From contig JBEDUK010000010.1 of NCBI GenBank assembly GCA_040414485.1, positions 30,147-94,146 of the forward strand: DNA of 64,000 nucleotides, written 5' to 3'. The DNA is from Actinomycetota bacterium (GTDB taxonomy: Bacteria > Actinomycetota > UBA4738). The position numbers were made by a program, and so were the translations under genes. Below, piece after piece: positions 1 through 64,000 of the stretch. Positions within the stretch are counted from its first letter, which is position 1, and every line of letters begins with the position of its first letter. The notes beneath the pieces are model-generated. The model did no database searches. It was given only the letters and a program-made list of their open reading frames with translations, and had not been told where the DNA came from.

Positions 1-219
1 TTCGACCGCGCAGAGGGCCGGACGCCGTCCCGGTACGTCTCGCTGGTCGCGGCGTGCCGGCGGTTCGGCGTCCCGCTGGAATCGCCGCATCACGCGCTCG
101 ACGATGCCGTGATGACCGCGGAACTGTTCCTCGTGCTGGCGACGAAGCTTGCCGGGCTCGGCTATCTGCGGCTGACGAGCATGCTCAGAGAGACCCGGCG
201 GAACCCGTTCGAGGCGTAG
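1..219 (+). CDS. 3' fragment of a DnaQ-like 3'-5' exonuclease domain protein (partial, enters from upstream)
   Basis: Frame 1 is open from base 1 to TAG at 217-219. The translation ...HHALDDAVMTAELFLVLA matches the Exo III motif H-x-A-x-x-D-A of DEDDh exonucleases. Confidence 0.4.
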   Translation, partial: FDRAEGRTPSRYVSLVAACRRFGVPLESPHHALDDAVMTAELFLVLATKLAGLGYLRLTSMLRETRRNPFEA

Positions 220-265
220 TCACGACGCGGCCTCGGAGCCGTTCGCGCATCGCGTGAGTCTCCCC

Positions 266-2206
266 TCATTCGGGGGCGCCGGCGCGCGTGGTGCCCGCCT
301 CCGATCCGGCGGCGCCGCCGGCGGGTTGCCCCCGACCGTCACGAGCCGAGCGCCGGAGCAGGCGAAGCTTGACCACCTTGACGGCGATGGCGAGCGACAG
401 CCAATCGTCGTGTTCGAGATCGAGGCCGGTGATCTGCTCGATGCGGGAGAGCCGCTGCCGCAGCGTGTTCGGGTGGATGAACAGCGTCCGCGAGCTGCCC
501 ACCACGTTGCCGCGGCCGTCGAGGTAGCCCTCGAGCGTCCACAGCAGCTGCGTCCCGCGCCGGACGTCGTAGTCGGCCAGCCGCTCCAGCGCGCGCTGAT
601 GGCCGTCGCGCATCCCCGTTTCGTTCGCCAGGACGTACTTGTAGGGCCCGAGATCCTCGTAGGAGAACACGCCGGGTCCGCCGCGGATCAGCGCGCCGAC
701 CTCGGCGGCGGCGAGCGCCTCGTCGAAGCCGACGGCGAAGGAGGACACGCCCCGGCACGGGTTCGACAGGCCGACGGCCACCGGCGATCCCTCGACGACC
801 CCGGCGACGTCCGAGGCCAGCCGCCGGACGACGTCCGCGGGGTCGCCTCCGTCGCCCGGGGAGAGGCGGATGATCGCGCGGAGCGACGATTCGCCCTGGT
901 CGAACAGTGCCCCCGGGACCGCCGAGGCGAGCTGCGGTTCGAGCTTGGCCGCCACCCTGCCCCACGCGTCGAGGCCGCGTGCCGCGTCGTCCGCGGCGCC
1001 CGACCGGCGGCCCCCTCGCTTCGACGTCGCACCGTTCGAACACGGCCGGGCGCGGAGGACCACGTGGGGGACGTCCAGGTCGCAGCCGAGCCGCCATGCG
1101 GCCCGTTCGATGTCCTCGCGCGGCTCGCCCCGCGCGAGGGCCTCGAAGAACTCCTTGACCAGGCTGCCCTCCTTCAGACGTTCGATCATCTGATGCTGCT
1201 TGAGGGCCACGGCCACGTGGGACGCGACGGCCGTCAGGACCGTCTCGACATCCCTGGACGGCGTGGCGGCGGAAACCGCGAGCACGCCGAGGCGCTCCTC
1301 TCCCACGGCGAGCGGCGCGAACAGCGGGATCCCGGCGGCGCGATCTCCCCACAGCGCCTCGGCGAGCGCCCGGGCCTCCTCGGGCCCCGGGCGGGACGCC
1401 AGCGCGTCCATCCAGAGCCGGCGCGTGTCGAGCGCTGCGGCGGTGCGCCGAGGATCCGCCGCGCGAAGCACGAGCCGCTCGTCCGCGTCGAGCAGCAGCA
1501 CCTCGCAGCGTTCGGCATCCAGCAGCGACCGGCAGTCCCGGACGACCATGTCCAGCAGGTCGTCCACGCCGGCCGTGGACGCGATCCGCTGCGCCAGGCG
1601 CGAGAGGTCGGTCAGGAGCGCGACGCGCTCGGTGGCCTCCTCGTAGAGGCGCGCGTTCTCCACGGCACCTGCGACGAGCGACGCGGTGTGCTCCAGGAAA
1701 TCGAGGTCCTCGCGGGCGAACTCGTGCGGCGCCTCGGCGTGGAGGTTCACCACGCCGATCACGTCGCCCCCGCGGGCGAAGATCGGCACCGACACGAGTG
1801 ACTGGAAGCGCTCCTCCTCGAATTCGGGGAAGTACAGGACCCGCGGGTCCTGCAGGGCGTTCTCCTTGATGAAGGCGCTCCGGCGTGTCCGGGCGACCCA
1901 GCCCCCGAGGCCTTCGCCGATCGCCATGCTCGCCTTGCCGGCCAGGTGCGCGTACGGCGCCGACGCGCACCGGAGCACCAGGCGGCCTTCCTGGACGAAG
2001 AAGATCAGGCAGGCGTGGCAGTCCGTCGCCTCGGTGACGATGCGGACGATGCCGCGGAGGATGGTCTCGAGGTCCGGACCGGACCCGATCGTCTGGACGA
2101 TCTCGTAGAGATAGGCCGCCTCGTCGGGGACGCGCCGGACGGCGGTCAGCTGCCTCGCCCGCGCACCCCTTGTGTCCCCACGGCCCCGCGGGCCAGCGGT
2201 CTCCAT
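266..2206 (-). CDS. PucR-family transcriptional regulator with tandem GAF domains
   Basis: 646-aa ORF with two GAF-like regions (GDVIGVVNLH..., GVLAVSAA...) and a C-terminal PucR-type HTH (TLFIHPNTLRQRLSRIEQITGLDL). Exact start uncertain. Confidence 0.7.
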   Translation of the reverse strand: METAGPRGRGDTRGARARQLTAVRRVPDEAAYLYEIVQTIGSGPDLETILRGIVRIVTEATDCHACLIFFVQEGRLVLRCASAPYAHLAGKASMAIGEGLGGWVARTRRSAFIKENALQDPRVLYFPEFEEERFQSLVSVPIFARGGDVIGVVNLHAEAPHEFAREDLDFLEHTASLVAGAVENARLYEEATERVALLTDLSRLAQRIASTAGVDDLLDMVVRDCRSLLDAERCEVLLLDADERLVLRAADPRRTAAALDTRRLWMDALASRPGPEEARALAEALWGDRAAGIPLFAPLAVGEERLGVLAVSAATPSRDVETVLTAVASHVAVALKQHQMIERLKEGSLVKEFFEALARGEPREDIERAAWRLGCDLDVPHVVLRARPCSNGATSKRGGRRSGAADDAARGLDAWGRVAAKLEPQLASAVPGALFDQGESSLRAIIRLSPGDGGDPADVVRRLASDVAGVVEGSPVAVGLSNPCRGVSSFAVGFDEALAAAEVGALIRGGPGVFSYEDLGPYKYVLANETGMRDGHQRALERLADYDVRRGTQLLWTLEGYLDGRGNVVGSSRTLFIHPNTLRQRLSRIEQITGLDLEHDDWLSLAIAVKVVKLRLLRRSARDGRGQPAGGAAGSEAGTTRAGAPE

Positions 2207-2327
2207 GCCGTCGCCCTCTCGCCGCGCCGAAACGTCCGGACCTCGCCCTAGTGAAGCGGGAGGGCAGACGGGAAGTCAAACCGGCATATGTGCGGACCGG
2301 ACACGCGCCGGCCGCGTGACGCGTACG

Positions 2328-2807
2328 TCAGCACGTGCCTTCGGCCAGCCAGATCAGACAAGGGGCGCCATCCCGCACGGCCCGCGCCATGCGCTGGTAC
2401 CTGCGCCGGGACAAGCAAGTGCGATCCGGCCCCAACACCAACAGACTGAGGCGATGTTCGCGGGCCACCTCGAGCAGCGCCTCGAGCGGCCTCAGACTCC
2501 GTACTCGGATGCGCTCGACCTTGATGCCGAGCGACGATGCGAGCCGCACCGGCGCGACCAGCGACTCCTCCATGTCCGGCGGATACTCAAGCTGGTCGTA
2601 GCCCATCACGATCGACAGAGGCATCGGCGGGAGTTGCACGGAGTTGCACACGATCAGCGGCAGGCCCGACTCGACCGCCGCGTCGACTGCCACCACAGCC
2701 GCGTCGGGATCGAAGGGCACATCGAAGGTGGCGAGCATCACCGGCCCGGAGAGGCCCCCCTCGACCGGCGCCGGTGCGCGGGTCGGAGGCCGCCGGACGC
2801 CGAGCAT
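2328..2807 (-). CDS. hypothetical protein (possible universal-stress-protein-like alpha/beta fold)
   Basis: 159-aa ORF 1 nt downstream of the preceding gene on the same strand. Weak USP-like patterns (LVLGPDR..., PCLIWLA). No strong family match. Confidence 0.3.
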   Translation of the reverse strand: MLGVRRPPTRAPAPVEGGLSGPVMLATFDVPFDPDAAVVAVDAAVESGLPLIVCNSVQLPPMPLSIVMGYDQLEYPPDMEESLVAPVRLASSLGIKVERIRVRSLRPLEALLEVAREHRLSLLVLGPDRTCLSRRRYQRMARAVRDGAPCLIWLAEGTC

Positions 2808-2808
2808 G

Positions 2809-3174
2809 TCAGTCCGGCTCCGGCTCCGGCGTGAGGTGCCAGGTCGGCAGCGACCGGGCGGCCTGCCTGACCTTGCGCCGCCATCGCGGCATGTACCAGA
2901 TGAACCAGACGCCGAACGCGATCGGCACGAGCAGCAGCGCCCGTCCCGGCTGCGTGAGGCCGATGATCAGGAACGCGCCTCCGATCAGCAAGCCGGCGAT
3001 CATCGCCTCGAAGCGGAACCGGCGTTGCTCGTGCATGATGCCGGCGTACTGTTCGGCCGGGATCTGCCGTGTGTTCCACCGGCTGCCGCAATCCTCGCAT
3101 GTCCAAGTGTCGCCGTACGGGACGTGCTCGACCCGCCCGCAGTCGCATTTCACGGTGATCGGCGGCCCCTTCAT
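2809..3174 (-). CDS. small membrane protein with N-terminal zinc-ribbon (CxC...CxxC) and two TM helices
   Basis: MKGPPITVKCDCGRVEHVPYGDTWTCEDCGSRW is followed by two hydrophobic helices. Start chosen at the internal Met; the upstream part of the ORF is low-complexity. Confidence 0.45.
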   Translation of the reverse strand: MKGPPITVKCDCGRVEHVPYGDTWTCEDCGSRWNTRQIPAEQYAGIMHEQRRFRFEAMIAGLLIGGAFLIIGLTQPGRALLLVPIAFGVWFIWYMPRWRRKVRQAARSLPTWHLTPEPEPD

Positions 3175-3339
3175 CGACGCATCGCCGGCATCGTATCCCA
3201 GCTGCCCGCTGCCGGTGGGCCCGTCATGTGTGTTCCGCACACACCTGGCAGCTCGGACGAGATGGTCCCGCCAGTTGCTTCCGCAAAGGGTCAGTGCTAT
3301 ACCGAGCGCCAATCATCGGGGGGAGCAGAGGGAGGTCGA

Positions 3340-4861
3340 GGTGGCCGAGGCCGTCATCGAAGAACGGCAGCTGCTGAAGTCGCTTCACTGGTACGACGGC
3401 TTCGTCATCGCCCTCTGTAACCCGGGCTTCCTCATTGCGAACCTCGGGTTCACGCTCGCCTCGATCGGGGCGAAGGGTTCGATCATCCTCTGGGGAATTG
3501 CGGCCACGGTCGGGCTCCTCCAGAACTGGGTTTACTCCGAATCGGCGGCCATGTTCCCAGACAAGCCGGGCGGCATCGCGATGTACGCCCACGAGGGCTG
3601 GCGGAAGCACTTCAACCTGTTCGGACCGATCGCGGCCTTCGGTTACTGGATCGGCTGGTCGGTCGTGCTTTCGATCAACGGGTACCTGATCGGAGGATTG
3701 ATCACCGCCGAATGGTTCCAGAGCGCCAAGCTCGGCGGGGCGCACCCGAGCGCGGACGGCGGATACTTCAGCCTCGGGCCGGTCGACATCGGCTTGCCGC
3801 ATCTGATCGGCATCGCGATCATCGTCATCGTCTGGCTCTTCAACATCTACGGCGTCAAGCCGTCGCTTGCGGTCGGCTACATCACGGGCATCCTGCTGAT
3901 GATCCCGCTGGCCATCTTCATCATCGTTCCGTACTTCACGGGCGACTGGCATGCCTCGAACATCACATACACGCCGGTACCCGGGTACAGCAATCTGTCG
4001 GTCGCGCTGATGTGGCTGTTCATCATGTGCTGGTCGGCGTACGGCATCGAAGTCTGTGCCAGTTTCGCTCCCGAGTATCACGACACGAAACGAGATACGG
4101 CGCTGGCTCTTCGAACGTCAGCGGCGTTCTCGCTCGCCGTGTATGTCCTGCTGCCGCTGGGGATCGGCGGGCTCGGACTCAAGGTCGACGCGTCGAACTC
4201 GTACGGGCCCTATTACGTGGAGGCGTTCAACAAGGTCGTAGGCAGCGGTCTTTCGAAGGTGGCGCTGATCCTTCTCATCGCCAGCCTCATCCTGTCAATG
4301 AATTCGGCGACTGCCGATGGCGGCCGCGCGCTGTACGGGATCGCGCGCGATGACATGACGACGAAGTTCCTCTACCGGCTCAACCGGTTCCACGTGCCCG
4401 GACGCGGAATGACCGTGGACATGGTCGTGAACGTCCTGCTGATCCTGTTCGTCGGCAACAACCTCGCGATCCTGTACATGTCGAACATCGGGTACGTGTT
4501 CTGCCACGTGCTGGCGCTGTCGGCCTTCCTCCTCCTACGCCGCGAACGGCCGAACTGGCCACGCGTGATCAAGGTGGGACCCGTCTGGGTCGTGATCGCC
4601 GCCATCCTCTGCGCGTACAACGCGTTGCTGCTGTTCTGGGGCGTCACGCAGTACAAGCTCGCGGGCGTGCTCGGCGGATACAAGGCCAGCGGCTATCCGT
4701 TCTGGATCGGCATCGGGATCCTTGTGCTGGCGGTGCTGCTGTTCTTCTACCGGCGCGTCGTCGAGGACAAGAAGCCGATCACCTTCCGCGACAATGACGT
4801 CCCGACCGTACCGAGCGAAGAGCAGATGCGGCTGCTGCACCAGGAAGAGGTTCCTGTCTAG
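3340..4861 (+). CDS. APC-superfamily amino acid / amine permease
   Basis: About 12 predicted TM segments and typical APC N-terminus (GFVIALCNPGFLIANLGFTLASIGAKGSIILWG...). GTG start at 3340, just after the convergent upstream gene. The N-terminal 800 nt of the ORF in the track is a GC-artefact. Confidence 0.8.
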
Positions 4862-5046
4862 GCAGGTGATCTCCTCGTCGGCGAACGACCGTCGGCGTGC
4901 TTGGCGGCCGTGGAAGGCAGTCGCGCGCCGGTCCGTGGTCGCGGTCGAGCACGGACTCCTCGCTTCCCGGCGCAACGGGCCGTGGACTACGATGCAGGAG
5001 CGGTATGTGAACTCTGGACACCTCGCAGGCGCGAAAGGACGGCGGC

Positions 5047-6453
5047 ATGGCGGACAAGCAGTGGGGGGCTGAGCCCTTCTGGGGCTTGGGCTACGAATGG
5101 GATCCCGACTGGGTGCTCACCGACCGGCAGAAGGAACTTCGCAGCACGCTGATCGACCTGTGCGAGCAGGAGATGCGGGCGAACGCGAAGCGTTCGGACG
5201 ACGAGCTGCTCTTCCCCCGCCGGAACCTGGAGCTGCTCGGCGAGCACGGGTTCCTGGCCCTCACCGTCCCGCAGGAATTCGGTGGGCTGGGCGAGAACCA
5301 CGTCGCCTACTCCATGGTCTGCGAGACGATCGCCCGCTACGGATGCGCCTCCACCGCCATGTGCTACGTCATGCACGTCGGTGCCGTGAACGCGATCATG
5401 CTCCGTGCGACCGACGAGCTGATCGACAAGTACATCCGGCCGCTGAACTCCGGGAAGATCGGGACGCTATCGTATTCAGACCCGGAGACGGGGTCGCATT
5501 TCTGGTACCCGATCTCCTCCGGGGCCGTCGCTGAGAACGGCGGCTACCGTGTGCGGAAGAAGGCCTCGTGGACCACGTCGGCCGGGTTCGCCGACTTCTA
5601 TGTGGTCCAGACCACGTCGCCCGACTTCAAGGGCTACGACGACCTCTCGGTGTTCGTCATCGACGGCGCCGACGCTCAGGCGCAGCCTTCGCTGTGGGAC
5701 GCGCTCGGGCTTCGCGGAAATCAGTCAGGCCCCCTTACCATCGACAACGTCTCGATCCCCGGATCGCAACTGGTCGGCCCGACCGGCGACGGCGCGGCGT
5801 CGAACGACGAATCGGTCGACCCGTGGTTCCTGGTCGGGTCGTCGTCGGTCTGGAACGGCATCGCGATGGGGGCGATCGACATCGCCAAGCGCCACACGAC
5901 CCGCAAGCGCCACGTGGACGTCGGCCTTCGTGTCGCCGACTACCCGACCATCCAGGACTACGTGGGCGAGGCTGTCATGGACACGAACGCTTCGCGGCTG
6001 TTCGTCATGTCGGTGGCGCAGGCCATGGACAAGGAGACCGAGAACAACACCAAGCGCCTCTCCCCCGGCGAGTTCGCGCGCGCGAACTTCCTGCACTGGG
6101 CCTGGCAGATCAAGTTCGAGGCCGCGAAGAACGTCGCGCACGTGGTCGACAAGATGCTCCACGCGTGCGGCGGCAGCGGCTACAAGCGCGACATGGAACT
6201 GGAACGCTACCTGCGTGACGCGAAGGCGGGCTGGGTCATGGGCCCGACGAACGAGGTGCTGAGGCAGTTCGTCGGCAAGGCGGTGCTGCTCGGGTTCGAC
6301 TCGCTCGATTACTGGAACCAGACGTTCAACCGGCGCGCCGTGGAGAACGAGACGAAGAAGCTCGAGCCCGGTGCGAAGCGGGAGCTTGCGGAGCAGCTGA
6401 TCAAGGAGGCCGAGGAAGCCGAGTCAAAGGCCGCCCCGGCCCCCACCGGATAG
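5047..6453 (+). CDS. acyl-CoA dehydrogenase family protein
   Basis: 468 aa. ACAD N-terminal, middle and C-terminal signatures (LELLGEHGFLALTVPQEFGGLG, GSHFW..., C-terminal YxxGG...ER). Confidence 0.85.
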   Translation: MADKQWGAEPFWGLGYEWDPDWVLTDRQKELRSTLIDLCEQEMRANAKRSDDELLFPRRNLELLGEHGFLALTVPQEFGGLGENHVAYSMVCETIARYGCASTAMCYVMHVGAVNAIMLRATDELIDKYIRPLNSGKIGTLSYSDPETGSHFWYPISSGAVAENGGYRVRKKASWTTSAGFADFYVVQTTSPDFKGYDDLSVFVIDGADAQAQPSLWDALGLRGNQSGPLTIDNVSIPGSQLVGPTGDGAASNDESVDPWFLVGSSSVWNGIAMGAIDIAKRHTTRKRHVDVGLRVADYPTIQDYVGEAVMDTNASRLFVMSVAQAMDKETENNTKRLSPGEFARANFLHWAWQIKFEAAKNVAHVVDKMLHACGGSGYKRDMELERYLRDAKAGWVMGPTNEVLRQFVGKAVLLGFDSLDYWNQTFNRRAVENETKKLEPGAKRELAEQLIKEAEEAESKAAPAPTG

Positions 6454-6484
6454 GTCCAAGAGACGAAGAAGGGAACCGACCCGC

Positions 6485-8833
6485 ATGGTTCTCTCCGCAG
6501 ACCGACCGCGGTTGCTCCTTCCGGGGCTGAAGCCGCCGGACCCGTTCCTGGAGACGTATCTGGTCCGGCCGGGCGGCGCCACCGTGGTGAAGCTGCGCGA
6601 GGGCGACCGTCTCACCGTCCGCGACCGTGACGGGGGCGCAGTCGTCGAGGTCAGCGCGCTTGCGCCCGATGGAACCGACGATGGCGACGCGCTCGGCATC
6701 ACCACCGAGGCCCCCGCCGAGACACTTCGTTCTCTTGCCGTTGCCGATTCGGACCGGGCCGGCGCGGTCGTTGAGGCCCTTGCGGCTCTTGGACTGAAGC
6801 CGGACCAGGCAACAGCGGCGCGCTTGTTCGGCGAATGGTCGCCGCCGGGCTCTTCGGAGTCGTTCCTGGCGCGACGCGACGCCGTCTGCGTGATCGCCCA
6901 ACCACTGTCGCCTCCGGTCGTCGAGGGCGGCACTCCCCAGTCGGACCTCATCGTCGAGGTTCGCCGCATGATCGCCCGGACGCCTGCGGGCGAGGGCCCC
7001 GAACTTCCGCCCCCGCTGGCGGACGCGCGCCTCGACTTCCGCGTGGACCGCGCCACCGCCCTCTCCTACGAGGTGAAGGCCGGCGAATACATTCAGGTCA
7101 TCGACGTCGAAGGCCGGCAGTGCTCGGACTTCCTGGCATTCCACGGCCACCGTCTGCAGGAGGGCCTCGAACGCGGGCTGGACGCCACCGTGACCAGGAC
7201 GCTCATGGGCAACGCCTACCCGACCCCAGGTCTGTACGGCAAGTTCTACGACCAGGACATGAACCCGCTGGTCGAGGTGGTGCGAGACACGGTGGGGCGC
7301 CACGACACCTTCGCGCTGGCCTGCACCTCGAAGTACTACGAGGACATGGGCTACCCCGGCCATGTGAACTGCACGGACAACTTCAACGGGCAACTGGAGT
7401 CGTACGCCATCGCCGCGCGCAAGGGGTGGCCGGCGCTGAACTTCTTCTTCAACACGACCTTCAGCGGGGACAACATCCTGGTCACCGACGAGCCGTGGTC
7501 GCGGCCCGGCGACTACGTGCTCCTCAGGGCGCTCACGGATCTGGTCTGCGCGTCCTCGGCGTGCCCCGACGACGTCGACCCGGCGAACGCGTGGGATCCC
7601 ACCGACATCCACGTCCGCGTGTACCCCGCGACGGAGACGTTCTCCGTCGCCATCGCCCACCGCGTGACGCCCGACGCAGAGCCACGCCTCACACGGGAGA
7701 CGGGATTCACGCCGAAATTGCGCGAATTGACGTCCCGGTTCACCGACTATCGCGGGTACTGGCTCCCGACCGGCTTCGACGACCAGGGCTCACTGGATGA
7801 GTACTGGGCGTGCCGCGAGCGTGCCGTCGTGATGGACCTTTCGCCGCTTCGGAAGTTCGAGGTGCTCGGGCCGGATGCCGAGGCGCTGTTGCAGGCCACG
7901 ATGACACGGGACATCCGGCGCCTGTCCGTCGGGCAGGTCGTGTACACGGCGATGTGCAACGACACCGGCGGGATGATCGACGACGGGACGGTCTTCCGGC
8001 TGGGCGCCGACAACTTCCGGTTCGTCGGCGGCGACGAATACGACGGGATCTGGTTGCGTGAACAGGCATCGCGCCTCGACCTGCGCGCCTGGGTGCGGCC
8101 GTCCACCGACCAGCTCCACAACCTGGCCGTGCAGGGGCCGCGCTCCTGCGATCTGCTGGCGCCGCTGATCTGGACCGCGCCGACGCAGACGCCGTTCGAC
8201 AAGCTGACCTGGTTCCGTTTCAGCGTCGCCCGGATCGGCGGTGCCCAGGGCATCCCGATCGTGGTGTCCCGAACCGGGTACACGGGCGAGCTCGGGTACG
8301 AGATCTGGTGCCATCCGAAGGACGCGGGCGCCGTCTGGGATGCGATCTGGGAGGCCGGCCGCGATCACGGCCTGCGACCGCTCGGGCTCGACGCGCTGGA
8401 CATGGTGCGCATCGAAGCCGGGCTGATCTTCGCCGGGTACGAGTTCGACGACCAGATCGACCCGTTCGAGGCGGGCATCGGCTTCACGGTGGGACTCGCC
8501 ACGACGGACGACGACTTCGTCGGGCGCACCGCTTTGGTGGAACGGAAGGCGCACCCGCAGCGCGAGCTGGTCGGCCTCGAGCTCGAGGGCAACGAACCCG
8601 CGGCGCACGGCGACTGCGTGCATGTCGGCCGCCAGCAGGTCGGGGTGATCACCAGCGGCACCCGTTCGCCGATCCTCGCGAAGAACGTCGCGCTGTGCCG
8701 GATGGCCGTCCAGCACGCGGGGCTCGGCACCGAGGTCGAGGTCGGCAAGCTCGACAGCCACCAGAAGCGGATTCCGGCGACCGTCGTGCGGTTCCCCTTC
8801 TACGACCCGGAGAAGGCCCGGCCCCGCTCGTAG
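6485..8833 (+). CDS. fusion protein: N-terminal DUF1989 (urea-carboxylase-associated family) + C-terminal GcvT-like aminomethyltransferase (folate-binding) domain
   Basis: The N-terminal half contains DUF1989 hallmarks (GRHDTFALACTSKYYEDMGYPGHVNCTDNFN...NFFFNT). The C-terminal half is GCV_T-like (YWACRERAVVMDLSPLRKFEVLGPDAEALL ... SRTGYTGELGYEIWC ... GLIFAGYEFD). 32 bp downstream of the ACAD gene. Confidence 0.8.
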   Translation: MVLSADRPRLLLPGLKPPDPFLETYLVRPGGATVVKLREGDRLTVRDRDGGAVVEVSALAPDGTDDGDALGITTEAPAETLRSLAVADSDRAGAVVEALAALGLKPDQATAARLFGEWSPPGSSESFLARRDAVCVIAQPLSPPVVEGGTPQSDLIVEVRRMIARTPAGEGPELPPPLADARLDFRVDRATALSYEVKAGEYIQVIDVEGRQCSDFLAFHGHRLQEGLERGLDATVTRTLMGNAYPTPGLYGKFYDQDMNPLVEVVRDTVGRHDTFALACTSKYYEDMGYPGHVNCTDNFNGQLESYAIAARKGWPALNFFFNTTFSGDNILVTDEPWSRPGDYVLLRALTDLVCASSACPDDVDPANAWDPTDIHVRVYPATETFSVAIAHRVTPDAEPRLTRETGFTPKLRELTSRFTDYRGYWLPTGFDDQGSLDEYWACRERAVVMDLSPLRKFEVLGPDAEALLQATMTRDIRRLSVGQVVYTAMCNDTGGMIDDGTVFRLGADNFRFVGGDEYDGIWLREQASRLDLRAWVRPSTDQLHNLAVQGPRSCDLLAPLIWTAPTQTPFDKLTWFRFSVARIGGAQGIPIVVSRTGYTGELGYEIWCHPKDAGAVWDAIWEAGRDHGLRPLGLDALDMVRIEAGLIFAGYEFDDQIDPFEAGIGFTVGLATTDDDFVGRTALVERKAHPQRELVGLELEGNEPAAHGDCVHVGRQQVGVITSGTRSPILAKNVALCRMAVQHAGLGTEVEVGKLDSHQKRIPATVVRFPFYDPEKARPRS

Positions 8834-8867
8834 CACCGTCCTTCGCGGGCGCCGTTTCAGCGCTGTG

Positions 8868-9272
8868 TCAGCAGCGCCATCCGGTCGACCATGCCGACCA
8901 GCCGTGGTGCCGGACGACCCATGCCGCCGTGGCCACGTTCGCCTTTGCCCAGTAGGCGCTTGCGCCGCCCCAGCCGGCGAGATGCGAGTAATACGACCAG
9001 GTCCGTGGCATGAACTGATACACGCCCTCGGCGCCGCTCGAATTGCGAGCATTCGGATTGAAGCCGGACTCGAGAGAGGCCACACACATCGCCTTCCGGT
9101 AGGTGGCCGTTCCCATCGGTGAGAAATACGTCTTCACGAGGGCCGCCACCCAGCGGTACTTGGCGGGGACGACCACGCTCTCGGTGGTGGCGTGGGCCGG
9201 TGTCCGCTGAAGGGCCAGGGAACCCGCTGCGAGGCTCGCCGCGATCAGCACAACGGCAATCGGACGCTTCAT
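8868..9272 (-). CDS. secreted lytic-transglycosylase (SLT-like) domain protein
   Basis: Signal peptide MKRPIAVVLIAASLAAGSLA and SLT-type catalytic region (CVASLESGFNPNARNSSGAEGVYQFMP). GGAGGA RBS upstream of the ATG at 9272. Confidence 0.7.
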   Translation of the reverse strand: MKRPIAVVLIAASLAAGSLALQRTPAHATTESVVVPAKYRWVAALVKTYFSPMGTATYRKAMCVASLESGFNPNARNSSGAEGVYQFMPRTWSYYSHLAGWGGASAYWAKANVATAAWVVRHHGWSAWSTGWRC

Positions 9273-9601
9273 GGATGTCCTCCTTGGGATCGTCGCCGGC
9301 GACGATCCGGTCAGAGGGAATTCGTCGCGACTGGGCCGAGCCACTGCGCGTCGGGGATCCGTGGAGGTATCCGCGCAATTGACGCGGCCTGCTCTGCGGT
9401 TGTCCGTCTTCGTGGCGCGCACGCGTGGATCCAAGGACCCGGTGGTCGACTGTTTCGCGGATGCGCGGAACCCGGCAATATGTGCGGGGATCAACCGAGG
9501 CTAACAGACACTCGCGGATTCGCCAGCGCCGTGCCCGCCACCCATGGGACCGGCCGTGTCGCCCTCCCGCTAGCATCTGCGTGAGCCGAAGGGGGGCCGG
9601 G

Positions 9602-10456
9602 ATGGATCGGTTCGATGGGAACCAGGTCGAGCGGTTCCAGTGCGATGGGTTCCTGATCGTGGAAGAGGGGTTCGTTCCCGAGCGGACGCTGGAGCGGCTG
9701 CGCGAACGCTTCAAGCGGGTGTTCGACGGCGACTACGAGACCGGCATCAAGCCCGACGAGGTGAACTGGGTGCGCGGCCGGGACCGCGATGACGTGACGC
9801 GGCAGGTCTGCAACGGCTGGCGCGCCGATGATGTCATCGCCGCGCAGGTGCTCTCCGAACGGACCGGCCGGCTCGTCTCGCAGCTGATGGGCTGGCGCGG
9901 TGCGCGGATCCTGCAGGACAACATGCTGTGGAAGCCACCGGGGACGAAGTCGATCGGCATGCACCAGGACGGCTCATACGCGGACTACCTGGTGCCGCCG
10001 GTCATGACCACGTGCTGGATCGCCCTGGACGACACACAGGCCGGCGCGGGCACGCTCGAGTACGTACGAGGGTCGCACCTGTGGCCGAAGGCCCCGCCGG
10101 TTCGATCACAGTTCCACGCGCCGGAGGACTGGCTCGAAGGGCTTCGCGCCTCCGCGCCGCCCGGCGAGGAGGTCGAGATCGTCCCCGTGGTGGTGAAGGC
10201 CGGCGGGTGCTCGTTTCATCACAATCTCACCTGGCACGGCAGCGCCTCGAATACGAGCGCCGACGTCACCCGCCGGGCGCTCGTCTCACATCTGCTGGCC
10301 GTGGAGACGCGGTTCCATCCGGCGAACGTGGACCTGATCTATTCGCGGTATCGACGTCGGGCCGACCTGTCCATGGACGAGTCGTTCTTCCCCGTCCTGT
10401 GGTCCGAGGACGGCGGACGGACGCCCTGGCTCAAGGGTCTGCAGACGATCGCCTGA
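9602..10456 (+). CDS. phytanoyl-CoA dioxygenase (PhyH) family Fe(II)/2OG oxygenase
   Basis: PhyH-like motifs including the HQD triad region (GMHQDGSY) and WHGS. ATG at 9602. Confidence 0.8.
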   Translation: MDRFDGNQVERFQCDGFLIVEEGFVPERTLERLRERFKRVFDGDYETGIKPDEVNWVRGRDRDDVTRQVCNGWRADDVIAAQVLSERTGRLVSQLMGWRGARILQDNMLWKPPGTKSIGMHQDGSYADYLVPPVMTTCWIALDDTQAGAGTLEYVRGSHLWPKAPPVRSQFHAPEDWLEGLRASAPPGEEVEIVPVVVKAGGCSFHHNLTWHGSASNTSADVTRRALVSHLLAVETRFHPANVDLIYSRYRRRADLSMDESFFPVLWSEDGGRTPWLKGLQTIA

Positions 10457-10472
10457 AGGCGCCTGCCGATCG

Positions 10473-11498
10473 TTACGCGGCGGACTCCATCTCCGGCGTG
10501 TACTGCCCGTACCGCGCGGCGCCGTTCAGCTTCGCCCGGTGATAGAACGCCTTCTGACCCTCTCCGAGGCCCTCGTCGGCACCGCCCCAGGCCTTCAACG
10601 CCGGCGCCTGCAGCGCGCGGCCGTAGGAGAAGGACAGCTGCCACGGGAGGTCGATGCGGAGCGCGTTCATGGCGTTCAGGTTCGCCGTGGCCTGCTCGTC
10701 GGTCTGCCCGCCGGACAGGAACACGATCCCCGGCACCGCGGCAGGAACGTGATCCAGGAAGCAGCGGATCGTCTCGCGCGCGACCTCGTCCGGACCCGCC
10801 TGGTCCGCGGCCTTCTTCCCGGACAGGACCATGTTCGGCTTCAGGAGCGACCCGGGAAGGTCCACGCGAGCATCGAACAGTTCGCCGTAGACCGCGTGCA
10901 GCGTGCGGGAGGTGACGTCGAAGCACGCGGCGATGTCGTGGTCGCCTTCCATCATCACCTCGGGCTCGACGATCGGAACAAGGCCGGCCTCCTGACAGAG
11001 CGCCGCGTATCGCGCGAGCGCGTGGGCGTTCGCCTTGATGCCGTCGTCGGTGGGGACGCCGCCCGCCACGTCGATGTTGATGACGGCGCGCCACTTCGCG
11101 AACTTCGCGCCAAGCTCGACGTACTCGGCCAGGCGGGCACGCAGTCCGTCGAGGCCCTCGGTGACCTCTTCGCCCGGGAACGCGGACAGCGGCTTCGAGC
11201 CCTTGTCCACCTTGATCCCGGGGATGACGCCGGCGTCGCTCAGCACCTGCACGAACGTGCGGCCGTCGGCGGCGCTCTGGCGGATGGTCTCGTCGAAGAG
11301 GATCACGCCGCTGATGAATTCGCCCACGCCGGGGGTGGTGAACAGCATCTCGCGGTACTGGCGCCGGTTGTCCTCGGTGGACTCGACGCTGATCGAGTCG
11401 AAACGCTTCTTGATGGTCCCCTCGCTCTCATCGGCCGCCAGGATGCCCTTGCCGGGAGCCACCAGCGCCCGCGCGATCGCGCCCAGGTCGTTCCCCAT
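10473..11498 (-). CDS. fba: class I fructose-bisphosphate aldolase
   Basis: 341 aa with strong class-I FBA signature (ILAADESEGTIKKRF..., LLKPNMV, IVFLSGGQ). Confidence 0.9.
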   Translation of the reverse strand: MGNDLGAIARALVAPGKGILAADESEGTIKKRFDSISVESTEDNRRQYREMLFTTPGVGEFISGVILFDETIRQSAADGRTFVQVLSDAGVIPGIKVDKGSKPLSAFPGEEVTEGLDGLRARLAEYVELGAKFAKWRAVINIDVAGGVPTDDGIKANAHALARYAALCQEAGLVPIVEPEVMMEGDHDIAACFDVTSRTLHAVYGELFDARVDLPGSLLKPNMVLSGKKAADQAGPDEVARETIRCFLDHVPAAVPGIVFLSGGQTDEQATANLNAMNALRIDLPWQLSFSYGRALQAPALKAWGGADEGLGEGQKAFYHRAKLNGAARYGQYTPEMESAA

Positions 11499-11584
11499 CG
11501 TTCGCCCCTCCTCGAGTCAGGATCCGGTCGTCGAAAGTCTTGCACACCCTCACCGACGCCGACCCCGGCCGTCCGGGCCGAACG

Positions 11585-12493
11585 TCACCCGAACGTGGGG
11601 TCCGGGACCCTGCGCTCGGGATCGAAGAGGCCGGCCTCGCTGGCGACGTACTGGTCACGATCGACGATCCTCCAGCCCGATCTGATCAGCGGGACGGTCG
11701 CCGGATGCGGGCCCGGAAGGGACATGCCCAGTCGCGTGACGCCGCGTTCCGCGGCGTGGGAGAACACGGCGATCAGCGCCTCGAGCGACGTCGCCGGTTC
11801 CACCTCCGGGCCGACCTGGAGTGATGCGATCCACCACACCTCCTCGTCCAGCGGCGGGTCGTCGGTGAGGTACGCGTAGCCGATCGGACGGCCGGCGCGC
11901 ACGATTTCCAGCGGCACGGCGTGACGAAGCCGTGTTCCCCAGTACGCGTGGTCCTCCGGGCGGAAGACTCCGCCCCACGATCGCTCCAGGTCGGCAAGAG
12001 CGGAAGGCTGGACGTCCGGTTCGATGGTCACCGCAAGGTTCTTGTCCTGCGATGCCGCGCCGGGATCGCCGGTCACGTACAGGCTCGGCCATCGCGGAGC
12101 CATGCCGAACCGGACGTACAAGGGCAGCGCGTTCGGGTGGGCGGAGGAGAATGTCTGCCGTGGCCAGTGGTCGCCGAGCACCGCCGCGAGCACACGGGCG
12201 CCGATCCCATGGCCGTGCCAGTTCGGATCCACGAACAGATCGGAGACCATGGCGACACCCCCGCGGATCACCGTGCCACCCATCGCGACGATCTCGCCGC
12301 CGCTCGTCTCGGCGACCGCCATGCGGCCGGTCGCCAGCTCGTGTTCCAGGTATCGGAGGCGATCAGGATCGGCCGGCGGCGGTTCGCCCCGGTGGTCGCA
12401 ACGCCACGTCACGGCGAACGCAGCAGGCAGGTCCTGCGCGGTGGCGGCGCGGACCCCGACGACCTCGGCGGCGCCGGCGGCCGGGGTCACGAT
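11585..12493 (-). CDS. GNAT-family N-acetyltransferase with ~150-aa C-terminal extension
   Basis: GNAT motif A (VSDLFVDPNWHGHGIGARVLAAVL). Lies in the lower part of a 661-aa artefact ORF. The start is approximate and overlaps the stop of the upstream gene, which suggests translational coupling. Confidence 0.5.
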   Translation of the reverse strand: MVTPAAGAAEVVGVRAATAQDLPAAFAVTWRCDHRGEPPPADPDRLRYLEHELATGRMAVAETSGGEIVAMGGTVIRGGVAMVSDLFVDPNWHGHGIGARVLAAVLGDHWPRQTFSSAHPNALPLYVRFGMAPRWPSLYVTGDPGAASQDKNLAVTIEPDVQPSALADLERSWGGVFRPEDHAYWGTRLRHAVPLEIVRAGRPIGYAYLTDDPPLDEEVWWIASLQVGPEVEPATSLEALIAVFSHAAERGVTRLGMSLPGPHPATVPLIRSGWRIVDRDQYVASEAGLFDPERRVPDPTFG

Positions 12494-13488
12494 TCGCGGA
12501 GTCGCGCCGCGACCGTCTCGAGCATGGCCCATGCCACGTCCGGGTCGGCCGCGAGGGTCTCGCGGAGCGTCTGGCGCGACACCGTCAGTGTTCGCACCGG
12601 CGTCTCGGCGATCACGTCGGCCATACGGGGGCCGCCGGACAGGACCGACACCTCGCCGAAGAAGTCGCCCTGGTGCAGGGTCGCGATCGGCCTGCCGGCT
12701 CGTTCGACCCGGACCGTGCCCTCGAGCAACAGGAACAGGATGTCGCCCGATTCGCCCTCGCCCACGACGGGCTCGCCGGCGCCGAATCGGCGCTCCTCGC
12801 CGCGAGCCAGCACGGCCTGCTGAAGGTCGGGCGAGAGTCCGGAGAAGACCGACACGGCGGCGAGCGGAAGGCGTTCGTACTGGCCGGCATGGAACAGCAG
12901 CGGCCGGCCCTCGCCGTAGCGTGCGTATTCGACCTGCCCCAGGAACAGCGAATGGTCGCCGCCCCAGTACGACCGGACGACGCGCGCGACGACGTTCGCC
13001 AGGGCGCCGTCCACGAGCGGCGTGTCGTGGATGGAGGCGAACCGGTACTCGGGCGCGCCGCCCTGCGCCCGTCCCGCGAAGTGATCTGAGAGCGCGCTCT
13101 GTTCGGAGGACAGGACGCTGACGCCGAAGCGCCGGCCCTCGTGGAGCAGCGCGTGCATCCGCGCGCGGCGGTCGACGCTGATCGCGACCAGCGGCGGCTT
13201 GAGCGACACGGACATGAACGCGTTCGCGGTCATGCCGTGGACCTGATCGCCGACCTCCACGGTGATGACCGTGACGCCGGTGGCGAACTTGCCGAGCGTG
13301 CGGCGGAACTCGAGCGCCGCGTCCGTGACCGCTTCGGCACCGGTCGCGACCTCGAGCGGCGTCGGTGGAGCGACCTCCTCCCATGGCACCTCCCCAATCC
13401 CGTCGGGCCCACCGGTGACGAAGACGCCGCCGCGAGGAACCTCGAACTCGGCGACGGGCGGCAGGTCGTTCTCTGACATGTCGGGCAC
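12487..13488 (-). CDS. flavin reductase-like domain protein fused to a C-terminal cyclic-nucleotide-binding (CAP_ED) domain
   Basis: The N-terminal part is HpaC/flavin-reductase-like (VTVITVEVGDQVHGMTANAFMSVSLKPPLVAISV). The C-terminal part is cNMP-binding (ILFLLLEGTVRVERAGRPIATLHQGDFFGEVSVL). GTG start. Confidence 0.75.
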   Translation of the reverse strand: MPDMSENDLPPVAEFEVPRGGVFVTGGPDGIGEVPWEEVAPPTPLEVATGAEAVTDAALEFRRTLGKFATGVTVITVEVGDQVHGMTANAFMSVSLKPPLVAISVDRRARMHALLHEGRRFGVSVLSSEQSALSDHFAGRAQGGAPEYRFASIHDTPLVDGALANVVARVVRSYWGGDHSLFLGQVEYARYGEGRPLLFHAGQYERLPLAAVSVFSGLSPDLQQAVLARGEERRFGAGEPVVGEGESGDILFLLLEGTVRVERAGRPIATLHQGDFFGEVSVLSGGPRMADVIAETPVRTLTVSRQTLRETLAADPDVAWAMLETVAARLRES

Positions 13489-13593
13489 AGCGTACGTCCA
13501 CGCTGGGCCGGCCGACCTCCGGCATCGCCACGTCCACTAGGCTGCGTGCGGTTCCGTATTCGGGTGGCAATCGGGAGGGAGCGACAGCCGGTC

Positions 13594-14922
13594 ATGACCA
13601 TGGACATCGACCTCGCGTACGAGATCGGAGTCGAGGGTTACACCTATCTCTATCCGGTCGTGCTGATGGAGACGACCCGCAGGCAGATGACGAACGTCGA
13701 GTCCGCCGGTCAGGTCATCGGACGGGGACCCGCCGACACGTTCGTGCACCTTCGCGCGTTCCCCCCGGCCGACTTCCGAGACGTCGTCAGGCCGAACTTC
13801 GACACGCTGTACTCGGTCGCGTGGCTCGACCTGCGCGAGGAGCCCCGCATCGTCTCGGTGGGCTCAGCCGGCGACGACGGCTACTACCTGCTCCCCCACT
13901 ACGACATGTGGGGCGAGGTCTTCGCGTGCCCGGGCACGCGGACGACCGGGAACGAGGCCAACGACTTCGCCATCGTCGGGCCCGGCTGGTCCGGGGACAC
14001 TCCCGAAGGGGTCCGGCGCTACGCGGCTCCGACGGACTGGGTCTGGATCATCGGACGAACAAAGGCGAGCGTCGCGACCTACGAAGCGGTGCACGCGTTC
14101 CAGGACCGCATGTCGATCGCGCCACGCTCTTCCTGGGGCGGGCCGCGTCCGGCCGTCGCGGGCGTGCACGATCCCTCGATCGACGACACCACGCCGCCGC
14201 TGCGGACCGTCTTCGCCATGGATGCGGCCGCGTTCTTCGGCACGGCTGCTCGGCTTCTCGGCGCATATCCGCCGCATTTCCAGGATTCCCCCACCCTGGA
14301 CCGGCTGGCGCGGATCGGCTTCAGGGCCGGCCGGCCCTTCGACCTGCAGGCGGCGGAACCGGCGGTCAAAGAGGGGCTCGAGCGCGCGGTCCCTGCGGCG
14401 CAGGCGCGGATCACGGATCAGCAGACGAAGCTCGGCCGTCACCAGAACGGCTGGGGGATCGTGGCAGGCAACATGGGCAACTACGGGACCGACTACCTCC
14501 AGCGCGCGTGCGTCGAACTCGTCGGCCTGGGGGCGAATCTGCCGGAGGACGCCATCTATCCGGTCTGTTACGTGGACGCCGACGGCCGGCCGCTCACCGG
14601 CGAGCACCGTTACGTGTGGCATTTCGACGCGAAGAGCCTCCCCCCGGTCAAAGCCTTCTGGTCGGCCACGCTGTACGACGCCGAGGGCTTCCAGGTTGCG
14701 AACGAAATCAACCGCTTCGCCATCGGCGATCGCAACGACCTCGCATTCAACGACGACGGCTCGCTGGACATCCTCATTCAGCACGAACGGCCGGAGAGCG
14801 GCACGTCGAACTGGCTCCCCTCGCCGCAGGGCGGGTTCAACCTGTGCGCCCGGCTTTACTACCCGAAGGCGGAGGTGCTGGACGGGTCGTGGTCACCGCC
14901 ACCCGTCCAACGGGTGGGGTAG
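13594..14922 (+). CDS. DUF1254/DUF1214 domain protein
   Basis: Typical N-terminus (GYTYLYPVVLMETTRRQMTN ... PNFDTLYSVAWLDL) and DUF1214-like C-terminus (FWSATLYD...). Divergent from the flavin-reductase gene. Confidence 0.7.
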   Translation: MTMDIDLAYEIGVEGYTYLYPVVLMETTRRQMTNVESAGQVIGRGPADTFVHLRAFPPADFRDVVRPNFDTLYSVAWLDLREEPRIVSVGSAGDDGYYLLPHYDMWGEVFACPGTRTTGNEANDFAIVGPGWSGDTPEGVRRYAAPTDWVWIIGRTKASVATYEAVHAFQDRMSIAPRSSWGGPRPAVAGVHDPSIDDTTPPLRTVFAMDAAAFFGTAARLLGAYPPHFQDSPTLDRLARIGFRAGRPFDLQAAEPAVKEGLERAVPAAQARITDQQTKLGRHQNGWGIVAGNMGNYGTDYLQRACVELVGLGANLPEDAIYPVCYVDADGRPLTGEHRYVWHFDAKSLPPVKAFWSATLYDAEGFQVANEINRFAIGDRNDLAFNDDGSLDILIQHERPESGTSNWLPSPQGGFNLCARLYYPKAEVLDGSWSPPPVQRVG

Positions 14923-14949
14923 CGCCCGGCAGATCCGGCGCCTGGGTCC

Positions 14950-16290
14950 TCAGGACCAGGGGAACGGCGAGTGGCTCACGGGGTGCAGCCTGCCTTCGGC
15001 GTAACGGCTGAACCGGAACGGGTCCAGAAGCGATTGCCGCTCCCCCATCAGCTCCTTCGCCACCAGCGCCCCGACCCCGATCATCTTGTAGCCGTGGTTC
15101 GAGTCGGCGACCACGTGGACGTTGTCGACGAACGTGTCGAAGACCGGGAACGAATCCGGCGTGAACGCGCCGATGCCGCCGCTCGGGGCCTTGTGATACA
15201 CGCCCCGCTTCCCCTCGAACCGCTTCTGGCAGTGCGCGAGCGCGGAGGTCCACATGCGTTCGAAGTCCTCCGTCACGACGTAGTCTTTGGACAGCGGCCC
15301 GTAGGGATCGACCTTGACGTCGTCGGCGGGCAGCGGAACCGTCCACGGCGCCGAGCCGCCCTGCACGCCGTCGAAGTTGAAGTCCGGCTTGTAGTAGATG
15401 CCCCACAGCTCGCCGGTGACCAGCGAGCCGTCGGCGTCGTCGTAGAGCGGCGCGTCGGTGTCCACGTGGATCACCGGCGGCATCCGCCCGTCGTTGGTCT
15501 GGAGATAGTTGGGATCGACGCCGAGCGTCCCCTCCGTGAGGCACCAGTACGTCCACATCGGCCGGTCGTAGGTCTCGCCGTCGCGGCCCATGACGGGGAT
15601 CACGCCGGGCAGGTCCAGCATGTGCCAGAAGTCCCGGACCCACGGGCCGGCGGCGACCACGACCGCGTCGCACGCGATGTCGCCCTGGTCGGTCACGACG
15701 CCGGTGACTGCCCCGCTCGCGTCGCGGTCGAATCCGGCCACGCGAACGGGAGACAGAACCTGGACCCCGAGCGCCCGGCCCTTCTCTGCGAGGCCCGCCA
15801 TGGAGGGCATGTTCTCGGCGTAGCCGCCCCGCTTCTCGTGCAGCACGACCGAGATGTTCTTCGCCTGCCAGTCATGGAACAGATTCTGCATGTAGAGGTG
15901 GCAGTCGGTCTCGCCTTCGACCAGGACTGACTCGTAGCCGATGGCCTGCTGCTGCTCGTGGATCGAAACCACATCCTCGTGCATCACCGCGGGCGCGAGC
16001 TGCATGTAGCCGACCGGGTGGTAGTGGAACGCGGCCGGATCCGACTCCCAGATCGCGACGCTGTGCGCCATCAGCTCTCGCATGGCCGGCTGGAAGTAGT
16101 TGTTCCGAACCACCCCGCACGCCAGGCCCGACGGGCCGGCGCCGATGCCCGTCTTGTCGAGGACGATCACGTCCGCACCGGACCCCGTGCCGCGCGCCTC
16201 CAATTCCTTCGCCAGGTGCCACGCGGTCGACAGGCCGTGGACGCCCGCGCCGATGACCACGTACCGGGCGCTCGACAGAACCGAAGCCAT
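14950..16290 (-). CDS. FAD-dependent oxidoreductase (DAO family; sarcosine/glycine-oxidase-like)
   Basis: N-terminal GxGxxG (YVVIGAGVHGLSTAWHLA) and DAO-fold motifs. It is the last gene of the fhs-gmaS-mgs operon, 30 bp after the VOC gene. Confidence 0.8.
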   Translation of the reverse strand: MASVLSSARYVVIGAGVHGLSTAWHLAKELEARGTGSGADVIVLDKTGIGAGPSGLACGVVRNNYFQPAMRELMAHSVAIWESDPAAFHYHPVGYMQLAPAVMHEDVVSIHEQQQAIGYESVLVEGETDCHLYMQNLFHDWQAKNISVVLHEKRGGYAENMPSMAGLAEKGRALGVQVLSPVRVAGFDRDASGAVTGVVTDQGDIACDAVVVAAGPWVRDFWHMLDLPGVIPVMGRDGETYDRPMWTYWCLTEGTLGVDPNYLQTNDGRMPPVIHVDTDAPLYDDADGSLVTGELWGIYYKPDFNFDGVQGGSAPWTVPLPADDVKVDPYGPLSKDYVVTEDFERMWTSALAHCQKRFEGKRGVYHKAPSGGIGAFTPDSFPVFDTFVDNVHVVADSNHGYKMIGVGALVAKELMGERQSLLDPFRFSRYAEGRLHPVSHSPFPWS

Positions 16291-16320
16291 CAGCGTTCGT
16301 CCTCTCGTCAGGTATCTTTA

Positions 16321-16707
16321 CTAATCGGGATCAGCGTCTGCCCGCGCCGGACAGACGCAGAAATGCGTTCCCTGCGGGTCTCGCATGACGGTCCACCTGA
16401 TGCACCGGGGTTGGCCGCAGCCGGACTCGTTCACCTCCCATGCGACGCTCGCTCCGAGCGACTCCAGACGAGCCACCTCGGCGTCCGGATCGTCCACGCG
16501 GAGGTCCAGATGCACGGGCGTCTTGCCGTCCGGGACGGCGTCGACGCGCTGGATCAGCACCCTGGGCCGGCCGTCGTCGCCGGGTGGGCCGAGAACCGTG
16601 TACGGCTCGCGGGTGTAGAGCACCTCGTACCCGAGCGCCTTCGACCAGAACGCCACCGCGGCATCGGGGTCGACCGCGTCGAGCGTGACCTCGATCGAGG
16701 CGGTCAT
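16321..16707 (-). CDS. VOC (glyoxalase/bleomycin-resistance/dioxygenase) family protein
   Basis: MTASIEVTLDAVDPDAAVAFWSKALGYE... is a typical glyoxalase-like fold start. 23 bp downstream of the preceding gene. Confidence 0.7.
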   Translation of the reverse strand: MTASIEVTLDAVDPDAAVAFWSKALGYEVLYTREPYTVLGPPGDDGRPRVLIQRVDAVPDGKTPVHLDLRVDDPDAEVARLESLGASVAWEVNESGCGQPRCIRWTVMRDPQGTHFCVCPARADADPD

Positions 16708-16730
16708 GCTGCGCCGGCCGGTCGCGGCTT

Positions 16731-17165
16731 CTAGTGGCCCGAGGGCTTCTCCCAGCCCTCGAGCACGGCCGGGTGGTAATCGGTCCCCACCGTCTCCGAA
16801 TCCTCGACCCACGGCCCGAGCAACGGCTGCGGAAACTTCGCGTACTGCTGCTTCAGCCGGATCCCGTAGGAGTTCCCGCTCACCAGATGCTTCATCAGCA
16901 CCTTGCGGGCCATCTCGTCCCGGCGCCCGTCCGGGATGTCGAAGTAGATCTTGAGGAAGGAGTTCGAATAGCGGTCGAAGACGGCCGGCACGCCGTCCTC
17001 CTCCAGCAGGTGCACGTCCTCAAGCCAGTTCAGGTCCTCGCCGGGCGTGAGCGCCAGCAGGTCGACATCGTCCAGGAGCGAGATGTCCTCCTGGTACGGG
17101 AACCGCTGCCCGGCCAGTTCCTCCGCGTCGATCCCGATCTTGGTCGAAAGGTGCGGCTCGGTCAT
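16731..17165 (-). CDS. hypothetical acidic protein (144 aa), co-operonic with N-methylglutamate synthase genes
   Basis: Clean ORF 13 bp downstream of the mgsC stop. No recognisable domain. Confidence 0.5.
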   Translation of the reverse strand: MTEPHLSTKIGIDAEELAGQRFPYQEDISLLDDVDLLALTPGEDLNWLEDVHLLEEDGVPAVFDRYSNSFLKIYFDIPDGRRDEMARKVLMKHLVSGNSYGIRLKQQYAKFPQPLLGPWVEDSETVGTDYHPAVLEGWEKPSGH

Positions 17166-17178
17166 GGCCTGCCCCCTC

Positions 17179-18582
17179 TCATCCCTGGCCCTGGTCGGCC
17201 AGGTACTTCTCGAGCATGCCCTTGATCTCGCCGAGCGTGCGATCCTCCGACACGCCCGGGATGTAATCGGTCCCGGCGAGCGGCACCTTGGCCATGGCGG
17301 CAGCCTCGACGGTGAGCGCGCACAGGTCCTCGGGCTCCAGCGAGTGGACGTCTGTCTTCCCGCACGCGCGGGCGAGCATCTGCAGCTCCATGGTCATCGC
17401 GGTGAGGAAGTTGTAGACGCGGTTCGCGGCCTCGTCGACCTTGAGCCGCTTGCGGAGTTCCGGGTCCTGCGTGGCCACGCCGACCGGGCACCGTCCCGTG
17501 TGGCAGTGATAGCACTGGCCGGCGGGCACCCCGACCGTGCCCTCGTAGTCCGTGACGCCGGGGATCTCCTTGTTGCAGTTCAGCGCCATGAGGGCCGAAT
17601 GCCCGATGGCGACCGCCTTCGCGCCGAGCGCCAGGGCCTTGGCGACGTCCGCGCCGTTGCGGATCCCACCGGCAACGACCAGATCGACCTCGTCGGCCAG
17701 CCCGACGTCCTCCAGCGCGCGGCGCGCCTCGGGGATGGCCGCCATCAGCGGGATGCCCGTCTCCTCGGTGGCGATGTGCGGTCCGGCGCCGGTGGAGCCC
17801 TCGGCCCCGTCGAGGTAGATGATGTCCGGCCCGCACTTCGCCGCCATACGAACGTCGTCGTAGACGCGCGCCGCGCCGAGCTTCAACTGGATCGGGATCC
17901 GGTAGTCGGTGGCCTCGCGGATCTCCTGCACCTTCAGCGAAAGGTCGTCGGGGCCGAGCCAGTCCGGATGCCGTGCCGGCGAGCGCTGGTCGATCCCGGC
18001 GGGGAGCGAACGCATCTCCGCGACCTGTTCGGTCACCTTCTGTCCCATCAGGTGGCCGCCGAGCCCGACCTTGCAGCCCTGCCCGATGAAGAACTCGCAT
18101 CCGTCGGCGAGCATCAGGTGATGCGGGTTGAACCCGTACCGGCTCTGGATGCACTGGTAGTACCACTTGATCGACAGGTCCCGTTCGGGCGGGATCATGC
18201 CGCCCTCGCCCGAGCAGGTCGCCGTCCCAGCCATGGACGCCCCCTTCGCCAGGGCCATCTTCGCCTCCAGCGACAGCGCCCCGAACGACATACCGGTGAT
18301 GTAGATCGGGATGTCGAGCTCAAGCGGATTCTTCGCGAACCGCGCGCCGAGGACCGTCTTCGTCTCGCATTTCTCTCTGTAGCCCTCGATCACGAAGCGC
18401 GTGAGCGTACCCGGAAGGAACATCAATTCGTCCCAATGCGGGATCGGCTTGAACATGGAGAAACCGCGCATGCGGTATCGGCCAAGCTCGGCTTTCACGT
18501 GGATGTCGTTGATCACATCCGCCGTGAAGATCTGGCTGCGCCCGAGGACGTTCCTCCTGGTTGGCGCGTCTTCGACGGCCAT
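17179..18582 (-). CDS. mgsC: FMN-binding glutamate-synthase family protein (GltB central domain); N-methylglutamate synthase subunit C-like
   Basis: GltS FMN-domain motifs (IYITGMSFGALS, GEGG, VVAGGIRNGADVAKALALGA) and the Cys cluster for a 3Fe-4S (CYHCHTGRCP). Synteny with GATase-II and GXGXG genes. Confidence 0.8.
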   Translation of the reverse strand: MAVEDAPTRRNVLGRSQIFTADVINDIHVKAELGRYRMRGFSMFKPIPHWDELMFLPGTLTRFVIEGYREKCETKTVLGARFAKNPLELDIPIYITGMSFGALSLEAKMALAKGASMAGTATCSGEGGMIPPERDLSIKWYYQCIQSRYGFNPHHLMLADGCEFFIGQGCKVGLGGHLMGQKVTEQVAEMRSLPAGIDQRSPARHPDWLGPDDLSLKVQEIREATDYRIPIQLKLGAARVYDDVRMAAKCGPDIIYLDGAEGSTGAGPHIATEETGIPLMAAIPEARRALEDVGLADEVDLVVAGGIRNGADVAKALALGAKAVAIGHSALMALNCNKEIPGVTDYEGTVGVPAGQCYHCHTGRCPVGVATQDPELRKRLKVDEAANRVYNFLTAMTMELQMLARACGKTDVHSLEPEDLCALTVEAAAMAKVPLAGTDYIPGVSEDRTLGEIKGMLEKYLADQGQG

Positions 18583-18602
18583 CGGCTGCTCGCCCCCTCT
18601 CC

Positions 18603-19460
18603 CTAGTGGATCACGAGCTTGCGCTCGGATGGCTCGAGGCTGTCGTAGTTGTACAGGACCTTTCCGCACACGAACTTCTGGAACTCGGGCGGCGTGCCCA
18701 GGCCGTAGATGCGGAATTTCCGCTCGATCAATTCGGTGTCGGCGTCGCTCCAGTCGCCGGGGACACAGTCGATCCCGAGCGATTTCACCCTTCCTGCGAC
18801 GTAGATCTCGCCGTCGTACATGGAGTCACCAAGGCCCGGCCCCGCGTCACCGCAGATGATCTGGCGCCCCCGCTGCATCATGAACCCGGTCATGGAACCG
18901 ACGTCGCCGCAGACGACGATCGTGCCGCCCTTCTGATCGATCCCGGTCCGCGCGCCGGCCTGGCCCTTGATCACCAGGTCGCCGCCGCGGAACGCCGCGC
19001 CGGCCAGCGACCCCGCGTTCTTCTCGATCACGACGACTCCGGACATCATGTTCTCGCAGACGGACCAGCCGACCCGGCCGGTGACGGTGATCTCCGGCCC
19101 GTCGATCAGGCCGAGGCCGAAGTATCCGAGCGAGCCTTCGAACCGGATCCTGCAGCGTCGCAGAATGCCGACGCCGATCGAATGCTTCGCACCCGGATTG
19201 AGGACCGTGACGTCGTCGATCCCCTGCTCGTACAGAAGCCAGCGGAGTTCGAGGTTGATCTGGCGGATCGTGAGGCCCGCCGCGTTGAAGGTCGCCTTCG
19301 ACACCGCCTCGTCGATCTCGGAGATCTTCGGGACCTCCGCGATCGGCTCGGCCAGGCCGCGCGCGTCATACGTGATCCGCCGCCCACCGCTCGTTCGTGC
19401 GGGGGCTACGCTCCGCTGCGCTTCGCTACTCGAGCCCCCGAACCCCGTTACCGTGTCCAT
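18603..19460 (-). CDS. mgsB: GXGXG-motif protein (glutamate synthase alpha C-terminal-domain-like); N-methylglutamate synthase subunit B-like
   Basis: Repeated GxGxG motifs (RGGDLVIKGQAGARTGIDQKGGTIVVCGDVGSMTGFMMQRGRQIICGDAGPGLGDSM). ATG at 19460. Confidence 0.8.
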   Translation of the reverse strand: MDTVTGFGGSSSEAQRSVAPARTSGGRRITYDARGLAEPIAEVPKISEIDEAVSKATFNAAGLTIRQINLELRWLLYEQGIDDVTVLNPGAKHSIGVGILRRCRIRFEGSLGYFGLGLIDGPEITVTGRVGWSVCENMMSGVVVIEKNAGSLAGAAFRGGDLVIKGQAGARTGIDQKGGTIVVCGDVGSMTGFMMQRGRQIICGDAGPGLGDSMYDGEIYVAGRVKSLGIDCVPGDWSDADTELIERKFRIYGLGTPPEFQKFVCGKVLYNYDSLEPSERKLVIH

Positions 19461-20377
19461 ACCAGCACCTCGCGCTCGTACGGGTCGTACGTGTCGATCT
19501 CGCGGTCGATGATGGCCCGGATCGCGACCTCCTCGGACGCCATCGCGACCAGGTTGTCGGATTCGTACAGGACCAGCGGCTTCGCGGCCATCTCGTCCTT
19601 GGCCACACCCAACGAGTCGACCGTGACCGCCAGGTACGTGAACACGCCGTCCAGGTCGTCCAGGGACTGTTTCATCGCGGTCTCCAGGTCGTAGCCCTCC
19701 TGGAGCTTCTCGGCCAGGTACACCGCGATGATCTCGGAGTCGCACTCGGACTGGAACCGGTGGCCGCTGCGCTCCAGGCGGCGGCGCCATTGGAAGTAGT
19801 TCGTCAACTGGCCGTTGTGGACCACCGCCACGTCGCTGAACGGGTAGGCCCAGTACGGATGGGCGCCCGAGATGTCGACGTCGGATTCCGTGGCCATCCG
19901 GACGTGCCCGATGCCGTGCGTGCCTCGGAATCCGCCCAGGTTGTACTGCTGCGACACCTCCTCCGCGTCGCCGAGGTCCTTGACGATCTCCAGCGAATGG
20001 CCGAGCGAGAGGACCTCACAGCCGGGGACGTCCTCGATGTAGTCCGCCAGCGCCTTGAGGTCACCGTCGTACCGGACGACCGCCCGGTACGCATAGTCCG
20101 TCTCGCGGTCCACCCGGTCGACGGTGCCGCCGATCTTCGCCAGGCGTGCCTCGACCTCCAGGCGGTGGCGCTCCAGGCGTTCCCTGAACTCGAAGTCCCG
20201 GCGGTCGTTCGCGTCCGCGAGCTTGAAGCGGATCACGACGTGGTCGGACGGCGGCCCGTAGAGCGCGTAGCCGGTCGAGTCAGGCCCGCGGTGCTTCATG
20301 GCCTGGAGCATCGCCGTGATCTCGTTGCCGATCTCGCCCTCGCCGTCGCGATGGATGACGCCCGCGATGCCGCACAT
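19448..20377 (-). CDS. mgsA: class-II glutamine amidotransferase domain protein; N-methylglutamate synthase subunit A-like
   Basis: N-terminal MCGIAGV (Cys2 nucleophile after Met removal) and GATase-2 fold. Its stop overlaps the mgsB start. Confidence 0.8.
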   Translation of the reverse strand: MCGIAGVIHRDGEGEIGNEITAMLQAMKHRGPDSTGYALYGPPSDHVVIRFKLADANDRRDFEFRERLERHRLEVEARLAKIGGTVDRVDRETDYAYRAVVRYDGDLKALADYIEDVPGCEVLSLGHSLEIVKDLGDAEEVSQQYNLGGFRGTHGIGHVRMATESDVDISGAHPYWAYPFSDVAVVHNGQLTNYFQWRRRLERSGHRFQSECDSEIIAVYLAEKLQEGYDLETAMKQSLDDLDGVFTYLAVTVDSLGVAKDEMAAKPLVLYESDNLVAMASEEVAIRAIIDREIDTYDPYEREVLVWTR

Positions 20378-20403
20378 GGCCCGCCCCTTCCTGCCTTCGT
20401 CCC

Positions 20404-21801
20404 TTACGGGAGGATGTCCAAGTACTCCTTGATGTCCCAGTCGCTCACCGTGGAGATGAACCGGATCCATTCGTCCCGCTTGTAGTGCATGAACACGCGG
20501 TACATGTCCCCCGGCATCGCCGACCGCACGACCTCGTCGGCTTCCAGCGCGTCGAGCGCCTCGCCCAGCGTGGTCGGGATCCGTTCGACGGTCTTGCCCT
20601 CGGCGATGGCCTCGTAGATGTTGCGCTCCTCCGGCGGTCCGGGGTCGAGCTTGCGGTCGATGCCGTCGCGCATGACCTTCAGCAGCGCCGCGAACGACAG
20701 ATAGGGGTTCACCGCCGAGTCGACGCTGCGGTACTCGTAGCGGCCGGGCGCGCTGATCCGCAGGGCTGTCGTCCGGTTCTGGAACCCCCAGTCGGCGAAG
20801 ATCGGCGCCCAGAACCCGGCGTCGGCGAACCGGCGGTACGAGTTCACCGTCGGTGCCGTGATGCACGTCAGGGCTCGAAGGTGATCCAGCACGCCGCCGA
20901 TCGCGTACAGACCGACCTGGCCGGGCAGCCGCGGGTTGTCGCCGTCGGGGAGGAACTTGTTCGTGTCGCCCTCCCACAGCGAGATGTTGTGGTGGCACCC
21001 GTTCGCCGACACGCCCATGAACGGCTTCGGCATGAAGCAGGCGAACGCGTTCATCTCGCGACCGACCTGCCGGCAGATCTGGCGGTAGGTGGTCAACCGG
21101 TCCGCGGTGGCTTCGGCCTTGTCGAACATGAAGTTCAGCTCCAACTGGCCGGGCGCGTCCTCGTGGTCCCCCTGGATCATGTCCAGCCCCATCGCCCGGC
21201 CGTACTCCATGACCTTGTGGATGATGGGCTGCAGCTCGGAGAACTGGTCGATGTGGTAGCAGTACGGCTTCGTCTTGCCCTCGACCGACGGCGAGCCGTC
21301 GGGGTTGACCTTCAGCCACATCATCTCGGGCTCGGTGCCGGCCCTCAGGTGCAGGCCGGTCGCGGCCGTGAACTCGTCGTGGATCCGCTTCAGGTTCCCG
21401 CGACAGTCGGAGGTGAGGTAACCCCCACCGTCCTCCTCCTCCTCGCGGCCGCGGAACAGCGTGCAGAACACCCGGGCGGTCTTGCGGTCCCACGGAAGGA
21501 CGCAGAACGTCTCGGGCTCGGGCAGGCCGACCAGCTCACGCGCCTCCGGCCCGTAGCCGATGTACTCGCCGTTGCGGTCGACGAACAGGTTCGCCGTGGA
21601 GCCGTAGACCAGCTGGAACCCCCTGGCGGCGATGTTCTCCCAGTGCGCCGCCGGGATGCCCTTGCCCATGATGCGGCCGGTCACCGACACGAACTGGTAG
21701 TACATGTAGTCGACGCCCTCGGCGTCGATCTGCTTGCGGACCTCCTTGATGGCGTCCGCCCGCCCCTCCTGCGACACGAACCGTTCGAGATCCGACGTCA
21801 C
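20404..21801 (-). CDS. gmaS: glutamine-synthetase family protein, gamma-glutamylmethylamide synthetase (GmaS)-like
   Basis: GS catalytic-domain motifs (beta-grasp N-domain, ...CHHNISLW...). Located directly upstream of mgsABC as in N-methylglutamate-pathway clusters. GTG start with a GGAGGGGGG RBS. Confidence 0.75.
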   Translation of the reverse strand: MTSDLERFVSQEGRADAIKEVRKQIDAEGVDYMYYQFVSVTGRIMGKGIPAAHWENIAARGFQLVYGSTANLFVDRNGEYIGYGPEARELVGLPEPETFCVLPWDRKTARVFCTLFRGREEEEDGGGYLTSDCRGNLKRIHDEFTAATGLHLRAGTEPEMMWLKVNPDGSPSVEGKTKPYCYHIDQFSELQPIIHKVMEYGRAMGLDMIQGDHEDAPGQLELNFMFDKAEATADRLTTYRQICRQVGREMNAFACFMPKPFMGVSANGCHHNISLWEGDTNKFLPDGDNPRLPGQVGLYAIGGVLDHLRALTCITAPTVNSYRRFADAGFWAPIFADWGFQNRTTALRISAPGRYEYRSVDSAVNPYLSFAALLKVMRDGIDRKLDPGPPEERNIYEAIAEGKTVERIPTTLGEALDALEADEVVRSAMPGDMYRVFMHYKRDEWIRFISTVSDWDIKEYLDILP

Positions 21802-21826
21802 CCTCGCCCCCCTCCGACGCGATGTC

Positions 21827-23500
21827 TTAGAACAGCCCCACGATGCGTCCGTCCGCATCGATGTCGACCTTGGTGAACGCCGGATCCCTCCCGAGGCCCG
21901 GCATCCGCTGCATGTCGCCGCACAGCGCGACGACGAATCCGGCACCGGCACTTGGAACGACCCCCCTGACCGGCAGCCGAAATCCCCGTGGGCGGTTCAG
22001 CAGGGTCTGATCGTGCGAGAGTGAGAGGTGGCTCTTCGCCATGCAGACCGGCACCTTGCCGAACCCGAGCGCCTCCATCCGTTCGATGTCCCGCTCCGCC
22101 TGCGGGAGGTAGTCCACGCCGTCGGCGCCGTACACGCGTGTGGCGATCGCCTCGATCTGCTCCTTCACCGGCGTCCCGTCCGGCGTCAAGCGGGCGAAGC
22201 TGTTCGGCTGCTTCACCGCGTCGAGGACCGCCTCGGCGAGCTCGACCGCGCCGTCGCCGCCGCGCGAGAAACCGTCGTTCAGCACGACGCGTTCGGCGCC
22301 GACCTCGGTCGCCAGCTCGTCCACCAGCCGGAGCTCCTCGTCCGTGTCGGTCGGGAAGCGGTTGATCCCGACGACGCACGGGATGCCGTACTGCTTCACG
22401 ATCTCGATGCACGCGGCGAGGTTCTCCGAGCCCCGTTTCACCGCGTCCAGGTCCCCGTTTCCGAGGTCGTTGAACGCCACGCCTCCGTGGGACTTGAGCG
22501 CCCGCACGGTGGCCACCAGCACCGCCGCGCTCGGAGCGAAACCGCCTGCGCGGCAGACGATGTCGCAGAACTTCTGGAACCCGAGGTCGGCGGCGAACCC
22601 GGCCTCGGTCACGACGATGTCCGCGAGCTTCAGCGCCACCCGGTCCTCGATGATCGAGTTGTTCGCGTGCGCGATGTTGCCGAACGGCCCCGCATGGATC
22701 AGCACCGGCTGTCCCTCGAGCGTCTGCACGAGATTCGGCTTGACGGCTTCCTTCATGATGGCGGCCATCGCTCCGGCCACTCGCAGGTCCTCCGCCGTCA
22801 CCGGCGTACCGTCGGCCGTCTCGGCCACCACGATCCGCCCGAGCCGTGCGCGAAGGTCGGCCAGGTCGGATGCCAGCGCCAGCACGGCCATGATCTCCGA
22901 CGCCGCGGTGATCACGAAGTGGTCGTCACGCGGCACCCCGTGCATCTTCCCGCCCAGGCCGTCGGTGACGTTGCGGAGCTGCCGGTCGTTCACATCCAGC
23001 GTGCGCGGCCACGTGATCGACTCCAGCGTGATCCCGAGCGGGTTTCCGTGGAAGATCGATGCGTCCATCGCGGCGGACAGCAGGTTGTGCGCCGCGGTGA
23101 TCGCGTGGAAGTCGCCCGTGAAATGGAGGTTGATCTCCTCCATGGGCACGACCTGCGCGTACCCGCCGCCCGTCCCGCCGCCCTTGATGCCGAACACCGG
23201 GCCCATCGACGGCTCTCGCAGGCAGAGCATCACGTTCGCGCCGAGTTTGCCCAGGCCCTGGGTCAAGCCGACGGACGTCGTTGTCTTGCCCTCGCCGGCC
23301 TTGGTCGGCGTGATGGCCGTGGTGATGACGATCTTGCCGTCGGGGCGGTCGCCCAGGCGTTCCAGCACCCGCGCGGCGTCGACCTTCGCCTTCGACCTGC
23401 CGTAGGGCTCGAGCTCGTCCGGGAGCAGGCCGGCATCGCGGCCGACGTCCTCGATCGGACGCAGGACGGCTTCCTGCGCGATCTCGAGGCCCGACTTCAT
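21827..23500 (-). CDS. fhs: formate--tetrahydrofolate ligase
   Basis: Strong FTHFS signature (PTKAGEGKTTTSVGL, GGGYAQVVPMEEINLHFTGDFHAI, HAGPFGNIAHG-like). Confidence 0.9.
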   Translation of the reverse strand: MKSGLEIAQEAVLRPIEDVGRDAGLLPDELEPYGRSKAKVDAARVLERLGDRPDGKIVITTAITPTKAGEGKTTTSVGLTQGLGKLGANVMLCLREPSMGPVFGIKGGGTGGGYAQVVPMEEINLHFTGDFHAITAAHNLLSAAMDASIFHGNPLGITLESITWPRTLDVNDRQLRNVTDGLGGKMHGVPRDDHFVITAASEIMAVLALASDLADLRARLGRIVVAETADGTPVTAEDLRVAGAMAAIMKEAVKPNLVQTLEGQPVLIHAGPFGNIAHANNSIIEDRVALKLADIVVTEAGFAADLGFQKFCDIVCRAGGFAPSAAVLVATVRALKSHGGVAFNDLGNGDLDAVKRGSENLAACIEIVKQYGIPCVVGINRFPTDTDEELRLVDELATEVGAERVVLNDGFSRGGDGAVELAEAVLDAVKQPNSFARLTPDGTPVKEQIEAIATRVYGADGVDYLPQAERDIERMEALGFGKVPVCMAKSHLSLSHDQTLLNRPRGFRLPVRGVVPSAGAGFVVALCGDMQRMPGLGRDPAFTKVDIDADGRIVGLF

Positions 23501-23602
23501 GCCACCGCCGGCGTGGGTCCCATGGAGGCGACAGACTACTCCGGCGGCCGGTGCGACGGACGAGTCGCGGCACGTCGGGCCGCCACAACTTCGAACGCCC
23601 CG

Positions 23603-23686
23603 ATGTGTGGGAAGTGGACAGGTCTCGCTCGCCAACCTGCGGGCTGAGGCGCGCGGCGCGCCGGAGGCATGTGTTCGAAGTGGACA
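23603..23686. promoter_or_regulatory. two copies of an 18-bp motif ATGTGTnnGAAGTGGACA in the divergent fhs / soxD intergenic region (candidate operator sites)
   Basis: Copy 1 at 23603-23620 (atgtgtgggaagtggaca). Copy 2 at 23669-23686 (atgtgttcgaagtggaca). 66 bp apart, inside the 328-bp divergent promoter region. Confidence 0.3.
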
Positions 23687-23828
23687 CGAGCGTCCAATGG
23701 AGACGGGTCCCTTCGCACCCGGCGCCCGGCGTGCAGGCGCCCGGGCGCGGCGGTAAGGTCGGCCCTGCGAGCGGCGGGCTCGCCACGTCGGGGAGCGAGG
23801 ACGAAGGGGCGCGGGAGGGCCCATCCCG

Positions 23829-24098
23829 ATGACGTTCCAGATCCGGTGTCCGAACTGCGGGCTGCGCGACGCCGAGGAGTTCGCCTACGGAGGCGAATCG
23901 ACCACCCGCCCTGGACCCGACGGCAGCGGACAGGACCTCGCCCGCTACGTGTACTTCCGCGAGAACCTCGACGGCTGGCAGACCGAATGGTGGTTCCATC
24001 GCGACGGCTGCCAGAGGTGGTTCGTTGCCGAACGGCACACCATGACGAACGAGATCCGCGCCACCTCCTGGCCGCCCGCGCGCGCGGAGACCCGATGA
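23829..24098 (+). CDS. soxD: sarcosine oxidase delta subunit family protein (SoxD / MgdB-like)
   Basis: MTFQIRCPNCGLRDAEEFAYGGE... is the canonical SoxD N-terminus. Its stop overlaps the next start (ATGA). Confidence 0.85.
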   Translation: MTFQIRCPNCGLRDAEEFAYGGESTTRPGPDGSGQDLARYVYFRENLDGWQTEWWFHRDGCQRWFVAERHTMTNEIRATSWPPARAETR

Positions 24099-27001
24099 CG
24101 GCGGAACGGACGGCGTCGCCGGGGCCGCACGAGACGATCGACCGCGGTGCGGGCGTCACCTTCATGCTCGACGGCAGGCGAATGCGGGGATACGCCGGCG
24201 ACACGGTCGGATCGGCCATGGCCGCGGCCGGCGTGACGATCACCGGCCGGTCGTTCAAGTACCACCGGCCCCGCGGCCTGATGTGCATGGCTGGCGCCTG
24301 CCCCAACTGCCTGGTCCGGATCGACGGCGTGCCGAACGTCCGCGCCTGCTCCGAACTGCTCCGAGACGGGATGAAGGTCGAGCGCCAGAACGGCCGGCCG
24401 AACGTCGAGCGGGACGTGACCGGGATCGTCGATCGCTTCTCCTTCGCCCTCCCCGCGGGCTTCTACTACAAGGTCTTCCACCGGCCGAAGTGGGCATGGC
24501 CGCGGGTGGAGCCGATGATCCGGCGCCTCTCGGGGCTCGGCGTCGTTCCCGACGAGCCGGACCACGGCGAGAAGGAACGGGTGAGCCTCCATCCGGACGT
24601 GCTGGTGGTGGGCGCCGGGGCGGCGGGACTCTGCGCCGCGGTCGAGGCGGCCCGCGCCGGAGCGACGACCGTCCTTCTGGAGGAGCGGGGCGAGATCGGC
24701 GGCGCGCTGCTGTATTCGACCGAGTGGGCGGCCGATCCGTTCGCCACAGCCGGCGCCGGCGGGGCGGCATCGGAGAGCCTTCCCGGACCCGCGCTGGCCA
24801 CGCGCCTCTCGGCGTCCGCGGACGTTGCCGGCGTCCGAATCCTGGGCGGGACGCCGGCGTTCGGCGTGTTCGACGGTCCGCTGATCGCCGCGGCTTCGGA
24901 GAACGCGCTCTACCGGATCCGCCCGGCCCGCACGATCTTCGCCACGGGCGCCGTCGAACAACCGGCGGTCTTTCCGGACAACGACCTGCCCGGCGTGATC
25001 CTCGGCGGCGCGGCCGACCGCCTCCTCAACCGCTTCGGCATCCTCCCGGGAAGGCGGGTCGTGGTGCTGGCATCGGGCCCTGCGGCCTATCGGACGGCGT
25101 CCTCGCTCGCGGCCGCCGGCGCGCAGGTCACCGTGGTCGATCCCGACCCGGGTGCCGCGGCATCGAAGGTCGCCGGCGTGACGGTGAAGGCCGGCAGCAC
25201 CATCCGCCGCGCGATCGGCAGGCGCCACGTCACCGCCGTCGAGGTCGGCCACCCGGACGAGTCCGGTTCGAAGCTCGACTGCGACCTCGTGGTCGTCGCG
25301 GGCCACGCGTCGCCCACCACCAACCTGCTGGCGCAGGCCGGGGCGACGATCGAATGGGACCAGGACGCCGGCGCGTTCCTCGCAACCGGCCTCCCCGCCG
25401 GCGTCTTCGCGGCCGGCGAGGTCACCTGCGTCCGCGACCTGGAATCGGCGATCGTGCAGGGACGGCTTGCCGGCCTCGAGGCCGCGCGTTCGCTCGGTCT
25501 GGGAGATGCACGGACCGAGGCGGCCGTCGCAGCCCTTCGCGCACAGGCTCCGTCGGGACCCCAGGAGGCGACGCTTCCGCCGGCGCGCATCCCGGCGGAC
25601 GGCAAGCAGTTCGCCTGCGTCTGCATGGACGTGACCTACAAGGAGCTGCGCTTCGCCGTGAAGGAGGGGTTCGATTCGATCGAGCTCCTGAAGCGCTACA
25701 CCACGCTGTCGATGGGGCCGTGTCAGGGCAAGTCGTGCCTGTCGGCGTCGATCCGTCTGTGCGCGCTGGCAACCCACCGAAGCATCGAGGAGACCGGTGC
25801 GCCGACGGCGCGTCCGCCGTGGGTGGGCGTCCCCATGTCCGTCCTCGCCGGCGAGGAGCTCGTTCCCCGCCGGGAGAGCGCCATGCAGGACCTTCACGCC
25901 GACCTCGGGGCCACGTTCATGTGGGCGGGCGACTGGCGCCGCCCCCATCACTACATCGAGCCGGCGGCCGAGGCCCGCACCGTGCACCAATCGGTCGGCG
26001 TGATCGACGTCAGCACGCTCGGAAAGGTGCGGGTGAAGGGTCCGGACGCGGCGGCGTTCCTGGAGCGTCTCTATCCGAACATGTACGCCGACCTTGCGGT
26101 GGGGCGCGTCCGCTACGGAGTCATGTTGAACGACTCGGGCGTCATCCTGGACGACGGCACGATCGTCAGGCTGGCTGACGATGAGTACTTCGTCACGACG
26201 ACCACGGGCAACGCGGCGTCGATGATCCGGTGGATGGAGTGGTGGCTGGCCGTGTGGCAGATGGACGTGCTCATGGCGAACGTCAGCTCCCAGTTCGCGG
26301 CGATCAACGTCACCGGTCCGCGGTCGCGCGAGGTCATGTCGCGGCTGACCGAGCTGGATGTCTCGGCGGAGGGCATGCCGTACCTTCGGGCCGCGCAGGC
26401 CGAGGTCGCCGGCGTGCCCGCGCTGATCCTCCGGATCGGGTTCACCGGCGAGCTCGGGTTCGAGCTCCACGTGCCGGCGGCGTACGGGCAGTACCTCTGG
26501 CAGGAGATCCTCGGCGCCGGCCAGGCCGCGGGGATCCCGGTGCAGCCGTTCGGCCTGGAGGCGCAGCGGATCCTTCGGCTCGAGAAGCAGCACATCCTCG
26601 TGGGGCAGGACACCGACGCGCTGTCGGACCCCTACGGCGTGGGCATGCCGTGGATCGTGAAGATGGCGAAGCCGGACTTCCTCGGACGGCGGGCCCTGGC
26701 CGAGATGGCCAACGGGGACGCGGCGCCGTCGCCCGCCGACCGCCTGGTCGGGTGGGCGGCGCCGGGAACCGTCGTGCCGCCGGAGGGCGCCGGGATCGTG
26801 CAGGGAGGCACCTGGGTCGGGCGGGTCACCTCGGCTCGCCGCAGCGACGCCGTCGGGAGCGTGATCGGGATGGGCTGGGTGCCGGCGTCGCTCGCCGAGG
26901 AGAACCGGGAGATCTCGATCCATTTCGGCGGGCAGACGCTCGCCGCGAACGTTCGCCTGAAGCCCTTCTACGACCCCGAGGGCGCGAGGCTCCGGTCATG
27001 A
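24095..27001 (+). CDS. soxA: sarcosine oxidase alpha subunit family protein (SoxA / MgdC-like)
   Basis: 969 aa. N-terminal 2Fe-2S-like and NAD/FAD-binding regions (DVLVVGAGAAGLCAAVEAARAG) and a C-terminal GcvT-like folate domain (GFTGELGFELH). Confidence 0.9.
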   Translation: MTAERTASPGPHETIDRGAGVTFMLDGRRMRGYAGDTVGSAMAAAGVTITGRSFKYHRPRGLMCMAGACPNCLVRIDGVPNVRACSELLRDGMKVERQNGRPNVERDVTGIVDRFSFALPAGFYYKVFHRPKWAWPRVEPMIRRLSGLGVVPDEPDHGEKERVSLHPDVLVVGAGAAGLCAAVEAARAGATTVLLEERGEIGGALLYSTEWAADPFATAGAGGAASESLPGPALATRLSASADVAGVRILGGTPAFGVFDGPLIAAASENALYRIRPARTIFATGAVEQPAVFPDNDLPGVILGGAADRLLNRFGILPGRRVVVLASGPAAYRTASSLAAAGAQVTVVDPDPGAAASKVAGVTVKAGSTIRRAIGRRHVTAVEVGHPDESGSKLDCDLVVVAGHASPTTNLLAQAGATIEWDQDAGAFLATGLPAGVFAAGEVTCVRDLESAIVQGRLAGLEAARSLGLGDARTEAAVAALRAQAPSGPQEATLPPARIPADGKQFACVCMDVTYKELRFAVKEGFDSIELLKRYTTLSMGPCQGKSCLSASIRLCALATHRSIEETGAPTARPPWVGVPMSVLAGEELVPRRESAMQDLHADLGATFMWAGDWRRPHHYIEPAAEARTVHQSVGVIDVSTLGKVRVKGPDAAAFLERLYPNMYADLAVGRVRYGVMLNDSGVILDDGTIVRLADDEYFVTTTTGNAASMIRWMEWWLAVWQMDVLMANVSSQFAAINVTGPRSREVMSRLTELDVSAEGMPYLRAAQAEVAGVPALILRIGFTGELGFELHVPAAYGQYLWQEILGAGQAAGIPVQPFGLEAQRILRLEKQHILVGQDTDALSDPYGVGMPWIVKMAKPDFLGRRALAEMANGDAAPSPADRLVGWAAPGTVVPPEGAGIVQGGTWVGRVTSARRSDAVGSVIGMGWVPASLAEENREISIHFGGQTLAANVRLKPFYDPEGARLRS

Positions 27002-27714
27002 GCGACGCCGCCGCAGTGGCGACCTTCGAGCCGGTCATGCGTTCGCCGCTGCACCGTGCGCACGAGCGGCTCGGGGCCACGTTCGGGCGGGACGGCGAGT
27101 GGGAGTACCCGGCGGCCTACGCGGGCGAAACCGGCGAGGCCGGCCTCCGGGCCGTCGCCGAGGGGGTCGGCGTGGCCGACGTCACCGCCCGGGGAAAGGT
27201 GGATCTCCGCGGCGCGATCGGCGACCTGTTCGCGCGGATCGCCAGGACCAGCGAGGGGTGGGAGCCGGGGACCATCGTCCCCATCGAACCGGCGCCGTCC
27301 GAGGAGCATCCGGGACTGATCGCCCCGATCTCCGACCGCTGGGCGATCCTGTTCTGCCCGCCGGCATCGCTCGACACACGGATGGAGGAACTGGACCGGC
27401 CGGCCGGCGGCGCCTCGGCCATGGTCACCGAGATCTCGTCGCAGTACGTGGGCGTCGCCCTGACCGGACCGAGGACGTTCGATCTGCTGGAGCGCCTCAC
27501 CGCATTCGACCTGCGCGAACTGGAGCCTGACGCGTGCGTCGCCACGAGAGCGCTGGAACTGACCGCGATCATGCTGCGGCGCGGGCCGGTCGTCGAACTG
27601 TGGGTCAGCGCGTCCTCGGCGCGGTACGCGTGGGAGACGGTTCTGCACGCGGGGGCGCGCCTGGGCGCGGCGCCGGTCGGCCGGGACGCGCTGTCGACGC
27701 TGGGGTGGTGGTGA
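26998..27714 (+). CDS. soxG: sarcosine oxidase gamma subunit family protein (SoxG / MgdD-like)
   Basis: Start ATGA-overlaps the soxA stop. Size (238 aa) and position are consistent with SoxG. Confidence 0.75.
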   Translation: MSDAAAVATFEPVMRSPLHRAHERLGATFGRDGEWEYPAAYAGETGEAGLRAVAEGVGVADVTARGKVDLRGAIGDLFARIARTSEGWEPGTIVPIEPAPSEEHPGLIAPISDRWAILFCPPASLDTRMEELDRPAGGASAMVTEISSQYVGVALTGPRTFDLLERLTAFDLRELEPDACVATRALELTAIMLRRGPVVELWVSASSARYAWETVLHAGARLGAAPVGRDALSTLGWW

Positions 27715-27719
27715 GCGGG

Positions 27720-28943
27720 ATGCCCGCACCGATCGGACCCCGCTACTTCAAGCCCTGGAAGATGTGGCGCCGGCACGACCTGAAGCCGTCGTACGACTGC
27801 GTGATCGTGGGCGGCGGCGTCCACGGCCTGGGCATCGCCTACGAGATGGCGAAGCGCGGCTTCAAGAACGTCGCGGTCCTGGACCAGTCGTACATCGGCG
27901 CGGGCGGCAGCGGGCGGAACACCACGATCATCCGCGCGAACTACCGGACACCCGAGGGCGTTGCGTTCTACCGCGAGTCGCTTCGGCTCTACAAGCACCT
28001 GGGTCAGGAGCTCGACTACAACCTGCTGCTGTCCGAACAGGGCCACCTGACCCTCGCTCACAACGAACGCGGCGTCATCACGATGCACGAGCGCGCGGAG
28101 GTCAACAAGACGCTCGGCGTGGACAGCCGCGTGATCTACGCGGAGGAGATCCGCGGGCTCTGCTCGTGGCTGGACCTCTCGGACAAGCCGCCGTTCCCGA
28201 TCATGGCGGCGCTGTTCCACCCGCCGGGCGCGGTGCTCCGCCATGACGCCGTCGTGTGGGCGTACGCGCGGGCGGCCGACCGGCTCGGCGTGGAGATCCA
28301 TCCGTACACCCAGGTGACGGGCATTCACGTCGACGGCGGCAAGGTCACCGGCGTCCGCACCCCGCAGGGCGACATCGCCACCCCGATGGTGATCGGCGCG
28401 GTGGCCGGCTGGTCGAGCGAACTGGCCAGGATGGCGGGGGTCGAACTGCCGATCACCACGCATGTGCTGCAGGCGTTCGTCACCGAACCCCTGAAGCCGT
28501 TCCTGCACACGATCATCGTGTCGGGAACCCTGCACGTGTACATCTCGCAGACCGACCGGGGCGAGGTGCTGATCGGCTCCGAGATCGAGCCGTACACGAC
28601 CTACAACCAGGGCTCGACGCTCACCTTCCTGGAGGCGACCACCGCGCATTCGCTCGACCTCATCCCGGCGCTGGGCCGCGTGAAGGTGATGCGGTCGTGG
28701 GGCGGCCTGTGCGACATGACGCCGGACTACTCACCGATCATGGGAGTCACATCCGTCGAAGGGTTCCTGCTCGACTGCGGCTGGGGCACGTACGGCTTCA
28801 AGGCAGCCCCGATCAGCGCGGTGACCATGGCCGAACTGGCCGTGACTGGGAAGGTCCCCGACCTGATCGCGCCGTTCGAACTGGAGCGCTTCTGGCGCCG
28901 GCAGCCGGTGAGCGAGATCGCCGCCGCCGCCGTCTCGCACTGA
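27720..28943 (+). CDS. soxB: sarcosine oxidase beta subunit family protein (SoxB / MgdA-like), FAD-dependent
   Basis: CVIVGGGVHGLGIAYEMAKRG (FAD binding) and the covalent-FMN region typical of SoxB. Confidence 0.9.
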   Translation: MPAPIGPRYFKPWKMWRRHDLKPSYDCVIVGGGVHGLGIAYEMAKRGFKNVAVLDQSYIGAGGSGRNTTIIRANYRTPEGVAFYRESLRLYKHLGQELDYNLLLSEQGHLTLAHNERGVITMHERAEVNKTLGVDSRVIYAEEIRGLCSWLDLSDKPPFPIMAALFHPPGAVLRHDAVVWAYARAADRLGVEIHPYTQVTGIHVDGGKVTGVRTPQGDIATPMVIGAVAGWSSELARMAGVELPITTHVLQAFVTEPLKPFLHTIIVSGTLHVYISQTDRGEVLIGSEIEPYTTYNQGSTLTFLEATTAHSLDLIPALGRVKVMRSWGGLCDMTPDYSPIMGVTSVEGFLLDCGWGTYGFKAAPISAVTMAELAVTGKVPDLIAPFELERFWRRQPVSEIAAAAVSH

Positions 28944-29108
28944 CGTCGTCAGGTTCGGCCCGTCACCGGATCGCGACGCAAGCGGCTCCTTCCCTGATCG
29001 CATGCCGTCGAATCGAGCGCGGCGTGGGCGCCGAGCCGGCGAGGACCGCGGTCCGTGCCTCCTCGTGGATAGACTGCGAGTGCGCCACCTGTGAGGGGAG
29101 GTGAGTCC

Positions 29109-31064
29109 ATGGCGAAGCAGCCGTTGGTTCGATTGACCCATCCCTGGGTCCGCGACACGAAGGGGTCCGAACTGCGCCCCGCGACGTGGGACCAGGCGCT
29201 CGACCGCGCAGCGGCCGGATTGAGCGCGGCCACCGAGCGGAACGGAGGCGACGGGGTCGGGATCTTCTCCTGCTCCAAGGCCACCAACGAGATGAACTTC
29301 GTCGCGCAGAAGTTCGCGCGTCAGGTGCTGGGTTCGAACAACATCGACAGCTGCAACCGCACCTGACACGCTCCCTCGGTGGTCGGTCTGGCCACCGCGT
29401 TCGGAGCCGGAGGCGGCACCAGTTCATACGAGGAGGTCGAGAACACCGACCTCATCATCCTGTGGGGGTCGAACGCGCGCGAGGCGCATCCGATCTTCTT
29501 CCACCATGTCCTGAAGGGGATCCGGAACGGCGCGCGGCTGTTCGTGGTGGATCCGCGACGCACCGTCAGCGCCGAATGGGCCGACCTGTGGCTGGGCATC
29601 GACGTCGGGACCGACATCGCGCTGTCGAACGCGATCGCCCGCGAGATAATCGTCAATCAGCTTTACCATCAGCCGTTCGTCGAGCTCGCCACGACCGGGT
29701 TCGACGAATACCGCGACTCGGTCATGGACTGGACGCTCGAGCGCGGCGCACAGGAGACCGGCGTGCCGGCGGACGTGATCCGGGAGGTCGCCCACGCCTA
29801 CGCGAAGGCCGACCGCGCCATGATCTGCTGGACGCTCGGGATCACCGAGCACCACAACGCGGTCGACAACGTCCTGGCGCTGATCAACCTGGGACTGCTG
29901 ACCGGACACGTCGGCACCTACGGCAGCGGGCTCAATCCGCTGCGCGGTCAGAACAACGTCCAGGGCGGCGGCGACATGGGCGCCATCCCGAACAAGCTCC
30001 CGGGGTTCCAGGACATCGAAACCGACGCCGACGCCCGCGCGCGGTTCGAGGAAGCCTGGGGAACGCCGATCGTTCCGAAGTCCGGCTGGCACCTGAGCCA
30101 GATGTTCGAGGCCATGGACCGCGGCGACCTCACAGCGCTGTACGTGATCGGCGAGAATCCGGCCACGTCAGAGGCGGATGCGCAGCACGCGCGGCACCTG
30201 CTGGAGACCCGAGACACGCTGATCGTCCAGGACATCTTCATGACGCAGACGGCGCAACTGGCCGACGTGGTGCTGCCGGCGGCGAACAGCTCGTTCGAAT
30301 CCGACGGCACGGTGACGAACAGCGAGCGCCGCACCCAACGCGTGCGCAAGGCGCTCGATCCGCCGGGCGAGGCGCGGGACGACATCTGGATCCTCGCCCA
30401 GCTCGCGAAGCGGCTGGGCTTCGACTGGGGCGACCCCACCGCCGAAGAGGCCTGGGACGAATGCCGTTCGCTCTCCCCCATGCACCGCGGCATGTCGTGG
30501 GCGCGCCTGGAGGAGTTGGGCGGAATCCAGTGGCCCTGCCCCGACGAGTCGCACCCGGGAACGCAGTTCCTCCACGCCCGGCTGTGGGCGGAGGATCCGG
30601 CCGAACAGGGCCCGAAGGCGCCGCTCAGCGTCGTGATCCACGATCCGCCCGTCGACCTGTTGAGCGAGGAGTTTCCAATCCGCCTCACGACGGGCCGACG
30701 GCTGGATTCGTACAACACGGGCGTGCAGAGCGGCATGTACTCCTCGCCGCTGCGGCGCGACGAGGCGATCGAGGTGTCGCCCGAGGACGCGGCGCGCCTC
30801 GGTCTGAGCGAAGGCGAATGCGTGCTGGTGTCGTCGCGCCGGGCGGCGGTCGAGGCGCCGGTCCACGTCGCGGAGACCCTCCGGCCCGGACTGGCGTTCA
30901 TGACGCTGCACTTTCCGGACCAGGTGGACACGAACGCGCTGACGATCGACGCCACCGACCCGAAGTCCGGCACGGCGGAGTTCAAGGCGACGGCGGTGCG
31001 GATCGACAAGCTGCCGTCGAAGGACGCAGAGCTGATCTCACAGGGCGAGGGATCGCACCGCTGA
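29109..31064 (+). CDS. fdhA: formate dehydrogenase catalytic (molybdopterin) subunit, FdhF-like, with an in-frame TGA at 29364-29366 read as selenocysteine; lacks the N-terminal Fe-S domains
   Basis: The two track ORFs 29091..29366 and 29379..31064 are in the same frame and separated only by TGA. The translation ...NNIDSCNRT-U-HAPSVVGL aligns with E. coli FdhF ...NNVDCCARV-U-HGPSVAGL. Downstream it matches NPLRGQNNVQGGGDMGAIP. ATG at 29109 with a GGGGAGG RBS. Confidence 0.8.
29367..29405 (+). other. putative bacterial SECIS element (hairpin CGGUGG-UCGGUCUGG-CCACCG)
   Basis: The stem begins 10 nt after the UGA. The apical loop contains GGUCUG, as in the E. coli fdhF SECIS loop. Confidence 0.45.
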
Positions 31065-31074
31065 TGGAGGCGAC

Positions 31075-32961
31075 GTGGACCTCCATCTGACGGATGCGAC
31101 CGCGACCGACGAGGAGCGGGCCGCGGTCGACGCCGTGCTCGGGCCGCCCGCCACCGGCTGGGTGGGGGGCGACCGCCTGCACGGCGACACGCACCGCGTC
31201 GCGCGTGGCGGCAGGGCCGCCCGCGACCAGCGGCACCTCCTGCTGCCCGTGCTGCACTCGGTGCAGGGCCGCGTGGGCTGGGTCAGCCCGGGCGCGCTGA
31301 ACTACGTCTCGCAGCGGTTGAGCGTGCCTCCCGCGGAGGCCTATGGCGTCGCGTCGTTTTACGCGATGTTCTCGACCAAGCCCCGAGCACGGGCGGTTCT
31401 GCACGCGTGCGACGACATCGCCTGCCGGATCAACGGGGCCGAGCAGGTCATCGCACGGCTCCGCGACGCGTTCGGTCCGGAAGGCGAGCCGGACGCGACG
31501 GGCAACCGGACCTGGCTGCGGAGCCCCTGCCTCGGCGTGTGCGAGGCCGCCCCGGCCGTCCTGTTGCAGCAAGCCTCCGATCGACCGTTCGAACTGACCA
31601 TCGCGCCGGCGTCGAACGGCAACCTCGAGCCGTTCGTGTCGACCGGACCGGGCACATGGACGGGGGTCGGCTCGGACGCTTCGGCCGCGCCGCAGACGCA
31701 GGACGCGACCGCCCGAGTGTCGCTTCGACTGCTCCGGCGGATCGGGCTCGTCGATCCGACGTCGCTGGACTCGTACCGGGCTCACGGCGGGTACGAAGCG
31801 CTTCGCGAGGCGGTCCGGCTCGGCCCAGGCGGCGTGATCCGCGAGGTCAAGGACGCGAAGCTGCTCGGCCGGGGCGGCGCCGCGTTTCCCACCGGGGTGA
31901 AGTGGGAGGCCGTCGCCCAGCAACCGGTCAGGCCGCATTACCTCGTCTGCAACGCCGACGAATCGGAGCCCGGTACGTTCAAGGACCGTGTCGTGATGGA
32001 GAACGATCCGTTCGCCCTGATCGAGGCGATGACCATCGCCGGCTACGCGACCGGCTCGGAGCACGGATACATCTACATCCGCGGCGAGTACCCGCAGGCG
32101 CACGCGTTCCTGGCCTCCGCGATCGAGCAGGCCCGCCGGCACGGGTTCCTGGGCGACGACGTGATGGGCCAGGGATTCGCATTCGACATCGAACTGCGGC
32201 GCGGCGCCGGCGCCTACATCTGCGGCGAGGAGACGGCGCTGTTCAACTCGATCGAGGGCAAGCGAGGCGAGCCCAGGAACAAGCCGCCGTTCCCGGTCAC
32301 GCATGGCCTGTTCGGCAAACCGACCGGGATCAACAACGTGGAAACGCTGATCAACGTGCTCGAGATCATGCGGATCGGCGGCCCCGCATATGCGGCCATC
32401 GGCACCCCGGACTCGACCGGGCCCCGGCTCTTCTGTCTGTCCGGCTGCGTCGCACGCCCGGGGCTGTACGAGGTGGAATTCGGTGCGACCCTGGGCGACG
32501 TGCTGTCGCTGGCGGGCGGGATCCGGGACGGCAAGCGGCTGCAGGCGATCCTGTTGGGCGGCGCCGCCGGCGCCTTCGTCGGCCCGGACGCGATGGACCT
32601 CCCGCTCACGTTCGAGGCGACGCGCGCGGCGGGCGTCACGCTCGGGTCGGGCGTCGTCATGGCGTTCGACGAAACGGTCAACCTGCCTGACATTCTCGTC
32701 CGAGTCGCGCAGTTCTTCCGGGACGAATCGTGCGGCCAGTGCGTCCCGTGCCGGGTGGGAACGGTTCGCCAGGAGGAGCTCCTGGCCAGACTGGCGGCCG
32801 GCGCGCCCCGTGGCTCGCGCGACGACGAGATCGCCCTTCTGAACGACATCGCCCAGGCCATGCGGGACGCGTCCATCTGCGGGCTCGGGCAGACCGCCTC
32901 CGGCGCGATCCAATCGGCGATCCGGGCGTTCGATCTCTTCGCCGTGGAGGCAGGGTCATGA
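31075..32961 (+). CDS. fused NuoE-like (2Fe-2S) / NuoF-like (FMN, NAD, 4Fe-4S) diaphorase subunit of NAD-dependent formate dehydrogenase (FdsG-FdsB fusion)
   Basis: The N-terminal part is thioredoxin-like 2Fe-2S (CDDIACRINGA ... CLGVCEAAP). The C-terminal part is NuoF-like (GRGGAAFPTGVKWE, YLVCNADESEPGTF, ESCGQCVPCRVG). GTG start with a GGAGG RBS. Confidence 0.85.
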   Translation: MDLHLTDATATDEERAAVDAVLGPPATGWVGGDRLHGDTHRVARGGRAARDQRHLLLPVLHSVQGRVGWVSPGALNYVSQRLSVPPAEAYGVASFYAMFSTKPRARAVLHACDDIACRINGAEQVIARLRDAFGPEGEPDATGNRTWLRSPCLGVCEAAPAVLLQQASDRPFELTIAPASNGNLEPFVSTGPGTWTGVGSDASAAPQTQDATARVSLRLLRRIGLVDPTSLDSYRAHGGYEALREAVRLGPGGVIREVKDAKLLGRGGAAFPTGVKWEAVAQQPVRPHYLVCNADESEPGTFKDRVVMENDPFALIEAMTIAGYATGSEHGYIYIRGEYPQAHAFLASAIEQARRHGFLGDDVMGQGFAFDIELRRGAGAYICGEETALFNSIEGKRGEPRNKPPFPVTHGLFGKPTGINNVETLINVLEIMRIGGPAYAAIGTPDSTGPRLFCLSGCVARPGLYEVEFGATLGDVLSLAGGIRDGKRLQAILLGGAAGAFVGPDAMDLPLTFEATRAAGVTLGSGVVMAFDETVNLPDILVRVAQFFRDESCGQCVPCRVGTVRQEELLARLAAGAPRGSRDDEIALLNDIAQAMRDASICGLGQTASGAIQSAIRAFDLFAVEAGS

Positions 32962-33947
32962 GCGCGGTCCCGCTGGCTCCGCCGATGCGGCTGATCGACC
33001 TCACGATCGACGGCGAGGCCGTCCGGGTCCCCGAGGGCGCGACGCTGCTGCAGGCGTGCCGCGCGCAGGGCATCGACACGCCGACGCTCTGCTACCTGGA
33101 GAGCCTCACGCCGGTGAACGTGTGCCGCGTCTGCGTCGTGGAGGTCGAGGGCTCGCGAACGCTCGTGCCCGCCTGTTCGCGGAAAGCCGAGCCCGGCATG
33201 GTCGTGCACACCGACAGCGAGCGCGTGCGCCTGTCCAGGCGCGTCGTCCTTGAGTTCCTCGGATCCTCGGTCGATCTCTCACTGGCCGGCCCGACCGTGC
33301 CGGACGGCGATCTGGCCAGGTACGCGGCCGCGTACGGCGCCGAACCGTCCCGGTACGGGACGCCGAACGGCCACGCGGAACACCCGGACCGCGACCACGC
33401 CGGGCCGGGCCACCATTACGCGCCGCGTGCCGTCGAAACGGCGACGGTCGCCCAGCCGGTCAAGGTCGACAACGACCTGTACGTGCGCGACTACGCCAAG
33501 TGCGTGCTCTGCTACAAGTGCGTGGAGGCATGCGGGACCGACGCGCAGAACACCTTCGCCATCGCGGTCGCGGGCCGCGGCTTCGACGCGCGGATCTCCA
33601 CCGAGTACGCCGTGTCCCTGCCCGACAGCGCTTGCGTCTACTGCGGGAACTGCATCGGCGTGTGTCCGACCGGCGCGCTGATGTTCAAGTCCGAACACGA
33701 CATGCGCGCGGACGGCACGTGGGATGAGGACGAACAGACCGTCACCACCACGATCTGCCCGTACTGCGGGGTCGGGTGCAACCTCGAGGTCCACGTGCAG
33801 AACAACTCGATCGTGAAGGTCACGAGCCCCATGGACCACAGCGTGACCAGCGGGCACCTCTGCATCAAGGGCCGCTTCGGCTTCCAGTACGTGCAGAGCC
33901 GCCGCGGCCCGGACGCGGTCGCCTCCGAGGACGGCGGCTCAACCTAG
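32958..33947 (+). CDS. formate dehydrogenase alpha-subunit N-terminal Fe-S module (2Fe-2S + 4Fe-4S ferredoxin domains + MopB N-terminal 4Fe-4S domain), encoded as a separate gene
   Basis: NuoG-like N-terminus (CYLESLTPVNVCRVCVVEV). Two 4Fe-4S ferredoxin motifs (CVLCYKCVEAC, CVYCGNCIGVCP). It then ends with CPYCGVGCNLEVHVQNNSIVKVTSP...CIKGRFGFQY, which aligns with FdhF residues ~8-60. Its start ATGA-overlaps the previous gene. Confidence 0.8.
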   Translation: MSAVPLAPPMRLIDLTIDGEAVRVPEGATLLQACRAQGIDTPTLCYLESLTPVNVCRVCVVEVEGSRTLVPACSRKAEPGMVVHTDSERVRLSRRVVLEFLGSSVDLSLAGPTVPDGDLARYAAAYGAEPSRYGTPNGHAEHPDRDHAGPGHHYAPRAVETATVAQPVKVDNDLYVRDYAKCVLCYKCVEACGTDAQNTFAIAVAGRGFDARISTEYAVSLPDSACVYCGNCIGVCPTGALMFKSEHDMRADGTWDEDEQTVTTTICPYCGVGCNLEVHVQNNSIVKVTSPMDHSVTSGHLCIKGRFGFQYVQSRRGPDAVASEDGGST

Positions 33948-34936
33948 GAACGCTCCGCGGCTCGAAGGGTCTCCTGCGCCCCCAGCAGGAGCAGCATGTC
34001 TCCCGGATGCAGCTGCTGATCCGCCTGCGGATTCGGCTGAACCTGACCGTCGGCGTGCCGTATGGCGAGCACCGAGGCCGCGCCGACCACATCGCTGATG
34101 CGCTGGCCGACCATCGCGGAGTCGTGTTCGACCACGACCTCGTCGAGCCGGAGCGGATTCGGACCGGCCCGCCCGACCTCCAGATAGTCGACCACCCGGG
34201 GGCGCAGCGAGAGCATCGCCATGTGCCGCCCGCTGGAGACGAAGGGGGAAACGACGCGGTCGGCGCCGGCCCGCAGCAGGCGGTCGGGCGAGTCGGGCTC
34301 TGAGGCGCGCGCCACGATGAACAGCCCCGGGTTGATCGAGCGCGCGATGAGGGCGATGTAGACGTTCGTCGCGTCGGAGTCAACGGCGCACGCAAGGAAC
34401 CGCGCGCGTTCGACTCCGGCCGAACGGAGCACCGCCTCGTCGGCGGCCTCCCCGATCACATAGCTGGCGCCGTCCCGCTCGAGCTGCTCCGCGTGCTCCT
34501 CCTTCGCCTCGATCACCACGAACGGCACGCCCTCGTCCTGGTAGGTCCGCGCGATCGCGCGTCCCACGCGGCCGTACGCGCACACGATCGCGTGGTTCGA
34601 CATCCGGTCGATCTGGTGCTGCATCCTCGTCCTCCTCGCGCGTTCCGCGCCGCCGCCCTCGGCCACCCACCCGGCCACGACCGACACCGTGACCAGGACC
34701 AGGCCGACGCCGAACACGATCAGGCTGATGGCGAACACCATGCCGCCGGCGTCGAGCGGGTGGACCTCCCGGAATCCCACCGTCGTGAGCGTGGTCACGG
34801 TCATGTAGACCGAATCCAGCACCGACCAGTGCTCGATCAGCGCGAAGCCGGCGATACCGTACGCGGCCACCGCGAACAGCAGCACCGCCGGCCATCGGAG
34901 CCGGCGCCAGAGCGAGGGGTGGTGGACGTCCGCCAT
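33944..34936 (-). CDS. potassium channel protein (2TM pore + TrkA-N/TrkA-C RCK domains)
   Basis: Selectivity filter TVGFRE-like (TTLTTVGFREV) and an RCK domain (AIVCAYGRVGRAIARTY). Start chosen at MADVHHPSLW. Confidence 0.75.
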   Translation of the reverse strand: MADVHHPSLWRRLRWPAVLLFAVAAYGIAGFALIEHWSVLDSVYMTVTTLTTVGFREVHPLDAGGMVFAISLIVFGVGLVLVTVSVVAGWVAEGGGAERARRTRMQHQIDRMSNHAIVCAYGRVGRAIARTYQDEGVPFVVIEAKEEHAEQLERDGASYVIGEAADEAVLRSAGVERARFLACAVDSDATNVYIALIARSINPGLFIVARASEPDSPDRLLRAGADRVVSPFVSSGRHMAMLSLRPRVVDYLEVGRAGPNPLRLDEVVVEHDSAMVGQRISDVVGAASVLAIRHADGQVQPNPQADQQLHPGDMLLLLGAQETLRAAERS

Positions 34937-35056
34937 GGTGGCGAGCAGCGTATTCGAATGAGCGCCGGCGAACCGAACCCCCCCATGCACGAGGCCCCGG
35001 GAATGGCTCCCGGGGCCTCGCTTGCGGTCCACGTTCGCGGACGCCGTCCGCGGCGA

Positions 35057-35632
35057 CTACGCCTCCAGGGCGTTCTTCCGCTTGATCGCGGAGACGTTCA
35101 GCTCGATCTTGAGCTCGTCGCCGACCAGGACGCCACCGGCTTCGAGCATCGCGTTCCAGTTCACTCCCCAGTCCCTGCGGTTGATCCTGGTGGTCGCGAC
35201 GACTCCGGCCCGCGTGTTGCCCCACGGGTCCGGGCCGATGCCCTCGAAAGACATGTCCAGGGCCACCTCACGAGTGACCCCGCGCATGCTGAGGTCGCCC
35301 CACACCTTGTAGTCGCGGTCCCCGATCTGCTCGATGTGCGTCGAACGGAACGTGATCGTCGGGTGCTGCTCGACGTGCAGGAAGTCCTCGGACTTCAGGT
35401 GCCCGTCGCGCGTCTCGTTGCGGGTGTCGATGCTGCTTGCGTCGATCTCGACCTCGACGCGCGAGTCCTCGAGCGACTCGCCCACCGTGATCGCGCCGTT
35501 GAATCCGGTGAACCGGCCGCGGACCGAGGTCAGCATGGCGTACCGGGCCACGGCCTCGACCGTGGTGTGGTTCGGATCGATGTCCCACGTCCCCACCAGT
35601 TCGGGGGCGATCGTCTTCGTCGCCGTCGTCAT
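35057..35632 (-). CDS. YceI-family periplasmic polyisoprenoid-binding protein
   Basis: WDIDPNHTTVEAVARYAMLTSVRGRFTGF... is the YceI signature. Confidence 0.8.
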   Translation of the reverse strand: MTTATKTIAPELVGTWDIDPNHTTVEAVARYAMLTSVRGRFTGFNGAITVGESLEDSRVEVEIDASSIDTRNETRDGHLKSEDFLHVEQHPTITFRSTHIEQIGDRDYKVWGDLSMRGVTREVALDMSFEGIGPDPWGNTRAGVVATTRINRRDWGVNWNAMLEAGGVLVGDELKIELNVSAIKRKNALEA

Positions 35633-35715
35633 GCGGTGCTCCTTTCTCCGCGCTTCCTGCCCTCGGCCTCGTTTTCGGCCGCTACGATCCGGAAGAACGC
35701 GGGTGCCGTGGCGGT

Positions 35716-35748
35716 TATTCCTATACGAAATATTCTTGTACGAAGGAC
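35716..35748. promoter_or_regulatory. AT-rich imperfect palindrome (TTCCTATACGAAATATTCTTGTACGAAGGA) in the yceI/marR divergent region; candidate MarR operator
   Basis: A locally AT-rich 30-mer in a ~70% GC context, immediately upstream of the MarR gene. Confidence 0.25.
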
Positions 35749-35754
35749 AGCGCC

Positions 35755-36318
35755 ATGCAAGGGGGACGGACGTCGATGACGGAGCCAGCGACCACGCGAA
35801 CGGATGCGCCGGCACTGGCCGGCGCGCGTGCCTCCGCCTGCGAGGCGGCGGGCGCCCGGTTCCACGAGCTCATGGGCGCATCCGGCCGCGACGTGGACGC
35901 GAGCCTCCCGGTCATCGCGCTCATCCGCGCAGAGGGCCGGATGGCCCGCGCGTTCGAGCGTGCGCTCGCGTCGACCGGCGTGACCGAGGTCCAGTTCAAC
36001 GTCCTCATGGAGCTCGCGGCGAACGAGGGCAGGCTCGCGCTGTGCGCCCTCGCCCAGCGCCTGCTGAAGTCGCCGGCGAACGTCAGCGCGCTGGTCGACC
36101 GCATGGAGCGGGACGGATACGTCCGGCGCGTGCGGGGCGAGCGCGACCGCCGCACCGTGCTGGCGGAGCTCACCGAGGACGGCTGGCGTGCCCTCGGCCG
36201 CTCGGCCCCGGCCGTGTTCGAAACCGAGCAGCAGGTCCTGGCGGGGATGTCGCAATCGGACCGCGCACGATTGGCGTCTCTCCTGGACCGGATCGTTCGC
36301 GACGACGACAACGCATGA
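35755..36318 (+). CDS. MarR-family transcriptional regulator
   Basis: Winged-helix MarR core (VTEVQFNVLMELAANEGRLALCALAQRLLKSPANVSALVDRMERDGYVRRVRGERDRRTV). An alternative ATG at 35776 may be the true start. Confidence 0.8.
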   Translation: MQGGRTSMTEPATTRTDAPALAGARASACEAAGARFHELMGASGRDVDASLPVIALIRAEGRMARAFERALASTGVTEVQFNVLMELAANEGRLALCALAQRLLKSPANVSALVDRMERDGYVRRVRGERDRRTVLAELTEDGWRALGRSAPAVFETEQQVLAGMSQSDRARLASLLDRIVRDDDNA

Positions 36319-36465
36319 TCGCCGGCTGACCGATTCATTTCCGCATCCTCCTCGCCACTTCCGGGCGCACGAACGGCGTGAAGTGGCATCGGGACTCCAC
36401 CGCAAGCTGAAGCGATCTCCCCATAACCTCTACCCCGCCCACAGAAGGCCGAACGTTCGACCCGG

Positions 36466-37497
36466 ATGAGAGGGCAAGGGAGCGCGATGGACGGCGTCTG
36501 GTTCCTGGTGGCGGCCGCGGTGAGCCTGGCCACGAGCTGGGTGCTGGTCACACGACTCGAACGCATCGGCGAGGCGGCCGGCCTCGCCGAAGGCCTCCTC
36601 GGGCTCCTCGCGGCGCTGGCGGCGGACGTCCCCGAGATCACCTCGGCCTTCACCGCGCTCGCTCACCACGAGCACGCCGTGGGCGCCGGCGTGGTCATCG
36701 GATCGAACGTCTTCAACCTCGCCGCCCTCATCGGCCTCGGGGCGGTGGTCGCCGGGCTGGTCCGGCTGCATCGGCGCGTGGTCGTGCTCGGTGGGCTCTT
36801 CGCCATGCCGATCGCGATCGTGTGCCTCCTGGCGGTGGTCGGGGTCCTCGGAGCCGTCCCGGCGTTCATCCTCTCGGCCGTCATGCTCGCGGTGTACGCG
36901 ATGGTCCTGGCCGAGGGTCGAGGACGGCCGGGGCGCCTGGGGCGGCTCGCCGTGCCCGGTTGGCTGGACGGCTCGATCCGTACGGCGGTGGCGGAGGAGG
37001 AGCAGGAGCTGCTCGAAGCGATCCATCCCAGGCGTGGGACGGTCGTGGACGGAGTGGTCGCGGCGGTCGCCCTGCTGGTCGTGCTGGCGGCGAGCGTCGC
37101 CATGGAGCGGTCCGCGTCGGCGTTCGGCGCGGCGCACGGATGGTCCGAGATCGTGATCGGCGGCCTCGTCCTCGCGGCCGCCACGAGCCTGCCGAACGCG
37201 GTGGCGGGCGTCTACCTGGCGTCGAAGGGGCGCGGCGCGGCGGCGCTCAGCACGACCTTGAACAGCAACAGCATCAACGTGACGATCGGGCTCCTCCTGC
37301 CCGCCATGTTCCTCGGGCTGGGTGCCACGTCGACCGCCGCGGCGCTCACGACGGCCTGGTACGTGGGCTTGACGATCCTGGTGCTCGCGGCCGCCTACGT
37401 GCGGCGCGGGATCGGGCGTCCGATCGGCCTGGTGATCGTCGGCACCTACGCGGCCTTCGTCGCGGTGCTGCTCGGCGCCGGCCCCTCAGTGAGGTGA
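36466..37497 (+). CDS. CaCA-family sodium/calcium exchanger membrane protein
   Basis: Two alpha-repeat regions (GSNVFNLAALIG ... SLPNAVAGVYLASKG) and about 10 TM helices. True start possibly at 36487. Confidence 0.75.
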   Translation: MRGQGSAMDGVWFLVAAAVSLATSWVLVTRLERIGEAAGLAEGLLGLLAALAADVPEITSAFTALAHHEHAVGAGVVIGSNVFNLAALIGLGAVVAGLVRLHRRVVVLGGLFAMPIAIVCLLAVVGVLGAVPAFILSAVMLAVYAMVLAEGRGRPGRLGRLAVPGWLDGSIRTAVAEEEQELLEAIHPRRGTVVDGVVAAVALLVVLAASVAMERSASAFGAAHGWSEIVIGGLVLAAATSLPNAVAGVYLASKGRGAAALSTTLNSNSINVTIGLLLPAMFLGLGATSTAAALTTAWYVGLTILVLAAAYVRRGIGRPIGLVIVGTYAAFVAVLLGAGPSVR

Positions 37498-37944
37498 TTC
37501 GCCGGACGCGACGGCTTTGTCGGCGTCAGCGGTCAGCGCATCCTGCAGGACGTCCCACGCGAGCACCGCGCACTTGATCCGAACCGGGTACTTGACCACG
37601 CCCTTCAGCGCGGCCAGGTCACCCATGGATTCCTCGTCCGGTTCGGCGGCGCCCTCCATGAACGAGCGGAACTCCGACGCCAGGCCGAGCGCCCGGTCCA
37701 CGGGCTGGCCGGCCACCGCTTCGGTCATCATGGACGCGCTCGCCTGACTGATCGAACATCCGGAACCCTCGAACGCGACCCCTTCCAGCACGCCGTCCCG
37801 CACCTGCGCGTGGACCGTGATCTCGTCCCCGCACAGCGGGTTGTTCTTCGAACAGCTGAACTCGGCCCCCGGCAGGTCTCGCTTGTTCCGGGGGTTCTTG
37901 TAGTGGTCGAGGATGACCTCCTTGTACAGCTCCTCAAGCGCCAA
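37486..37944 (-). CDS. sufU: SUF system Fe-S scaffold protein SufU (NifU/IscU-like)
   Basis: NPLCGDEITVH ... GSGCSISQASASMM is the SufU signature. Confidence 0.85.
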   Translation of the reverse strand: MALEELYKEVILDHYKNPRNKRDLPGAEFSCSKNNPLCGDEITVHAQVRDGVLEGVAFEGSGCSISQASASMMTEAVAGQPVDRALGLASEFRSFMEGAAEPDEESMGDLAALKGVVKYPVRIKCAVLAWDVLQDALTADADKAVASGESPH

Positions 37945-39190
37945 AGAACGCCTCCGCCTTCATGAGCGACGCCACCAATGCATCCACCTCGTCGTGGGAG
38001 TTATACACGTAGAACGACGCACGGGCGGTCGCCGGAACCCCCAAGAGGCGCATCAGCGGCTGCGCGCAGTGGTGCCCGGCGCGGATGCAGACGCCGTCGG
38101 TGTCCAGGACCTGCGCCAGGTCGTGCGGATGGATGTCGCGGAACCAGAACGACACCGCGCCGCCGCGCTTCTCCACGTCGTGCGGGCCGAAAACGACCGC
38201 GCCGATCTCCTCCAGGCGCCGGGTCGCGTACGCGGTGATCTCCTTTTCGTGCTGCCGGACGTTCTCCATCCCCAGGTCCGTCAGGTAGCGCACCGCGGTC
38301 GCCAGGCCGACCTCCTCGGCGATGTTCATCGTTCCGGCTTCGAACTTCCAGGGGATCTCCTTGAACGTCGACTCCTCGAGCTCGACCCGCATGATCATCT
38401 CGCCGCCGCCCAGGAACGGGTCCATCTCCTCCAGGCGCTCGCGCTTGCCGTAGAGCCCACCGGAGGCGGTCGGTCCGAGCATCTTGTGGCCGCTGATCGT
38501 GAGGAAGTCGACGTCCAGCGCCGTGACGTCGACCGGCACGTGCGGCACCATCTGCGCGCCGTCGACCAGGATGGCCGCGCCCGCGGCGTGGGCGGCGTCG
38601 GCCAGCGTGCGGATCGGCGGCAGCGTGCCCAATACGTTCGACATGCCCGTGACGCACACCAAGCGGGTCCGTTCGTTGATCAGACCGTCCTCCAAATCCG
38701 TGAGGTCGATCGACCCGTCCTCGGCAAGGGGGATGAACCGGAGCTTCGCTCCGGTGGCCTGCGCCGCGAACTGCCACGGCACCAGGTTCGAATGGTGCTC
38801 GAGGACCGACAGCAGGATCTCGTCGCCCTCGCGGAGGATCTTCCGCGCGAAGCCGTACGAGACCAGGTTCGTCGACTCGGTCGTGCCGCGGGTGAAGATC
38901 ACCGTCGCGGGGTCCGGCGCGCCGATGAACCGCGCGAGCGTCGCCCGGGCGTCCTCGTACATGGCCGTGGCCTCTTCGGCCAGTGTGTACACGCCGCGGT
39001 GGATGTTCGCGTTGTGCCGCTCGTAGAAGTCGTTCACCGCGTCGAGCACCTGGCGCGGCTTCTGACTCGTGGCGGATGAGTCCAGGTACACGAGCGGCAC
39101 GGTCCCATCCGGCCCGACGCGCCGTTCCAGGATCGGGAAGTCCTTCCGGATCCGTTCGATGTCCAGGCTTCGGCTCACCGTCACGCTCAC
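37934..39190 (-). CDS. sufS: cysteine desulfurase SufS
   Basis: PLP-binding SGHKMLGPTASGGLYG and the active-site RAGHHCAQPL. Confidence 0.9.
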   Translation of the reverse strand: MSVTVSRSLDIERIRKDFPILERRVGPDGTVPLVYLDSSATSQKPRQVLDAVNDFYERHNANIHRGVYTLAEEATAMYEDARATLARFIGAPDPATVIFTRGTTESTNLVSYGFARKILREGDEILLSVLEHHSNLVPWQFAAQATGAKLRFIPLAEDGSIDLTDLEDGLINERTRLVCVTGMSNVLGTLPPIRTLADAAHAAGAAILVDGAQMVPHVPVDVTALDVDFLTISGHKMLGPTASGGLYGKRERLEEMDPFLGGGEMIMRVELEESTFKEIPWKFEAGTMNIAEEVGLATAVRYLTDLGMENVRQHEKEITAYATRRLEEIGAVVFGPHDVEKRGGAVSFWFRDIHPHDLAQVLDTDGVCIRAGHHCAQPLMRLLGVPATARASFYVYNSHDEVDALVASLMKAEAFFGA

Positions 39191-39202
39191 GGCCCCATCC
39201 TC

Positions 39203-40009
39203 CTACTGCTGCGGCTCCGCCTCCACGCCCAGTTCGGCCCGGAGACCCTCGTAGCCCTTCTGCTCCAGCTCGTGTGCCAGTTCCGGCCCGCCCGAGAGCA
39301 CGATCCGGCCGCTCATCATCACGTGGATGTGGTCCGGGGTGATGTAGTTCAGGATCCGCTGGTAGTGCGTGATGATCAGCACGCCCAGATCGGGCCCGAT
39401 CAGCCGGTCCACGCCCTGCGCCACGGCCTTGAGCGAGTCGATGTCCAGCCCGCTGTCGGTCTCGTCCAGGATCGCGATCGACGGCTCGAGCACCGCCAGT
39501 TGCAGGACCTCGTTCTTCTTCTTCTCCCCGCCGGAGAACCCCTGGTTGACGTAGCGGCGGACCATCTCGTCGTCCACGCCGAGCAGGTCCATCTTCTCCT
39601 TCATGAGCTTGCGGAACGCGAGCGCGCTGGTGGTCTCGCCCTTCACGGCGTTGTACGCCGTCCGGAGGAAGTTCACCACCGACACGCCCGGGATCTCGGT
39701 CGGGTACTGGAAGGCGAGGAACAGCCCCAGTTGCGCGCGCTTGTCCGGCGCCAGCGAGGTGATGTCCTCGCCACGGAACCGGATCTCGCCGGCCGTGACC
39801 TTGTAGGTGGGGCGGCCCATGAGGACGTTCGCCAGGGTGGACTTCCCCGACCCGTTCGGCCCCATCAGCGCGTGAACCTGCCCCTGTGTGATCGTCAGGT
39901 CGATCCCCTTCAGGATCTCCTTGCCCTCCACTTCCGCGTGGAGGCCGCGGATCTCCAGGGTCGCCGCACCCTCCTTCGTCTCGCGCATCGTCGCTTCGGT
40001 CGTCGCCAT
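39203..40009 (-). CDS. sufC: Fe-S cluster assembly ATPase SufC
   Basis: Walker A GPNGSGKST, ABC signature, and typical SufC length. Confidence 0.9.
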   Translation of the reverse strand: MATTEATMRETKEGAATLEIRGLHAEVEGKEILKGIDLTITQGQVHALMGPNGSGKSTLANVLMGRPTYKVTAGEIRFRGEDITSLAPDKRAQLGLFLAFQYPTEIPGVSVVNFLRTAYNAVKGETTSALAFRKLMKEKMDLLGVDDEMVRRYVNQGFSGGEKKKNEVLQLAVLEPSIAILDETDSGLDIDSLKAVAQGVDRLIGPDLGVLIITHYQRILNYITPDHIHVMMSGRIVLSGGPELAHELEQKGYEGLRAELGVEAEPQQ

Positions 40010-40018
40010 GTCTGTCGT

Positions 40019-40345
40019 CTACTCCTTGCCCATCTCGATCAGGATCGCGTCGCCTTCGACCTTCACCGGGAAGACCGGCACCGGCTTGGTGGCCGGCAGC
40101 GCCCTCGGCCGGCCCGTCTCCAGGTCGAACATCGAGCCGTGCTTCGGGCACTCGATCGTGCCGTCCTCTGCGTCCACCTCGCCGTCCGAGAGGTGGTAGT
40201 GCTCGTGGGAGCAGATGTCGCCAACCGCCCGGAACACGCCGTCGCCCAGGTTGACCAGCGCGACCTCGCTGCCGTCGACCAGCACGTGACGGGCCTCGCC
40301 CTCGGGGACGTCGCCCACCCGCGCCACCTCAACCAGGTCACCCAT
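40019..40345 (-). CDS. Rieske [2Fe-2S] ferredoxin (suf-associated)
   Basis: CSHEHYHL ... CPKHGSMFD is the Rieske CxH...CxxH motif. It lies between sufD and sufC. Confidence 0.8.
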   Translation of the reverse strand: MGDLVEVARVGDVPEGEARHVLVDGSEVALVNLGDGVFRAVGDICSHEHYHLSDGEVDAEDGTIECPKHGSMFDLETGRPRALPATKPVPVFPVKVEGDAILIEMGKE

Positions 40346-41693
40346 CGGCGGCCACCAGTTCCTCGGCGGACATGCCCGGGGTCGCGATCTCCGCGGCGAT
40401 GGCCTCCTCCACGCTCTGCTTGACCTCGGGGATCGTCACGCGGTCGAGCACCTCTTGGAAGAAGCCGAACACCACCAGGCGTTCGGCCTCCTCGTACGGG
40501 ATGCCACGGCTCTGGAGGTAGAAGATCGTCTCCTCCTCCACCGGCCCGACGCTGGCCGCGTGCCCGCAGCGCACCGGGTCGTTCGACAGGATCTCGAGGT
40601 TCGGGATCGAATCCGCCTTTGCCTGGTCGGAGAGCAGGATGTTCCGGTTCGTCTGGTACGCGTCGCACAGGTGCGCGCCGTGGCGCAGCACCACGGTCCC
40701 GCTGTAGATGGCCCGGGACGACCCCTTCAGGGCGCCCTTGTACAGCAGGTCCGACCGTGTCCGGGAGCCCACGTGGTCCTGGATCGAACGGAAGTCGAAG
40801 TGCTGCTTCCCGTGCCCGACGTACACGCCGAGCATCTCGGAGGCCCCGCCGTCGCCGAGGAGGAGGCTCTCCGACTCCATCCGCGACAGCGATCCGCCGA
40901 ACGCGACCGCCAGCGAGCTCAGCTCCGCGTCGCGGTCGATCTCCGCACGCTGGACCTGGAGGTGGATGACCCCGCTCCCCCAGTCCTGCAGCGTGACGTA
41001 GCGAAGCCGCGCGTTCGGCCCGGCGTAGATCTCGACGACCGCGTCGGACAGCACGCCCTCAAGGTCCGGCGACACGAAGCGGTCGATGAACGTCAATTCG
41101 GCGCCCTCGTCGAGCACGATGACGGTGTGGGGGAAGACGGCGAGGCCGTCGCGGTCCACATAGGTCACGGTCTGCAGCGGCAGGTCGACCTTCACGCCCG
41201 CGGGCACATGGACGAACGTCCCACCGCTCCGGAAGGCGGCATGCAGTGCGGCGAACCGCGAGCGGTCGGCCGGCACCGTCCCGTGGAGCCTGTCGGTCAG
41301 CAGGTCGGGCCGCGTCGCGGCCACGTGGTCGATGCTCGCGAAGGTCACGCCGTCCTTGCGCGCCTTCGGGTCCAAGTGCGCGGTGACGACGGTCGAGTTG
41401 TGCTGGATGGCCAGGCCGGAGCGCTCGCCGAGCGAGCCGGCGGCCTCCAGCAGCGTCGGGTCGACGCCGTCGAGGTTGTCGGCGGCCGGCTCGGGCAGAT
41501 AGGGGTCGAACGCCTCGAGGTCCAGTTCCCGCAGGTCGGTGTAGCGCCACTCCTCGGTCTCCGGCGAGGGCATCGGCGTGGTCTCGAAGATCTCGAACGC
41601 CTGCGCCCGGAGCCTGGCCAGGCCGTTGCCGCTCTGCTCGGCCAGGGCCGTCAGCGTGGTTCGATCGAATCCGTGCCTGGTGGTGTCGGCCAA
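40338..41693 (-). CDS. sufD: Fe-S cluster assembly protein SufD
   Basis: SufB/D beta-helix core (LLYKGALKGSSRAIYSGTV...) without the SufB Cys motif. Overlaps the Rieske gene start. Confidence 0.85.
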   Translation of the reverse strand: MADTTRHGFDRTTLTALAEQSGNGLARLRAQAFEIFETTPMPSPETEEWRYTDLRELDLEAFDPYLPEPAADNLDGVDPTLLEAAGSLGERSGLAIQHNSTVVTAHLDPKARKDGVTFASIDHVAATRPDLLTDRLHGTVPADRSRFAALHAAFRSGGTFVHVPAGVKVDLPLQTVTYVDRDGLAVFPHTVIVLDEGAELTFIDRFVSPDLEGVLSDAVVEIYAGPNARLRYVTLQDWGSGVIHLQVQRAEIDRDAELSSLAVAFGGSLSRMESESLLLGDGGASEMLGVYVGHGKQHFDFRSIQDHVGSRTRSDLLYKGALKGSSRAIYSGTVVLRHGAHLCDAYQTNRNILLSDQAKADSIPNLEILSNDPVRCGHAASVGPVEEETIFYLQSRGIPYEEAERLVVFGFFQEVLDRVTIPEVKQSVEEAIAAEIATPGMSAEELVAADG

Positions 41694-41929
41694 TGGATGC
41701 CTCGCTTGCCGTCGTCTCGGGCCGGCGCTCGAGCCGGCGCGATCGGTGGTCCTGCCTGCGGTGCGCCCCTCGCCCTCGCCCTCGCGCGGTTCCGCATCGA
41801 AATCCTATCAGCGAAGTAGGAATTAGCTCCCGCTCAGCGTCCACGGCTCCTCCGTGGAGGCGTCCGCTTGAACCGAACGCTCGCGAAGCGTCACACGGGT
41901 GGGGTCAAAGGGGTTATCAATTCGTGCTC

Positions 41930-42430
41930 ATGCAGCCCATCTCGACGTCGGCCGGCCCTCGAGCGGCGTTCGACGAGTTCTTCCACGACCACTACCTACC
42001 CCTCGCGAAGGCCATGTACCTGGTGACCGGGGATCGGGCAGACGGCGAGGACGTCGCCCAGGAGGCGATGGCGCGCGTCTACGAGAGATGGGACCGCGTC
42101 GCACGCATGGAATCGCCGAGCGGCTACCTGTACCGAACCGCCATCAACCTGCAGAGGAAGCGAGTCCGCTCGTCCAGGCGCCAGCGTCCGCTCCCCCTGC
42201 CCACCGGAGTCCCGGATCCGGCGGAGACGGTCGATCGACGGGAGCGGATCCGTGCGGCCATCGGGGCGCTCACGGCAGAGCAGCGTGAGGCGCTCATCCT
42301 GGTCGAGTTCCTCGGACTCGATTCGACGCAGGCGGCCGCCGCCCTCGGCACGTCGTCGGAGTCGGTTCGGGCTCGCCTGCATCGGGCGCGCACGACGTTG
42401 CGCGACCAGTTCGGAGGCAGCGATGTCTGA
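41930..42430 (+). CDS. ECF (sigma-70 family) RNA polymerase sigma factor
   Basis: Region 2 (FHDHYLPLAKAMYLVTGDRADGEDVAQEAMARVYERW ... LYRTAINLQRKR) and region 4 (LTAEQREALILVEFLGLDSTQAAAALG...). Confidence 0.75.
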   Translation: MQPISTSAGPRAAFDEFFHDHYLPLAKAMYLVTGDRADGEDVAQEAMARVYERWDRVARMESPSGYLYRTAINLQRKRVRSSRRQRPLPLPTGVPDPAETVDRRERIRAAIGALTAEQREALILVEFLGLDSTQAAAALGTSSESVRARLHRARTTLRDQFGGSDV

Positions 42431-43535
42431 TCTGCGCAGCCTCCTCGACGAGGCGTCGGCCGACCTCACGCCGGCGGGCGACGAATACGCCGCGACCATC
42501 GGGCTGGCGGCTCGCCGGACCCGGAGGGCACGGCGGCAGCGCCTCGTCGCCGCCGCGGTGGCGATCGTCATCGCGGCAGCCGGCATCTCGCTCGCCGTGG
42601 GCACATTCGGTCCGCGAGCAGGCCGTCCGGCGGGGCAACCGCCCTACGGCAACGGTCCCATCGGGTTCGTCGGCTTCACGTCGAACGCTCCGTTCGGCAT
42701 TACCGGCGACCTTTACACCGTGAACTCGGACGGCTCCGGACTGACGCGCCTGACCCGGTCCGGTGACGTGACGGTCGACGTCCACTTCTCGCCGGATGGC
42801 CGGAAGGTCCTGTCCGCGCGGAGCCCCGGAGAGGGCGATTGGACGATCGCCGTGATGAACGCCGACGGCTCGGACCGCCGGCAACTCACGGGTGGAGAGG
42901 CAGGATCAGCCTCGAGCGCAACGGACGAGTTCCCCTCCTGGATCGCCGGGGGCCGGATCGCGTTCGTCCGCAACACAGGCGGCCGGGCGGCGCAGGGCAT
43001 CTGGATCATGAACGCCGACGGATCGAGGGCGCGGCTCGTGACGCCCGGTTGGGTTCCATTCGAAGCGGCGTTCTCGCCGGACGGCTCGCGCGTCGCCTGG
43101 ATGGGCAACCGGCACACAGGCGCAGGCGAAGAGGACATCTTCGTGGCCGACCTCGACGGATCCCACCGCGCGCGGCTGACCCACGATCCGGGAACCGCCA
43201 TGATGCCGTCCTGGTCACCGGACGGGGCGAGGCTCGCCTTCGTCAACAGCGGAACGATCCAGGTCATCGATTCGGACGGTTCCGGCAGGCGAACGATCTA
43301 TCGATGCGACCGGCCGTGCGCCGGCGGCCAGTGGCCCACCTGGTCGCCGGATGGCCGGGAGATCGCGTTCACCGTCTCGTCGATGCAGCCCCCGTTCTCC
43401 CGCACGAAGTGGACCGATCTCTTCGTCGTTCGAACCGACGGCTCCGACCTGCATCGCGTGATCCGCCTGCCGTTCATCGCCTGCTGCCCCACCTGGCAGC
43501 CGATCGGGCCTGCCGGCGGCGACTCCGGACGCTAG
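42423..43535 (+). CDS. membrane-anchored TolB-like beta-propeller protein (putative anti-sigma / sensor partner of the ECF sigma factor)
   Basis: Start ATG overlaps the sigma-factor stop. One TM helix (LVAAAVAIVIAAAGISLAVG), then repeated PD40-like blades (FSPDGRKV, AFSPDGSRVAW, PSWSPDGARLAF, PTWSPDGREIAF). Confidence 0.7.
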   Translation: MSDLRSLLDEASADLTPAGDEYAATIGLAARRTRRARRQRLVAAAVAIVIAAAGISLAVGTFGPRAGRPAGQPPYGNGPIGFVGFTSNAPFGITGDLYTVNSDGSGLTRLTRSGDVTVDVHFSPDGRKVLSARSPGEGDWTIAVMNADGSDRRQLTGGEAGSASSATDEFPSWIAGGRIAFVRNTGGRAAQGIWIMNADGSRARLVTPGWVPFEAAFSPDGSRVAWMGNRHTGAGEEDIFVADLDGSHRARLTHDPGTAMMPSWSPDGARLAFVNSGTIQVIDSDGSGRRTIYRCDRPCAGGQWPTWSPDGREIAFTVSSMQPPFSRTKWTDLFVVRTDGSDLHRVIRLPFIACCPTWQPIGPAGGDSGR

Positions 43536-43536
43536 A

Positions 43537-44631
43537 TCAGGTGTTGCAGTACCCGGAGTCCGAGTGCCAGGGCGACCAGCCGTAGTGCGCGACCGTGTAG
43601 GCCGCGACCGCCACGTTCGCCTCCGCGTTGAACACGTCCGCCCCCTTCCAGCCGGCGTTCGACGAGAACCACGGCCAGAGGTTCGGCATGAACTGGTACA
43701 CGCCGGACGCTCCGCTGTACCTGTTCACGGCGGTCGGGATGTACCGGGATTCGCGCCAGCCGACGCAGAGCGCCGTCTCGAGGTCAGCCCGCCCGAGCGG
43801 CCCGAAGTAGTAGTGGATCAGGGCGACGACCTTCTTCGGCCCGCCGGGCGGCGGGGGCGGCGGACGGTAGTTCCCGTGCCCCGAATGGCGCAGCGCCTGT
43901 TCGGCGAGCTCACGCTGCCGCTTGTCGCGCAGCGACTTCAGCGTCGCCTGGAGCTTCGTCCGGTCAGCGTCGAGCTGTGCGACAACCGTCCGCTGCTTCT
44001 GGAACGCGACCGCGAGCGACGACGCGTCGGCCTCCATGTGGCCCTCTGCCGAACGACGTCTCGCCGAGAGCGCTTCCAGACCGGCCTCGACCCTCACCAG
44101 CTGCGACCGCGACTGGTCCACCGCGGCCGTGTCGGCGGAGATCTGTCCGGTTCCGGCGTTCAGGTCCGCGACCCGCTCGGCCATGTCGCCGAAAGAGGTC
44201 GACTCGAGCACGATCGCGAGATTGCCCGCCGGGCCCGTCATGTAGGCCTCGCGCGCCATCGCGTCGATCGCCGCCTGATGCGTGGCGACGGTCTGGGCGA
44301 GCTGACGCATACCCAACTGGGCGTTGACGATCTTCCCCTGGGTCGCTTCGATGCTGCGCCGGCCGGCGTCCACCTGTTCGAGCAGGGTCACCAGCTGCGC
44401 CTGCAACGCGTCTCGCTGCTTCGCGGCGGCGTTCACGCGCGCAACCAGCGCGCTGAAGTCCGACTGAGCCTTCCGCAGGTCCGAAGCGGTGTCCGCGCCG
44501 GCCGGCGACAGCGAGACGGTCGACACCGCAGCCAGAGCGAGCATGAACGAGGCGATCGACCGCGCGGAGCGAAGGCCCCGCCGGCCGTTCCGTGCCAGTC
44601 CGGTCGCGCGCGCGTTCTGCAGAATCGTCAA
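43537..44631 (-). CDS. secreted coiled-coil protein with C-terminal lytic-transglycosylase (SLT-like) domain
   Basis: Signal peptide, a long coiled-coil region, a PPPPPP linker, and a C-terminal CVGWRESRYIPTAVNRYSGASGVYQFMP region paralogous to the 8868..9272 gene. Confidence 0.7.
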   Translation of the reverse strand: MTILQNARATGLARNGRRGLRSARSIASFMLALAAVSTVSLSPAGADTASDLRKAQSDFSALVARVNAAAKQRDALQAQLVTLLEQVDAGRRSIEATQGKIVNAQLGMRQLAQTVATHQAAIDAMAREAYMTGPAGNLAIVLESTSFGDMAERVADLNAGTGQISADTAAVDQSRSQLVRVEAGLEALSARRRSAEGHMEADASSLAVAFQKQRTVVAQLDADRTKLQATLKSLRDKRQRELAEQALRHSGHGNYRPPPPPPGGPKKVVALIHYYFGPLGRADLETALCVGWRESRYIPTAVNRYSGASGVYQFMPNLWPWFSSNAGWKGADVFNAEANVAVAAYTVAHYGWSPWHSDSGYCNT

Positions 44632-44777
44632 CCTGCCTTACTTTTCAAATGGGCTCCGCGCGGGACGGCGCAGAAGCCTCGGAGAAGGGTTCGACTTCCG
44701 GCCCGCACGGCTTGACGCGGACGACCCCGAACCTTCGACCTAGGTCGGACGGACGACCCTGTAGGCTCGGATTCGAG

Positions 44778-46124
44778 ATGGAGGAGCCCGTGGACCGATC
44801 CGTGAAGGAACGCGTGCGTTCGCTCATGCCCGGCGTGCGCGCCGACCTCGAATCGCTGGTGCGCATCCCGTCGGTCGGCTTCGACGGATTCGATCCGACG
44901 CACGTTCGCGACTCCGCTGAGTTGACGCGCGACCTCCTGGAAGGCTGCGGCGCGACGGCCCGCCTGCTGGAGGCGGATGGTGCGCATCCGGCGGTCCTGG
45001 CTCATGTCGACGGGCCGGATGGGGCGCCGACCGTGCTTCTGTACGCCCATCACGACGTCCAACCGCCCGGCCCCGCCGAACTCTGGAGCGCCGGACCCTT
45101 CGAGCCCGTGGAGCGCGCGGGTCGCCTCTACGGGCGCGGCGTCTCCGACGACAAGGCGGGGATCGCGATGCACCTCGCAGCGCTTCGGGCCTGGGACGGC
45201 AAGCCCCCTGTGGGCGTCACGATCTTCGTCGAGGGCGAGGAGGAGTGCGGGTCATCGAACCTCGGGACGTTCCTGGCCGCGGCGCGGGACGAGCTCCAGG
45301 CGGACGTGGTGGTCCTGGCGGACGGTGGAACGTGGCGGACGGGCACGCCGGAACTGACGGGGTCGCTGCGCGGCGTGGTGGCGTGCTTCGTGGAGGTCCG
45401 GGTGCTGGATCACGCCGTGCACAGCGGCGGGTTCGGCGGCGTGTTCCCGGACGCCCTCATGGTGCTGTCCCGGATGCTGTCCACGCTGCACGACGACGAC
45501 GGCGACGTGGCCGTGGACGGTTTGGTCCGAGAGTCGGGGCCGGCCACGGACCTGACTGAAGCGGAGCTCCGGTCGTACACGGGCGCGCGACCGGGCGTGT
45601 CGCTGATCGGCAGCGGGTCGCTCGAGGAGCGGCTGTGGACGAAGCCGGCGATCTCGATCCTCGGTATCGACGCGCCGGCGACGTTCGAGGCTGCGAACCG
45701 GCTGGTCGCGTCGGCGCGGGCGAAGGTCAGCATGCGGATTCCGCCGGGGCAGGATCCGGCGGCGGCCATGTCGGCGTTGCAAGAGCACCTGCGGGCTCAT
45801 GTGCCGTGGGGCGCCGAGGTTTCGTTCAGCGGCGAGGACCTGGGCGCGCCGTACGTGCTGGCCTCGGACGGGCCGGCCTACGTCGCGATGCGGCGGGCGA
45901 TGCTGGAAGCGTTCGGCATTGATGCTGTGGCCGCTGGGAGCGGCGGTTCGATCCCGTTCGTGGCGGAGTTCGCGTCGTTGTTGCCGAACGCGGAGTTGAT
46001 GATCACCGGCGCGGGCGACCCGCAGTGCAACGCGCATGCGGAGGACGAGAGCCTGGACCTCGGCGACCTGGAGAAGGCGTGCCTGGCTGAGGCGCTGTTC
46101 TTGCGGTACCTCGCCGAAGGCTAG
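44778..46124 (+). CDS. M20-family dipeptidase (ArgE/DapE/CPG2-like)
   Basis: LLYAHHDVQPPG, RLYGRGVSDDKAG, and a GEEE metal-binding region. Paralogue of the 55568..56908 gene. Confidence 0.8.
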   Translation: MEEPVDRSVKERVRSLMPGVRADLESLVRIPSVGFDGFDPTHVRDSAELTRDLLEGCGATARLLEADGAHPAVLAHVDGPDGAPTVLLYAHHDVQPPGPAELWSAGPFEPVERAGRLYGRGVSDDKAGIAMHLAALRAWDGKPPVGVTIFVEGEEECGSSNLGTFLAAARDELQADVVVLADGGTWRTGTPELTGSLRGVVACFVEVRVLDHAVHSGGFGGVFPDALMVLSRMLSTLHDDDGDVAVDGLVRESGPATDLTEAELRSYTGARPGVSLIGSGSLEERLWTKPAISILGIDAPATFEAANRLVASARAKVSMRIPPGQDPAAAMSALQEHLRAHVPWGAEVSFSGEDLGAPYVLASDGPAYVAMRRAMLEAFGIDAVAAGSGGSIPFVAEFASLLPNAELMITGAGDPQCNAHAEDESLDLGDLEKACLAEALFLRYLAEG

Positions 46125-46570
46125 GGCGGCGGCGTTCCCCCGCCCGGCGGGGCGATCACGATCGTGCCCTTCATCCCCAGGTCGCGGTGATACGCGCAGT
46201 ACATGAAGTAGCGGCCGTTGCCGCCCAGCCGCGCTCCGATGTTGCGGATGACCAGCGACTTCCCCGGCGCGACGTTCGCCGAGTAACCGATCCCCGGGAT
46301 CGTCACGTTGTGGTCGTTCATGCCGTAGTTCGTGACGACGAGCGTCTCGTTCAGGGCGAGGTGTGGTGTGGGGTGGGCGTCGTGGAAGTGGTAGTCGACG
46401 GCGCTGACGACCCAGATGGGCGCGGCCGTCGCGGTTTCATCGTGACCAGAACTGGCGACCGTCGCGATCGCGATCGTGAGCGCGATGACGGCTCCGGTCC
46501 ATCGAATCACTGAGCCGCGTCTGCTGGGGTGGTTTGCCACGGCAGGCATTGTCTCGGATGGAACGAACAT
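46121..46570 (-). CDS. small membrane-anchored cupredoxin-like (type-1 copper) protein
   Basis: N-terminal hydrophobic anchor plus ligand pattern H...C-x-x-H-x-x-x-x-M (YHFHDAHP ... YCAYHRDLGM). Start ambiguous (46549 or 46570). Confidence 0.45.
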   Translation of the reverse strand: MFVPSETMPAVANHPSRRGSVIRWTGAVIALTIAIATVASSGHDETATAAPIWVVSAVDYHFHDAHPTPHLALNETLVVTNYGMNDHNVTIPGIGYSANVAPGKSLVIRNIGARLGGNGRYFMYCAYHRDLGMKGTIVIAPPGGGTPPP

Positions 46571-46628
46571 CCGTGTCTGACACCGGCTCGGCTGACGGTG
46601 GGTCAATCTCCCGTGCGACACTCGCATC

Positions 46629-47090
46629 GTGTTGTCCTTGAAGCTCGAACCATCCGAGTACGAAGCGCGAGTCGCTCACTACGTGAGCCGCGTGCTCGCG
46701 CCTGTGCAGCCCGGATCTCGGATTCCCGACTCGGATGACCTGGAAGAGCTCCTTTCTTGGCTCGAAGGGTTCGTCCAAGCCGCGCTGCCCTTGGCTTGCG
46801 GGGCCGCTACCATCCTCGATGGCATCGTTCCCGAGAGCGCGACGAAGCACAAATCGTCGACCGCGAAGATCCTCGGTCGGTGCTGGGTGCTTGGATCGCG
46901 CGGAGACGTGCAGCAGCCCATCTACTTGTCGATCCGCGCCCACGCGGACCTGGATCGGATCAAGCGACTCGAGTGCAGGTTCGGCGTGTCGGGCAACTCC
47001 AACCCGTCCGACAAGGTTTTGAACTCGCTGCTGCTCCCGGACGCGATCCATCGCATCGCGTGGGCCTGCGAGTTCACGGTCGACGGGTAA
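46629..47090 (+). CDS. hypothetical protein (low-GC orphan ORF)
   Basis: 153-aa ORF with visibly lower GC than its flanks, convergent with sufB. No recognisable domain. Confidence 0.35.
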   Translation: MLSLKLEPSEYEARVAHYVSRVLAPVQPGSRIPDSDDLEELLSWLEGFVQAALPLACGAATILDGIVPESATKHKSSTAKILGRCWVLGSRGDVQQPIYLSIRAHADLDRIKRLECRFGVSGNSNPSDKVLNSLLLPDAIHRIAWACEFTVDG

Positions 47091-47093
47091 CGC

Positions 47094-48506
47094 CTAGCCG
47101 ATCGCGCCTTCCATCTGGAGCTCGATCAGCCGGTTCAGCTCGACCGCGTACTCCATGGGCAGCTCGCGCGTGATCGGCTCGATGAAGCCGTTCACGACCA
47201 TGGCGGTCGCTTCGGCCTCGGTCAGCCCGCGCGACATCAGATAGAAGAGCTGGTCCTCGCCGACCCGCGAGACCGTGGCCTCGTGGCCCAGCTGCGCGCT
47301 CTGGTCCTCGACCTCCACGTAGGGATAGGTGTCCGAACGCGACTCCTGGTCCAGGATCAGCGCGTCGCAGCGGACGATCGACTTCGCGTGGTGCGCCTCG
47401 GGCTCCACGCGCACGAGCCCGCGGTACCCGGTGCGACCGCCGTCCTTCGACACGGACTTCGACGTGATCACCGACGATGTGTAGGGCGCCACGTGAACGG
47501 CCTTGCCGCCCGCGTCGGTGTGCATCCCCTTGCCGGCGAACGCCACTGAGAGCACCTCGCCACGCGCACCCTTGCCCAGCAGATAGATCGAGGGGTACTT
47601 CATGGTGATCTTCGACCCGATGTTGCCGTCGACCCATTCCATGACCGCGTCCTCGTGGGCGGCGGCGCGCTTGGTCACAAGGTTGTAGACGTTCGTCGAC
47701 CAGTTCTGGATCGTCGTGTACCGCACGCGGGCCCCGCGCTTGACGACGATCTCGACCACCGCCGAGTGCAGCGAGTCGGTCGTGTAGATCGGCGCCGAGC
47801 AGCCCTCCACGTAGTGCACGTATGAACCCTCGTCCGCGATGATCAGCGTCCGCTCGAACTGCCCCATGTTCTGGGCGTTGATCCGGAAGTACGCCTGCAG
47901 CGGGATGTCCACGTGCACGCCCGGTGGCACGTAGATGAACGACCCGCCGCTCCACACCGCGGAGTTCAGGGCGGCGAACTTGTTGTCGTTCGCCGGGATG
48001 ATCGTGCCGAAGTACTCCTTGACGATGTCGGAATGGTCGCGCAGGGCGGTATCCATGTCGCAGAAGAGCACCCCGATGTCGTCGAGCTCCTTCTTGATCT
48101 TGTGGTAGACGACCTCGGACTCGTACTGGGCGGAGACGCCGCCCAGGTACCGCTTCTCCGCTTCGGGGATGCCCAGCTTGTCCCACGTGCCGCGGATGTC
48201 CGCGGGCAGGTCCTCCCACGTCTTGGCCTGCTTCTCGGTGGACCTGATGAAGTAGTAGATGTCGTCGAAGTCGATGTCGGAGAGGTCGGCGCCCCACCAT
48301 GGCATCGGCCGCTGCTGGAAGTGCTTCAGCGCCTTCAACCGGTACTTGCGCATCCAGACCGGCTCACTCTTGAGGTAGGAGATCTCCTCGACGACCGCCT
48401 CGTTCAGCCCCTTCTTGGGCTGGAAGACGTAGTGCTCCGGATCGTGCCAGCCGAACCGGTAGCCCTTGGACAGTTCGTTGAGGTGTTCCTGCTGCGTGAC
48501 GGCCAT
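47094..48506 (-). CDS. sufB: Fe-S cluster assembly protein SufB
   Basis: 470 aa with SufB-specific motifs ([50 protein letters not shown]). Confidence 0.9.
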
Positions 48507-48658
48507 GGCCGGGTCCCTTCGAATCGCTGCAATCAGGGGGGCGTGCTTCGTCCCCGTCAGTCTACCGTTGAAACCCTACCTCCGCGATAGGAATTCCAAC
48601 CCGCCGCGGCCGGTCCCGGCCGGCCGCGTGGTCGGGGACGTCGGCGCGGGTCAGCCGG

Positions 48659-49162
48659 TCAGAAGAACCCGAGGGCGGCCTTCGCCTCCTCGGACATCAT
48701 CTCCGGCGTCCACGCCGGGCGGAACACCATCTCCGCGTCGAAGCGTTGGAGCCCCGGCACGTCGGCCAGGAACCGCTGCATCTCCATCTCGATCATCGGC
48801 CCGATCGGGCACCCCATGGTGGTGAGCGTGTAGGTGATGTACACCCGATCGTCGTAGACGTCGATGCCGTACACCAGGCCGAGGTCGACGATGTTGATCC
48901 CGAGCTCGGGGTCGACCACGTTCTTCAGCGCCTCCGCGACCCGGTCGCGGATCTCGCGCGCCTCCTCGTCCTCGCGCGGGGGGCCCTCCGGCCGTTCCGG
49001 CGGCGCCGGCGGCTCCGCGGGCTCGACGTAGCCTCCGGGGACCGGGCCTCCATAGGGCCCCGCGCCGGGCTCGTCCGGCCACGCCGCGCCTGTTGCACTC
49101 CACGCGGGTGGGACCGGTTCCTCCCACCACGCCTTCGCGTCTTCTCTCATCGGTGCCTCCAC
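48659..49162 (-). CDS. sufT: DUF59 / SufT (MIP18-family) Fe-S assembly protein with ~75-aa Pro-rich N-terminal extension
   Basis: C-terminal core (IRDRVAEALKNVVDPELGINIVDLGLVYGIDV...TMGCP) matches DUF59. The N-terminal part is low-complexity and P/E-rich. Confidence 0.7.
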   Translation of the reverse strand: MEAPMREDAKAWWEEPVPPAWSATGAAWPDEPGAGPYGGPVPGGYVEPAEPPAPPERPEGPPREDEEAREIRDRVAEALKNVVDPELGINIVDLGLVYGIDVYDDRVYITYTLTTMGCPIGPMIEMEMQRFLADVPGLQRFDAEMVFRPAWTPEMMSEEAKAALGFF

Positions 49163-49212
49163 CAGGTCTCGGGGACCTCGGGCTATCCTACCCAGGACCC
49201 GGACTCAGGCAG

Positions 49213-49845
49213 GTGCTCGTGAGGGTGCTCATCGTCGACGACCACCCGGTGACTCGCGATGGCCTCCGGTCGGCGCTCTCGCGGGCCCACGACCTGGAGG
49301 TTGTCGGCGAGGCCGGCTCCGGTGAGGATGCCGTGACGGCCGCCCAGGCGCTTCGTCCCGATCTGGTCTTCATGGACGTCCGCATGCCGGGCATCGGAGG
49401 CATCGAGGCGACGCGGGCCATCCGCAACGTCCTGCCCGAGACCAAGGTGATCCTCTTCACCGTGGACGAATCGCGCGCGGCCATCGCCGAGGCGATCCAG
49501 GCGGGCGTCTCGGGCTACCTTCTGAAGGACGTCTCCAGCGAGGACCTCCACCGCGCGGCCCGCATGGCGCTCGAGGGCAAGGCCGTGATCCACCCCGCGC
49601 TCATGAAGGCGTTCCTGGACGAGGTTCGATTCCTCCCGAAGGACGGCTCATCTCCCCTGTCTCCGCGCGAGGTCCAGATCCTGCAGCACATCGCGAGCGG
49701 GTCGTCGACGAAGCAGGTCGCCAGGGATCTCGGGATCTCGGCGCACACCGTCAAGACGCACCTCGAACGGATCTTCGACAAGCTCGGGGCGAACGACCGC
49801 GCGCAGGCGGTCGCCATCGCCCTGCGGATGGGCGTGGTGCAGTAG
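49213..49845 (+). CDS. NarL/LuxR-family two-component response regulator
   Basis: Receiver domain (VLIVDDHPVTRDGLRSAL ... DLVFMDVRMPG) and LuxR HTH (LSPREVQILQHIASGSSTKQVARDLGISAHTVKTHL). GTG start; exact codon uncertain. No adjacent histidine kinase. Confidence 0.8.
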   Translation: MLVRVLIVDDHPVTRDGLRSALSRAHDLEVVGEAGSGEDAVTAAQALRPDLVFMDVRMPGIGGIEATRAIRNVLPETKVILFTVDESRAAIAEAIQAGVSGYLLKDVSSEDLHRAARMALEGKAVIHPALMKAFLDEVRFLPKDGSSPLSPREVQILQHIASGSSTKQVARDLGISAHTVKTHLERIFDKLGANDRAQAVAIALRMGVVQ

Positions 49846-49883
49846 CCCCGGGCTCACTCGAAGCGCGGCCTTCGACTCCCGGT

Positions 49884-51182
49884 TCAGCCCGCTGCCTCGG
49901 AGCGACGATGATCCCTGGTCACGGCCTCGAGCGCGTCCGCATCGGTCGCAACCACCGTGGCGTTCGCGGCGAGGTCCGTCCAGAGCGCCGTGGCCTCGCC
50001 ACCCGTGAAATCGCGACCTTCGATCGGCGAGCCCTGGACAAGGTACGCGAGGTGGCCGGCGCGGGCGGCGTCCAGGGCGAGGCGGAGGTTCGCCACGTTG
50101 CCGGCACCGAACGGTGGGTCGCACACCACGATCGCCCAGGCATCGGCCATCAGGCCCGCTGCCTCGCGCGCCGCGGCGTCGTCGATCGGAGCGAACGCCG
50201 GGACGCTCACCCGCCGCAGATCGAGACGCGCGGCGACGTCCTCATCGGTGTCGGTCCCGTGAAGCACCCCCACGGTCACCTCGAAGCCGCGTTCGGCCAG
50301 GCCTCGCATCAGCGCCGCGCCGGATCCCGCGCCTCCCACCACGTGCACCCGGGCGCGCGAGGTTGCCTCCGCCTCCGACGCAGCGGCGAACGTCACCGTC
50401 GGCCTGCCCGTCCGGGGGGCGCGCGTCACATCGGCGTCCACGCCGTACAGGCGCCGGATCAGGCCGGTTTCGATGACCTCGCCCGGCGAGCCGGACGCCA
50501 AGACGCGGCCGCGGTCCATCGCATGGATGCGATCACAGAAGGCGGAGGCCAGGTTGAGATCGTGGAACACGGTCAGCACCGCGGCTCCGTCGCGGTGGGC
50601 GAGGCGGCGCGCGACCGCCATGGCATCCAGCATGTGGCCGGGATCGAGGTGAGTCGTCGGCTCGTCCAGGATGAGCACGCGCGTGGACTGGGCAAGCGCC
50701 TGGGCCAGCACGACCCGCTGACGCTCGCCCCCGGAAAGCTCGTCCGTCGGCCGGTCCGCCAGGTGCTGGACGTTCGCCGCCGCCATCGCGCTGCGGGCGA
50801 TGGCCCAATCGTCCGGCCCGCCGGAGCTCCATGCCGAAAGGAAGGGCGAGCGACCCATGAGCACCACTTCGAACACCGTGAACGAGAACGCCGGCGTGAA
50901 CTCCTGCGGGACGACCGCCGCAAGCCGGGCCGCCGTCCGGCTGGGCACCGCGTACGGATCCATGCCTCCGACCAGGACCTGGCCGGCCGTGGGGCGCAGC
51001 CCCCGGGAGGCCACACGCACCAGCGTGGTCTTCCCCGAGCCGTTCGGCCCGATGAGGCCTACGATCTCGCCGGGGCGAACCTCGAGCGACACCTCGTGGA
51101 GCACCGCTCGCGCTCCGTACCCGGCGGTGACCGACCGCAGCTCGAGCCCTTCGTCCGTGGCTGCGGCTCGCACGGCGGTCAT
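49884..51182 (-). CDS. btuD: ABC transporter ATP-binding protein (BtuD/FecE-type) with an extra ~170-aa Rossmann-like C-terminal domain
   Basis: Walker A GPNGSGKTT, signature LSGGERQR, Walker B ILDEPT, then a C-terminal domain starting VHVVGGAGSGAALMRGLAERGFEVTVGV.... Its start overlaps the permease stop. Confidence 0.8.
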   Translation of the reverse strand: MTAVRAAATDEGLELRSVTAGYGARAVLHEVSLEVRPGEIVGLIGPNGSGKTTLVRVASRGLRPTAGQVLVGGMDPYAVPSRTAARLAAVVPQEFTPAFSFTVFEVVLMGRSPFLSAWSSGGPDDWAIARSAMAAANVQHLADRPTDELSGGERQRVVLAQALAQSTRVLILDEPTTHLDPGHMLDAMAVARRLAHRDGAAVLTVFHDLNLASAFCDRIHAMDRGRVLASGSPGEVIETGLIRRLYGVDADVTRAPRTGRPTVTFAAASEAEATSRARVHVVGGAGSGAALMRGLAERGFEVTVGVLHGTDTDEDVAARLDLRRVSVPAFAPIDDAAAREAAGLMADAWAIVVCDPPFGAGNVANLRLALDAARAGHLAYLVQGSPIEGRDFTGGEATALWTDLAANATVVATDADALEAVTRDHRRSEAAG

Positions 51183-52207
51183 GCGCGGGCGCCGGCGCGA
51201 CGGCGTTCGCGCCGCAGGAGATAGATGAAGAACGGCCCGCCGAGCAGCGCCGTCACCGCCCCCACGGGGATCTCCTCCGGCGACACGACGGTTCGCGCCA
51301 CCAGGTCGGCCAGGACCATGAAGGTCGCCCCGCCGAGGATCGACGCCGGCAGAAGGCGCCGGTGGTCCGGTCCGACGATCCGGCGCATGATGTGGGGCGT
51401 CATCAGGCCGACGAACCCGATCAGGCCGGCCACCGACACCGCCGCCGCCGCAAGCAGCGATCCCGACGCGAGCAGGAGCCGCTTGAAGCCTTCGATGTCG
51501 AGCCCGAGCTGCCCCGCCCGCTCCTCACCCAGCGCCATCAGGTTCAGGTTCGCCACGGAAAGCGCCACCACGACCACGCCGGCCGCGATGGGAATGCCCG
51601 CCTCGCCGACCTGCTGCCACGACGCCGCCCCGAGCCCGCCCAGGAGCCAGAAGTAGATCGAACGCACCTCTTGGCCCGACATCGCCATGACGAGCGTGAT
51701 CACCGAGGAGATCACCGCGGCCACGGCGATGCCGGCCAGGAGCAGCGTTCCGACCTGCACGGCCGGTCCGATCCGGGCCAGCCGGTAGACGAGCAGGGCC
51801 GTCAGCAACGCGCCCGCGAACGCGGCCGCCGCCGTCGCGGAACCACCCAGCGCGGCGCCCCACCCCGCCAGGATCACCGCGATCGCGCCCAGCGCGGCGC
51901 CCGAGGACACACCGATGATGGCGGGGTCCGCCATCGGGTTGCTGAACAGCGTCTGGAAGACCGCGCCGGCGACCGCCAGCCCGGCGCCCACGATCGCGGC
52001 GAGCAGCACCCTCGGCAGGCGCAATTGCAACAGGATGACCTGGTCGGTCAGGGGCACACCCGCCGGGCGGCCCGTGAGATGGGCCTTCCAGAGCAGGAGC
52101 CGGACCACGTTCCAGGGCGCGATCCACACCGAGCCGAGCCCGACGGCAAGGATCACCACCAGGACGAACACGGCCGCGATCAGGGGCAGCCGGCCCCGTT
52201 TCGTCAC
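51179..52207 (-). CDS. btuC: FecCD-family ABC permease (BtuC-like)
   Basis: 342 aa, about 9-10 TM helices, and the FecCD signature region (LLGGPFFIYLL). GTG start in a GTGA overlap with the btuF stop. Confidence 0.8.
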   Translation of the reverse strand: MTKRGRLPLIAAVFVLVVILAVGLGSVWIAPWNVVRLLLWKAHLTGRPAGVPLTDQVILLQLRLPRVLLAAIVGAGLAVAGAVFQTLFSNPMADPAIIGVSSGAALGAIAVILAGWGAALGGSATAAAAFAGALLTALLVYRLARIGPAVQVGTLLLAGIAVAAVISSVITLVMAMSGQEVRSIYFWLLGGLGAASWQQVGEAGIPIAAGVVVVALSVANLNLMALGEERAGQLGLDIEGFKRLLLASGSLLAAAAVSVAGLIGFVGLMTPHIMRRIVGPDHRRLLPASILGGATFMVLADLVARTVVSPEEIPVGAVTALLGGPFFIYLLRRERRRAGARA

Positions 52208-53232
52208 GAACCCTGGAACGCGTCGGGATGGAGTGCCCTCGCCAGCGCCTCCAGGCCATCCACGATGCGCGGACCCGGCCTGGTCACCAGGTCGGAGTCG
52301 ATCACGATCACGTGCCCTCCCTTCACGGCCGCGAGCGCACCGAAACCGTGCCGCTTCGCGACCGCCGCCGGCGTCGCGCCTGACAGCGAGTCGAGCAGGT
52401 ACACGTTCGGGTTCTCGCTGACCAGGCGCTCCAGGGACCAGGTCGGATAGGGCGCCTTCGCTCCCGTCGTCACCGGGTCGCATCCGGCGCGCTGCAGCAG
52501 GTCGAAGACGAACGTGTTCGGCCCGACCGTGGTGAGCGGCGGGTAGTAGACCTCGTAGAAGCAGGACACCTTCGGTTCGGCGCTCACCTTCGACTGGATC
52601 TCCGCCGCCTTCGCCCGCATCGAGGCGACCAGTTGATCGGCCGCAGGCTCGGCGCCCGTGATCGTGCCGACGGTCTGGATGTCGTGGAGCAGGTCGTCGA
52701 ATCCGGTCGCGTTGATCGTGAACACCTTGATCCCCAGCGCGCGCAGCCGGGCCTTCCAGGTGTCGCCTCCGGACGTGGTGAGCATCAGATCCGGGTGCAG
52801 GGCGACCACCTTCTCGATGTTCGGGTCGACCCCGAAGTTCCCCGCGCCGCCCACGGACGCGATCGACTTTGCCTGCGGGGGGTAGTTGTCGTATGAACCC
52901 GACACGCCGACGACCCGGCTCCCGAGGCCGAGCGCGAACAGGATCTCGGTGTTGGCCGGCGCGAAGGTCACCACCCGCTGCGGCGCGGACGGGAACGTGA
53001 CGCTCACCCCTTCGTCGTCGCTGAGCGTGAGCGGGAACGCGGCCCGCGTCGCGGACGCCGCCGGCGACGTTCCACCTGCCGGTGCGGCCGTGGCGGAACC
53101 TGAGCCGGGGGGCGAACCGGGCGAGGCCGAACCGCCGCACGCCGCAAGCGCCAGCCCAGCGAACAGGACGAACGCCAGGCTCGGAACGAAGGCGGCGACG
53201 CGGATGCGTCCCGCCGGGTGCATCCTCTGCAC
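52204..53232 (-). CDS. btuF: ABC transporter periplasmic substrate-binding lipoprotein (BtuF / cluster A-2 type)
   Basis: Lipobox LALAACGG and PBP type-2 (Peripla_BP_2) organisation. Preceded by a cobalamin riboswitch. Confidence 0.75.
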   Translation of the reverse strand: MQRMHPAGRIRVAAFVPSLAFVLFAGLALAACGGSASPGSPPGSGSATAAPAGGTSPAASATRAAFPLTLSDDEGVSVTFPSAPQRVVTFAPANTEILFALGLGSRVVGVSGSYDNYPPQAKSIASVGGAGNFGVDPNIEKVVALHPDLMLTTSGGDTWKARLRALGIKVFTINATGFDDLLHDIQTVGTITGAEPAADQLVASMRAKAAEIQSKVSAEPKVSCFYEVYYPPLTTVGPNTFVFDLLQRAGCDPVTTGAKAPYPTWSLERLVSENPNVYLLDSLSGATPAAVAKRHGFGALAAVKGGHVIVIDSDLVTRPGPRIVDGLEALARALHPDAFQGS

Positions 53233-53379
53233 GAGGCCCTCCTCTCATGCGCGAAGAGCGCAGGCCGTGTTCGGCGCGGGGCGATCCCCGCGCCGCGCTC
53301 GTCCTCGAGGCAGGTCTCCTGACTTCCGGATCCCGCGACCGGCGCCGCCCGCCTCCGCGGGGACGTTCGCCGGTCGCTG

Positions 53380-53500
53380 CGCTCCCCCGAGCCTTCCCGG
53401 GCCCTATGGCCCAGTGGCGTGCACGGGTTCGCTCCCCGGTCACAGTGGCGCGACCGTGCCGGATTCCCACCGGCTTCCCTCTTCGGGCTCCGCGCGCCAT
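53380..53500 (-). promoter_or_regulatory. cobalamin (B12) riboswitch in the 5' leader of the btuFCD-like operon
   Basis: The minus-strand sequence reads ...GAAGAGGGAAGCCGGUGGGAAUCCGGCACGGUCGCGCCACUGUGACCGGGGAGCGAACCCG...GCCACUGGGCC...GGGAAGGC. It contains the conserved GGGAA/CCGGUG/AAUCCGG core and the B12-box GCCACUG. A strong GC hairpin (CGGCGCGGGG-AUCG-CCCCGCGCCG, 53272-53296) lies between the aptamer and the RBS. Confidence 0.7.
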
Positions 53501-53633
53501 ACGCGCGCCGAGCCAACCTCAAGGCGGGTTCGCGCGTATCCTACTCATTGGGACCTGGCGCGATGCGGCCGGTGCCTGCCCGGGTGGAACTCGACGGGCG
53601 CGCTGCGTACACTTCGCTTCGGGGAGGACTGGG

Positions 53634-54380
53634 GTGCTTGGCCGGACGACGACCGCCATGCTGCTCGCTGCCGCGTTGTCGGCGTGCGCTCCGGCCGGTC
53701 GCCCGCAGGTCGCGCCTCCGGAGACGTCCATGGGGGGAGCCGCGGCCGTCGACGTTCTGCAGATGCGCCCGGTCGACCTTCCGAGCAGCCCTGCACCTCT
53801 GATCGAGGTCCAGCTCGGCGGCGTCCACGCGATCGTTCCTAGGGGATGGGTCGCCCGCGAGCTCCCCGGCCAGTTCGCCCAGGAGGGGTTCGAAGCCTCG
53901 CCGCACATCGCCGAATGGGATGACGGACAGAATGCCGTCTCCGGCCTCGAGGCGTTCTACGTCGACGTCAACAGGGTCGGCATCCCGTCGGACTACTACT
54001 ACCTCGCCGCGCGCTCGGTGTCGTTCGGTGGCCTCTCCAACGGCAGGCAGTGCAGCCCGTCGAACCTCGATGTCGTGGCGAACCATCCACCGGACTTCAC
54101 GGGCAGGCACGACTCACCGAGCGACTTCGTTGCTTCGGCGCGCGGCAGGTGCGTCGGCGCGAACGGGCACGCCACCCACTGGGCGTACGTGGTGGCCGCT
54201 CCGGGCTTCGGTCCCGTGCGCCAACTCGGCATTCCCACCTCGGGTCTCTACGTCGTGATGGTGCAGATCGCGGGGCCGCACGCCGATGCGCGCCTCGACG
54301 AGATGCTCTCCATGGCACGGTTCGGCGACGCGACCGTTCCGCAGCTGGTTCGCGCCGCCGGACAGGAGCAGCACCATTAG
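53634..54380 (+). CDS. hypothetical lipoprotein
   Basis: GTG start with a GGAGGA RBS. Signal/lipobox MLLAAALSACAP. No recognisable catalytic domain. Confidence 0.5.
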   Translation: MLGRTTTAMLLAAALSACAPAGRPQVAPPETSMGGAAAVDVLQMRPVDLPSSPAPLIEVQLGGVHAIVPRGWVARELPGQFAQEGFEASPHIAEWDDGQNAVSGLEAFYVDVNRVGIPSDYYYLAARSVSFGGLSNGRQCSPSNLDVVANHPPDFTGRHDSPSDFVASARGRCVGANGHATHWAYVVAAPGFGPVRQLGIPTSGLYVVMVQIAGPHADARLDEMLSMARFGDATVPQLVRAAGQEQHH

Positions 54381-55560
54381 GCGACCCGCACCCTGGATCA
54401 TCGTGGCCCTATCGGTCGCCGCCATCCTGGCCCTGACGTCGGCCGGGATCGCTTCCTGGCGCGGCGTCAGGATCGAACGGTCGGCGCTGGCCGGGACGCA
54501 GCCCCACCCGGACCCCACCCCGGCGCCTGGAGGCGGCGCCGCGCCGTCTCCCTCGACCATCGGCCTGCCGGCGTCCTCACCGCCGCGCACCGCCCCTGCT
54601 TCGGTCCCGACACCGGACCCGACCGCCGACCCGAGCCACCGCGCACTTCCGGCCAACCCGGCCGTGTGGCCGATCGTCCCGAGCATCGACGCGGTCGAAC
54701 AGGCGCGGCTCCGGGACGTCTACCTGAACGGGCAGGCCATGGGCAACCGAAGCGACGTGTTCGTCAAGGCGGGCGACAGCATCACGGCGACGGACCTGTT
54801 CCTGTCGGAGGTCGGGTGCGGCGCCGTGGGTCTCGCCGGCCACATCGACGTGCTCCACGCGATCGATGTCTTCTCGAAGGTGCGGTTCCCTCCCGAGGAC
54901 ACGACCGCCTGGTGCGGCATCGCGAACTCGTTCACCCGCACCAGCGTCGCCGCCGTTCAGGGATGGACCGCGGCGGATGCGTTGCAGCCGTTCTCGGGCA
55001 GTCCGCCGGATCGTTCGTGCGCCGACGCGCCGTTCGATGCTCCGCTCCCCTGCGAGATCCACCTGCTCCACCCGAGCGTGGCGCTGATCATGTTCGGGAC
55101 CAACGACACCGAGCACTCCGGTGATCCGACCTCGTTCGTTCAGAGCCTCCACGCGATCGTCCAGGTCTGCCTGGCGGCGGGCGTCATCCCGGTGCTGTCC
55201 ACGATCCCGCCCCGCCCAAGCGACTCGCTCATGGACGAGCGCGTCGATCGCTTCAACCAGGCCATCGTCCGTGTCGCGGCCGCGGAACAGGTGCCGCTCG
55301 TGAACTACTGGCGCGCGCTGGTGCAGGGGCACCTCGTGAACGAGGGCATCAGCGGCGACGGCGTGCACCCGAACGTGTACGGTGGCTGCTCGCCGCACTG
55401 CGAGTCCACGGACTTCACCGCGGCGGGGCTGCGGTACGGCTTCAACATGCGGAACCTGGTGTCGCTGGAGGCGCTGGAGAAGGTGCTCACCGTGGTGATC
55501 GAAGACGGACGAGCCGACGCCGGTCCGGGCGGCAGGGCGAGCCCTTCGGCCACGTCGTGA
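54286..55560 (+). CDS. membrane-anchored SGNH/GDSL-family hydrolase with Pro-rich linker
   Basis: TM helix (WIIVALSVAAILALTSAGIASW), a Pro/Thr-rich linker, then an SGNH block (VFVKAGDSITA ... IMFGTNDT ... DGVHP). Start uncertain: the ATG at 54286 overlaps the previous gene by 95 nt. Confidence 0.6.
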   Translation: MRASTRCSPWHGSATRPFRSWFAPPDRSSTIRRPAPWIIVALSVAAILALTSAGIASWRGVRIERSALAGTQPHPDPTPAPGGGAAPSPSTIGLPASSPPRTAPASVPTPDPTADPSHRALPANPAVWPIVPSIDAVEQARLRDVYLNGQAMGNRSDVFVKAGDSITATDLFLSEVGCGAVGLAGHIDVLHAIDVFSKVRFPPEDTTAWCGIANSFTRTSVAAVQGWTAADALQPFSGSPPDRSCADAPFDAPLPCEIHLLHPSVALIMFGTNDTEHSGDPTSFVQSLHAIVQVCLAAGVIPVLSTIPPRPSDSLMDERVDRFNQAIVRVAAAEQVPLVNYWRALVQGHLVNEGISGDGVHPNVYGGCSPHCESTDFTAAGLRYGFNMRNLVSLEALEKVLTVVIEDGRADAGPGGRASPSATS

Positions 55561-55567
55561 TGCCGTC

Positions 55568-56908
55568 ATGACGACGCGTGACGAACTCGAGGCCGCGGTC
55601 CGTGGATTGATGCCCGATCTGCGCGCCGACCTGGAGTCGCTCGTGCGGATCCCTTCGGTGAGCGCGGCAGGGTTCGACCCCGCGCCGGTCAGGGCCTCGG
55701 CGGAGGCGACGCGCGCGATCCTCGAGGCGTCCGGGATGGAGGCGCGCCTCCTGGAACCCTCCGGCCCGGGGCATCCCGCCGTGCTCGGGCGGATTCCGGC
55801 GCCGGCCGGCGCGCCGACCGTCCTGCTCTACGCGCATCACGATGTGCAGCCGCCGGGATCATCCGATCTCTGGTCATCACCGCCGTTCGAGCCGACCGAG
55901 CGCGACGGACGCCTCTACGGGCGCGGCGCCGCGGACGACAAGGCCGGCGTGGTCGTCCACGCCGCCGCCGTCCGCGCATGGCGCGGCCGCCCCCCGGTCG
56001 GCGTCGTCGTCTTCGTGGAGGGCGAGGAAGAGGCCGGCTCGGAAAGCCTGCCGGCATTCCTGGAGACCTATCGGGACGAGCTACGCGCCGACGCGGTCGT
56101 CCTGGCGGACGTGGCGAACTGGCGGACGGGGCAACCGTCGCTCACCACGTCGCTTCGAGGGCTAGCCGCCTGTGTGGTCGAGGTTCGAACCCTCCATCAC
56201 GCCGTCCACAGCGGCATGTACGGAGGCCCGTTCCCGGACGCGATCACCTGCCTGGCGCGGCTGATCGCCACGCTCCACGACGAGCGCGGGAGAGTGGCGG
56301 TGGACGGCCTTCATGCGCAGGACGCCGACCCGCTCGATCTCACCGAGGAGGAGCTTCGGCGCGACGCCGGCGCGGTGGACTCGCTGCGGCTCGCGGGCGA
56401 GGGCGCGCTGACATCCAGGCTCTGGACGAAGCCGGCCATCGCCGTGCTCGCGCTCGACGCGCCCTCGATCGCGGATGTCTCGAACCAGATCGTCCCCGCG
56501 GCGCGGGCGGCGGTGAGCCTTCGGGTCGCTCCCGGGCAGGATGCCGAAGCAGCGCTGGCCGCGCTGGTCGATCATCTCGAGTCCAACGCGCCCTGGGGTG
56601 CGCAGGTGACGGTCAGTCCCCTGCACACCGGGCAGCCGTTCCGCGTGAACAGCACCGGTCCCGCGTACGACGCCATCCGCCGTGCCTTCGCCGATGCCTA
56701 CGGAGTTCCGTCACTCGACGTCGGCTCCGGTGGGTCGATCCCGTTCCTGGCTTCGTTCGCCGATGCCTATCCGGATGCGGCGCTTCTGCTCCTCGGGGTC
56801 GAGGATCCGTCGTCCAACGCCCACTCCGAGAACGAGAGCCTGCACATCGGAGACTTCGAGAAGGCCTGCCTCGCCGAGGCGCTGTTCCTCGGGTACCTGG
56901 CGGGCTGA
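55568..56908 (+). CDS. M20-family dipeptidase (paralogue of 44778..46124)
   Basis: The same motifs (LLYAHHDVQPPG, RLYGRGAADDKAG) and near-identical domain order as the first copy. Confidence 0.8.
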   Translation: MTTRDELEAAVRGLMPDLRADLESLVRIPSVSAAGFDPAPVRASAEATRAILEASGMEARLLEPSGPGHPAVLGRIPAPAGAPTVLLYAHHDVQPPGSSDLWSSPPFEPTERDGRLYGRGAADDKAGVVVHAAAVRAWRGRPPVGVVVFVEGEEEAGSESLPAFLETYRDELRADAVVLADVANWRTGQPSLTTSLRGLAACVVEVRTLHHAVHSGMYGGPFPDAITCLARLIATLHDERGRVAVDGLHAQDADPLDLTEEELRRDAGAVDSLRLAGEGALTSRLWTKPAIAVLALDAPSIADVSNQIVPAARAAVSLRVAPGQDAEAALAALVDHLESNAPWGAQVTVSPLHTGQPFRVNSTGPAYDAIRRAFADAYGVPSLDVGSGGSIPFLASFADAYPDAALLLLGVEDPSSNAHSENESLHIGDFEKACLAEALFLGYLAG

Positions 56909-56949
56909 GCCGGGCCTCGCTGGTGGGCCCAAGAGAAGGGACGGCGGAC

Positions 56950-57855
56950 GTGGACGGCCAGTTGGTCTCGCCGCGGTGGCTCGTCGACCGCCGTGCGGAG
57001 GAACCTGCGCCCGACATCGTCGTGGTCGATCTGCGCTGGCGCGAAGACGGCTCAGGTCTGGATCGCTTCCGCGCCGGCCACGTTCCCGGCGCGGTCTTCT
57101 GCGACTGGACCACCGACCTGGTGGACCCGAATCACCGATATGCGTTCATGCTGGCGCCGCCGGATCGGTTCGCGGCGGCCATGTCGCGGATCGGTGTCGG
57201 CGACGACACGACCGTGGTGGCATACGCCGACGACCTCGGCTCGGGGCCGTTCCGGCTGTGGTGGGCCAGCAGGATCTACGGTCACGACCAGGTTCGGATC
57301 CTGGACGGCGGCCTCGAACGCTGGCTCGCGGAAGGACGGCCGGTCGAAGCGGGCGACGCACGCATGCGAACCGACTCCGGCAGAACGAGCGTCTGGACCC
57401 CACGGCCGGCGCTCGACGGTCCGGCGGCAACCGCGGACGACGTCGCGGCGGCCGAGGCGGACACCTCCGTGGTGGTGCTCGATTCGCGCCCGCCGTTCCA
57501 GTTCGCAGGCGAGGCGGTCTGGTTCGAAACGGGCGCTGTGGCCGCCGACGGGAGCGGGGTCTCGCACACGCCCCGCGGGCCGCTGCGGGCCGGGCACGTG
57601 CCGTGGGCGCGCAACGTCCCGAGCGCCTCCCTCTATGCGAGGGATGGCCGGTTGAAGGAGCCGGACGAACTGCGCGCACTGTTCGCCGGCGCCGGCGTGG
57701 CGCCGGGTGTGCGCGCCGTGACGTACTGCGGGGTCGGGATCTCCGCGTCGGCGCTTCTGTTCGCGCTTCGGCTGGCCGGCATCGACGACGTCCGGCTGTA
57801 CGACGCCTCATGGGAGGAGTGGGGGCGGGACCCCGATCGGCCCGTCGCGCGCTGA
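56950..57855 (+). CDS. thiosulfate / 3-mercaptopyruvate sulfurtransferase (tandem rhodanese domains)
   Basis: Two rhodanese domains with the active-site loop CGVGISAS (Cys-x-G-x-x-x-S/R). GTG start at 56950. Confidence 0.8.
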   Translation: MDGQLVSPRWLVDRRAEEPAPDIVVVDLRWREDGSGLDRFRAGHVPGAVFCDWTTDLVDPNHRYAFMLAPPDRFAAAMSRIGVGDDTTVVAYADDLGSGPFRLWWASRIYGHDQVRILDGGLERWLAEGRPVEAGDARMRTDSGRTSVWTPRPALDGPAATADDVAAAEADTSVVVLDSRPPFQFAGEAVWFETGAVAADGSGVSHTPRGPLRAGHVPWARNVPSASLYARDGRLKEPDELRALFAGAGVAPGVRAVTYCGVGISASALLFALRLAGIDDVRLYDASWEEWGRDPDRPVAR

Positions 57856-57935
57856 ACGCGGTTTCGCGTCAGGCCCCGTTTGCCCTATCCGAGCGATCGG
57901 GCGTATGACGGAACCCCCAATCGAAGGAGGCCGCG

Positions 57936-59807
57936 ATGGATCGACCGGCTCCCGTTGGCACGCCCGACGACGTTTCCGGCTCGCATCCCGGGGACGAGTC
58001 CGACTCCCGGCGCCTCGATCGTCGGTCCTTCCTGAAATACGGCGCCTACGCCGGCGCCGTAGCCGCGGCGGCGCCGGCCCTCACCGGACTGACCGCTGAC
58101 GGCGCCGCCGCCGCGTCCCGTTCGGCGGCAGCGGTCGCGCCCGTTTCGCGGGTCGGATCCTCGTCGTCCGCGCACGTCTCCGAGTTCCCCTGGGAGGAGT
58201 GGACGATCGCGCAGCTGCAGGCGGCCATGCAGTCGGGTCAGGTCACGTCGCGCCAACTCGTCCAGGACTACATCGACCGCATCAACCAGGTGGACTGGAG
58301 CCTCCCCGTTCAGCTCAATTCCGTGCTGCAGCTCAACCCGGACGCGCTCGCGATCGCCGACGAACTCGACCAGGAGCGTCACAACGGCCACGTGCGCGGC
58401 CCGATGCACGGGATCCCCATTCTCATCAAGGACAACGTCGCGACCAGAGACCGGATGGAGACCACCGCCGGCTCGATCGCGCTGCTCGGGTCCATCGTCC
58501 CGCGGGACGCGTTCGCCGCGCGCCAGCTGCGCAGGGCGGGCGCCATCCTCATGGGCAAGACGAACCTCAGCGAATGGGCGAACTTCCGGTCGCTGCAGTC
58601 CTCCAGCGGCTGGACCGGCCGCGCGGGTCAATGCCTCAATCCCTATGTCCTGGATCGCAACCCCAGCGGTTCGAGCTCCGGCTCGGCCGCGGCCGCGTCG
58701 GCGAGCCTCGCCGCAGGCTGTGTGGGGAGCGAGACCGACGGCTCGATCGTCTCGCCCTCCTCACAGGACGGACTCTGTGGCATCAAGCCCACCGTGGGTC
58801 TCATCAGCCGTGCCGGTGTGATCCCCATCTCACACCATCAGGACACGCTCGGGCCGATGTGCCGAACGGTGGCGGACTCGGCGACGATGCTCGGCGCGAT
58901 GGTCGGGGTCGACCCTCGCGACCCCGCCACGAAGGCGAGCAAGGGCCATTTCTACAGGGACTACACGAGGTTCCTCGACCCGCACGGCCTCGAGGGCGCC
59001 CGCATCGGCGTGTGGCGCAAGGGCGTCTTCGGGTTCACGCCGGAGGGCGACGCGGTGGCCGACGCCGCCATCGCCATGATGAGCGACCTCGGCGCAACCA
59101 TCGTGGACCCGGCCAACATCCCGCACGTCTCCGACGTGTTCGGGCCGGAATTCACCGTTCTCCTGTTCGATTTCAAGCATGACCTCAACCTGTATCTGCG
59201 TGACCTGATCTCATCGCCGGTCCGGTCGCTGGAGGAGCTCATCGCGTTCGACATCGCGCACGCGGACATCGAGATGCCCTGGTTCGCGCAGGAGATCTTC
59301 GACGAGGCCCAGGCGACCGATGGATTCCACGACCCCGCGTACAGCGCGGCGGTGAAGGAGTCCGGCCCGGTCATGCGAAAGTCGATCGACGACACACTGG
59401 CGAAGTATCACCTCGACGCGATCGTCTCACTCACCGACAGCCCCGCGTGGACCATCGATCTCATCAACGGCGACCATTTCCTGACCGGAAGCTCCACCGC
59501 CGCGGCCGTGGCGGGCTATCCAAGCGTCACGACTCTGGCCGGATATTCGTTCGGCGTGCTGCCGGTGGACATCTCGTTCATCGGGACGCGCTGGAGCGAG
59601 CCGACGCTGATCAAGCTCGCCTACGGGTTCGAGGTGAACGCGAAGCTGCGACATGCGCCGACGTTCATGGACTCCTTCGGCGTGCGGGACTTCGTGCACC
59701 GGGGCGGCTCGCCCCAGGGTCGCGGCGGCCGTCGTGGCGCGGGCAGCGTCGAGAGCGGCGCGGCGCGGCCGGACGTGCCCGGCGCGCTCCTGTCTGGAAG
59801 GCTCTGA
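57936..59807 (+). CDS. Tat-secreted amidase-signature family amidase
   Basis: Twin-arginine motif RRSFLKYGAYAG and the AS signature (GGSSSGSAAAVAA-like: GSSSGSAAAASASLAAGCVGSETDGSIVSPS; K...S...S triad). Confidence 0.85.
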   Translation: MDRPAPVGTPDDVSGSHPGDESDSRRLDRRSFLKYGAYAGAVAAAAPALTGLTADGAAAASRSAAAVAPVSRVGSSSSAHVSEFPWEEWTIAQLQAAMQSGQVTSRQLVQDYIDRINQVDWSLPVQLNSVLQLNPDALAIADELDQERHNGHVRGPMHGIPILIKDNVATRDRMETTAGSIALLGSIVPRDAFAARQLRRAGAILMGKTNLSEWANFRSLQSSSGWTGRAGQCLNPYVLDRNPSGSSSGSAAAASASLAAGCVGSETDGSIVSPSSQDGLCGIKPTVGLISRAGVIPISHHQDTLGPMCRTVADSATMLGAMVGVDPRDPATKASKGHFYRDYTRFLDPHGLEGARIGVWRKGVFGFTPEGDAVADAAIAMMSDLGATIVDPANIPHVSDVFGPEFTVLLFDFKHDLNLYLRDLISSPVRSLEELIAFDIAHADIEMPWFAQEIFDEAQATDGFHDPAYSAAVKESGPVMRKSIDDTLAKYHLDAIVSLTDSPAWTIDLINGDHFLTGSSTAAAVAGYPSVTTLAGYSFGVLPVDISFIGTRWSEPTLIKLAYGFEVNAKLRHAPTFMDSFGVRDFVHRGGSPQGRGGRRGAGSVESGAARPDVPGALLSGRL

Positions 59808-59898
59808 CGACGGCTGGCGGCTGACGGCGAGCAACACCCCGACTCGGCTTAAATGACGGCCGGGCCCGCTCGGGCGCGACCCGGGCATGCCCCTCGAG

Positions 59899-61014
59899 CT
59901 ATCGAGGACTGGAGTCGACGAAGGGTGGTTTCACCACCGTGGCCTGACCGCGACGGCCGCGAACGTCGATCTCCACGCGATCGCCGGGCGAGAATCCGTC
60001 CACCGGTGACAGGTACGCCATGGCGATGCCACGCTGCAGCGTGGGCGAGAACGTCCCGCTGGTGGTCTCCCCCACCTGCTGGTCCCCCCGATACACGGCG
60101 AAATGCGGCCTCGGGATCAGACGGTCATCCATGAGCAGGCCCCAGAGACGGTCCGGGACCCCCTGCTCTCGCTGAGCCAAGAGCGCATCGCGGCCGACGA
60201 AGTCGCCCTTGTTGAACGACACCGCCCAACCGAGCCCTGCTTCCAAGGGTGTACGGGACGGCGAGATGTCGTTCCCGTGCAGCGGATATCCCATCTCGGT
60301 CCGGAGCGTGTCTCTCGCGGCCAGCCCTGCGGGCGCCGACCCGGCGGCCAGCACCTCACGCCACAGGTCCACAGCCTGCTCGTAGGGGGCGAACAACTCG
60401 AACCCACGCTCACCCGTGTAGCCCGTGCGCGAAACGACGGCCGGCTCCTCCCGGTACACGGCCTCCGCGCACCGGAAATACGCCAGGTCGGACGCGACCG
60501 GAAACAGACCGCCCACCAGGTCCGGCGACGACGGACCCTGCACCGCGATGAGCGCCCAGTCGTGCAGCACACCGGATTCGACCTCACCTTCGTCACCGAT
60601 CTGCGCCGCGAACGCCCCGTACACGCGCTCGACGTTGGCCGCGTTCGGCACCACCAGAAACCGCTCCTCACCCAGGCGGTACACGATCAGGTCGTCCTCG
60701 ATCCCGCCACGGTCGTTGAGCGCCATGCCGTACTGCGCTCCGCCGAGGGGCACCTTCGACACGTCGTTGGTGAACGCGCGCTGCAACGTGGGCAGCGCGC
60801 CCGGTCCGGAGGCGGTGAACTTCCCCAGATGCGTGACGTCGAACGCGCCGACGGAGTTCCGCACCGCCGCATGCTCCGCGATCGTCCCGGCCGGGTAGGA
60901 GATCGGCATGAGCCACCCGGCGAACGGCCCCAACTTGGCTCCGAGCGCCCGATGCTCCGCCTCGAGGGGCGTGTGCTGCAGGGCGACCTCCGCGGTGCCG
61001 TTGTCGTCACTCAT
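59899..61014 (-). CDS. gcvT: glycine cleavage system aminomethyltransferase T
   Basis: 371 aa with canonical GcvT motifs (AVRNSVGAFDVTHLGKF ... SRTGYTGERGFELF). Confidence 0.9.
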   Translation of the reverse strand: MSDDNGTAEVALQHTPLEAEHRALGAKLGPFAGWLMPISYPAGTIAEHAAVRNSVGAFDVTHLGKFTASGPGALPTLQRAFTNDVSKVPLGGAQYGMALNDRGGIEDDLIVYRLGEERFLVVPNAANVERVYGAFAAQIGDEGEVESGVLHDWALIAVQGPSSPDLVGGLFPVASDLAYFRCAEAVYREEPAVVSRTGYTGERGFELFAPYEQAVDLWREVLAAGSAPAGLAARDTLRTEMGYPLHGNDISPSRTPLEAGLGWAVSFNKGDFVGRDALLAQREQGVPDRLWGLLMDDRLIPRPHFAVYRGDQQVGETTSGTFSPTLQRGIAMAYLSPVDGFSPGDRVEIDVRGRRGQATVVKPPFVDSSPR

Positions 61015-61093
61015 GGCGCTCCCCCGGGCCGGATAGTATGGCCCGACAGCGTACCCGAGCAGCGCGAGCAGGCCGAGCAGGGAGGACTGGCAA

Positions 61094-62491
61094 GTGACCG
61101 AGGGTGAGACGGGCGACGGCTACGACCTGATCGTCGTCGGCGCGGGAACCGGCGGATACGCGACGGCCCTGCGGGCTGCGGTCCTCGGCAGACGCGTCGC
61201 GATCGTCGACCGGGAGCCGCGCCTGGGCGGCACCTGCCTGCAGCGCGGCTGCATCCCGTCGAAGGCCATGCTCGCCTCGGCTCACCTCATGGATTTGATC
61301 GACCGGTCGGACACCTACGGCATCCAGGCGTCCGGCGAGGTCGACTGGCCGAAGGTCAAGGAGTTCGAGGAGCACATCGTCGACAAGAAGGTCTCCGGAC
61401 TGACCGGCCTCATCAAGGCCCGCAAGATCGACGTGGTCCAGGGCACCGCGCGGCTCGTGGCCGGCCCCGCGGTCGAGGTCGACGGCCGAAGGATCGAAGC
61501 GACCGATGTGGTGCTCGCCACGGGCTCGTACCCGAGACTGCTGCCGGGCCTCGAGATCACCGAACGCATCGTCACCAGCGACCAGATCTGGACCATGCCG
61601 TCGCTGCCCTCGTCGGTGGTCATCATCGGGGCCGGCGCGATCGGGATGGAGTTCGCCACCGTCTTCCGTTCGTTCCACGCGGAGGTCACGGTCGTCGAAG
61701 CGCTCCCGCGCATCGTCCCCCTGGAGGACGAGGACACCTCGAAGGAGGCCGCCCGCGAGTTCCGCAAGCGTGGCATCACCACGGTCGCCGACGCGAAGGT
61801 CCAGGACGTCAGGGACAAGGGCGACCACGTCGAGGTGACGTACGAGCCCGCAGGCAAGCAGGCCGTCACCGTCAACGCGGACCTCTGTCTGGTCGCGGTC
61901 GGACGTGGCCCCATCACCGAGGGCCTCGGGCTCGAGGAAGCGGGCGTCGCAACGGAGCGCGGCTACATCAAGGTCGACGGCCAGCTCCAGACGAACGTTC
62001 CGCACGTGTGGTCGGTCGGCGACGCCGCGTTCACACCCCTCCAGCTCGCGCATTCGTCCTTCCTGGAGGGCATGGTGGTGGCCGAACGGACCGCCGGCCT
62101 CGATCCGCCGGAGATCGACTACGCGGGCGTCCCAAAGGTGACGTTCTCGCAGCCCGAGATCTCGTCGGTCGGGCTCACGGAGGCCCAGGCGCGCGATCGC
62201 GGAATGGACGTGGAGACGAAGAAGTTCCAGTTCAGCGTGTTGGCGAAGGCGAACATCGAGGGTGAGGGCGGCGCGATCAAGGTCGTCGCCGACCGGGAAT
62301 CGAAGCAGATCCTCGGCGTGCACATGGTCGGCGCGCACGTCACCGAGCTCGTGGCGGAGGCGGAGCTCATGTACAACTGGGAAGCCACCGCCGACGACGT
62401 CGCCGCGCTCATCCACCCGCATCCCACGCTGTCCGAGGGTCTCGGCGAGGTCATGCTCTCGCTGGCGGGCAAGCCCCTGCACACCATGTGA
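61094..62491 (+). CDS. lpd: dihydrolipoyl dehydrogenase (E3)
   Basis: FAD GxGxxG (YDLIVVGAGTGGYATA), redox disulfide (GGTCLQRGCIPSK), and the C-terminal HPHPTLSE motif. GTG start. Confidence 0.9.
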   Translation: MTEGETGDGYDLIVVGAGTGGYATALRAAVLGRRVAIVDREPRLGGTCLQRGCIPSKAMLASAHLMDLIDRSDTYGIQASGEVDWPKVKEFEEHIVDKKVSGLTGLIKARKIDVVQGTARLVAGPAVEVDGRRIEATDVVLATGSYPRLLPGLEITERIVTSDQIWTMPSLPSSVVIIGAGAIGMEFATVFRSFHAEVTVVEALPRIVPLEDEDTSKEAAREFRKRGITTVADAKVQDVRDKGDHVEVTYEPAGKQAVTVNADLCLVAVGRGPITEGLGLEEAGVATERGYIKVDGQLQTNVPHVWSVGDAAFTPLQLAHSSFLEGMVVAERTAGLDPPEIDYAGVPKVTFSQPEISSVGLTEAQARDRGMDVETKKFQFSVLAKANIEGEGGAIKVVADRESKQILGVHMVGAHVTELVAEAELMYNWEATADDVAALIHPHPTLSEGLGEVMLSLAGKPLHTM

Positions 62492-62515
62492 CGCACCTGC
62501 GAAACGGAGGTTGAC

Positions 62516-64000
62516 GTGGCCACTCCGGTGACGATGCCCCAGCTCGGCGAGACGGTGGTCGAGGGAACGATCACGCGCTGGCTCAAGCAGGAGGGCGAAC
62601 GGATCGATCGGGACGAACCGCTGTTCGAGATCTCGACCGACAAGGTCGACACCGAGGTCCCGTCGCCACTCGCCGGAACGGTCGTGAAGATCTCGGTTCC
62701 CGAAGGCGAAACCGTGAGCGTCGGAACCGAGGTGGCCCAGATCGACGCGGACGGCGCAGGCGGGGGGGGCGTCGCGGCCGGGCCGTCCGAGGCCGCCGAA
62801 CCGCAGGAGGCCGCGGAGGGGGCGCAGGAGGCCCCGCAGCCGGACGTCCCGGCGGCCGGGGCGCCGGCGGCTCAGGCGCCGCAAGCTCCGCTGGCGGCTC
62901 AGGCGCCGCAAGCTCCGCAGGCCCAGCCCTCCCCGCCCGCCCAGCCCGCGGCGGTGATCACCGAGGCGCCGGCGGACGCGGCCACCGCGCCCGCCCCGAT
63001 GGAGACCGCCGAGGTTGCGACCGCTGCGCTCGGGACGCCGCCGCCCGCCGACGCCGCTGCCCAGGCCGAGGAGGCCGGCCCGCGCAGCCAGATCCTGTCC
63101 CCGCTCGTCCGGCGCATGGCCGACGAGCACGGCGTCAATCTGTCGCGGGTCCGAGGCACCGGTACGGGAGGCCGGATAACGAAGAGGGACGTCGAGCAGT
63201 TCGTCGCCGCGCGCGGCGAGCAGCCGTCGCCCATGCCGGAGCCCGCCCCGCAGCCGTCGCCGCCCGAGCCGGTCCCATCACCGGTCCCCATCCCGCAGCC
63301 GTCGCCGGGGCCCGCTCCTGCGCAGCCCGCGGCCATGGCCGGCGACCGCGAGGAGGTCATCCCGCTCACCCGCATGCGGCAGTCGATCGCCCAGCACATG
63401 GTGGCATCGATCCAGACCTCGGCCCGCGCGTGGAACCTGGTCGAGGTCAACGTGGAGAACATGGTTCGCGTCCGCACCGCGGCCAAGGACGCGTTCCAGC
63501 AGCGCGAGGGCATCTCGCTCACCTACATGCCATTCGTCGCGCGCGCGGTGTGCGACGCCCTGCTCCAGTACCCGGACGTCAACGCCGAACTCCGCGGCGA
63601 CCAGCTGATCGTCAAGCGCTACGTGAACATGGGGATCGCCGTCGCGCTCGACGACGGCCTGATCGTCCCGGTGGTGAAGGGCGCCGACACGATGAACGTG
63701 GTCGGCCTCGCGCGGGCCATCAACGACATCGCGACCAGGGCTCGAAGCAAGCGGCTGGTTCCCGACGACGTGCACGGCGGAACGTTCACCATCACGAACC
63801 CGGGGCCGTTCGGGTCGATCATCTCGGTGCCGATCATCAATCAGCCCCAGACCGCGATCCTGGCGTTCGATGCGATCGAGAAGCGTCCAATCGTGATCGA
63901 CGACGCGATCGCCATCCGGCACATGGTCTACCTGTCCATGTCGTGGGACCACCGCGTGATCGACGGGGCAACCGCGGCGAAGTTCCTCGCCAGGCTCAAG
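62516..64000 (+). CDS. 2-oxoacid dehydrogenase E2 component (dihydrolipoamide acyltransferase), 5' part; runs off the window end
   Basis: GTG at 62516 after a GGAGG RBS. Lipoyl domain (PQLGETVVEGTITRWLKQEGERIDRDEPLFEISTDKVDTEVPSP), Ala/Pro-rich linkers, an E3-binding domain, and the catalytic DHRVIDGA motif at the window end. No stop codon before 64000. Confidence 0.8.
   Translation, partial: MATPVTMPQLGETVVEGTITRWLKQEGERIDRDEPLFEISTDKVDTEVPSPLAGTVVKISVPEGETVSVGTEVAQIDADGAGGGGVAAGPSEAAEPQEAAEGAQEAPQPDVPAAGAPAAQAPQAPLAAQAPQAPQAQPSPPAQPAAVITEAPADAATAPAPMETAEVATAALGTPPPADAAAQAEEAGPRSQILSPLVRRMADEHGVNLSRVRGTGTGGRITKRDVEQFVAARGEQPSPMPEPAPQPSPPEPVPSPVPIPQPSPGPAPAQPAAMAGDREEVIPLTRMRQSIAQHMVASIQTSARAWNLVEVNVENMVRVRTAAKDAFQQREGISLTYMPFVARAVCDALLQYPDVNAELRGDQLIVKRYVNMGIAVALDDGLIVPVVKGADTMNVVGLARAINDIATRARSKRLVPDDVHGGTFTITNPGPFGSIISVPIINQPQTAILAFDAIEKRPIVIDDAIAIRHMVYLSMSWDHRVIDGATAAKFLARLK

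Follow-up and report, generated by a model that had tools for sequence, protein, structure and literature searches.

A predicted trimethylamine N-oxide demethylase in a methylated-amine catabolic island of an uncultured actinobacterium

Gene content of the locus

Within the window (the whole 64,000-nucleotide stretch of DNA that was analysed) we identified an open reading frame (ORF) of 782 codons at 6485..8833, referred to below as tdm. Its GC3 of 0.89 is typical for real genes in a window of ~69 % GC, and a purine-rich GAAGGGA lies 10 nt 5′ of its ATG. The genes of interest in the window, including those that surround tdm, are:

266..2206, minus strand: GAF/PucR-type transcriptional regulator, upstream of the cluster (Pfam GAF, GGDEF_2, HTH_30)
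3335..4861, plus strand: APC-family permease (best NCBIfam model NF053774, TMAO permease)
5047..6453, plus strand: acyl-CoA dehydrogenase (ACAD)-fold flavoprotein, directly upstream of tdm (Pfam ACAD N/M/C domains)
6485..8833, plus strand: tdm, predicted trimethylamine N-oxide demethylase, 782 aa, ATG start
9425..10456, plus strand: PhyH-family Fe(II)/2-oxoglutarate dioxygenase (Pfam PF05721, E=1.3e-28)
12487..13488, minus strand: HpaC/StyB-type flavin reductase fused to a cyclic-nucleotide-binding domain (Pfam Flavin_Reduct and cNMP_binding)
14950..16290, minus strand: DAO-family FAD oxidoreductase, weakly SoxB-like (Pfam DAO, 5.8e-33)
17179..21951, minus strand: N-methylglutamate pathway block (Pfam Glu_synthase, GXGXG, GATase_6/7, Gln-synt_C), comprising the next four genes
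17179-18669, minus strand: mgsC
about 18603-19790, minus strand: mgsB (GXGXG)
about 19448-20400, minus strand: mgsA (GATase)
20404-21951, minus strand: gmaS-like gene
21827..23824, minus strand: formate-tetrahydrofolate ligase, start codon uncertain (Pfam FTHFS, E=1e-241)
23669..28943, plus strand: sarcosine-oxidase-like heteromer (Pfam matches, and NCBIfam soxA/soxB subfamily matches below cutoffs), comprising the next three genes
23669-27001, plus strand: SoxA-like alpha subunit (GCV_T, 2.6e-74)
27001-27540, plus strand: SoxG-like gamma ORF (partial GCV_T, 9e-12)
27534-28943, plus strand: beta subunit
59899-61014, minus strand: true GcvT (GCV_T, 8.2e-83)

The tdm region, in which formate dehydrogenase genes are also present, is a methylated-amine catabolic island (TMAO, DMA and MMA to C1-THF) of an uncultured high-GC actinobacterium, and it is the identity of tdm that anchors this segment of the window as such. 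Assignment of the gmaS-like and mgsABC-like genes to the N-methylglutamate pathway follows PMC5520151, and the sarcosine-oxidase-like heteromer is probably an N-methylglutamate dehydrogenase. A preliminary description of this DNA had counted four GcvT-fold proteins in the window, and the same four are recovered here, namely the tdm product, the SoxA-like and SoxG-like proteins and GcvT.

The model closest to the permease, NF053774, represents the Methylocella TMAO permease, and the match, at 196 bits, falls short of the 690-bit cutoff. The longest permease ORF starts at 2537; homology begins near aa 252-269, and from about aa 263 on the protein shares 72-75 % identity with permeases of related tdm loci. 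The segment 3335..4861 probably encodes an importer of TMAO or a methylated amine. The true start of the PhyH protein is probably an internal Met at about 9602, and the NCBIfam HpaC/StyB-like matches of the flavin reductase fall below cutoffs. A regulator similar to that at 266..2206 also borders the cluster in a second locus (L082).

Neither an FMO-type tmm nor dmmDABC was found in the window. Scanning 4800-10600 for promoters and terminators returned no promoter-like site and a single terminator-like site, inside the ACAD-fold gene, which is below chance expectation. An Rfam scan of the window gave no RNA element near tdm, the sole element being a cobalamin riboswitch at 53304-53523. Between tdm and the PhyH gene lie ~590 nt that were considered as a regulatory region; this was ruled out, since a secreted SLT-like protein is encoded there by a small ORF on the minus strand.

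Domain architecture and identity of the fusion protein

The Tdm architecture, sought as one chain of about 760-790 aa, was found in the single 782-aa chain, all on the plus strand:

6485..7042 (aa 1-186), plus strand: N-terminal degenerate DUF1989-like domain (hhalign against the core, E=7e-5)
7043..7546 (aa 187-354, active site reaching aa 363), plus strand: DUF1989 catalytic core (Pfam PF09347, E=4.4e-49)
7127..7570, plus strand: active-site span D215, C280, H293, C296, F322, C360, D362 (alignment to 9q59)
7718..8485 (aa 412-667), plus strand: GCV_T folate-binding domain (Pfam PF01571, E=2.4e-68)
8561..8806 (aa 693-774), plus strand: GCV_T_C barrel (Pfam PF08669, E=1.1e-18), with the THF-tail contact K777 just after

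The fusion of DUF1989 to GcvT noted in the preliminary description is thus real: the Pfam DUF1989, GCV_T and GCV_T_C matches, with the boundaries given above, all lie well over their gathering cutoffs, the N-terminal half does contain DUF1989, and the C-terminal half retains the THF-site residues of Tdm. The first 186 residues have no Pfam assignment and lack the Zn cysteines; their similarity to the DUF1989 core compares with E=0.72 for a control hhalign against the GcvT half. They form the least conserved part of the protein (33 % identity to Paracoccus Tdm, 49 % within the clade). A degenerate DUF1989-like domain at this position has been described (PMC12560246, PMC13619132), and in Paracoccus Tdm it contributes to assembly and stability.

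Alignment to the Paracoccus structure 9q59 indicates that the predicted 3Cys Zn2+ site is kept as C280, C296 and C360 (Paracoccus C285, C301 and C365), the pocket as D215, F322, D362 and H293 (D220, F327, D367 and H298) and the THF site as R475, F577, F667 and K777 (R480, F582, F672 and K782). These Paracoccus residues, H298 aside, are the ten singled out in PMC13619132, and all ten are conserved here. Among 67 actinobacterial Tdm sequences the three cysteines are invariant (67/67), as are D215, D362, H293, R475, F577 and F667, while residue 322 is F or Y and K777 is gapped in two. The catalytic Asp of GcvT (D96 in T. maritima) corresponds to D500. At two of the classical folate contacts of GcvT (T. 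maritima numbering) the residue differs, F504 standing in place of Y100 and L638 in place of R227; both replacements are family-wide, L638 occurring in 67/67 and F504 in 60/67 of the actinobacterial sequences. The Methylocella Tdm was judged incapable of THF binding from such replacements (PMC12560246). We dropped the corresponding reading of the C-terminal domain as defective in THF binding, because the Paracoccus enzyme binds THF (Kd ~149 nM) despite the same two replacements (PMC13619132).

The protein scored 1202.2 bits (cutoff 1100) with the NCBIfam equivalog for trimethylamine N-oxide demethylase, NF053776, and its aa 23-781 align to positions 14-762 of the 763 in the model. The match to the Paracoccus structure 9q59 (also 9q5l/9q5a) reached E=1e-273, with 54 % identity over 758 aa. 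The gene context expected of Tdm is also present in the window, including gmaS-like, mgsABC-like and soxBAG-like genes, FTHFS and a tmoP-like permease. From these comparisons the product of 6485..8833 is very probably trimethylamine N-oxide demethylase (Tdm, EC 4.1.2.32), which catalyses the second step in the aerobic breakdown of trimethylamine, with the caveat that identity to the characterised enzymes is 54 % overall and just 33 % in the N-terminal domain. TMAO demethylation, THF binding and the tunnel are what we infer for the actinobacterial protein on the strength of orthology, residue conservation and genomic setting; a search of the literature found no assay of any actinobacterial Tdm.

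The joining of DUF1989 to GcvT is the normal, defining architecture of Tdm and was already known, its first description being credited to Zhu et al. 2014/2016 and Lidbury et al. 2014 in PMC12560246 and PMC5520151. The fusion is ordinary because Tdm has already been characterised with the same architecture, and finding it here amounts to a re-discovery: function, structure and formaldehyde channelling are published and an annotation model exists. The preliminary description had correctly anticipated a demethylase in which C1 derived at DUF1989 is channelled to THF, as shown for Paracoccus Tdm (PMC13619132). Its suggestion of a possibly novel demethylase is superseded by the equivalog match and by earlier reports of the fusion (PMC12560246, PMC5520151), and DUF1989, which it listed as of unknown function, is known from the Paracoccus enzyme to demethylate TMAO at a Zn site (PMC13619132).

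In the proposed pathway, TMAO would enter the cell, probably through the adjacent APC permease, and bind via its oxygen to the Zn2+ that Cys280, Cys296 and Cys360 of the DUF1989 core coordinate, within a pocket shaped by Asp215, Phe322 and Asp362. It would there be converted to dimethylamine and formaldehyde with no net redox change. The formaldehyde would be retained, passing through an internal tunnel to THF in the C-terminal GcvT domain to give 5,10-methylene-THF, which would feed the adjacent C1 module of formate-THF ligase and formate dehydrogenase. Dimethylamine, after one further demethylation, would enter the gamma-glutamylmethylamide/N-methylglutamate pathway encoded 8-20 kb downstream. 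As the window lacks tmm, the TMAO would come either from uptake or from some oxygenase other than the tmm product.

The ACAD-fold partner and alternative readings

The ORF directly upstream ends 31 nt before the tdm ATG. The preliminary description had placed an acyl-CoA dehydrogenase 32 bp upstream; the adjacency stands and is conserved, as does the ACAD fold, but the distance is one nucleotide shorter and the enzyme identity probably does not hold. Alignment to the ACAD 3pfd puts Gly399 at the position of the canonical catalytic Glu (YEGT reads MGPT), inside the invariant motif GWVMGPTNE, and W260 at the position of the IVD/LCAD-type (helix G) Glu, and both residues are fixed in 39 orthologues. 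NCBIfam ACAD equivalogs all fell far short of their cutoffs, the best, Rv1679/FadE16, scoring 223 against a cutoff of 600. The product of 5047..6453 is probably not an acyl-CoA dehydrogenase, which makes an acyl-CoA-derived substrate for Tdm unlikely.

A tblastn census of ACAD and Tmm located the ACAD-fold gene immediately 5′ of tdm in 44/54 genome loci, anchored on tdm; the same arrangement occurs in 60/61 metagenome contigs, anchored on the ACAD-fold gene. Pseudonocardia spinosispora DSM 44797 (locus L039) is a cultured carrier of the pair. Within ±10 kb of tdm, in counts that ignore shared ancestry, a flavin reductase occurred only where the ACAD-like gene was present (27/44 loci vs 0/10), a PhyH gene accompanied the flavin reductase in 23/27 loci and an FMO-type Tmm in none, and a relative of the DAO-type oxidoreductase at 14950..16290 lay ≤10 kb from tdm in 47/80 loci. 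An FMO-type tmm adjoins tdm in 11 related loci, and tmm directly downstream of tdm in related loci matched NF058570 at 795 bits (cutoff 675). Actinomycetota tdm is nearly always preceded by this highly conserved ACAD-fold protein without the catalytic Glu, an association that may be new. A flavin reductase and a PhyH dioxygenase are usual beside the ACAD-tdm pair, and an FMO-type TMA monooxygenase is usually absent. Searches of the literature turned up no relevant report of an ACAD-like or two-component enzyme acting in TMA/DMA metabolism.

In soil Actinomycetota tdm is part of a conserved module; its partners there, the ACAD-fold protein, a flavin reductase, PhyH and a DAO-type oxidoreductase, are all uncharacterised and are the obvious candidates for oxidising TMA and demethylating DMA, steps for which the organisms seem to lack enzymes. 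We suggest, tentatively and with more doubt than confidence, that the ACAD-fold protein and flavin reductase act together as a two-component flavin oxygenase of a new kind, with methylated amines as substrates, in place of the proteobacterial partners of Tdm (FMO-type Tmm and DmmDABC). Such an oxygenase would either convert TMA to TMAO for Tdm or supply the missing dimethylamine-to-methylamine step. If this holds, a step of a nitrogen and C1 pathway of global importance would have been taken over by a non-orthologous enzyme.

The same linkage could be read differently, with the 782-aa protein as a Tdm-family paralogue for another amine oxide or hydroxylamine made by the ACAD-fold oxygenase, such as N,N-dimethylhydroxylamine from dimethylamine or another tertiary amine N-oxide, acting by the same Zn-dependent rearrangement and still handing formaldehyde to THF. 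Its position behind the ACAD-fold gene in so many contigs and loci would fit this, as would the window's lack of an FMO-type tmm and of a recognisable dimethylamine monooxygenase. We nevertheless regard it as improbable, given that the protein passes an equivalog cutoff trained on true Tdm and keeps every known pocket residue, that tdm relatives at 65-70 % identity adjoin true tmm in Pseudonocardia, Nocardioidaceae and Streptomyces loci, and that the adjacent permease is nearest to a TMAO permease model. F or Y at residue 322 showed no relation to an ACAD-linked or Tmm-linked neighbourhood, and its use as a marker of different substrates in the two types was dropped.

Strong GCV_T and GCV_T_C matches and the retention of the catalytic Asp as D500 could also suggest a glycine-cleavage T-protein, or another GcvT-family enzyme (DmdA-, DMGO- or LigM-like), with an accessory N-terminal domain. 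This is very improbable: scores fall short of the cutoffs for gcvT (TIGR00528, 224.6 vs 235.85; PRK00389/NF001567, 264 vs 300; NF010093, 165 vs 459), DmdA (NF009133, 154.4 vs 410) and LigM (64 vs 580), the Y100 and R227 contacts are replaced in a Tdm-specific manner, and a separate true gcvT lies at 59899-61014 beside lipoamide dehydrogenase. That the DUF1989 half acts like the stand-alone urea/guanidine-carboxylase-associated DUF1989 proteins, which are reportedly carboxyguanidine deiminase subunits, with the GcvT half incidental, is scarcely credible, as the weak matches in its favour (TIGR03424 at 89.8, TIGR03425 at 56.1 and the 3oru structure at E=1.4e-15) include model scores far under the cutoffs of 284.7 and 205.95, no urea/guanidine carboxylase or allophanate hydrolase lies beside tdm, and the full-length Tdm equivalog match accounts for both halves. 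Models for GcvT, DmdA, LigM/DesA, SoxA and UAAP identities all fell below curated cutoffs and were rejected, the Tdm equivalog being the one that passes.

Comparison with characterised systems

The closest comparison for the predicted Tdm is the enzyme of Paracoccus sp. DMF, known from cryo-EM structures with Zn in the DUF1989 core (PDB 9Q59/9Q5L/9Q5A, eLife 2026; PMC13619132). In that enzyme TMAO is converted to DMA and HCHO at a 3Cys-Zn site of the DUF1989 core, and HCHO is carried by an enclosed tunnel to the THF site of the GcvT domain, methylene-THF having been detected; the tunnel between the two sites is negatively charged and is known solely from 9Q5L (PMC13619132). The Paracoccus protein has 787 aa and the same three-domain order, with 62.5 % identity in the DUF1989 core and 60 % in GCV_T, and its Zn ligands, substrate/product contacts and THF contacts are identical in the actinobacterial protein. 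However Paracoccus W476, which stacks on P14 and tethers the N-terminus, is Ala471 here, and the quaternary arrangement may differ. The hosts differ as well, an alphaproteobacterium there and a high-GC actinobacterium here, and in the present neighbourhood an ACAD-like gene lies upstream while tmm and dmmDABC are missing.

Tdm of Methylocella silvestris BL2 (Msil_3603), an enzyme attributed to Zhu et al. 2014/2016 in PMC12560246 and PMC5520151, is the seed of NF053776, the model that the actinobacterial protein passes, and for both the Paracoccus and the Methylocella enzymes the conversion of TMAO to dimethylamine and formaldehyde (1:1) has been shown (PMC13619132, PMC12560246). The model enzymes have a Km for TMAO in the low-mM range. 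The Methylocella and actinobacterial proteins share the DUF1989-GcvT architecture and the Y-to-F and R-to-L replacements in the folate domain, and Methylocella C263, C279, C343 and H276 match C280, C296, C360 and H293. An Fe2+ requirement was reported for the Methylocella enzyme and has since been disputed. The Methylocella tdm adjoins tmm, the TMAO permease gene tmoP and dmmDABC (PMC5520151), whereas here there is only a distant tmoP-like permease.

Parts of Tdm recall more distant systems. The C-terminal 380 aa belong to the same fold family as GcvT (PDB 1WOO, 1YX2, 3A8I; E=1e-51 to 1e-55) and share the GGxxDD motif and catalytic Asp, although Tdm takes free formaldehyde where GcvT takes an H-protein-bound aminomethyl group, bears an extra 400-aa N-terminal catalytic module and lacks the Y100 and R227 contacts. 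Dimethylglycine oxidase/dehydrogenase and the alpha subunit of heterotetrameric sarcosine oxidase (1PJ5, 4PAB, 2GAG) likewise fuse a demethylating module to a GcvT-type THF domain that captures C1, but theirs is an FAD-dependent amine oxidase and that of Tdm a Zn-dependent, redox-neutral DUF1989. Stand-alone DUF1989 proteins (PDB 3ORU/3SIY; the urea-amidolyase-associated UAAP1/UAAP2) belong to the same domain family and have the three-Cys Zn site, but are about 200-230 aa long and without the GcvT domain that is fused in Tdm.

The DUF1989-GcvT fusion and its probable identity

The fusion ORF of the preliminary description was recovered at 6485-8833 on the + strand, encoding 782 amino acids from an ATG start, with a Shine-Dalgarno-like GAAGGGA 10 nt 5′ of the start codon and a GC3 of 0.89, like that of real genes of the window (~69% GC). 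A Pfam profile search of the protein identified both of the domain types proposed:

aa 187-354 (+ strand gene), DUF1989, E=4.4e-49
aa 412-667 (+ strand gene), GCV_T, E=2.4e-68
aa 693-774 (+ strand gene), GCV_T_C, E=1.1e-18

Pfam assigned no domain to aa 1-186. Profile-profile comparison showed this region to be collinear with the DUF1989 core (E=7e-5; control versus the GcvT half E=0.72), confirming for the window protein the degenerate third domain reported for Methylocella Tdm (PMC12560246); the cysteine-bearing insert is missing from this N-terminal part. The NCBIfam equivalog NF053776 'trimethylamine N-oxide demethylase' matched full-length (aa 23-781) with 1202 bits (curated cutoff 1100), and PDB chains 9q59, 9q5l and 9q5a, which carry the same enzyme name, matched over residues 20-782 (E=1e-273). 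Identities as GcvT, DmdA, SoxA, LigM/DesA or a urea-amidolyase-associated DUF1989 protein were rejected, every NCBIfam model scoring below its cutoff. Judged by sequence similarity the protein is very probably Tdm, trimethylamine N-oxide demethylase, and no orphan fusion. The three further GcvT-fold proteins claimed for the window were all found:

23669-27001, SoxA-like alpha subunit
27001-27540, SoxG-like ORF
59899-61014, true GcvT

The surrounding gene island

The surroundings of tdm fit methylated-amine catabolism and include the following genes:

266-2206 (-), GAF/PucR regulator, upstream of tdm
2328-2807 (-), small Usp-like divergent gene, conserved
2809-3312 (-), small divergent gene for a ~130-aa Cys-rich membrane protein, conserved, no family match
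~3335 (probable start) to 4861 (+), APC permease; best NCBIfam model the Methylocella TMAO permease, below cutoff
9425-10456 (+), PhyH Fe(II)/2OG dioxygenase, downstream of tdm
12487-13488 (-), flavin reductase (HpaC/StyB-type) fused to a cNMP-binding domain, downstream of tdm
14950-16290 (-), DAO-family FAD oxidoreductase, weakly SoxB-like, downstream of tdm

N-methylglutamate pathway genes also lie downstream of tdm (mgsABC-like, gmaS-like and a sarcosine-oxidase-like alpha/gamma/beta set), and formate-THF ligase and formate dehydrogenase genes complete the island. Following a published scheme for methylated amines (PMC5520151), the permease, tdm, N-methylglutamate and C1 genes together predict a cluster that can convert TMAO to dimethylamine (DMA) and C1-THF, and process methylamine onward. 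Neither an FMO-type trimethylamine monooxygenase gene (tmm) nor recognisable dimethylamine monooxygenase genes (dmmDABC) were found within the window.

The longest permease ORF (2537-4861, 774 aa) is over-extended, its 5′ part overlapping both divergent genes; homology to related permeases begins at ~aa 252-269, hence the probable start at ~3335. Relatives of the Usp-like and Cys-rich genes adjoin the permease in 21 and 32 related loci, respectively. A 144-aa ORF adjoining mgsC (16731-17165, -), with no Pfam or NCBIfam match, recurs in 28 of 80 tdm loci at 64-81% identity. It adds an unannotated gene to the N-methylglutamate cluster. Also inside the island lies a gene for a class I fructose-bisphosphate aldolase (10473-11498, -; Pfam Glycolytic, E=2e-135).

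Promoter and terminator scans around tdm yielded nothing useful. The tdm-phyH distance is ~590 nt in the window versus 3-200 nt in relatives. We rejected this gap as a regulatory region; it holds no regulatory element but a small opposite-strand ORF (8868-9494, -) whose product has a signal peptide and a lytic transglycosylase motif of SLT-like type. This product is 52% identical, over 88 aa, to a stretch of the SLT-domain protein encoded at 43537-44631; a local insertion or duplication appears to be the origin of the ORF. An Rfam scan of the window matched only a cobalamin riboswitch distant from tdm (53304-53523, -; RF00174, 75.9 bits), located 5′ of a gene (52204-53232, Peripla_BP_2) whose periplasmic binding protein presumably serves B12 uptake. 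Elsewhere, Suf Fe-S assembly genes occupy 37486-41693 and 47094-48506 (-), with two separated SufB/D-type genes and a Rieske [2Fe-2S] protein gene (40019-40345) embedded in the operon.

The ACAD-fold neighbour and its associated genes

The acyl-CoA-dehydrogenase (ACAD)-like gene noted upstream of the fusion is present at 5047-6453 (+), ending 31 nt before the tdm ATG. In a tblastn census of the window's neighbours against 80 genome loci, 54 of which had enough flanking sequence, it lay directly 5′ of tdm on the same strand in 57 of 80 loci, and in 44 of the 54 adequately flanked. Its product is 69-88% identical across loci and classes, above the identity of Tdm. Conversely, anchoring on the ACAD-like protein placed a tdm start <700 nt downstream in 60 of 61 evaluable metagenome contigs, the sole exception having a weak Tdm N-terminal match at the contig end. 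Three long ENA contigs share this gene order, two of them with a short flavin reductase gene overlapping the tdm stop codon. In Actinomycetota, tdm has the ACAD-fold gene as its fixed upstream partner.

The encoded protein lacks the catalytic base at both positions known from ACADs. In place of the ACAD Y-E-G-T it has Gly399, part of a GWVMGPTNE motif that does not vary, and the IVD-type position is taken by Trp260. The protein reached no cutoff of the NCBIfam ACAD equivalogs and carries only generic names in public databases; literature searches gave no description of an ACAD-fold protein or two-component enzyme of this kind in TMA/DMA metabolism.

Within ±5 kb of tdm in the 54 adequately flanked loci, and with Fisher p-values that ignore shared ancestry and are indicative only, a flavin reductase occurred in 27 of 44 loci with the ACAD-like gene versus 0 of 10 without (p 7e-4), was paired with PhyH in 23 of 27 loci (p 7e-9), and, like PhyH, accompanied a true FMO-type Tmm in 0 of 11 (p 3e-4 and 4e-4, respectively). 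ACAD-like and Tmm genes coincided in five loci, all Pseudonocardia, and Tmm was found in 0 of 22 ACAD-anchored metagenome contigs with enough downstream sequence. The reductase-PhyH pairing, never with Tmm, suggests an alternative module for a methylated-amine oxidation step. The reductase, a cyclic-nucleotide-binding fusion in the window, has a short form of 172-194 aa in two related loci (L081 and L082).

Given the gene context and the missing catalytic residue, the simplest reading, possible if somewhat doubtful, is that the ACAD-fold protein works with the reductase as a two-component flavin oxygenase on a methylated amine of this pathway (TMA to TMAO, or DMA to monomethylamine). PhyH and the DAO-type enzyme are further candidates for remaining pathway steps, the latter as a candidate for oxidising or dehydrogenating dimethylamine where an organism lacks dmmDABC. 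A relative of the DAO-type gene lies <10 kb from tdm in 47 of 80 loci; the genes run tdm, tmm, iclR-type regulator, DAO in Pseudonocardia and Streptosporangiaceae.

Distribution of Tdm and comparison with characterised enzymes

Scanning one genome per species turned up at least 485 relatives. The best 80 of these, at 63-78% identity, are nearly all from Actinomycetota (Thermoleophilia, Gaiellales, Solirubrobacterales, Pseudonocardia, Streptosporangiaceae and Nocardioidaceae), where an earlier gene survey had already noted Tdm (PMC12162431). Two MAGs labelled 'Bifidobacterium breve' (loci L053 and L055) carry a 65% identical Tdm with soil-actinobacterial ACAD, flavin reductase, PhyH and N-methylglutamate genes, and their label looks wrong. 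On the long ENA contig L081, tdm (9418-11756) is called as two ORFs, of 398 aa without Pfam match and 333 aa with GCV_T, a division that probably stems from a frameshift or misassembly, not from a natural split of Tdm.

The matched PDB chains derive from Paracoccus TDM (eLife 2026; PMC13619132), 54% identical to the window protein over 758 aligned positions. In that enzyme a 3Cys-Zn2+ site (C285, C301, C365) within the DUF1989 core ligates TMAO via its oxygen in a pocket shaped by D220, F327 and D367, yielding dimethylamine and formaldehyde; the GcvT domain binds THF (Kd ~149 nM) near R480, K782, F582 and F672, a closed, negatively charged tunnel joins the two sites, and methylene-THF was detected (PMC13619132). 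Transferred by HMMER alignment, all ten published key residues are kept in the window Tdm (C280, C296, C360, D215, F322, D362, R475, K777, F577, F667). They are invariant among 67 actinobacterial homologues except at position 322 (F or Y, with no correspondence to neighbourhood type) and K777 (gapped in two sequences).

The preliminary description had named a C-terminal half devoid of THF-binding residues as a refutation of its idea. Compared with T. maritima GcvT, the protein retains the catalytic Asp96 (as D500) but has other residues at two folate contacts, F504 for Y100 (60 of 67 clade members) and L638 for R227 (67 of 67). Such replacements were argued to preclude THF binding (PMC12560246); a later structural paper reported tight THF binding and methylene-THF formation by an enzyme bearing them (PMC13619132). 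Since the Methylocella and Paracoccus enzymes carry the same two replacements, and the latter binds THF, they characterise the family and do not speak against function. The earlier idea of a demethylase passing a C1 unit to THF matches the published Tdm mechanism; its suggested novelty does not hold, as the DUF1989-GcvT fusion is already known as the usual architecture of Tdm.

Follow-up and report, generated by a model that had tools for sequence, protein, structure and literature searches.

A putative methylated-amine island with divergent N-methylglutamate-type genes in an uncultured actinobacterium

The genes described here most likely allow an uncultured soil actinobacterium to oxidise methylated amines to CO2 by way of a divergent N-methylglutamate (NMG) machinery. 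Judged from its sequence, the region is rather probably the core of a methylated-amine catabolic island of about 34 kb in an uncultured actinobacterium, with the whole NMG-type flow. If true, uncultured actinobacteria use divergent NMG machinery carrying an invariant, highly conserved extra gene, orf144.

Results

Layout of the island

Open reading frames of the window, the whole 64-kb stretch analysed, were filtered by GC3 and translated; domains were assigned with Pfam and families were tested with NCBIfam cut-offs. All genes and domain types of the original prediction were present, and Pfam agreed on each assignment. The minus-strand operon gave FTHFS, Gln-synt_C, GATase_6/7, GXGXG, Glu_synthase, no family for orf144, Glyoxalase_6 and DAO, and the plus-strand operon SoxD, Fer2_4 with SO_alpha_A3 and GCV_T, a second GCV_T, and DAO. 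The relatives, together with the GC content (about 0.69), supported the Actinomycetota-type (high-GC Gram-positive) origin first proposed.

Minus-strand gaps from fhs to the DAO gene were 25, 26, -13 (overlap), 20, 13, 23 and 30 bp, within the 30 bp expected, and the divergent promoter region measured exactly the 328 bp first read. ATGA overlaps, ascribed to the sox operon generally, were seen at the D/A and A/G junctions but not at G/B, which has a 5-bp gap. The formate dehydrogenase (FDH) said to follow is present at 29109-33947. In the control region TGTCCACTTCnnACACAT had 2 matches, where chance alone would give 0.19; related locus L002 retains one of the copies at 100% identity, in a flank that is elsewhere about 50% identical.

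The island extends from about 0.3 to 34 kb of the window and is larger than the 14950-28943 first assigned to it, because TMAO permease-like, ACAD-like, Tdm and PhyH genes lie at 2537-10456. A complete, contiguous methylamine-to-CO2 module, as first claimed, was not borne out: no folD homologue was found in the 64-kb window, and the chain is therefore incomplete in cis. In L095 and L096 a regulator of the same PucR type is the gene immediately preceding the GS-like gene, and the flavin reductase/cNMP-binding gene comes after DAO in L002, L095, L096 and L097. GcvT and Lpd genes are also in the window, at 59.9-62.5 kb.

Table 1. Features of the island, in window coordinates.
Feature	Coordinates	Strand	Basis or remark
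PucR-type regulator (GAF, GGDEF_2, HTH_30)	266..2206	-	Pfam
APC-family permease, TMAO-permease-like	2537..4861	+	Pfam AA_permease_2; translation may in fact start at a later codon
Acyl-CoA-dehydrogenase (ACAD)-family flavoprotein, paired with Tdm	5047..6453	+	Pfam
Trimethylamine N-oxide demethylase (Tdm; DUF1989 + GcvT)	6485..8833	+	NCBIfam equivalog NF053776; Pfam
PhyH-family Fe(II)/2-oxoglutarate dioxygenase	9425..10456	+	Pfam
Flavin reductase fused to cNMP-binding domain	12487..13488	-	Pfam
Stand-alone DAO-family flavoprotein, distantly SoxB/MgdA-like	14950..16290	-	Pfam DAO
VOC/Glyoxalase_6 protein	16321..16707	-	Pfam
orf144, acidic 144-aa orphan, fifth gene of module	16731..17165	-	no Pfam family
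FMN glutamate-synthase-type subunit, MgsC-like	17179..18582	-	Pfam Glu_synthase; C-terminus prolonged by a lineage-specific tail (about 25 aa)
GXGXG subunit, MgsB-like	18603..19460	-	Pfam; N-terminus extended by about 55 aa
Class-II (Ntn) amidotransferase subunit, MgsA-like	19448..20377	-	Pfam; Cys2 present (MCGI)
GS-fold glutamate-alkylamine ligase, GmaS-like function predicted, separate clade	20404..21801	-	GTG start; Pfam Gln-synt_C, residues, tree
Formate-tetrahydrofolate ligase (Fhs)	21827..23500	-	NCBIfam equivalog NF010030, 774.5 bits vs cut-off 652
Divergent control region, 328 bp	23501..23828	.	two copies of TGTCCACTTCnnACACAT at 23603-23620, 23669-23686
SoxD-type delta subunit	23829..24098	+	Pfam SoxD; Cys3His residues retained
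SoxA-type alpha subunit	24095..27001	+	extra N-terminal 4-Cys Fer2_4 domain, C-terminal GcvT (folate) domain
SoxG-type gamma subunit (GCV_T fold)	26998..27714	+	Pfam
SoxB-type beta flavoprotein subunit	27720..28943	+	Pfam DAO
Molybdopterin FDH catalytic subunit	29109..31064	+	in-frame TGA 29364-29366, probably selenocysteine
NuoE/NuoF-type diaphorase subunit of FDH	31075..32961	+	Pfam
Fe-S subunit (Fer2_4, 2x4Fe-4S, Molybdop_Fe4S4)	32958..33947	+	detached N-terminal part of usual FdhA

The ligase and the GATase-II/GXGXG/FMN triad

The GS homologue has lost the ammonium-site residues, with Val for Asp50' and Trp for the flap Glu; in all GS enzymes these two residues bind and deprotonate ammonium (PMC7948447). 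All nine catalytic and methylamine-pocket residues of RhGmaS are kept, and, compared with the canonical ligases, the Asp50' loop holds 9 inserted aa while the flap lacks 5 aa. The top PDB match was the glutamate-methylamine ligase 9qur; GmaS scored 224 bits vs 208 bits for archaeal/Gram-positive GSI-alpha structures. Identity was 31-34% to characterised GmaS and 25% to PuuA. The sequence evidence supports a gamma-glutamyl ligase for amines rather than a glutamine synthetase.

In the tree, the ligase grouped with alkylamine ligases of Ipu/Puu-like clusters, apart from canonical GmaS (199/200 bootstraps). Ipu-type clusters are isopropylamine clusters. These ligases hold the same pocket residues as the window ligase, so the pocket does not specify methylamine. 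The proposal of GmaS thus stood as regards the amine-ligase residues but not as regards the family, given the tree and the missed cut-offs. In L010 and L011 a canonical GmaS (45-49% identical to characterised enzymes) lies directly beside the module, and the module ligase there may have a different amine as substrate.

The likening of the triad to MgsABC was upheld by full-length homology for all three subunits, with identities of 31-36% to MgsA, 37-39% to MgsB and 54% to Paracoccus and Aquabacterium MgsC; canonical MgsC is 70-74% identical between Streptomyces and Proteobacteria. The window proteins missed all curated NCBIfam cut-offs for GmaS/Mgs/Mgd-type genes and fell below the published identity thresholds for NMG-pathway genes (PMC5023228). 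Membership in the canonical GmaS/MgsABC/MgdABCD families therefore failed by each quantitative measure applied (cut-offs, thresholds and ligase tree), and the reading of the island as an NMG route is supported only in part, by the residues, the triad homology, the C1/tetrahydrofolate context and the Carbonactinospora thermoautotrophica locus described below.

Distribution of the module and the additional operon genes

Species-representative genomes yielded matches to the module at about 590 sites; apart from one bin, all named matches were uncultured Actinomycetota. Neighbourhood frequencies were counted in 47 related loci at a distance of 10 kb. The gene directly after FMN-GltS was orf144 in 47/47 loci, with a mean identity of 76%, on par with the catalytic subunits; its divergence correlated with that of FMN-GltS at r = 0.61 vs r = 0.12 for the ligase. 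No family or fold was detectable for orf144, and its partner subunits bear lineage-specific extensions (B N-terminal, C C-terminal). We infer that orf144 is a lineage-specific accessory subunit of the GATase-II/GXGXG/FMN complex. By sequence, the module GS-GATase-GXGXG-FMN-orf144 is a separate lineage.

The claim that orf144, VOC and DAO lie outside the described pathway was substantiated: orf144 had 0 matches in 72,556 plasmids, while MgsC-like genes occurred in 257 of them. Co-occurrence with the module was complete for orf144 only; DAO, the commonest neighbour, lay within 10 kb in 31/47 loci (66%), and VOC was found in 11%. The DAO protein resembles SoxB proteins in its N-terminal half only (27-29% identity), matches PuuB over 55 aa only and is automatically named 'methylglutamate dehydrogenase subunit A' by JGI. 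A PuuD-like C26 gamma-glutamyl hydrolase (30.5% identity to E. coli PuuD) lies between orf144 and VOC in L002, L095, L096 and L097, and in L095 VOC was called as a single product with it; the 64-kb window has no C26 hydrolase gene.

L002 shows the same layout as the window. The cultured Carbonactinospora thermoautotrophica has the same five-gene module (identities of 80% for GS, 91% for the MgsC-like protein and 69% for orf144), back to back with soxBDAG-fhs-fchA-like-folD and with no DAO gene within 10 kb.

These neighbours bear on a different reading, a Puu/Ipu-like gamma-glutamylation route in place of the NMG route, which we consider unlikely. Here the ligase would gamma-glutamylate methylamine, dimethylamine or some other small amine, and DAO, in a PuuB-like role, would oxidise the N-alkyl group of the resulting amide, which would yield formaldehyde together with glutamine or a lower amide. 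The relatives' C26 hydrolase and/or the triad, as a split glutamate synthase, would return the amide nitrogen to glutamate, with the Sox enzyme as an independent addition. The clusters that hold the nearest cultured ligase homologues (45-52% identical) do include P450/ferredoxin, aldehyde dehydrogenase and gamma-glutamyl hydrolase genes, DAO is common and Sox rare beside the module, the C26 hydrolase suits Puu-like logic better than the NMG scheme, and the missing dimethylamine step would be supplied. Ligase, GATase and DAO also form two co-varying subtypes on a constant GXGXG/FMN/orf144 chassis, but this was measured vs one reference sequence only and is confounded by phylogeny. Against such a route, the likeness of DAO to PuuB is marginal, the window itself lacks the C26 gene, and C. 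thermoautotrophica pairs the module with soxBDAG in the absence of a nearby DAO. The triad is, moreover, homologous to MgsABC, whose formation of NMG is supported by genetics in Proteobacteria (references in PMC5023230).

The Sox-type enzyme

SoxB was 42% identical to the beta subunit of Corynebacterium TSOX vs 40% to the Paracoccus mgd-type beta, and the alpha subunit 33% to mgd-type alpha. At these beta identities the operon, put forward as an NMG dehydrogenase, is not distinguishable from a true sarcosine oxidase. The four-subunit enzyme was rare near the module (4-15% of loci), and soxA lay within 10 kb in 4% vs 66% for DAO, which contradicts the idea of a general signature.

It is improbable that soxDAGB encodes a genuine heterotetrameric sarcosine oxidase/dehydrogenase for glycine betaine, creatine or sarcosine, adjacent because both systems feed C1 units to tetrahydrofolate/Fhs. 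The slightly higher TSOX identity, the His aligned with the FMN-attachment residue, the delta Cys3His, the scarcity of Sox beside the module in relatives and the GcvT and Lpd genes noted above would fit such an enzyme. Distant lineages nevertheless share the pairing of module and Sox (window, L002, L025, L034, L079 and C. thermoautotrophica), Pfam picked up no gene for betaine, dimethylglycine or creatine in the window, the alpha subunit has a 4-Cys ferredoxin-like domain that TSOX does not, and all four subunits are under the NCBIfam sox cut-offs.

An ordinary ammonia-assimilating GS with a split (archaeal-type) glutamate synthase and no amine link, although formally matched by the domain content (Gln-synt_C, GATase-II, GXGXG, FMN-GltS) and favoured by a GSI-alpha score close to that of GmaS and by the automatic annotation 'glutamine synthetase', is highly improbable given the replaced ammonium residues and the setting amid Tdm, fhs, Sox and FDH genes.

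TMAO-side genes

Tdm scored 1202 bits with NF053776 vs a cut-off of 1100, which places it in the family. It lies about 6 kb from the NMG-like gene cluster, and in 32% of the 47 loci it is within 10 kb of the module. The top NCBIfam model for the APC permease was the TMAO permease (196 bits, under the 690 cut-off); the permease adjoins the five-gene module in 38% of related loci. The ACAD-like protein is 80-88% identical among relatives, with Tdm as neighbour in every case, and its top PDB matches were ordinary ACADs (125 bits). The PhyH gene comes after Tdm in L095, L096, L097 and L002. In a Pfam survey of the island's main ORFs, neither a Tmm-type (flavin-monooxygenase) nor a DmmDABC-type gene was conspicuous.

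Discussion

The assignment to a methylated-amine/C1-tetrahydrofolate type of island is supported at the level of sequence; the context in cis comprises fhs in the same operon, GcvT on Sox alpha, Tdm and the downstream FDH. In the NMG-type flow we favour, TMAO would be taken up by the APC permease and converted by Tdm to dimethylamine and a C1 unit on tetrahydrofolate. The step from dimethylamine to methylamine is a gap, with the ACAD-like protein and flavin reductase, PhyH or DAO as candidates. The ligase, its type read from residues and its substrate from context, would couple methylamine, or some other very small alkylamine, to glutamate at its gamma-carboxyl group with consumption of ATP, and the GATase-II/GXGXG/FMN complex with orf144 would, by homology to MgsABC, convert the gamma-glutamyl amide to NMG. 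Oxidative demethylation by the SoxDAGB-type enzyme, with the folate-binding GcvT domain and the additional 2Fe-2S domain of its alpha subunit, would return glutamate and 5,10-methylene-tetrahydrofolate. FolD, encoded elsewhere, and then Fhs would release formate with a gain of ATP, and the NAD-type FDH, probably a selenocysteine enzyme, would oxidise formate to CO2. The stand-alone DAO may be a second N-methyl oxidase on an intermediate of the same module, and in most relatives it probably substitutes for the four-subunit Sox enzyme.

Comparison with known systems

The proteobacterial gmaS-mgsABC-mgdABCD system (Methyloversatilis universalis FAM5, Methylocella silvestris, Methylobacterium extorquens PA1) was compared via Paracoccus aminophilus pAMI6 and Aquabacterium olei pTB101. 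Both systems have a GS-fold ligase without ammonia-site residues beside separate GATase-II, GXGXG and FMN subunits, and a Sox-type enzyme of four subunits that includes a folate domain, with full-length homology in every subunit. The window differs in its identities (31-34% ligase, 31-36% A, 37-39% B, 54% C, 33% alpha, 40% beta), in orf144, the B and C extensions and the DAO and VOC genes of the operon, and in the sox order D-A-G-B and the 4-Cys Fer2_4 domain of alpha.

An NMG pathway in high-GC Gram-positives is not a new proposal: McTaggart et al. (2015) put forward gma-mgsABC and mgdABCD in Mycobacterium sp. 141/155 from genomics only (PMC5023230). By that description, those clusters resemble the window in host type, in the methylotrophy island and in the order ligase-A-B-C, which Aquabacterium and Streptomyces sp. 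N50 also have. The window's lineage probably differs from theirs, since the one canonical actinomycete cluster inspected, on a plasmid of Streptomyces sp. N50, is without orf144 and close to proteobacterial genes.

The E. coli PuuA/PuuB/PuuD and Ipu-type clusters, home of the ligase's nearest cultured homologues, likewise use a GS-fold ligase that gamma-glutamylates at the expense of ATP, and share a DAO-family oxidase and, in relatives, the C26 hydrolase, but have neither the triad nor folate-linked genes. TSOX (Corynebacterium sp. U-96, PDB 1VRQ; Stenotrophomonas, PDB 2GAG) likewise has four subunits, the FMN-site His, the delta Cys3His and an alpha GcvT domain; the window alpha has the additional N-terminal ferredoxin-like domain with four Cys, its TSOX match starts only at residue 144, and gene order and context differ, the latter being amine/C1 rather than betaine or creatine. 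The window Tdm has the same DUF1989 + GcvT architecture as that of Methylocella silvestris, but its partners are an ACAD-family flavoprotein and a PhyH dioxygenase.

Organization of the island and the proposed route

Genes were called as ORFs filtered on third-position GC, together with their translations; GC content is high throughout the window (0.65-0.73). The original prediction of two divergent operons, with their gene content and a shared 328-bp region, was confirmed by the ORF calls and by a Pfam assignment for each domain. Gaps between the minus-strand genes, from fhs to the stand-alone flavoprotein gene DAO, are 25, 26, -13, 20, 13, 23 and 30 bp. In the sox operon, the predicted ATGA overlaps were seen at soxD/soxA and soxA/soxG; soxG and soxB lie 5 bp apart. 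The genes of the island were as predicted, but it proved larger than first delimited, with further genes on both sides. The fhs product scored above its NCBIfam equivalog cut-off (NF010030, 774.5 vs 652 bits).

Main features of the island, in window positions
Feature	Position	Strand	Remark
PucR-type regulator	266-2206		part of conserved neighbourhood
APC permease	2537-4861	+	best NCBIfam model is TMAO permease
Acyl-CoA-dehydrogenase-family flavoprotein (ACAD-like)	5047-6453	+
Trimethylamine N-oxide demethylase (Tdm)	6485-8833	+	NF053776 equivalog, 1202.2 vs 1100 bits; DUF1989 and GcvT
PhyH dioxygenase	9425-10456	+
Flavin reductase fused to cNMP-binding domain	12487-13488		conserved neighbourhood
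DAO	14950-16290	-
VOC	16321-16707	-
orf144	16731-17165	-	no Pfam family
FMN-GltS	17179-18582	-
GXGXG	18603-19460	-
GATase-II	19448-20377	-
GS-like ligase	20404-21801	-
fhs, formate-tetrahydrofolate ligase	21827-23500	-	first gene of module's operon
Intergenic region between divergent operons	23501-23828		328 bp
soxD	23829-24098	+
soxA	24095-27001	+
soxG	26998-27714	+
soxB	27720-28943	+
Three-gene NAD-type formate dehydrogenase (FDH)	29109-33947		downstream of soxB

All functional statements that follow are inferred from sequence and synteny. We consider it fairly probable that the island encodes a variant N-methylglutamate (NMG) route, running from the ligase through the GATase-II/GXGXG/FMN-GltS triad and orf144 to SoxDAGB and/or DAO, and on to FolD, Fhs and FDH. 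The permease and Tdm would feed in trimethylamine N-oxide (TMAO) upstream. The ligase would make gamma-glutamylmethylamide, and a complex of GATase, GXGXG, FMN and orf144 proteins would make N-methylglutamate. SoxDAGB (and/or DAO) would demethylate N-methylglutamate to glutamate plus methylene-THF or formaldehyde, and FolD (encoded elsewhere), Fhs and FDH would take the C1 unit to CO2. A contiguous methylamine-to-CO2 chain had been predicted; an FDH does follow soxB, but the chain is incomplete in cis: with E. coli FolD as the tblastn query, neither the window (best E 0.73) nor the 80 related loci gave a folD.

Several neighbouring genes were also recorded. A DUF1254/DUF1214 protein is encoded between the flavin reductase and DAO (13546-14922, plus strand), convergent with DAO across a 27-bp gap; gene lists of the related loci L002 and L095-L097 showed no DUF1254/DUF1214 gene at that position. 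Downstream of the island lie a Suf Fe-S assembly set (37486-49204: SufB/D, a SufC-like ABC ATPase, SufS, a NifU-like and a Rieske protein) and, at 59899-62491, GcvT and dihydrolipoyl-dehydrogenase-like genes.

Conservation and spread of the orf144 module

The 144-residue orf144 protein has no recognisable family or fold, and its conservation is roughly on a par with that of the catalytic subunits. Its homologues form 7886 clusters at 90% identity, nearly all annotated 'hypothetical', without a Pfam domain and typically about 80% identical; at 50% clustering they are essentially one family. A scan with one genome per species gave at least 593 matching sites. The best 80 of these loci are named as uncultured Actinomycetota, except one 'Chloroflexi' bin and one 'bacterium' bin, and include Gaiellales, Solirubrobacterales, other Thermoleophilia and Acidimicrobiia, among the last the sponge-associated Ca. 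Poriferisodalis. Among them, every long-enough locus kept the five genes of the module (ligase, GATase, GXGXG, FMN and orf144) in that order on one strand.

Synteny statistics cover these best 80 loci within +/-10 kb, and percentages refer to the 47 loci having the full 20 kb. Each of the five module genes was present in 98-100% of the 47. The original prediction had proposed checking orf144 and DAO for co-occurrence with mgs-like genes, and we found orf144 in 98-100% and DAO in 66% of the 47 loci, with soxA in 4% and a soxB-like gene in 15%. DAO either follows orf144 or lies upstream of the ligase in divergent orientation.

Ligase, GATase and DAO each occur as two subtypes, with identities to the window protein of approximately 77 vs 52%, 76 vs 69% and 63 vs 54%, respectively, and GXGXG, FMN-GltS and orf144 are constant across both. 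This suggests a specificity set (ligase, GATase, DAO) mounted on a constant chassis, in a measure that is confounded by phylogeny.

Apparent FMN-GltS-orf144 fusions among the 50% representatives (P0127, P0132, P0172, P0192) were rejected as Rosetta-stone evidence: their linkers are out-of-frame translations, and the fusions are frameshift or gene-call artefacts. A divergent low-GC, Lys-rich orf144 subfamily (P0261, P0262, P0265, P0268; L003-L005) has about 42% identity and conserves the motifs DLNWLED and PAVFDR; it comes from metagenomic contigs of at most 1.4 kb, where the module is not visible.

The GS-fold ligase

The ligase matched Pfam Gln-synt_C (287 bits). Its best NCBIfam model, TIGR03105 (glnT/GmaS, 'type III glutamate-ammonia ligase'), scored 312.6 bits, far under the cut-off of 469.6, and its best PDB match was the glutamate-methylamine ligase 9qur (224 bits), with GSI-alpha at about 208 and GmaS (the NMG-route ligase) of Rhodovulum at 186. 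Aligned with Rhodovulum GmaS, the ligase keeps the equivalents of E122, E124, E179, E186, H235, R288, R312, R317, E325 and R327, and has Ala at G231 and Asn at H237. The roles of GmaS and GS residues, including catalytic Asp177, Glu186 and Arg312 and the methylamine pocket, have been described (PMC7948447). The catalytic and methylamine-pocket residues of GmaS are all kept (Lys30', Tyr147, Gln175, Asp177, Glu179, Glu186, Asn188, Arg312). The two ammonium-site residues of glutamine synthetase, Asp50' and the flap Glu (Glu327 in E. coli numbering), which are needed for ammonium binding and deprotonation, are absent, replaced by Val and Trp. With the ammonium residues replaced and the GmaS residues kept, the enzyme is, as judged by its active site, a gamma-glutamyl ligase for amines, not a glutamine synthetase.

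Ligases from the Ipu/Puu context, that is, from gamma-glutamylation-type alkylamine gene clusters, share with the window enzyme its pocket residues, a 9-residue insertion in the Asp50' loop and a 5-residue flap deletion, so the pocket pattern does not discriminate the amine. The ligase was 31-34% identical to GmaS of M. mays, Rhodovulum, Paracoccus and Aquabacterium. Published identity cut-offs for calling proteobacterial NMG genes (gmaS >40%, mgsC >81%, mgdC >35%; PMC5023228) were reached by none of the window proteins, the gmaS value being set against M. extorquens PA1 and identities here being measured against other GmaS. The nearest cultured homologues (45-52% identity) are plasmid-borne, in Ruegeria, Paracoccus sp. 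TOH, Rhodococcus opacus and Streptomyces clavuligerus. Three of the four records show genes for P450/ferredoxin, aldehyde dehydrogenase and gamma-glutamyl hydrolase nearby, an Ipu/Puu-like alkylamine context; the S. clavuligerus record is without annotation.

In a neighbour-joining tree of 32 sequences (Kimura distance), canonical GmaS formed a clade in 196 of 200 bootstraps, and the window clade joined the Ipu and actinobacterial ligases in 199 of 200; no replicate grouped the window clade with canonical GmaS while leaving those ligases out. These support values are approximate, since a few saturated pairs had undefined distances. The GS homologue had been predicted to be GmaS. It proved to be neither GlnA nor PuuA, the two placements named as counting against that identification, but it lies outside the GmaS clade, and on this tree it belongs to a sister clade of GmaS.

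Methylated-amine context

Many relatives likewise keep the operon of permease, ACAD-like, Tdm and PhyH genes next to the module, and with it the flavin reductase. The ACAD-like protein is 80-88% identical across relatives and always adjoins Tdm, and the pair lies within 10 kb of the module in about one third of loci. No known TMA/DMA monooxygenase domain stood out in a domain survey of the island's main ORFs, and neither Tmm nor DmmDABC was found near the module in the bacteria concerned. The ACAD-like, PhyH and flavin reductase genes are candidates for undescribed TMA/DMA steps. A two-component TMA N-oxygenase made up of the ACAD-like protein and the flavin reductase was considered and found unsupported (the best PDB matches are ordinary ACADs at 125 bits, and the N-oxygenase DnmZ scores only 48); such a role is pure speculation.

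Carbonactinospora thermoautotrophica (GCA_026614415.1, PQID01000009.1; locus L100), a cultured thermophile that oxidises CO and H2, also has the five-gene module, with ligase, FMN subunit and orf144 80%, 91% and 69% identical to those of the window. The module stands back to back with soxB-soxD-soxA-soxG-fhs-fchA-like-folD, adjoined by an XRE/cupin regulator, and by its gene content the cluster is a complete predicted route from the N-methyl group to formate. In two other loci, L010 (3754-5124) and L011 (about 1973-3300), genes for a canonical GmaS (45-49% identity to the enzymes of M. mays and Rhodovulum) and for a second permease run divergently from the module. Two different gamma-glutamyl ligases are thus encoded side by side there. 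Given this canonical neighbour, the module ligase may possibly handle a different small amine.

A Puu/Ipu-like scheme, in which DAO would directly oxidise the gamma-glutamyl amide and the triad would act as a glutamate synthase, fits the ligase tree and the shared pocket residues, and in many relatives orf144 and VOC are separated by a gene for a C26 gamma-glutamyl hydrolase with 30.5% identity to PuuD. The hydrolase is absent from the window, and no DAO homologue was found within 10 kb of the C. thermoautotrophica module. We regard this scheme as unlikely. The context of fhs, Tdm, FDH and a Sox enzyme whose alpha subunit would feed tetrahydrofolate, the C. thermoautotrophica cluster, the canonical GmaS of L010 and L011 and the recurrence of Tdm make a methylamine or C1 function much more likely than any other.

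The Sox enzyme and DAO

In the variant NMG route, the demethylating step would fall to SoxDAGB and/or DAO. The four-subunit enzyme shows every hallmark of the SoxABDG family. Pfam assigned SoxD, SO_alpha_A3 plus GCV_T, GCV_T and DAO domains to the four Sox subunits, with the folate-binding GcvT domain in alpha. A His of SoxB aligns with the covalent-FMN site of the beta subunit of heterotetrameric sarcosine oxidase (TSOX), and the delta subunit has Cys3His residues. The NCBIfam cut-offs (TIGR01372-01375) were missed by soxA (769.6/1164), soxB (423.9/529), soxD (83.3/116.5) and soxG (15.8/144). An extra Fer2_4 domain with four Cys (CMAGACPNC...RAC) was found at the SoxA N-terminus (24095-24400). 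The alpha subunit of C. thermoautotrophica shares this four-Cys domain; those of TSOX and Paracoccus lack it and have no Cys at those positions. These features suggest that the enzyme is a dehydrogenase, not an oxidase, and has an additional 2Fe-2S centre.

SoxDAGB could instead be a true sarcosine enzyme. SoxB is 42% identical to the beta subunit of Corynebacterium TSOX and 40% identical to that of the Paracoccus mgd type (MgdABCD, the NMG dehydrogenase), so the two candidate substrates, sarcosine and N-methylglutamate, are not told apart by sequence. Synteny favours N-methylglutamate, and a sarcosine enzyme appears improbable. That the locus is an ordinary GS/GOGAT pair is essentially excluded by the active-site residues of the ligase and has almost no probability.

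DAO resembles SoxB in the FAD-binding half only (27-29% identity) and bears the automatic JGI name 'methylglutamate dehydrogenase subunit A'. Its predicted structure (pLDDT 53, from a shallow alignment) was too poor for a fold search.

Two further proposals, taken jointly, are doubtful. First, actinobacteria would have a distinct complex that resembles glutamate synthase and transfers methylamine, and orf144 would be a new, obligatory subunit of it. Second, the co-evolving ligase, GATase and DAO, with the C26 and VOC proteins of relatives, would form an undescribed branch that directly oxidises gamma-glutamyl-(di)methylamide and supplies the dimethylamine-to-methylamine step. If this were true, the dominant soil Actinomycetota (Gaiellales, Solirubrobacterales), together with the Acidimicrobiia found in sponges, would act as major but unrecognised sinks of TMAO and methylamines through undescribed chemistry.

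Control region and formate dehydrogenase

Between fhs and soxD, TGTCCACTTCnnACACAT occurs twice at a distance of 66 bp (23603-23620 and 23669-23686; 0.19 expected by chance). One copy is perfectly conserved in the related locus L002, and its flanks are not. A weaker similar site (4988-5004) lies directly upstream of the ACAD-like gene and another upstream of the ACAD homologue of L064. The repeats are a possible common operator for the island. Rfam reported neither a riboswitch nor any other RNA element for the 328-bp region; its only match in the window was at 53.3 kb, an ordinary cobalamin riboswitch (53304-53523, minus strand, 75.9 bits) upstream of a periplasmic binding-protein gene (52204-53244).

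In the FDH catalytic gene, a TGA codon (29364-29366) stands in frame within the conserved motif SCNRT-U-HAPSVVGL. Directly 3' of it lies a hairpin whose loop reads GGUCU (-22.2 kcal/mol), and the TGA flank matched SECIS_3 over its full length, though weakly (17.6 bits, E 0.23, 301-nt search). The FDH is probably a selenocysteine enzyme in an actinobacterium; no tRNA-Sec or sel genes were found in the window. The gene split is unusual, with FdhA-type Fe-S N-terminal domains encoded by a separate third gene (32958-33947) after a NuoE/F-like gene.

Significance

Methylated amines matter as sources of carbon and nitrogen and give rise to climate-active gases. Bacterial sinks for them are followed with the markers gmaS, tmm and tdm, drawn from proteobacterial sequences, and Gaiellales and Solirubrobacterales are among the most abundant soil lineages. 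The module is too divergent for the marker thresholds, yet it matched at no fewer than 593 sites in species-representative genomes and in thousands of metagenomic protein clusters, nearly all of them from uncultured Actinomycetota. Should the proposed function hold, a large guild of organisms consuming methylamine and TMAO goes unseen in current surveys. It also raises the biochemical question of what a 144-residue protein does in a glutamate-synthase-type complex, for which C. thermoautotrophica, as a cultured host, is a ready experimental system.

Comparison with the known N-methylglutamate pathway

As in the known pathway, three separate subunits (Ntn GATase-II, GXGXG and FMN-GltS) are encoded together beside a ligase. 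They align over their full length with the NMG synthase subunits MgsA (31-36%), MgsB (37-39%) and MgsC (54%) of Paracoccus aminophilus pAMI6 and Aquabacterium olei, and the GATase retains its N-terminal Cys (MCGI). The ligase-A-B-C order is common to the window, Aquabacterium and a plasmid of Streptomyces sp. N50, and Mycobacterium clusters are likewise ordered (PMC5023230). Canonical MgsC of Streptomyces sp. N50 is 70-74% identical to its proteobacterial counterparts, whereas the window FMN-GltS is 54% identical to every canonical MgsC compared, including those on Methylobacterium plasmids. Functionally distinct MgsC homologues appear at identities below the >81% to M. extorquens PA1 (PMC5023228). 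From this distance and the missed cut-offs, the module appears as a separate, deeper lineage and not simply the actinobacterial orthologue of the NMG genes.

The occurrence of NMG genes in a high-GC Gram-positive, pointed out in the original prediction, is not new: Proteobacteria are well known to have the pathway, and a 2015 paper proposed it for Mycobacterium (PMC5023230). Beyond that paper we found no literature on the module in Actinomycetota, Gaiellales, Poriferisodalis or C. thermoautotrophica. The novelty lies in a lineage that is both distinct and widespread: it has an invariant orphan as its fifth gene, a ligase clade to itself, another oxidase as its usual partner, and a partner operon of Tdm, ACAD-like and PhyH genes.

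Follow-up and report, generated by a model that had tools for sequence, protein, structure and literature searches.

The in-frame UGA at codon 86 of the formate dehydrogenase gene described here is most probably a genuine selenocysteine (Sec) codon, at which the source organism would insert Sec; from the comparison of sequences we place the probability of this reading at about 0.93. The gene lies in a stretch of 64,000 nucleotides (the window). An earlier note on this DNA had favoured UGA recoding over a pseudogene, and its reading is borne out by the conservation of the TGA, by a Cys homologue, by a covarying fdhF-like hairpin and by the sel genes linked to orthologues in Chloroflexota-type loci. 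The features that bear directly on the recoding are as follows.

29097..29101, forward strand: Shine-Dalgarno sequence GGAGG, read from the sequence, 7 nt 5' of the ATG at 29109.
29109..31064, forward strand: predicted formate dehydrogenase catalytic subunit (Mo/W-bisPGD, Sec), 651 residues including Sec86.
29364..29366, forward strand: codon 86, a UGA predicted to encode selenocysteine and matched in alignment to U140 of E. coli FdhF.
29378..29396, forward strand: putative SECIS apical hairpin, with 5' arm 29378-29384, loop GGUCU 29385-29389 and 3' arm 29390-29396.

Translation confirms that the open reading frames 29091..29366 and 29379..31064 form a single frame, as had been claimed. Positions 29109-31064 are translated as 652 codons with a sole internal stop, the TGA at 29364-29366. 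The residues around this stop are SCNRT(TGA)HAPSVVGL, within the longer stretch ...NNIDSCNRT(TGA)HAPSVVGLATAFG..., and the predicted tryptic peptide across codon 86 is T-U-HAPSVVGLATAFGAGGGTSSYEEVENTDLIILWGSNAR. The annotation is corrected accordingly to one 651-residue selenoprotein in place of ORFs of 91 and 561 aa, the same error being found in 119 of the 120 closest homologues. The gene is terminated by a TGA of its own (31062-31064). Among the ordinary stops of the window, TGA is the most frequent (20 of 36 genes, this one included), and a global reassignment of UGA was rejected on that ground.

The UGA occupies the position of the catalytic Sec or Cys that ligates Mo or W in formate dehydrogenases (FDHs). 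In a pairwise alignment with E. coli fdhF (the RefSeq entry annotated "selenocysteine-containing"), codon 86 falls on U140, which upholds the match to the FdhF Sec140 motif made in the earlier note. A phmmer search of the PDB likewise places the TGA in the column that holds the catalytic Cys or Sec of FDH structures; the matches to the catalytic subunit include 7qv7_S (E = 9e-146), 7bkb_D, 9t1s_L (F420-dependent), 1aa6_A (E. coli FDH-H) and 6tg9_A (FdsA of R. capsulatus).

The TGA is conserved throughout the relatives that were fetched: it stands at codon 86, always in frame, at 160 of 160 loci (64-80% protein identity, several phyla). The genome set, made up of the best 80 species-level loci, from MAGs (69-80% protein identity), has it at 80 of 80, with the protein conserved on either side. 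These loci belong to Actinomycetota (including Thermoleophilia and Gaiellales), Chloroflexota, Dormibacterota, Vicinamibacteria, Gemmatimonadota and others. One homologue carries Cys instead (P0005, or L081; 646 aa, 72% identity): it has TGC at the codon 86 position, reading SCNRTCHAPSVVGL, in an operon of the same type as the TGA forms. The family therefore joins a UGA conserved in orthologues to a Cys homologue at the same position, which is the comparison that had been suggested as a check, although the Cys-type control is this one sequence. The Cys form was used as the query for the metagenome search, and since that search returned TGA at 80 of 80 loci, with no further Cys-type homologue among them, Cys is the rare state.

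Conservation of this kind bears on the possibility that the TGA is a real stop, making the gene a pseudogene or dividing it truly into two genes with products of 85 and 561 aa. Other genes of the window do end normally in TGA, and 119 of the 120 best database homologues are called as proteins of 545-571 aa that start after the TGA and cover only the part beyond it (Pfam Molybdopterin and Molydop_binding). These calls are what would be expected of gene-calling programs that take a Sec codon for a stop. A real stop is highly improbable on several counts: the codon is TGA, and never TAA or TAG, in frame at all 160 loci, the 85 codons upstream are conserved as protein, and the break would sit exactly at the catalytic residue. 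Moreover, 60 of 80 relatives have GTC where the window has its GTG (29379), and the called lengths vary accordingly; there is thus no conserved restart codon. The synonymous-site covariation described below, which points to selection on RNA structure, also speaks against a real stop and for a recoded codon.

The hairpin begins 11-12 nt 3' of the UGA. The earlier note had drawn it with CGGTGG (29377-29382) paired to CCACCG (29392-29397). This pairing is present, but its outermost pair, C29377-G29397, is not conserved and occurs as an extra stem pair in the window only; the stem also extends two pairs further inward than had been drawn, leaving a loop of 5 nt, GGUCU. The conserved stem is formed by 29379-29384 with 29390-29395, to which G29378-C29396 is added in the window and in about half of the relatives. 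RNAfold, the folding check proposed in the earlier note, forms the hairpin from the window sequence, pairing 29378-29384 with 29390-29396 around GGUCU, but with an energy no better than that of shuffled sequences (z = 0.01). In DNA of 69% GC, the stability of the hairpin is therefore no evidence by itself.

The resemblance of the loop to that of fdhF stands: G22, G23, U24, C25, U26 and G27, numbered from the U of UGA, lie at the same distances from the UGA in both, and G23 and U24 are the SelB-contacting bases in the E. coli fdhF SECIS. The hairpin also shows all four features of the published consensus for bacterial SECIS elements (PMC13188914, Fig. 2 legend), having a 5-nt loop that starts with GG, a 7-bp stem, 18 nt from UGA to loop and an energy of -13.6 kcal/mol. 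Comparison with covariance models, another check that had been proposed, gave a divided result. SECIS_3 (RF01989) is the top match and lies on the UGA (29361-29419, full model length), but in a permissive scan and with 17.6 bits (E = 0.14 in a 181-nt search) against a gathering threshold of 63. At the Rfam gathering threshold no SECIS is found in the whole window, the only hit being a cobalamin riboswitch. By the Rfam criterion, the hairpin is not a member of SECIS_3.

Stronger evidence comes from an ungapped alignment of 81 sequences, 68 of them distinct and used for counting pairs, from which RNAalifold independently recovers the same stem. Pair 18-30 joins two synonymous sites, the third base of a Val codon and that of an Ala codon. 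It is C-G in 54 and G-C in 14 of the distinct sequences and unpaired in none; on a neighbour-joining protein tree, these states amount to at least eight independent flips. At pair 20-28, 55 sequences have U-G and 13 have C-G. The third positions of the loop codons are constrained as well. Among the 57 four-fold sites of the entire gene at which the amino acid is invariant (median entropy 1.24 bits), only two fall below 0.3 bits, namely those of codons +7 (GGT; T in 79 of 80) and +8 (CTG; G in 80 of 80), which are the loop codons of the hairpin. The Cys homologue has GGC CTC there, and an Ala-to-Asp change disrupts its stem. Support is confined to the apical part: in a candidate lower stem between the UGA region and columns 34-39, there is no compensatory change and 26 of 68 sequences break one of the pairs, and RNAalifold favours another lower stem that is invariant in sequence.

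Most bases of the stem occupy the first or second place in the codons of invariant residues, which, together with the unexceptional folding energy, might suggest that the hairpin is a mere by-product of the conserved HAPSVVGLAT residues and has no function as RNA. The chance of this is close to nil. Amino acid conservation does not account for a synonymous pair that covaries perfectly through its many flips, nor for GGT and CTG third positions that are the only near-invariant four-fold sites of the gene; and these synonymous constraints are absent from the Cys homologue. The hairpin is evidently under selection at the RNA level.

The machinery for Sec insertion was sought around the gene and its orthologues. 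Nine Chloroflexota-type loci with the same TGA and hairpin carry genes for tRNA-SeC(UCA) and SelD, together with a reading frame for SelA/SelB, at 4-10 kb on the upstream side of the orthologue. No sel genes are found within 10 kb of the orthologue at Actinomycetota-type loci. The 64-kb window has no tRNA genes by ARAGORN, and no SelA, SelB or SelD domains by Pfam in its approximately 40 ORFs. These negative results, and the tolerance of Cys at the codon 86 position in a 72%-identical homologue, fit a recoding of UGA-86 that employs the hairpin with a SelB-like factor but inserts a different amino acid from Sec, for example Cys on a tRNA(Sec)-like tRNA or one brought in by near-cognate read-through, in a genome that lacks SelA and SelD. 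Such a recoding is very unlikely, however. Linkage of sel genes is the exception, and the view at each locus extends only 10 kb to either side; the Chloroflexota-type orthologues, with the same UGA and hairpin, adjoin the full set of selA, selB, selD and tRNA-Sec(UCA). For Cys in particular, TGC would be simpler, yet it is used in only one of 161 relatives (the 160 loci and the Cys homologue). A Sec codon would imply that the source organism has Sec machinery and needs selenium for formate oxidation.

The type of enzyme is shown by the genes that follow the catalytic gene.

31075..32961, forward strand: fusion of NuoE-like [2Fe-2S] and NuoF-like (FMN, NAD, 4Fe-4S) parts, 628 aa, the equivalent of FdsG plus FdsB.
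32958..33947, forward strand: NuoG-N-terminal-like Fe-S protein, 329 aa, with a C-terminal molybdopterin-oxidoreductase 4Fe-4S domain.

The fusion gene has a GTG start preceded by GGAGG and matches 2Fe-2S_thioredx, Complex1_51K, SLBB and NADH_4Fe-4S in Pfam and nuoF_fam and nuoE_fam in NCBIfam; its product is predicted to be the NAD+ reduction module. The start of the last gene overlaps the stop of the fusion gene (ATGA). Its Pfam matches are Fer2_4 and Fer4_7, which make up a 2Fe-2S/4Fe-4S N-terminus, followed by Molybdop_Fe4S4, and it thereby supplies the 4Fe-4S domain that the catalytic gene is without. The enzyme is not of the type of FdhF (FDH-H), with whose motif the earlier note had aligned it: the catalytic protein starts at about FdhF residue 60, is equivalent to residues ~60-691 of E. 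coli FdhF, lacks the 4Fe-4S domain, and belongs to an FdsABG-like operon. In R. capsulatus FdsA (6tg9_A), the equivalent of gene 32958..33947 is residues 25-304 and that of the catalytic gene residues 308-931. The equivalog profile for the FDH alpha subunit, TIGR01591 (672 positions, cut-off 666.25 bits), is divided in the same way. The catalytic gene matches its positions 53-672 with 627.1 bits, which is under the cut-off, and residues 265-314 of gene 32958-33947 match positions 1-50 with 54.7 bits, so the profile is covered only by both genes together.

The enzyme is by these matches FdsABG-like and NAD-linked, with NAD+ as its probable acceptor, an alpha subunit that is split and a gene order that is permuted. 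The order is the C-terminal part of A, the G+B fusion and the N-terminal part of A, with the split at about FdsA residue 305. Nearly every related locus combines a NuoG-like Fe-S N-terminus, a Mop catalytic domain and NuoF-like and NuoE-like parts, and the split and permuted order recurs in nearly all related loci whose downstream DNA is long enough. The Cys form has it too, which indicates that the split architecture is independent of Sec use.

A mechanism can be proposed from these features. UGA codon 86 would be read by Sec-tRNA(Sec), brought by the elongation factor SelB, which would be tethered to the mRNA hairpin 11-12 nt downstream through putative contacts with its loop; GGUCU would place G23 and U24 at the positions of SelB contact in E. 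coli fdhF. The Sec so inserted may ligate the metal of the bis-PGD cofactor, presumably Mo (or W), and act in the oxidation of formate to CO2. Electrons would leave through the 4Fe-4S cluster given in trans by the C-terminal domain of 32958-33947 and then pass along the NuoG-like Fe-S chain of the same protein to the FMN/NAD+ site of the 31075-32961 fusion. The split subunits would assemble into one enzyme.

The surroundings of the operon suggest where its substrate comes from. Upstream in the window lie SoxA-, SoxG- and SoxB-like genes, glutamine-synthetase-like and glutamate-synthase-like genes, and the following gene.

21827..23500, reverse strand: formate-tetrahydrofolate ligase (Pfam FTHFS, E = 1e-241), start approximate.

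A formate-tetrahydrofolate ligase also lies upstream of the orthologous FDH at 22 related loci. Because the ligase and a cluster resembling sarcosine oxidase and N-methylglutamate dehydrogenase adjoin the operon, it is likely to serve in the final step of methyl-group oxidation of the sarcosine or N-methylglutamate type, and the formate oxidised probably comes from these neighbouring genes. FdhD is found upstream at 46 related loci and MobA downstream at 22; neither is adjacent to the operon in the window.

The recoding itself is textbook, an event of a well-known kind, regularly misread as a stop by gene-calling programs, and encountered here in an uncultured high-GC Actinomycetota lineage. 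What goes beyond the textbook, as far as the sequences indicate, is the near-universal use of Sec in an FdsABG-type clade together with the split and permuted architecture of the subunits. A literature search of limited scope found no specific earlier description of the clade or of the split architecture, which is weak evidence of novelty. We suggest tentatively, and with rather less than even confidence, that the loci represent a large undescribed clade of NAD-linked FDHs from soil phyla that are mostly aerobic (Actinomycetota, Chloroflexota, Dormibacterota, Acidobacteriota and others). The clade would be near-universally Sec-dependent, its alpha subunit split and cyclically permuted, with the Sec-carrying catalytic part as a separate polypeptide translated first and the proximal 4Fe-4S cluster provided in trans. 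C1 oxidation in soils would then have a hidden need for selenium, in the oxidation of formate derived from methylamine or sarcosine, and hundreds of database entries would be truncated at the Sec codon. The 160 sequences also make a clean comparative set for fdhF-type SECIS elements in high-GC soil bacteria, and the conserved split and permuted FdsABG-like architecture may interest enzymologists who work on CO2/formate catalysts.

The formate dehydrogenase alpha subunit is the most widespread bacterial selenoprotein, reported from 822 organisms (PMC5029168, Table 3). Sec-dependent FDHs are already on record from Actinobacteria. About 40% of mycobacterial genomes carry Sec machinery, with FDH as the predicted sole selenoprotein (PMC13449736). 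The mycobacterial enzyme, of the FDH-O/FdoG type, resembles the present one in being an FDH alpha subunit with a SECIS-directed UGA in a high-GC Gram-positive; it is, however, an FDH-O/N-type subunit of ~1060 aa with selC-selA-selB nearby (PMC13449736), whereas the window enzyme is a cytoplasmic fragment of FdsA type, 651 aa long, and sel genes are absent for ~30 kb around it.

E. coli FdhF (FDH-H) is alike in having a UGA at the homologous catalytic residue and a hairpin immediately downstream. The fdhF SECIS, whose sequence has a 100% match within the fdhF gene of 5419 out of 5426 complete E. coli genomes, is identical to the window at 29 of its first 46 nt. It differs in its bulged U17 and 4-nt loop, the window hairpin having no bulge and a loop of 5 nt. 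The motif is CARV-U-HGPSV in E. coli and SCNRT-U-HAPSV in the window. E. coli FDH-H has its own N-terminal 4Fe-4S cluster (Cys8, 11, 15 and 42), whereas the window alignment starts at residue 60-61, and it works in formate-hydrogen lyase, in contrast to the NAD-linked NuoEFG-type operon found here.

The FdsABG enzymes of R. capsulatus (6tg9) and Cupriavidus necator have the same inventory of cofactor domains as the three window genes. Their FdsA is one polypeptide and their gene order is fdsG-B-A, whereas the window divides FdsA between two permuted genes and fuses FdsG to FdsB. The characterised FdsABG enzymes presumably use Cys as the ligand, in place of which the window enzyme is predicted to use Sec.

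All but one of the 120 best protein-database homologues of the FDH catalytic subunit are annotated at 545-571 aa, with varying starts, under the names 'predicted molibdopterin-dependent oxidoreductase YjgC' or 'formate dehydrogenase major subunit'. These 119 entries are systematic truncations at the Sec codon. In L066, a related locus that carries a tRNA-SeC, one stop-to-stop ORF beside this tRNA (420-3731, minus strand) has both SelA and SelB domains, with the SelA match limited to the first half of the Pfam profile; the ORF could reflect a gene fusion or a frameshift, or be an artefact of assembly. In L065, another related locus, ARAGORN called a 90-nt tRNA-Gly within the FDH coding region (10910-10999, plus strand), which is probably a false positive.

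Upstream of FDH lies a one-carbon module (window 17179-28943) that resembles the N-methylglutamate or sarcosine oxidation pathway:

17179-18825, minus strand: glutamate-synthase-like gene
20404-21996, minus strand: glutamine-synthetase-like gene
21827-~23500, minus strand: formate-THF ligase (FTHFS)
23648-27001: SoxA-like gene
~27000-27714: SoxG-like gene
27531-28943: SoxB/DAO-like gene

About 20 related loci likewise have FTHFS and SoxA-like genes beside FDH. A large ORF at 6401-8833 (plus strand), with DUF1989 and a GCV_T aminomethyltransferase folate-binding domain, is a predicted further folate-linked C1 enzyme.

The SUF Fe-S assembly genes (NifU-like, SufS, SufC, SufB/D twice and FeS_assembly_P) occupy two separated blocks, 37486-41804 and 47094-49204 (minus strand), and within these blocks is a Rieske [2Fe-2S] gene (40019-40435). 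A cobalamin riboswitch (53304-53523, minus strand; Rfam RF00174, 75.9 bits) immediately precedes genes for a periplasmic binding protein (52204-53244, minus strand) and an ABC ATPase, an arrangement that is probably a B12 uptake operon.

The FDH alpha subunit itself is encoded in separate pieces and in permuted order (29109-33947): the Mo/Sec catalytic part is followed by a NuoE and NuoF fusion, and then by a NuoG-like N-terminal part. This arrangement is kept in almost all of the 81 related loci, and likewise with the Cys homologue. Among loci with sufficient downstream sequence, L052, a Chthonomonadia MAG, is alone in having no NuoE, NuoF or NuoG-like genes behind the Sec FDH gene, in 5.1 kb downstream of the TGA. 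In the usual FDH alpha subunit the 4Fe-4S domain precedes the catalytic domain, whereas here it forms the end of the NuoG-like part, the third and last gene.
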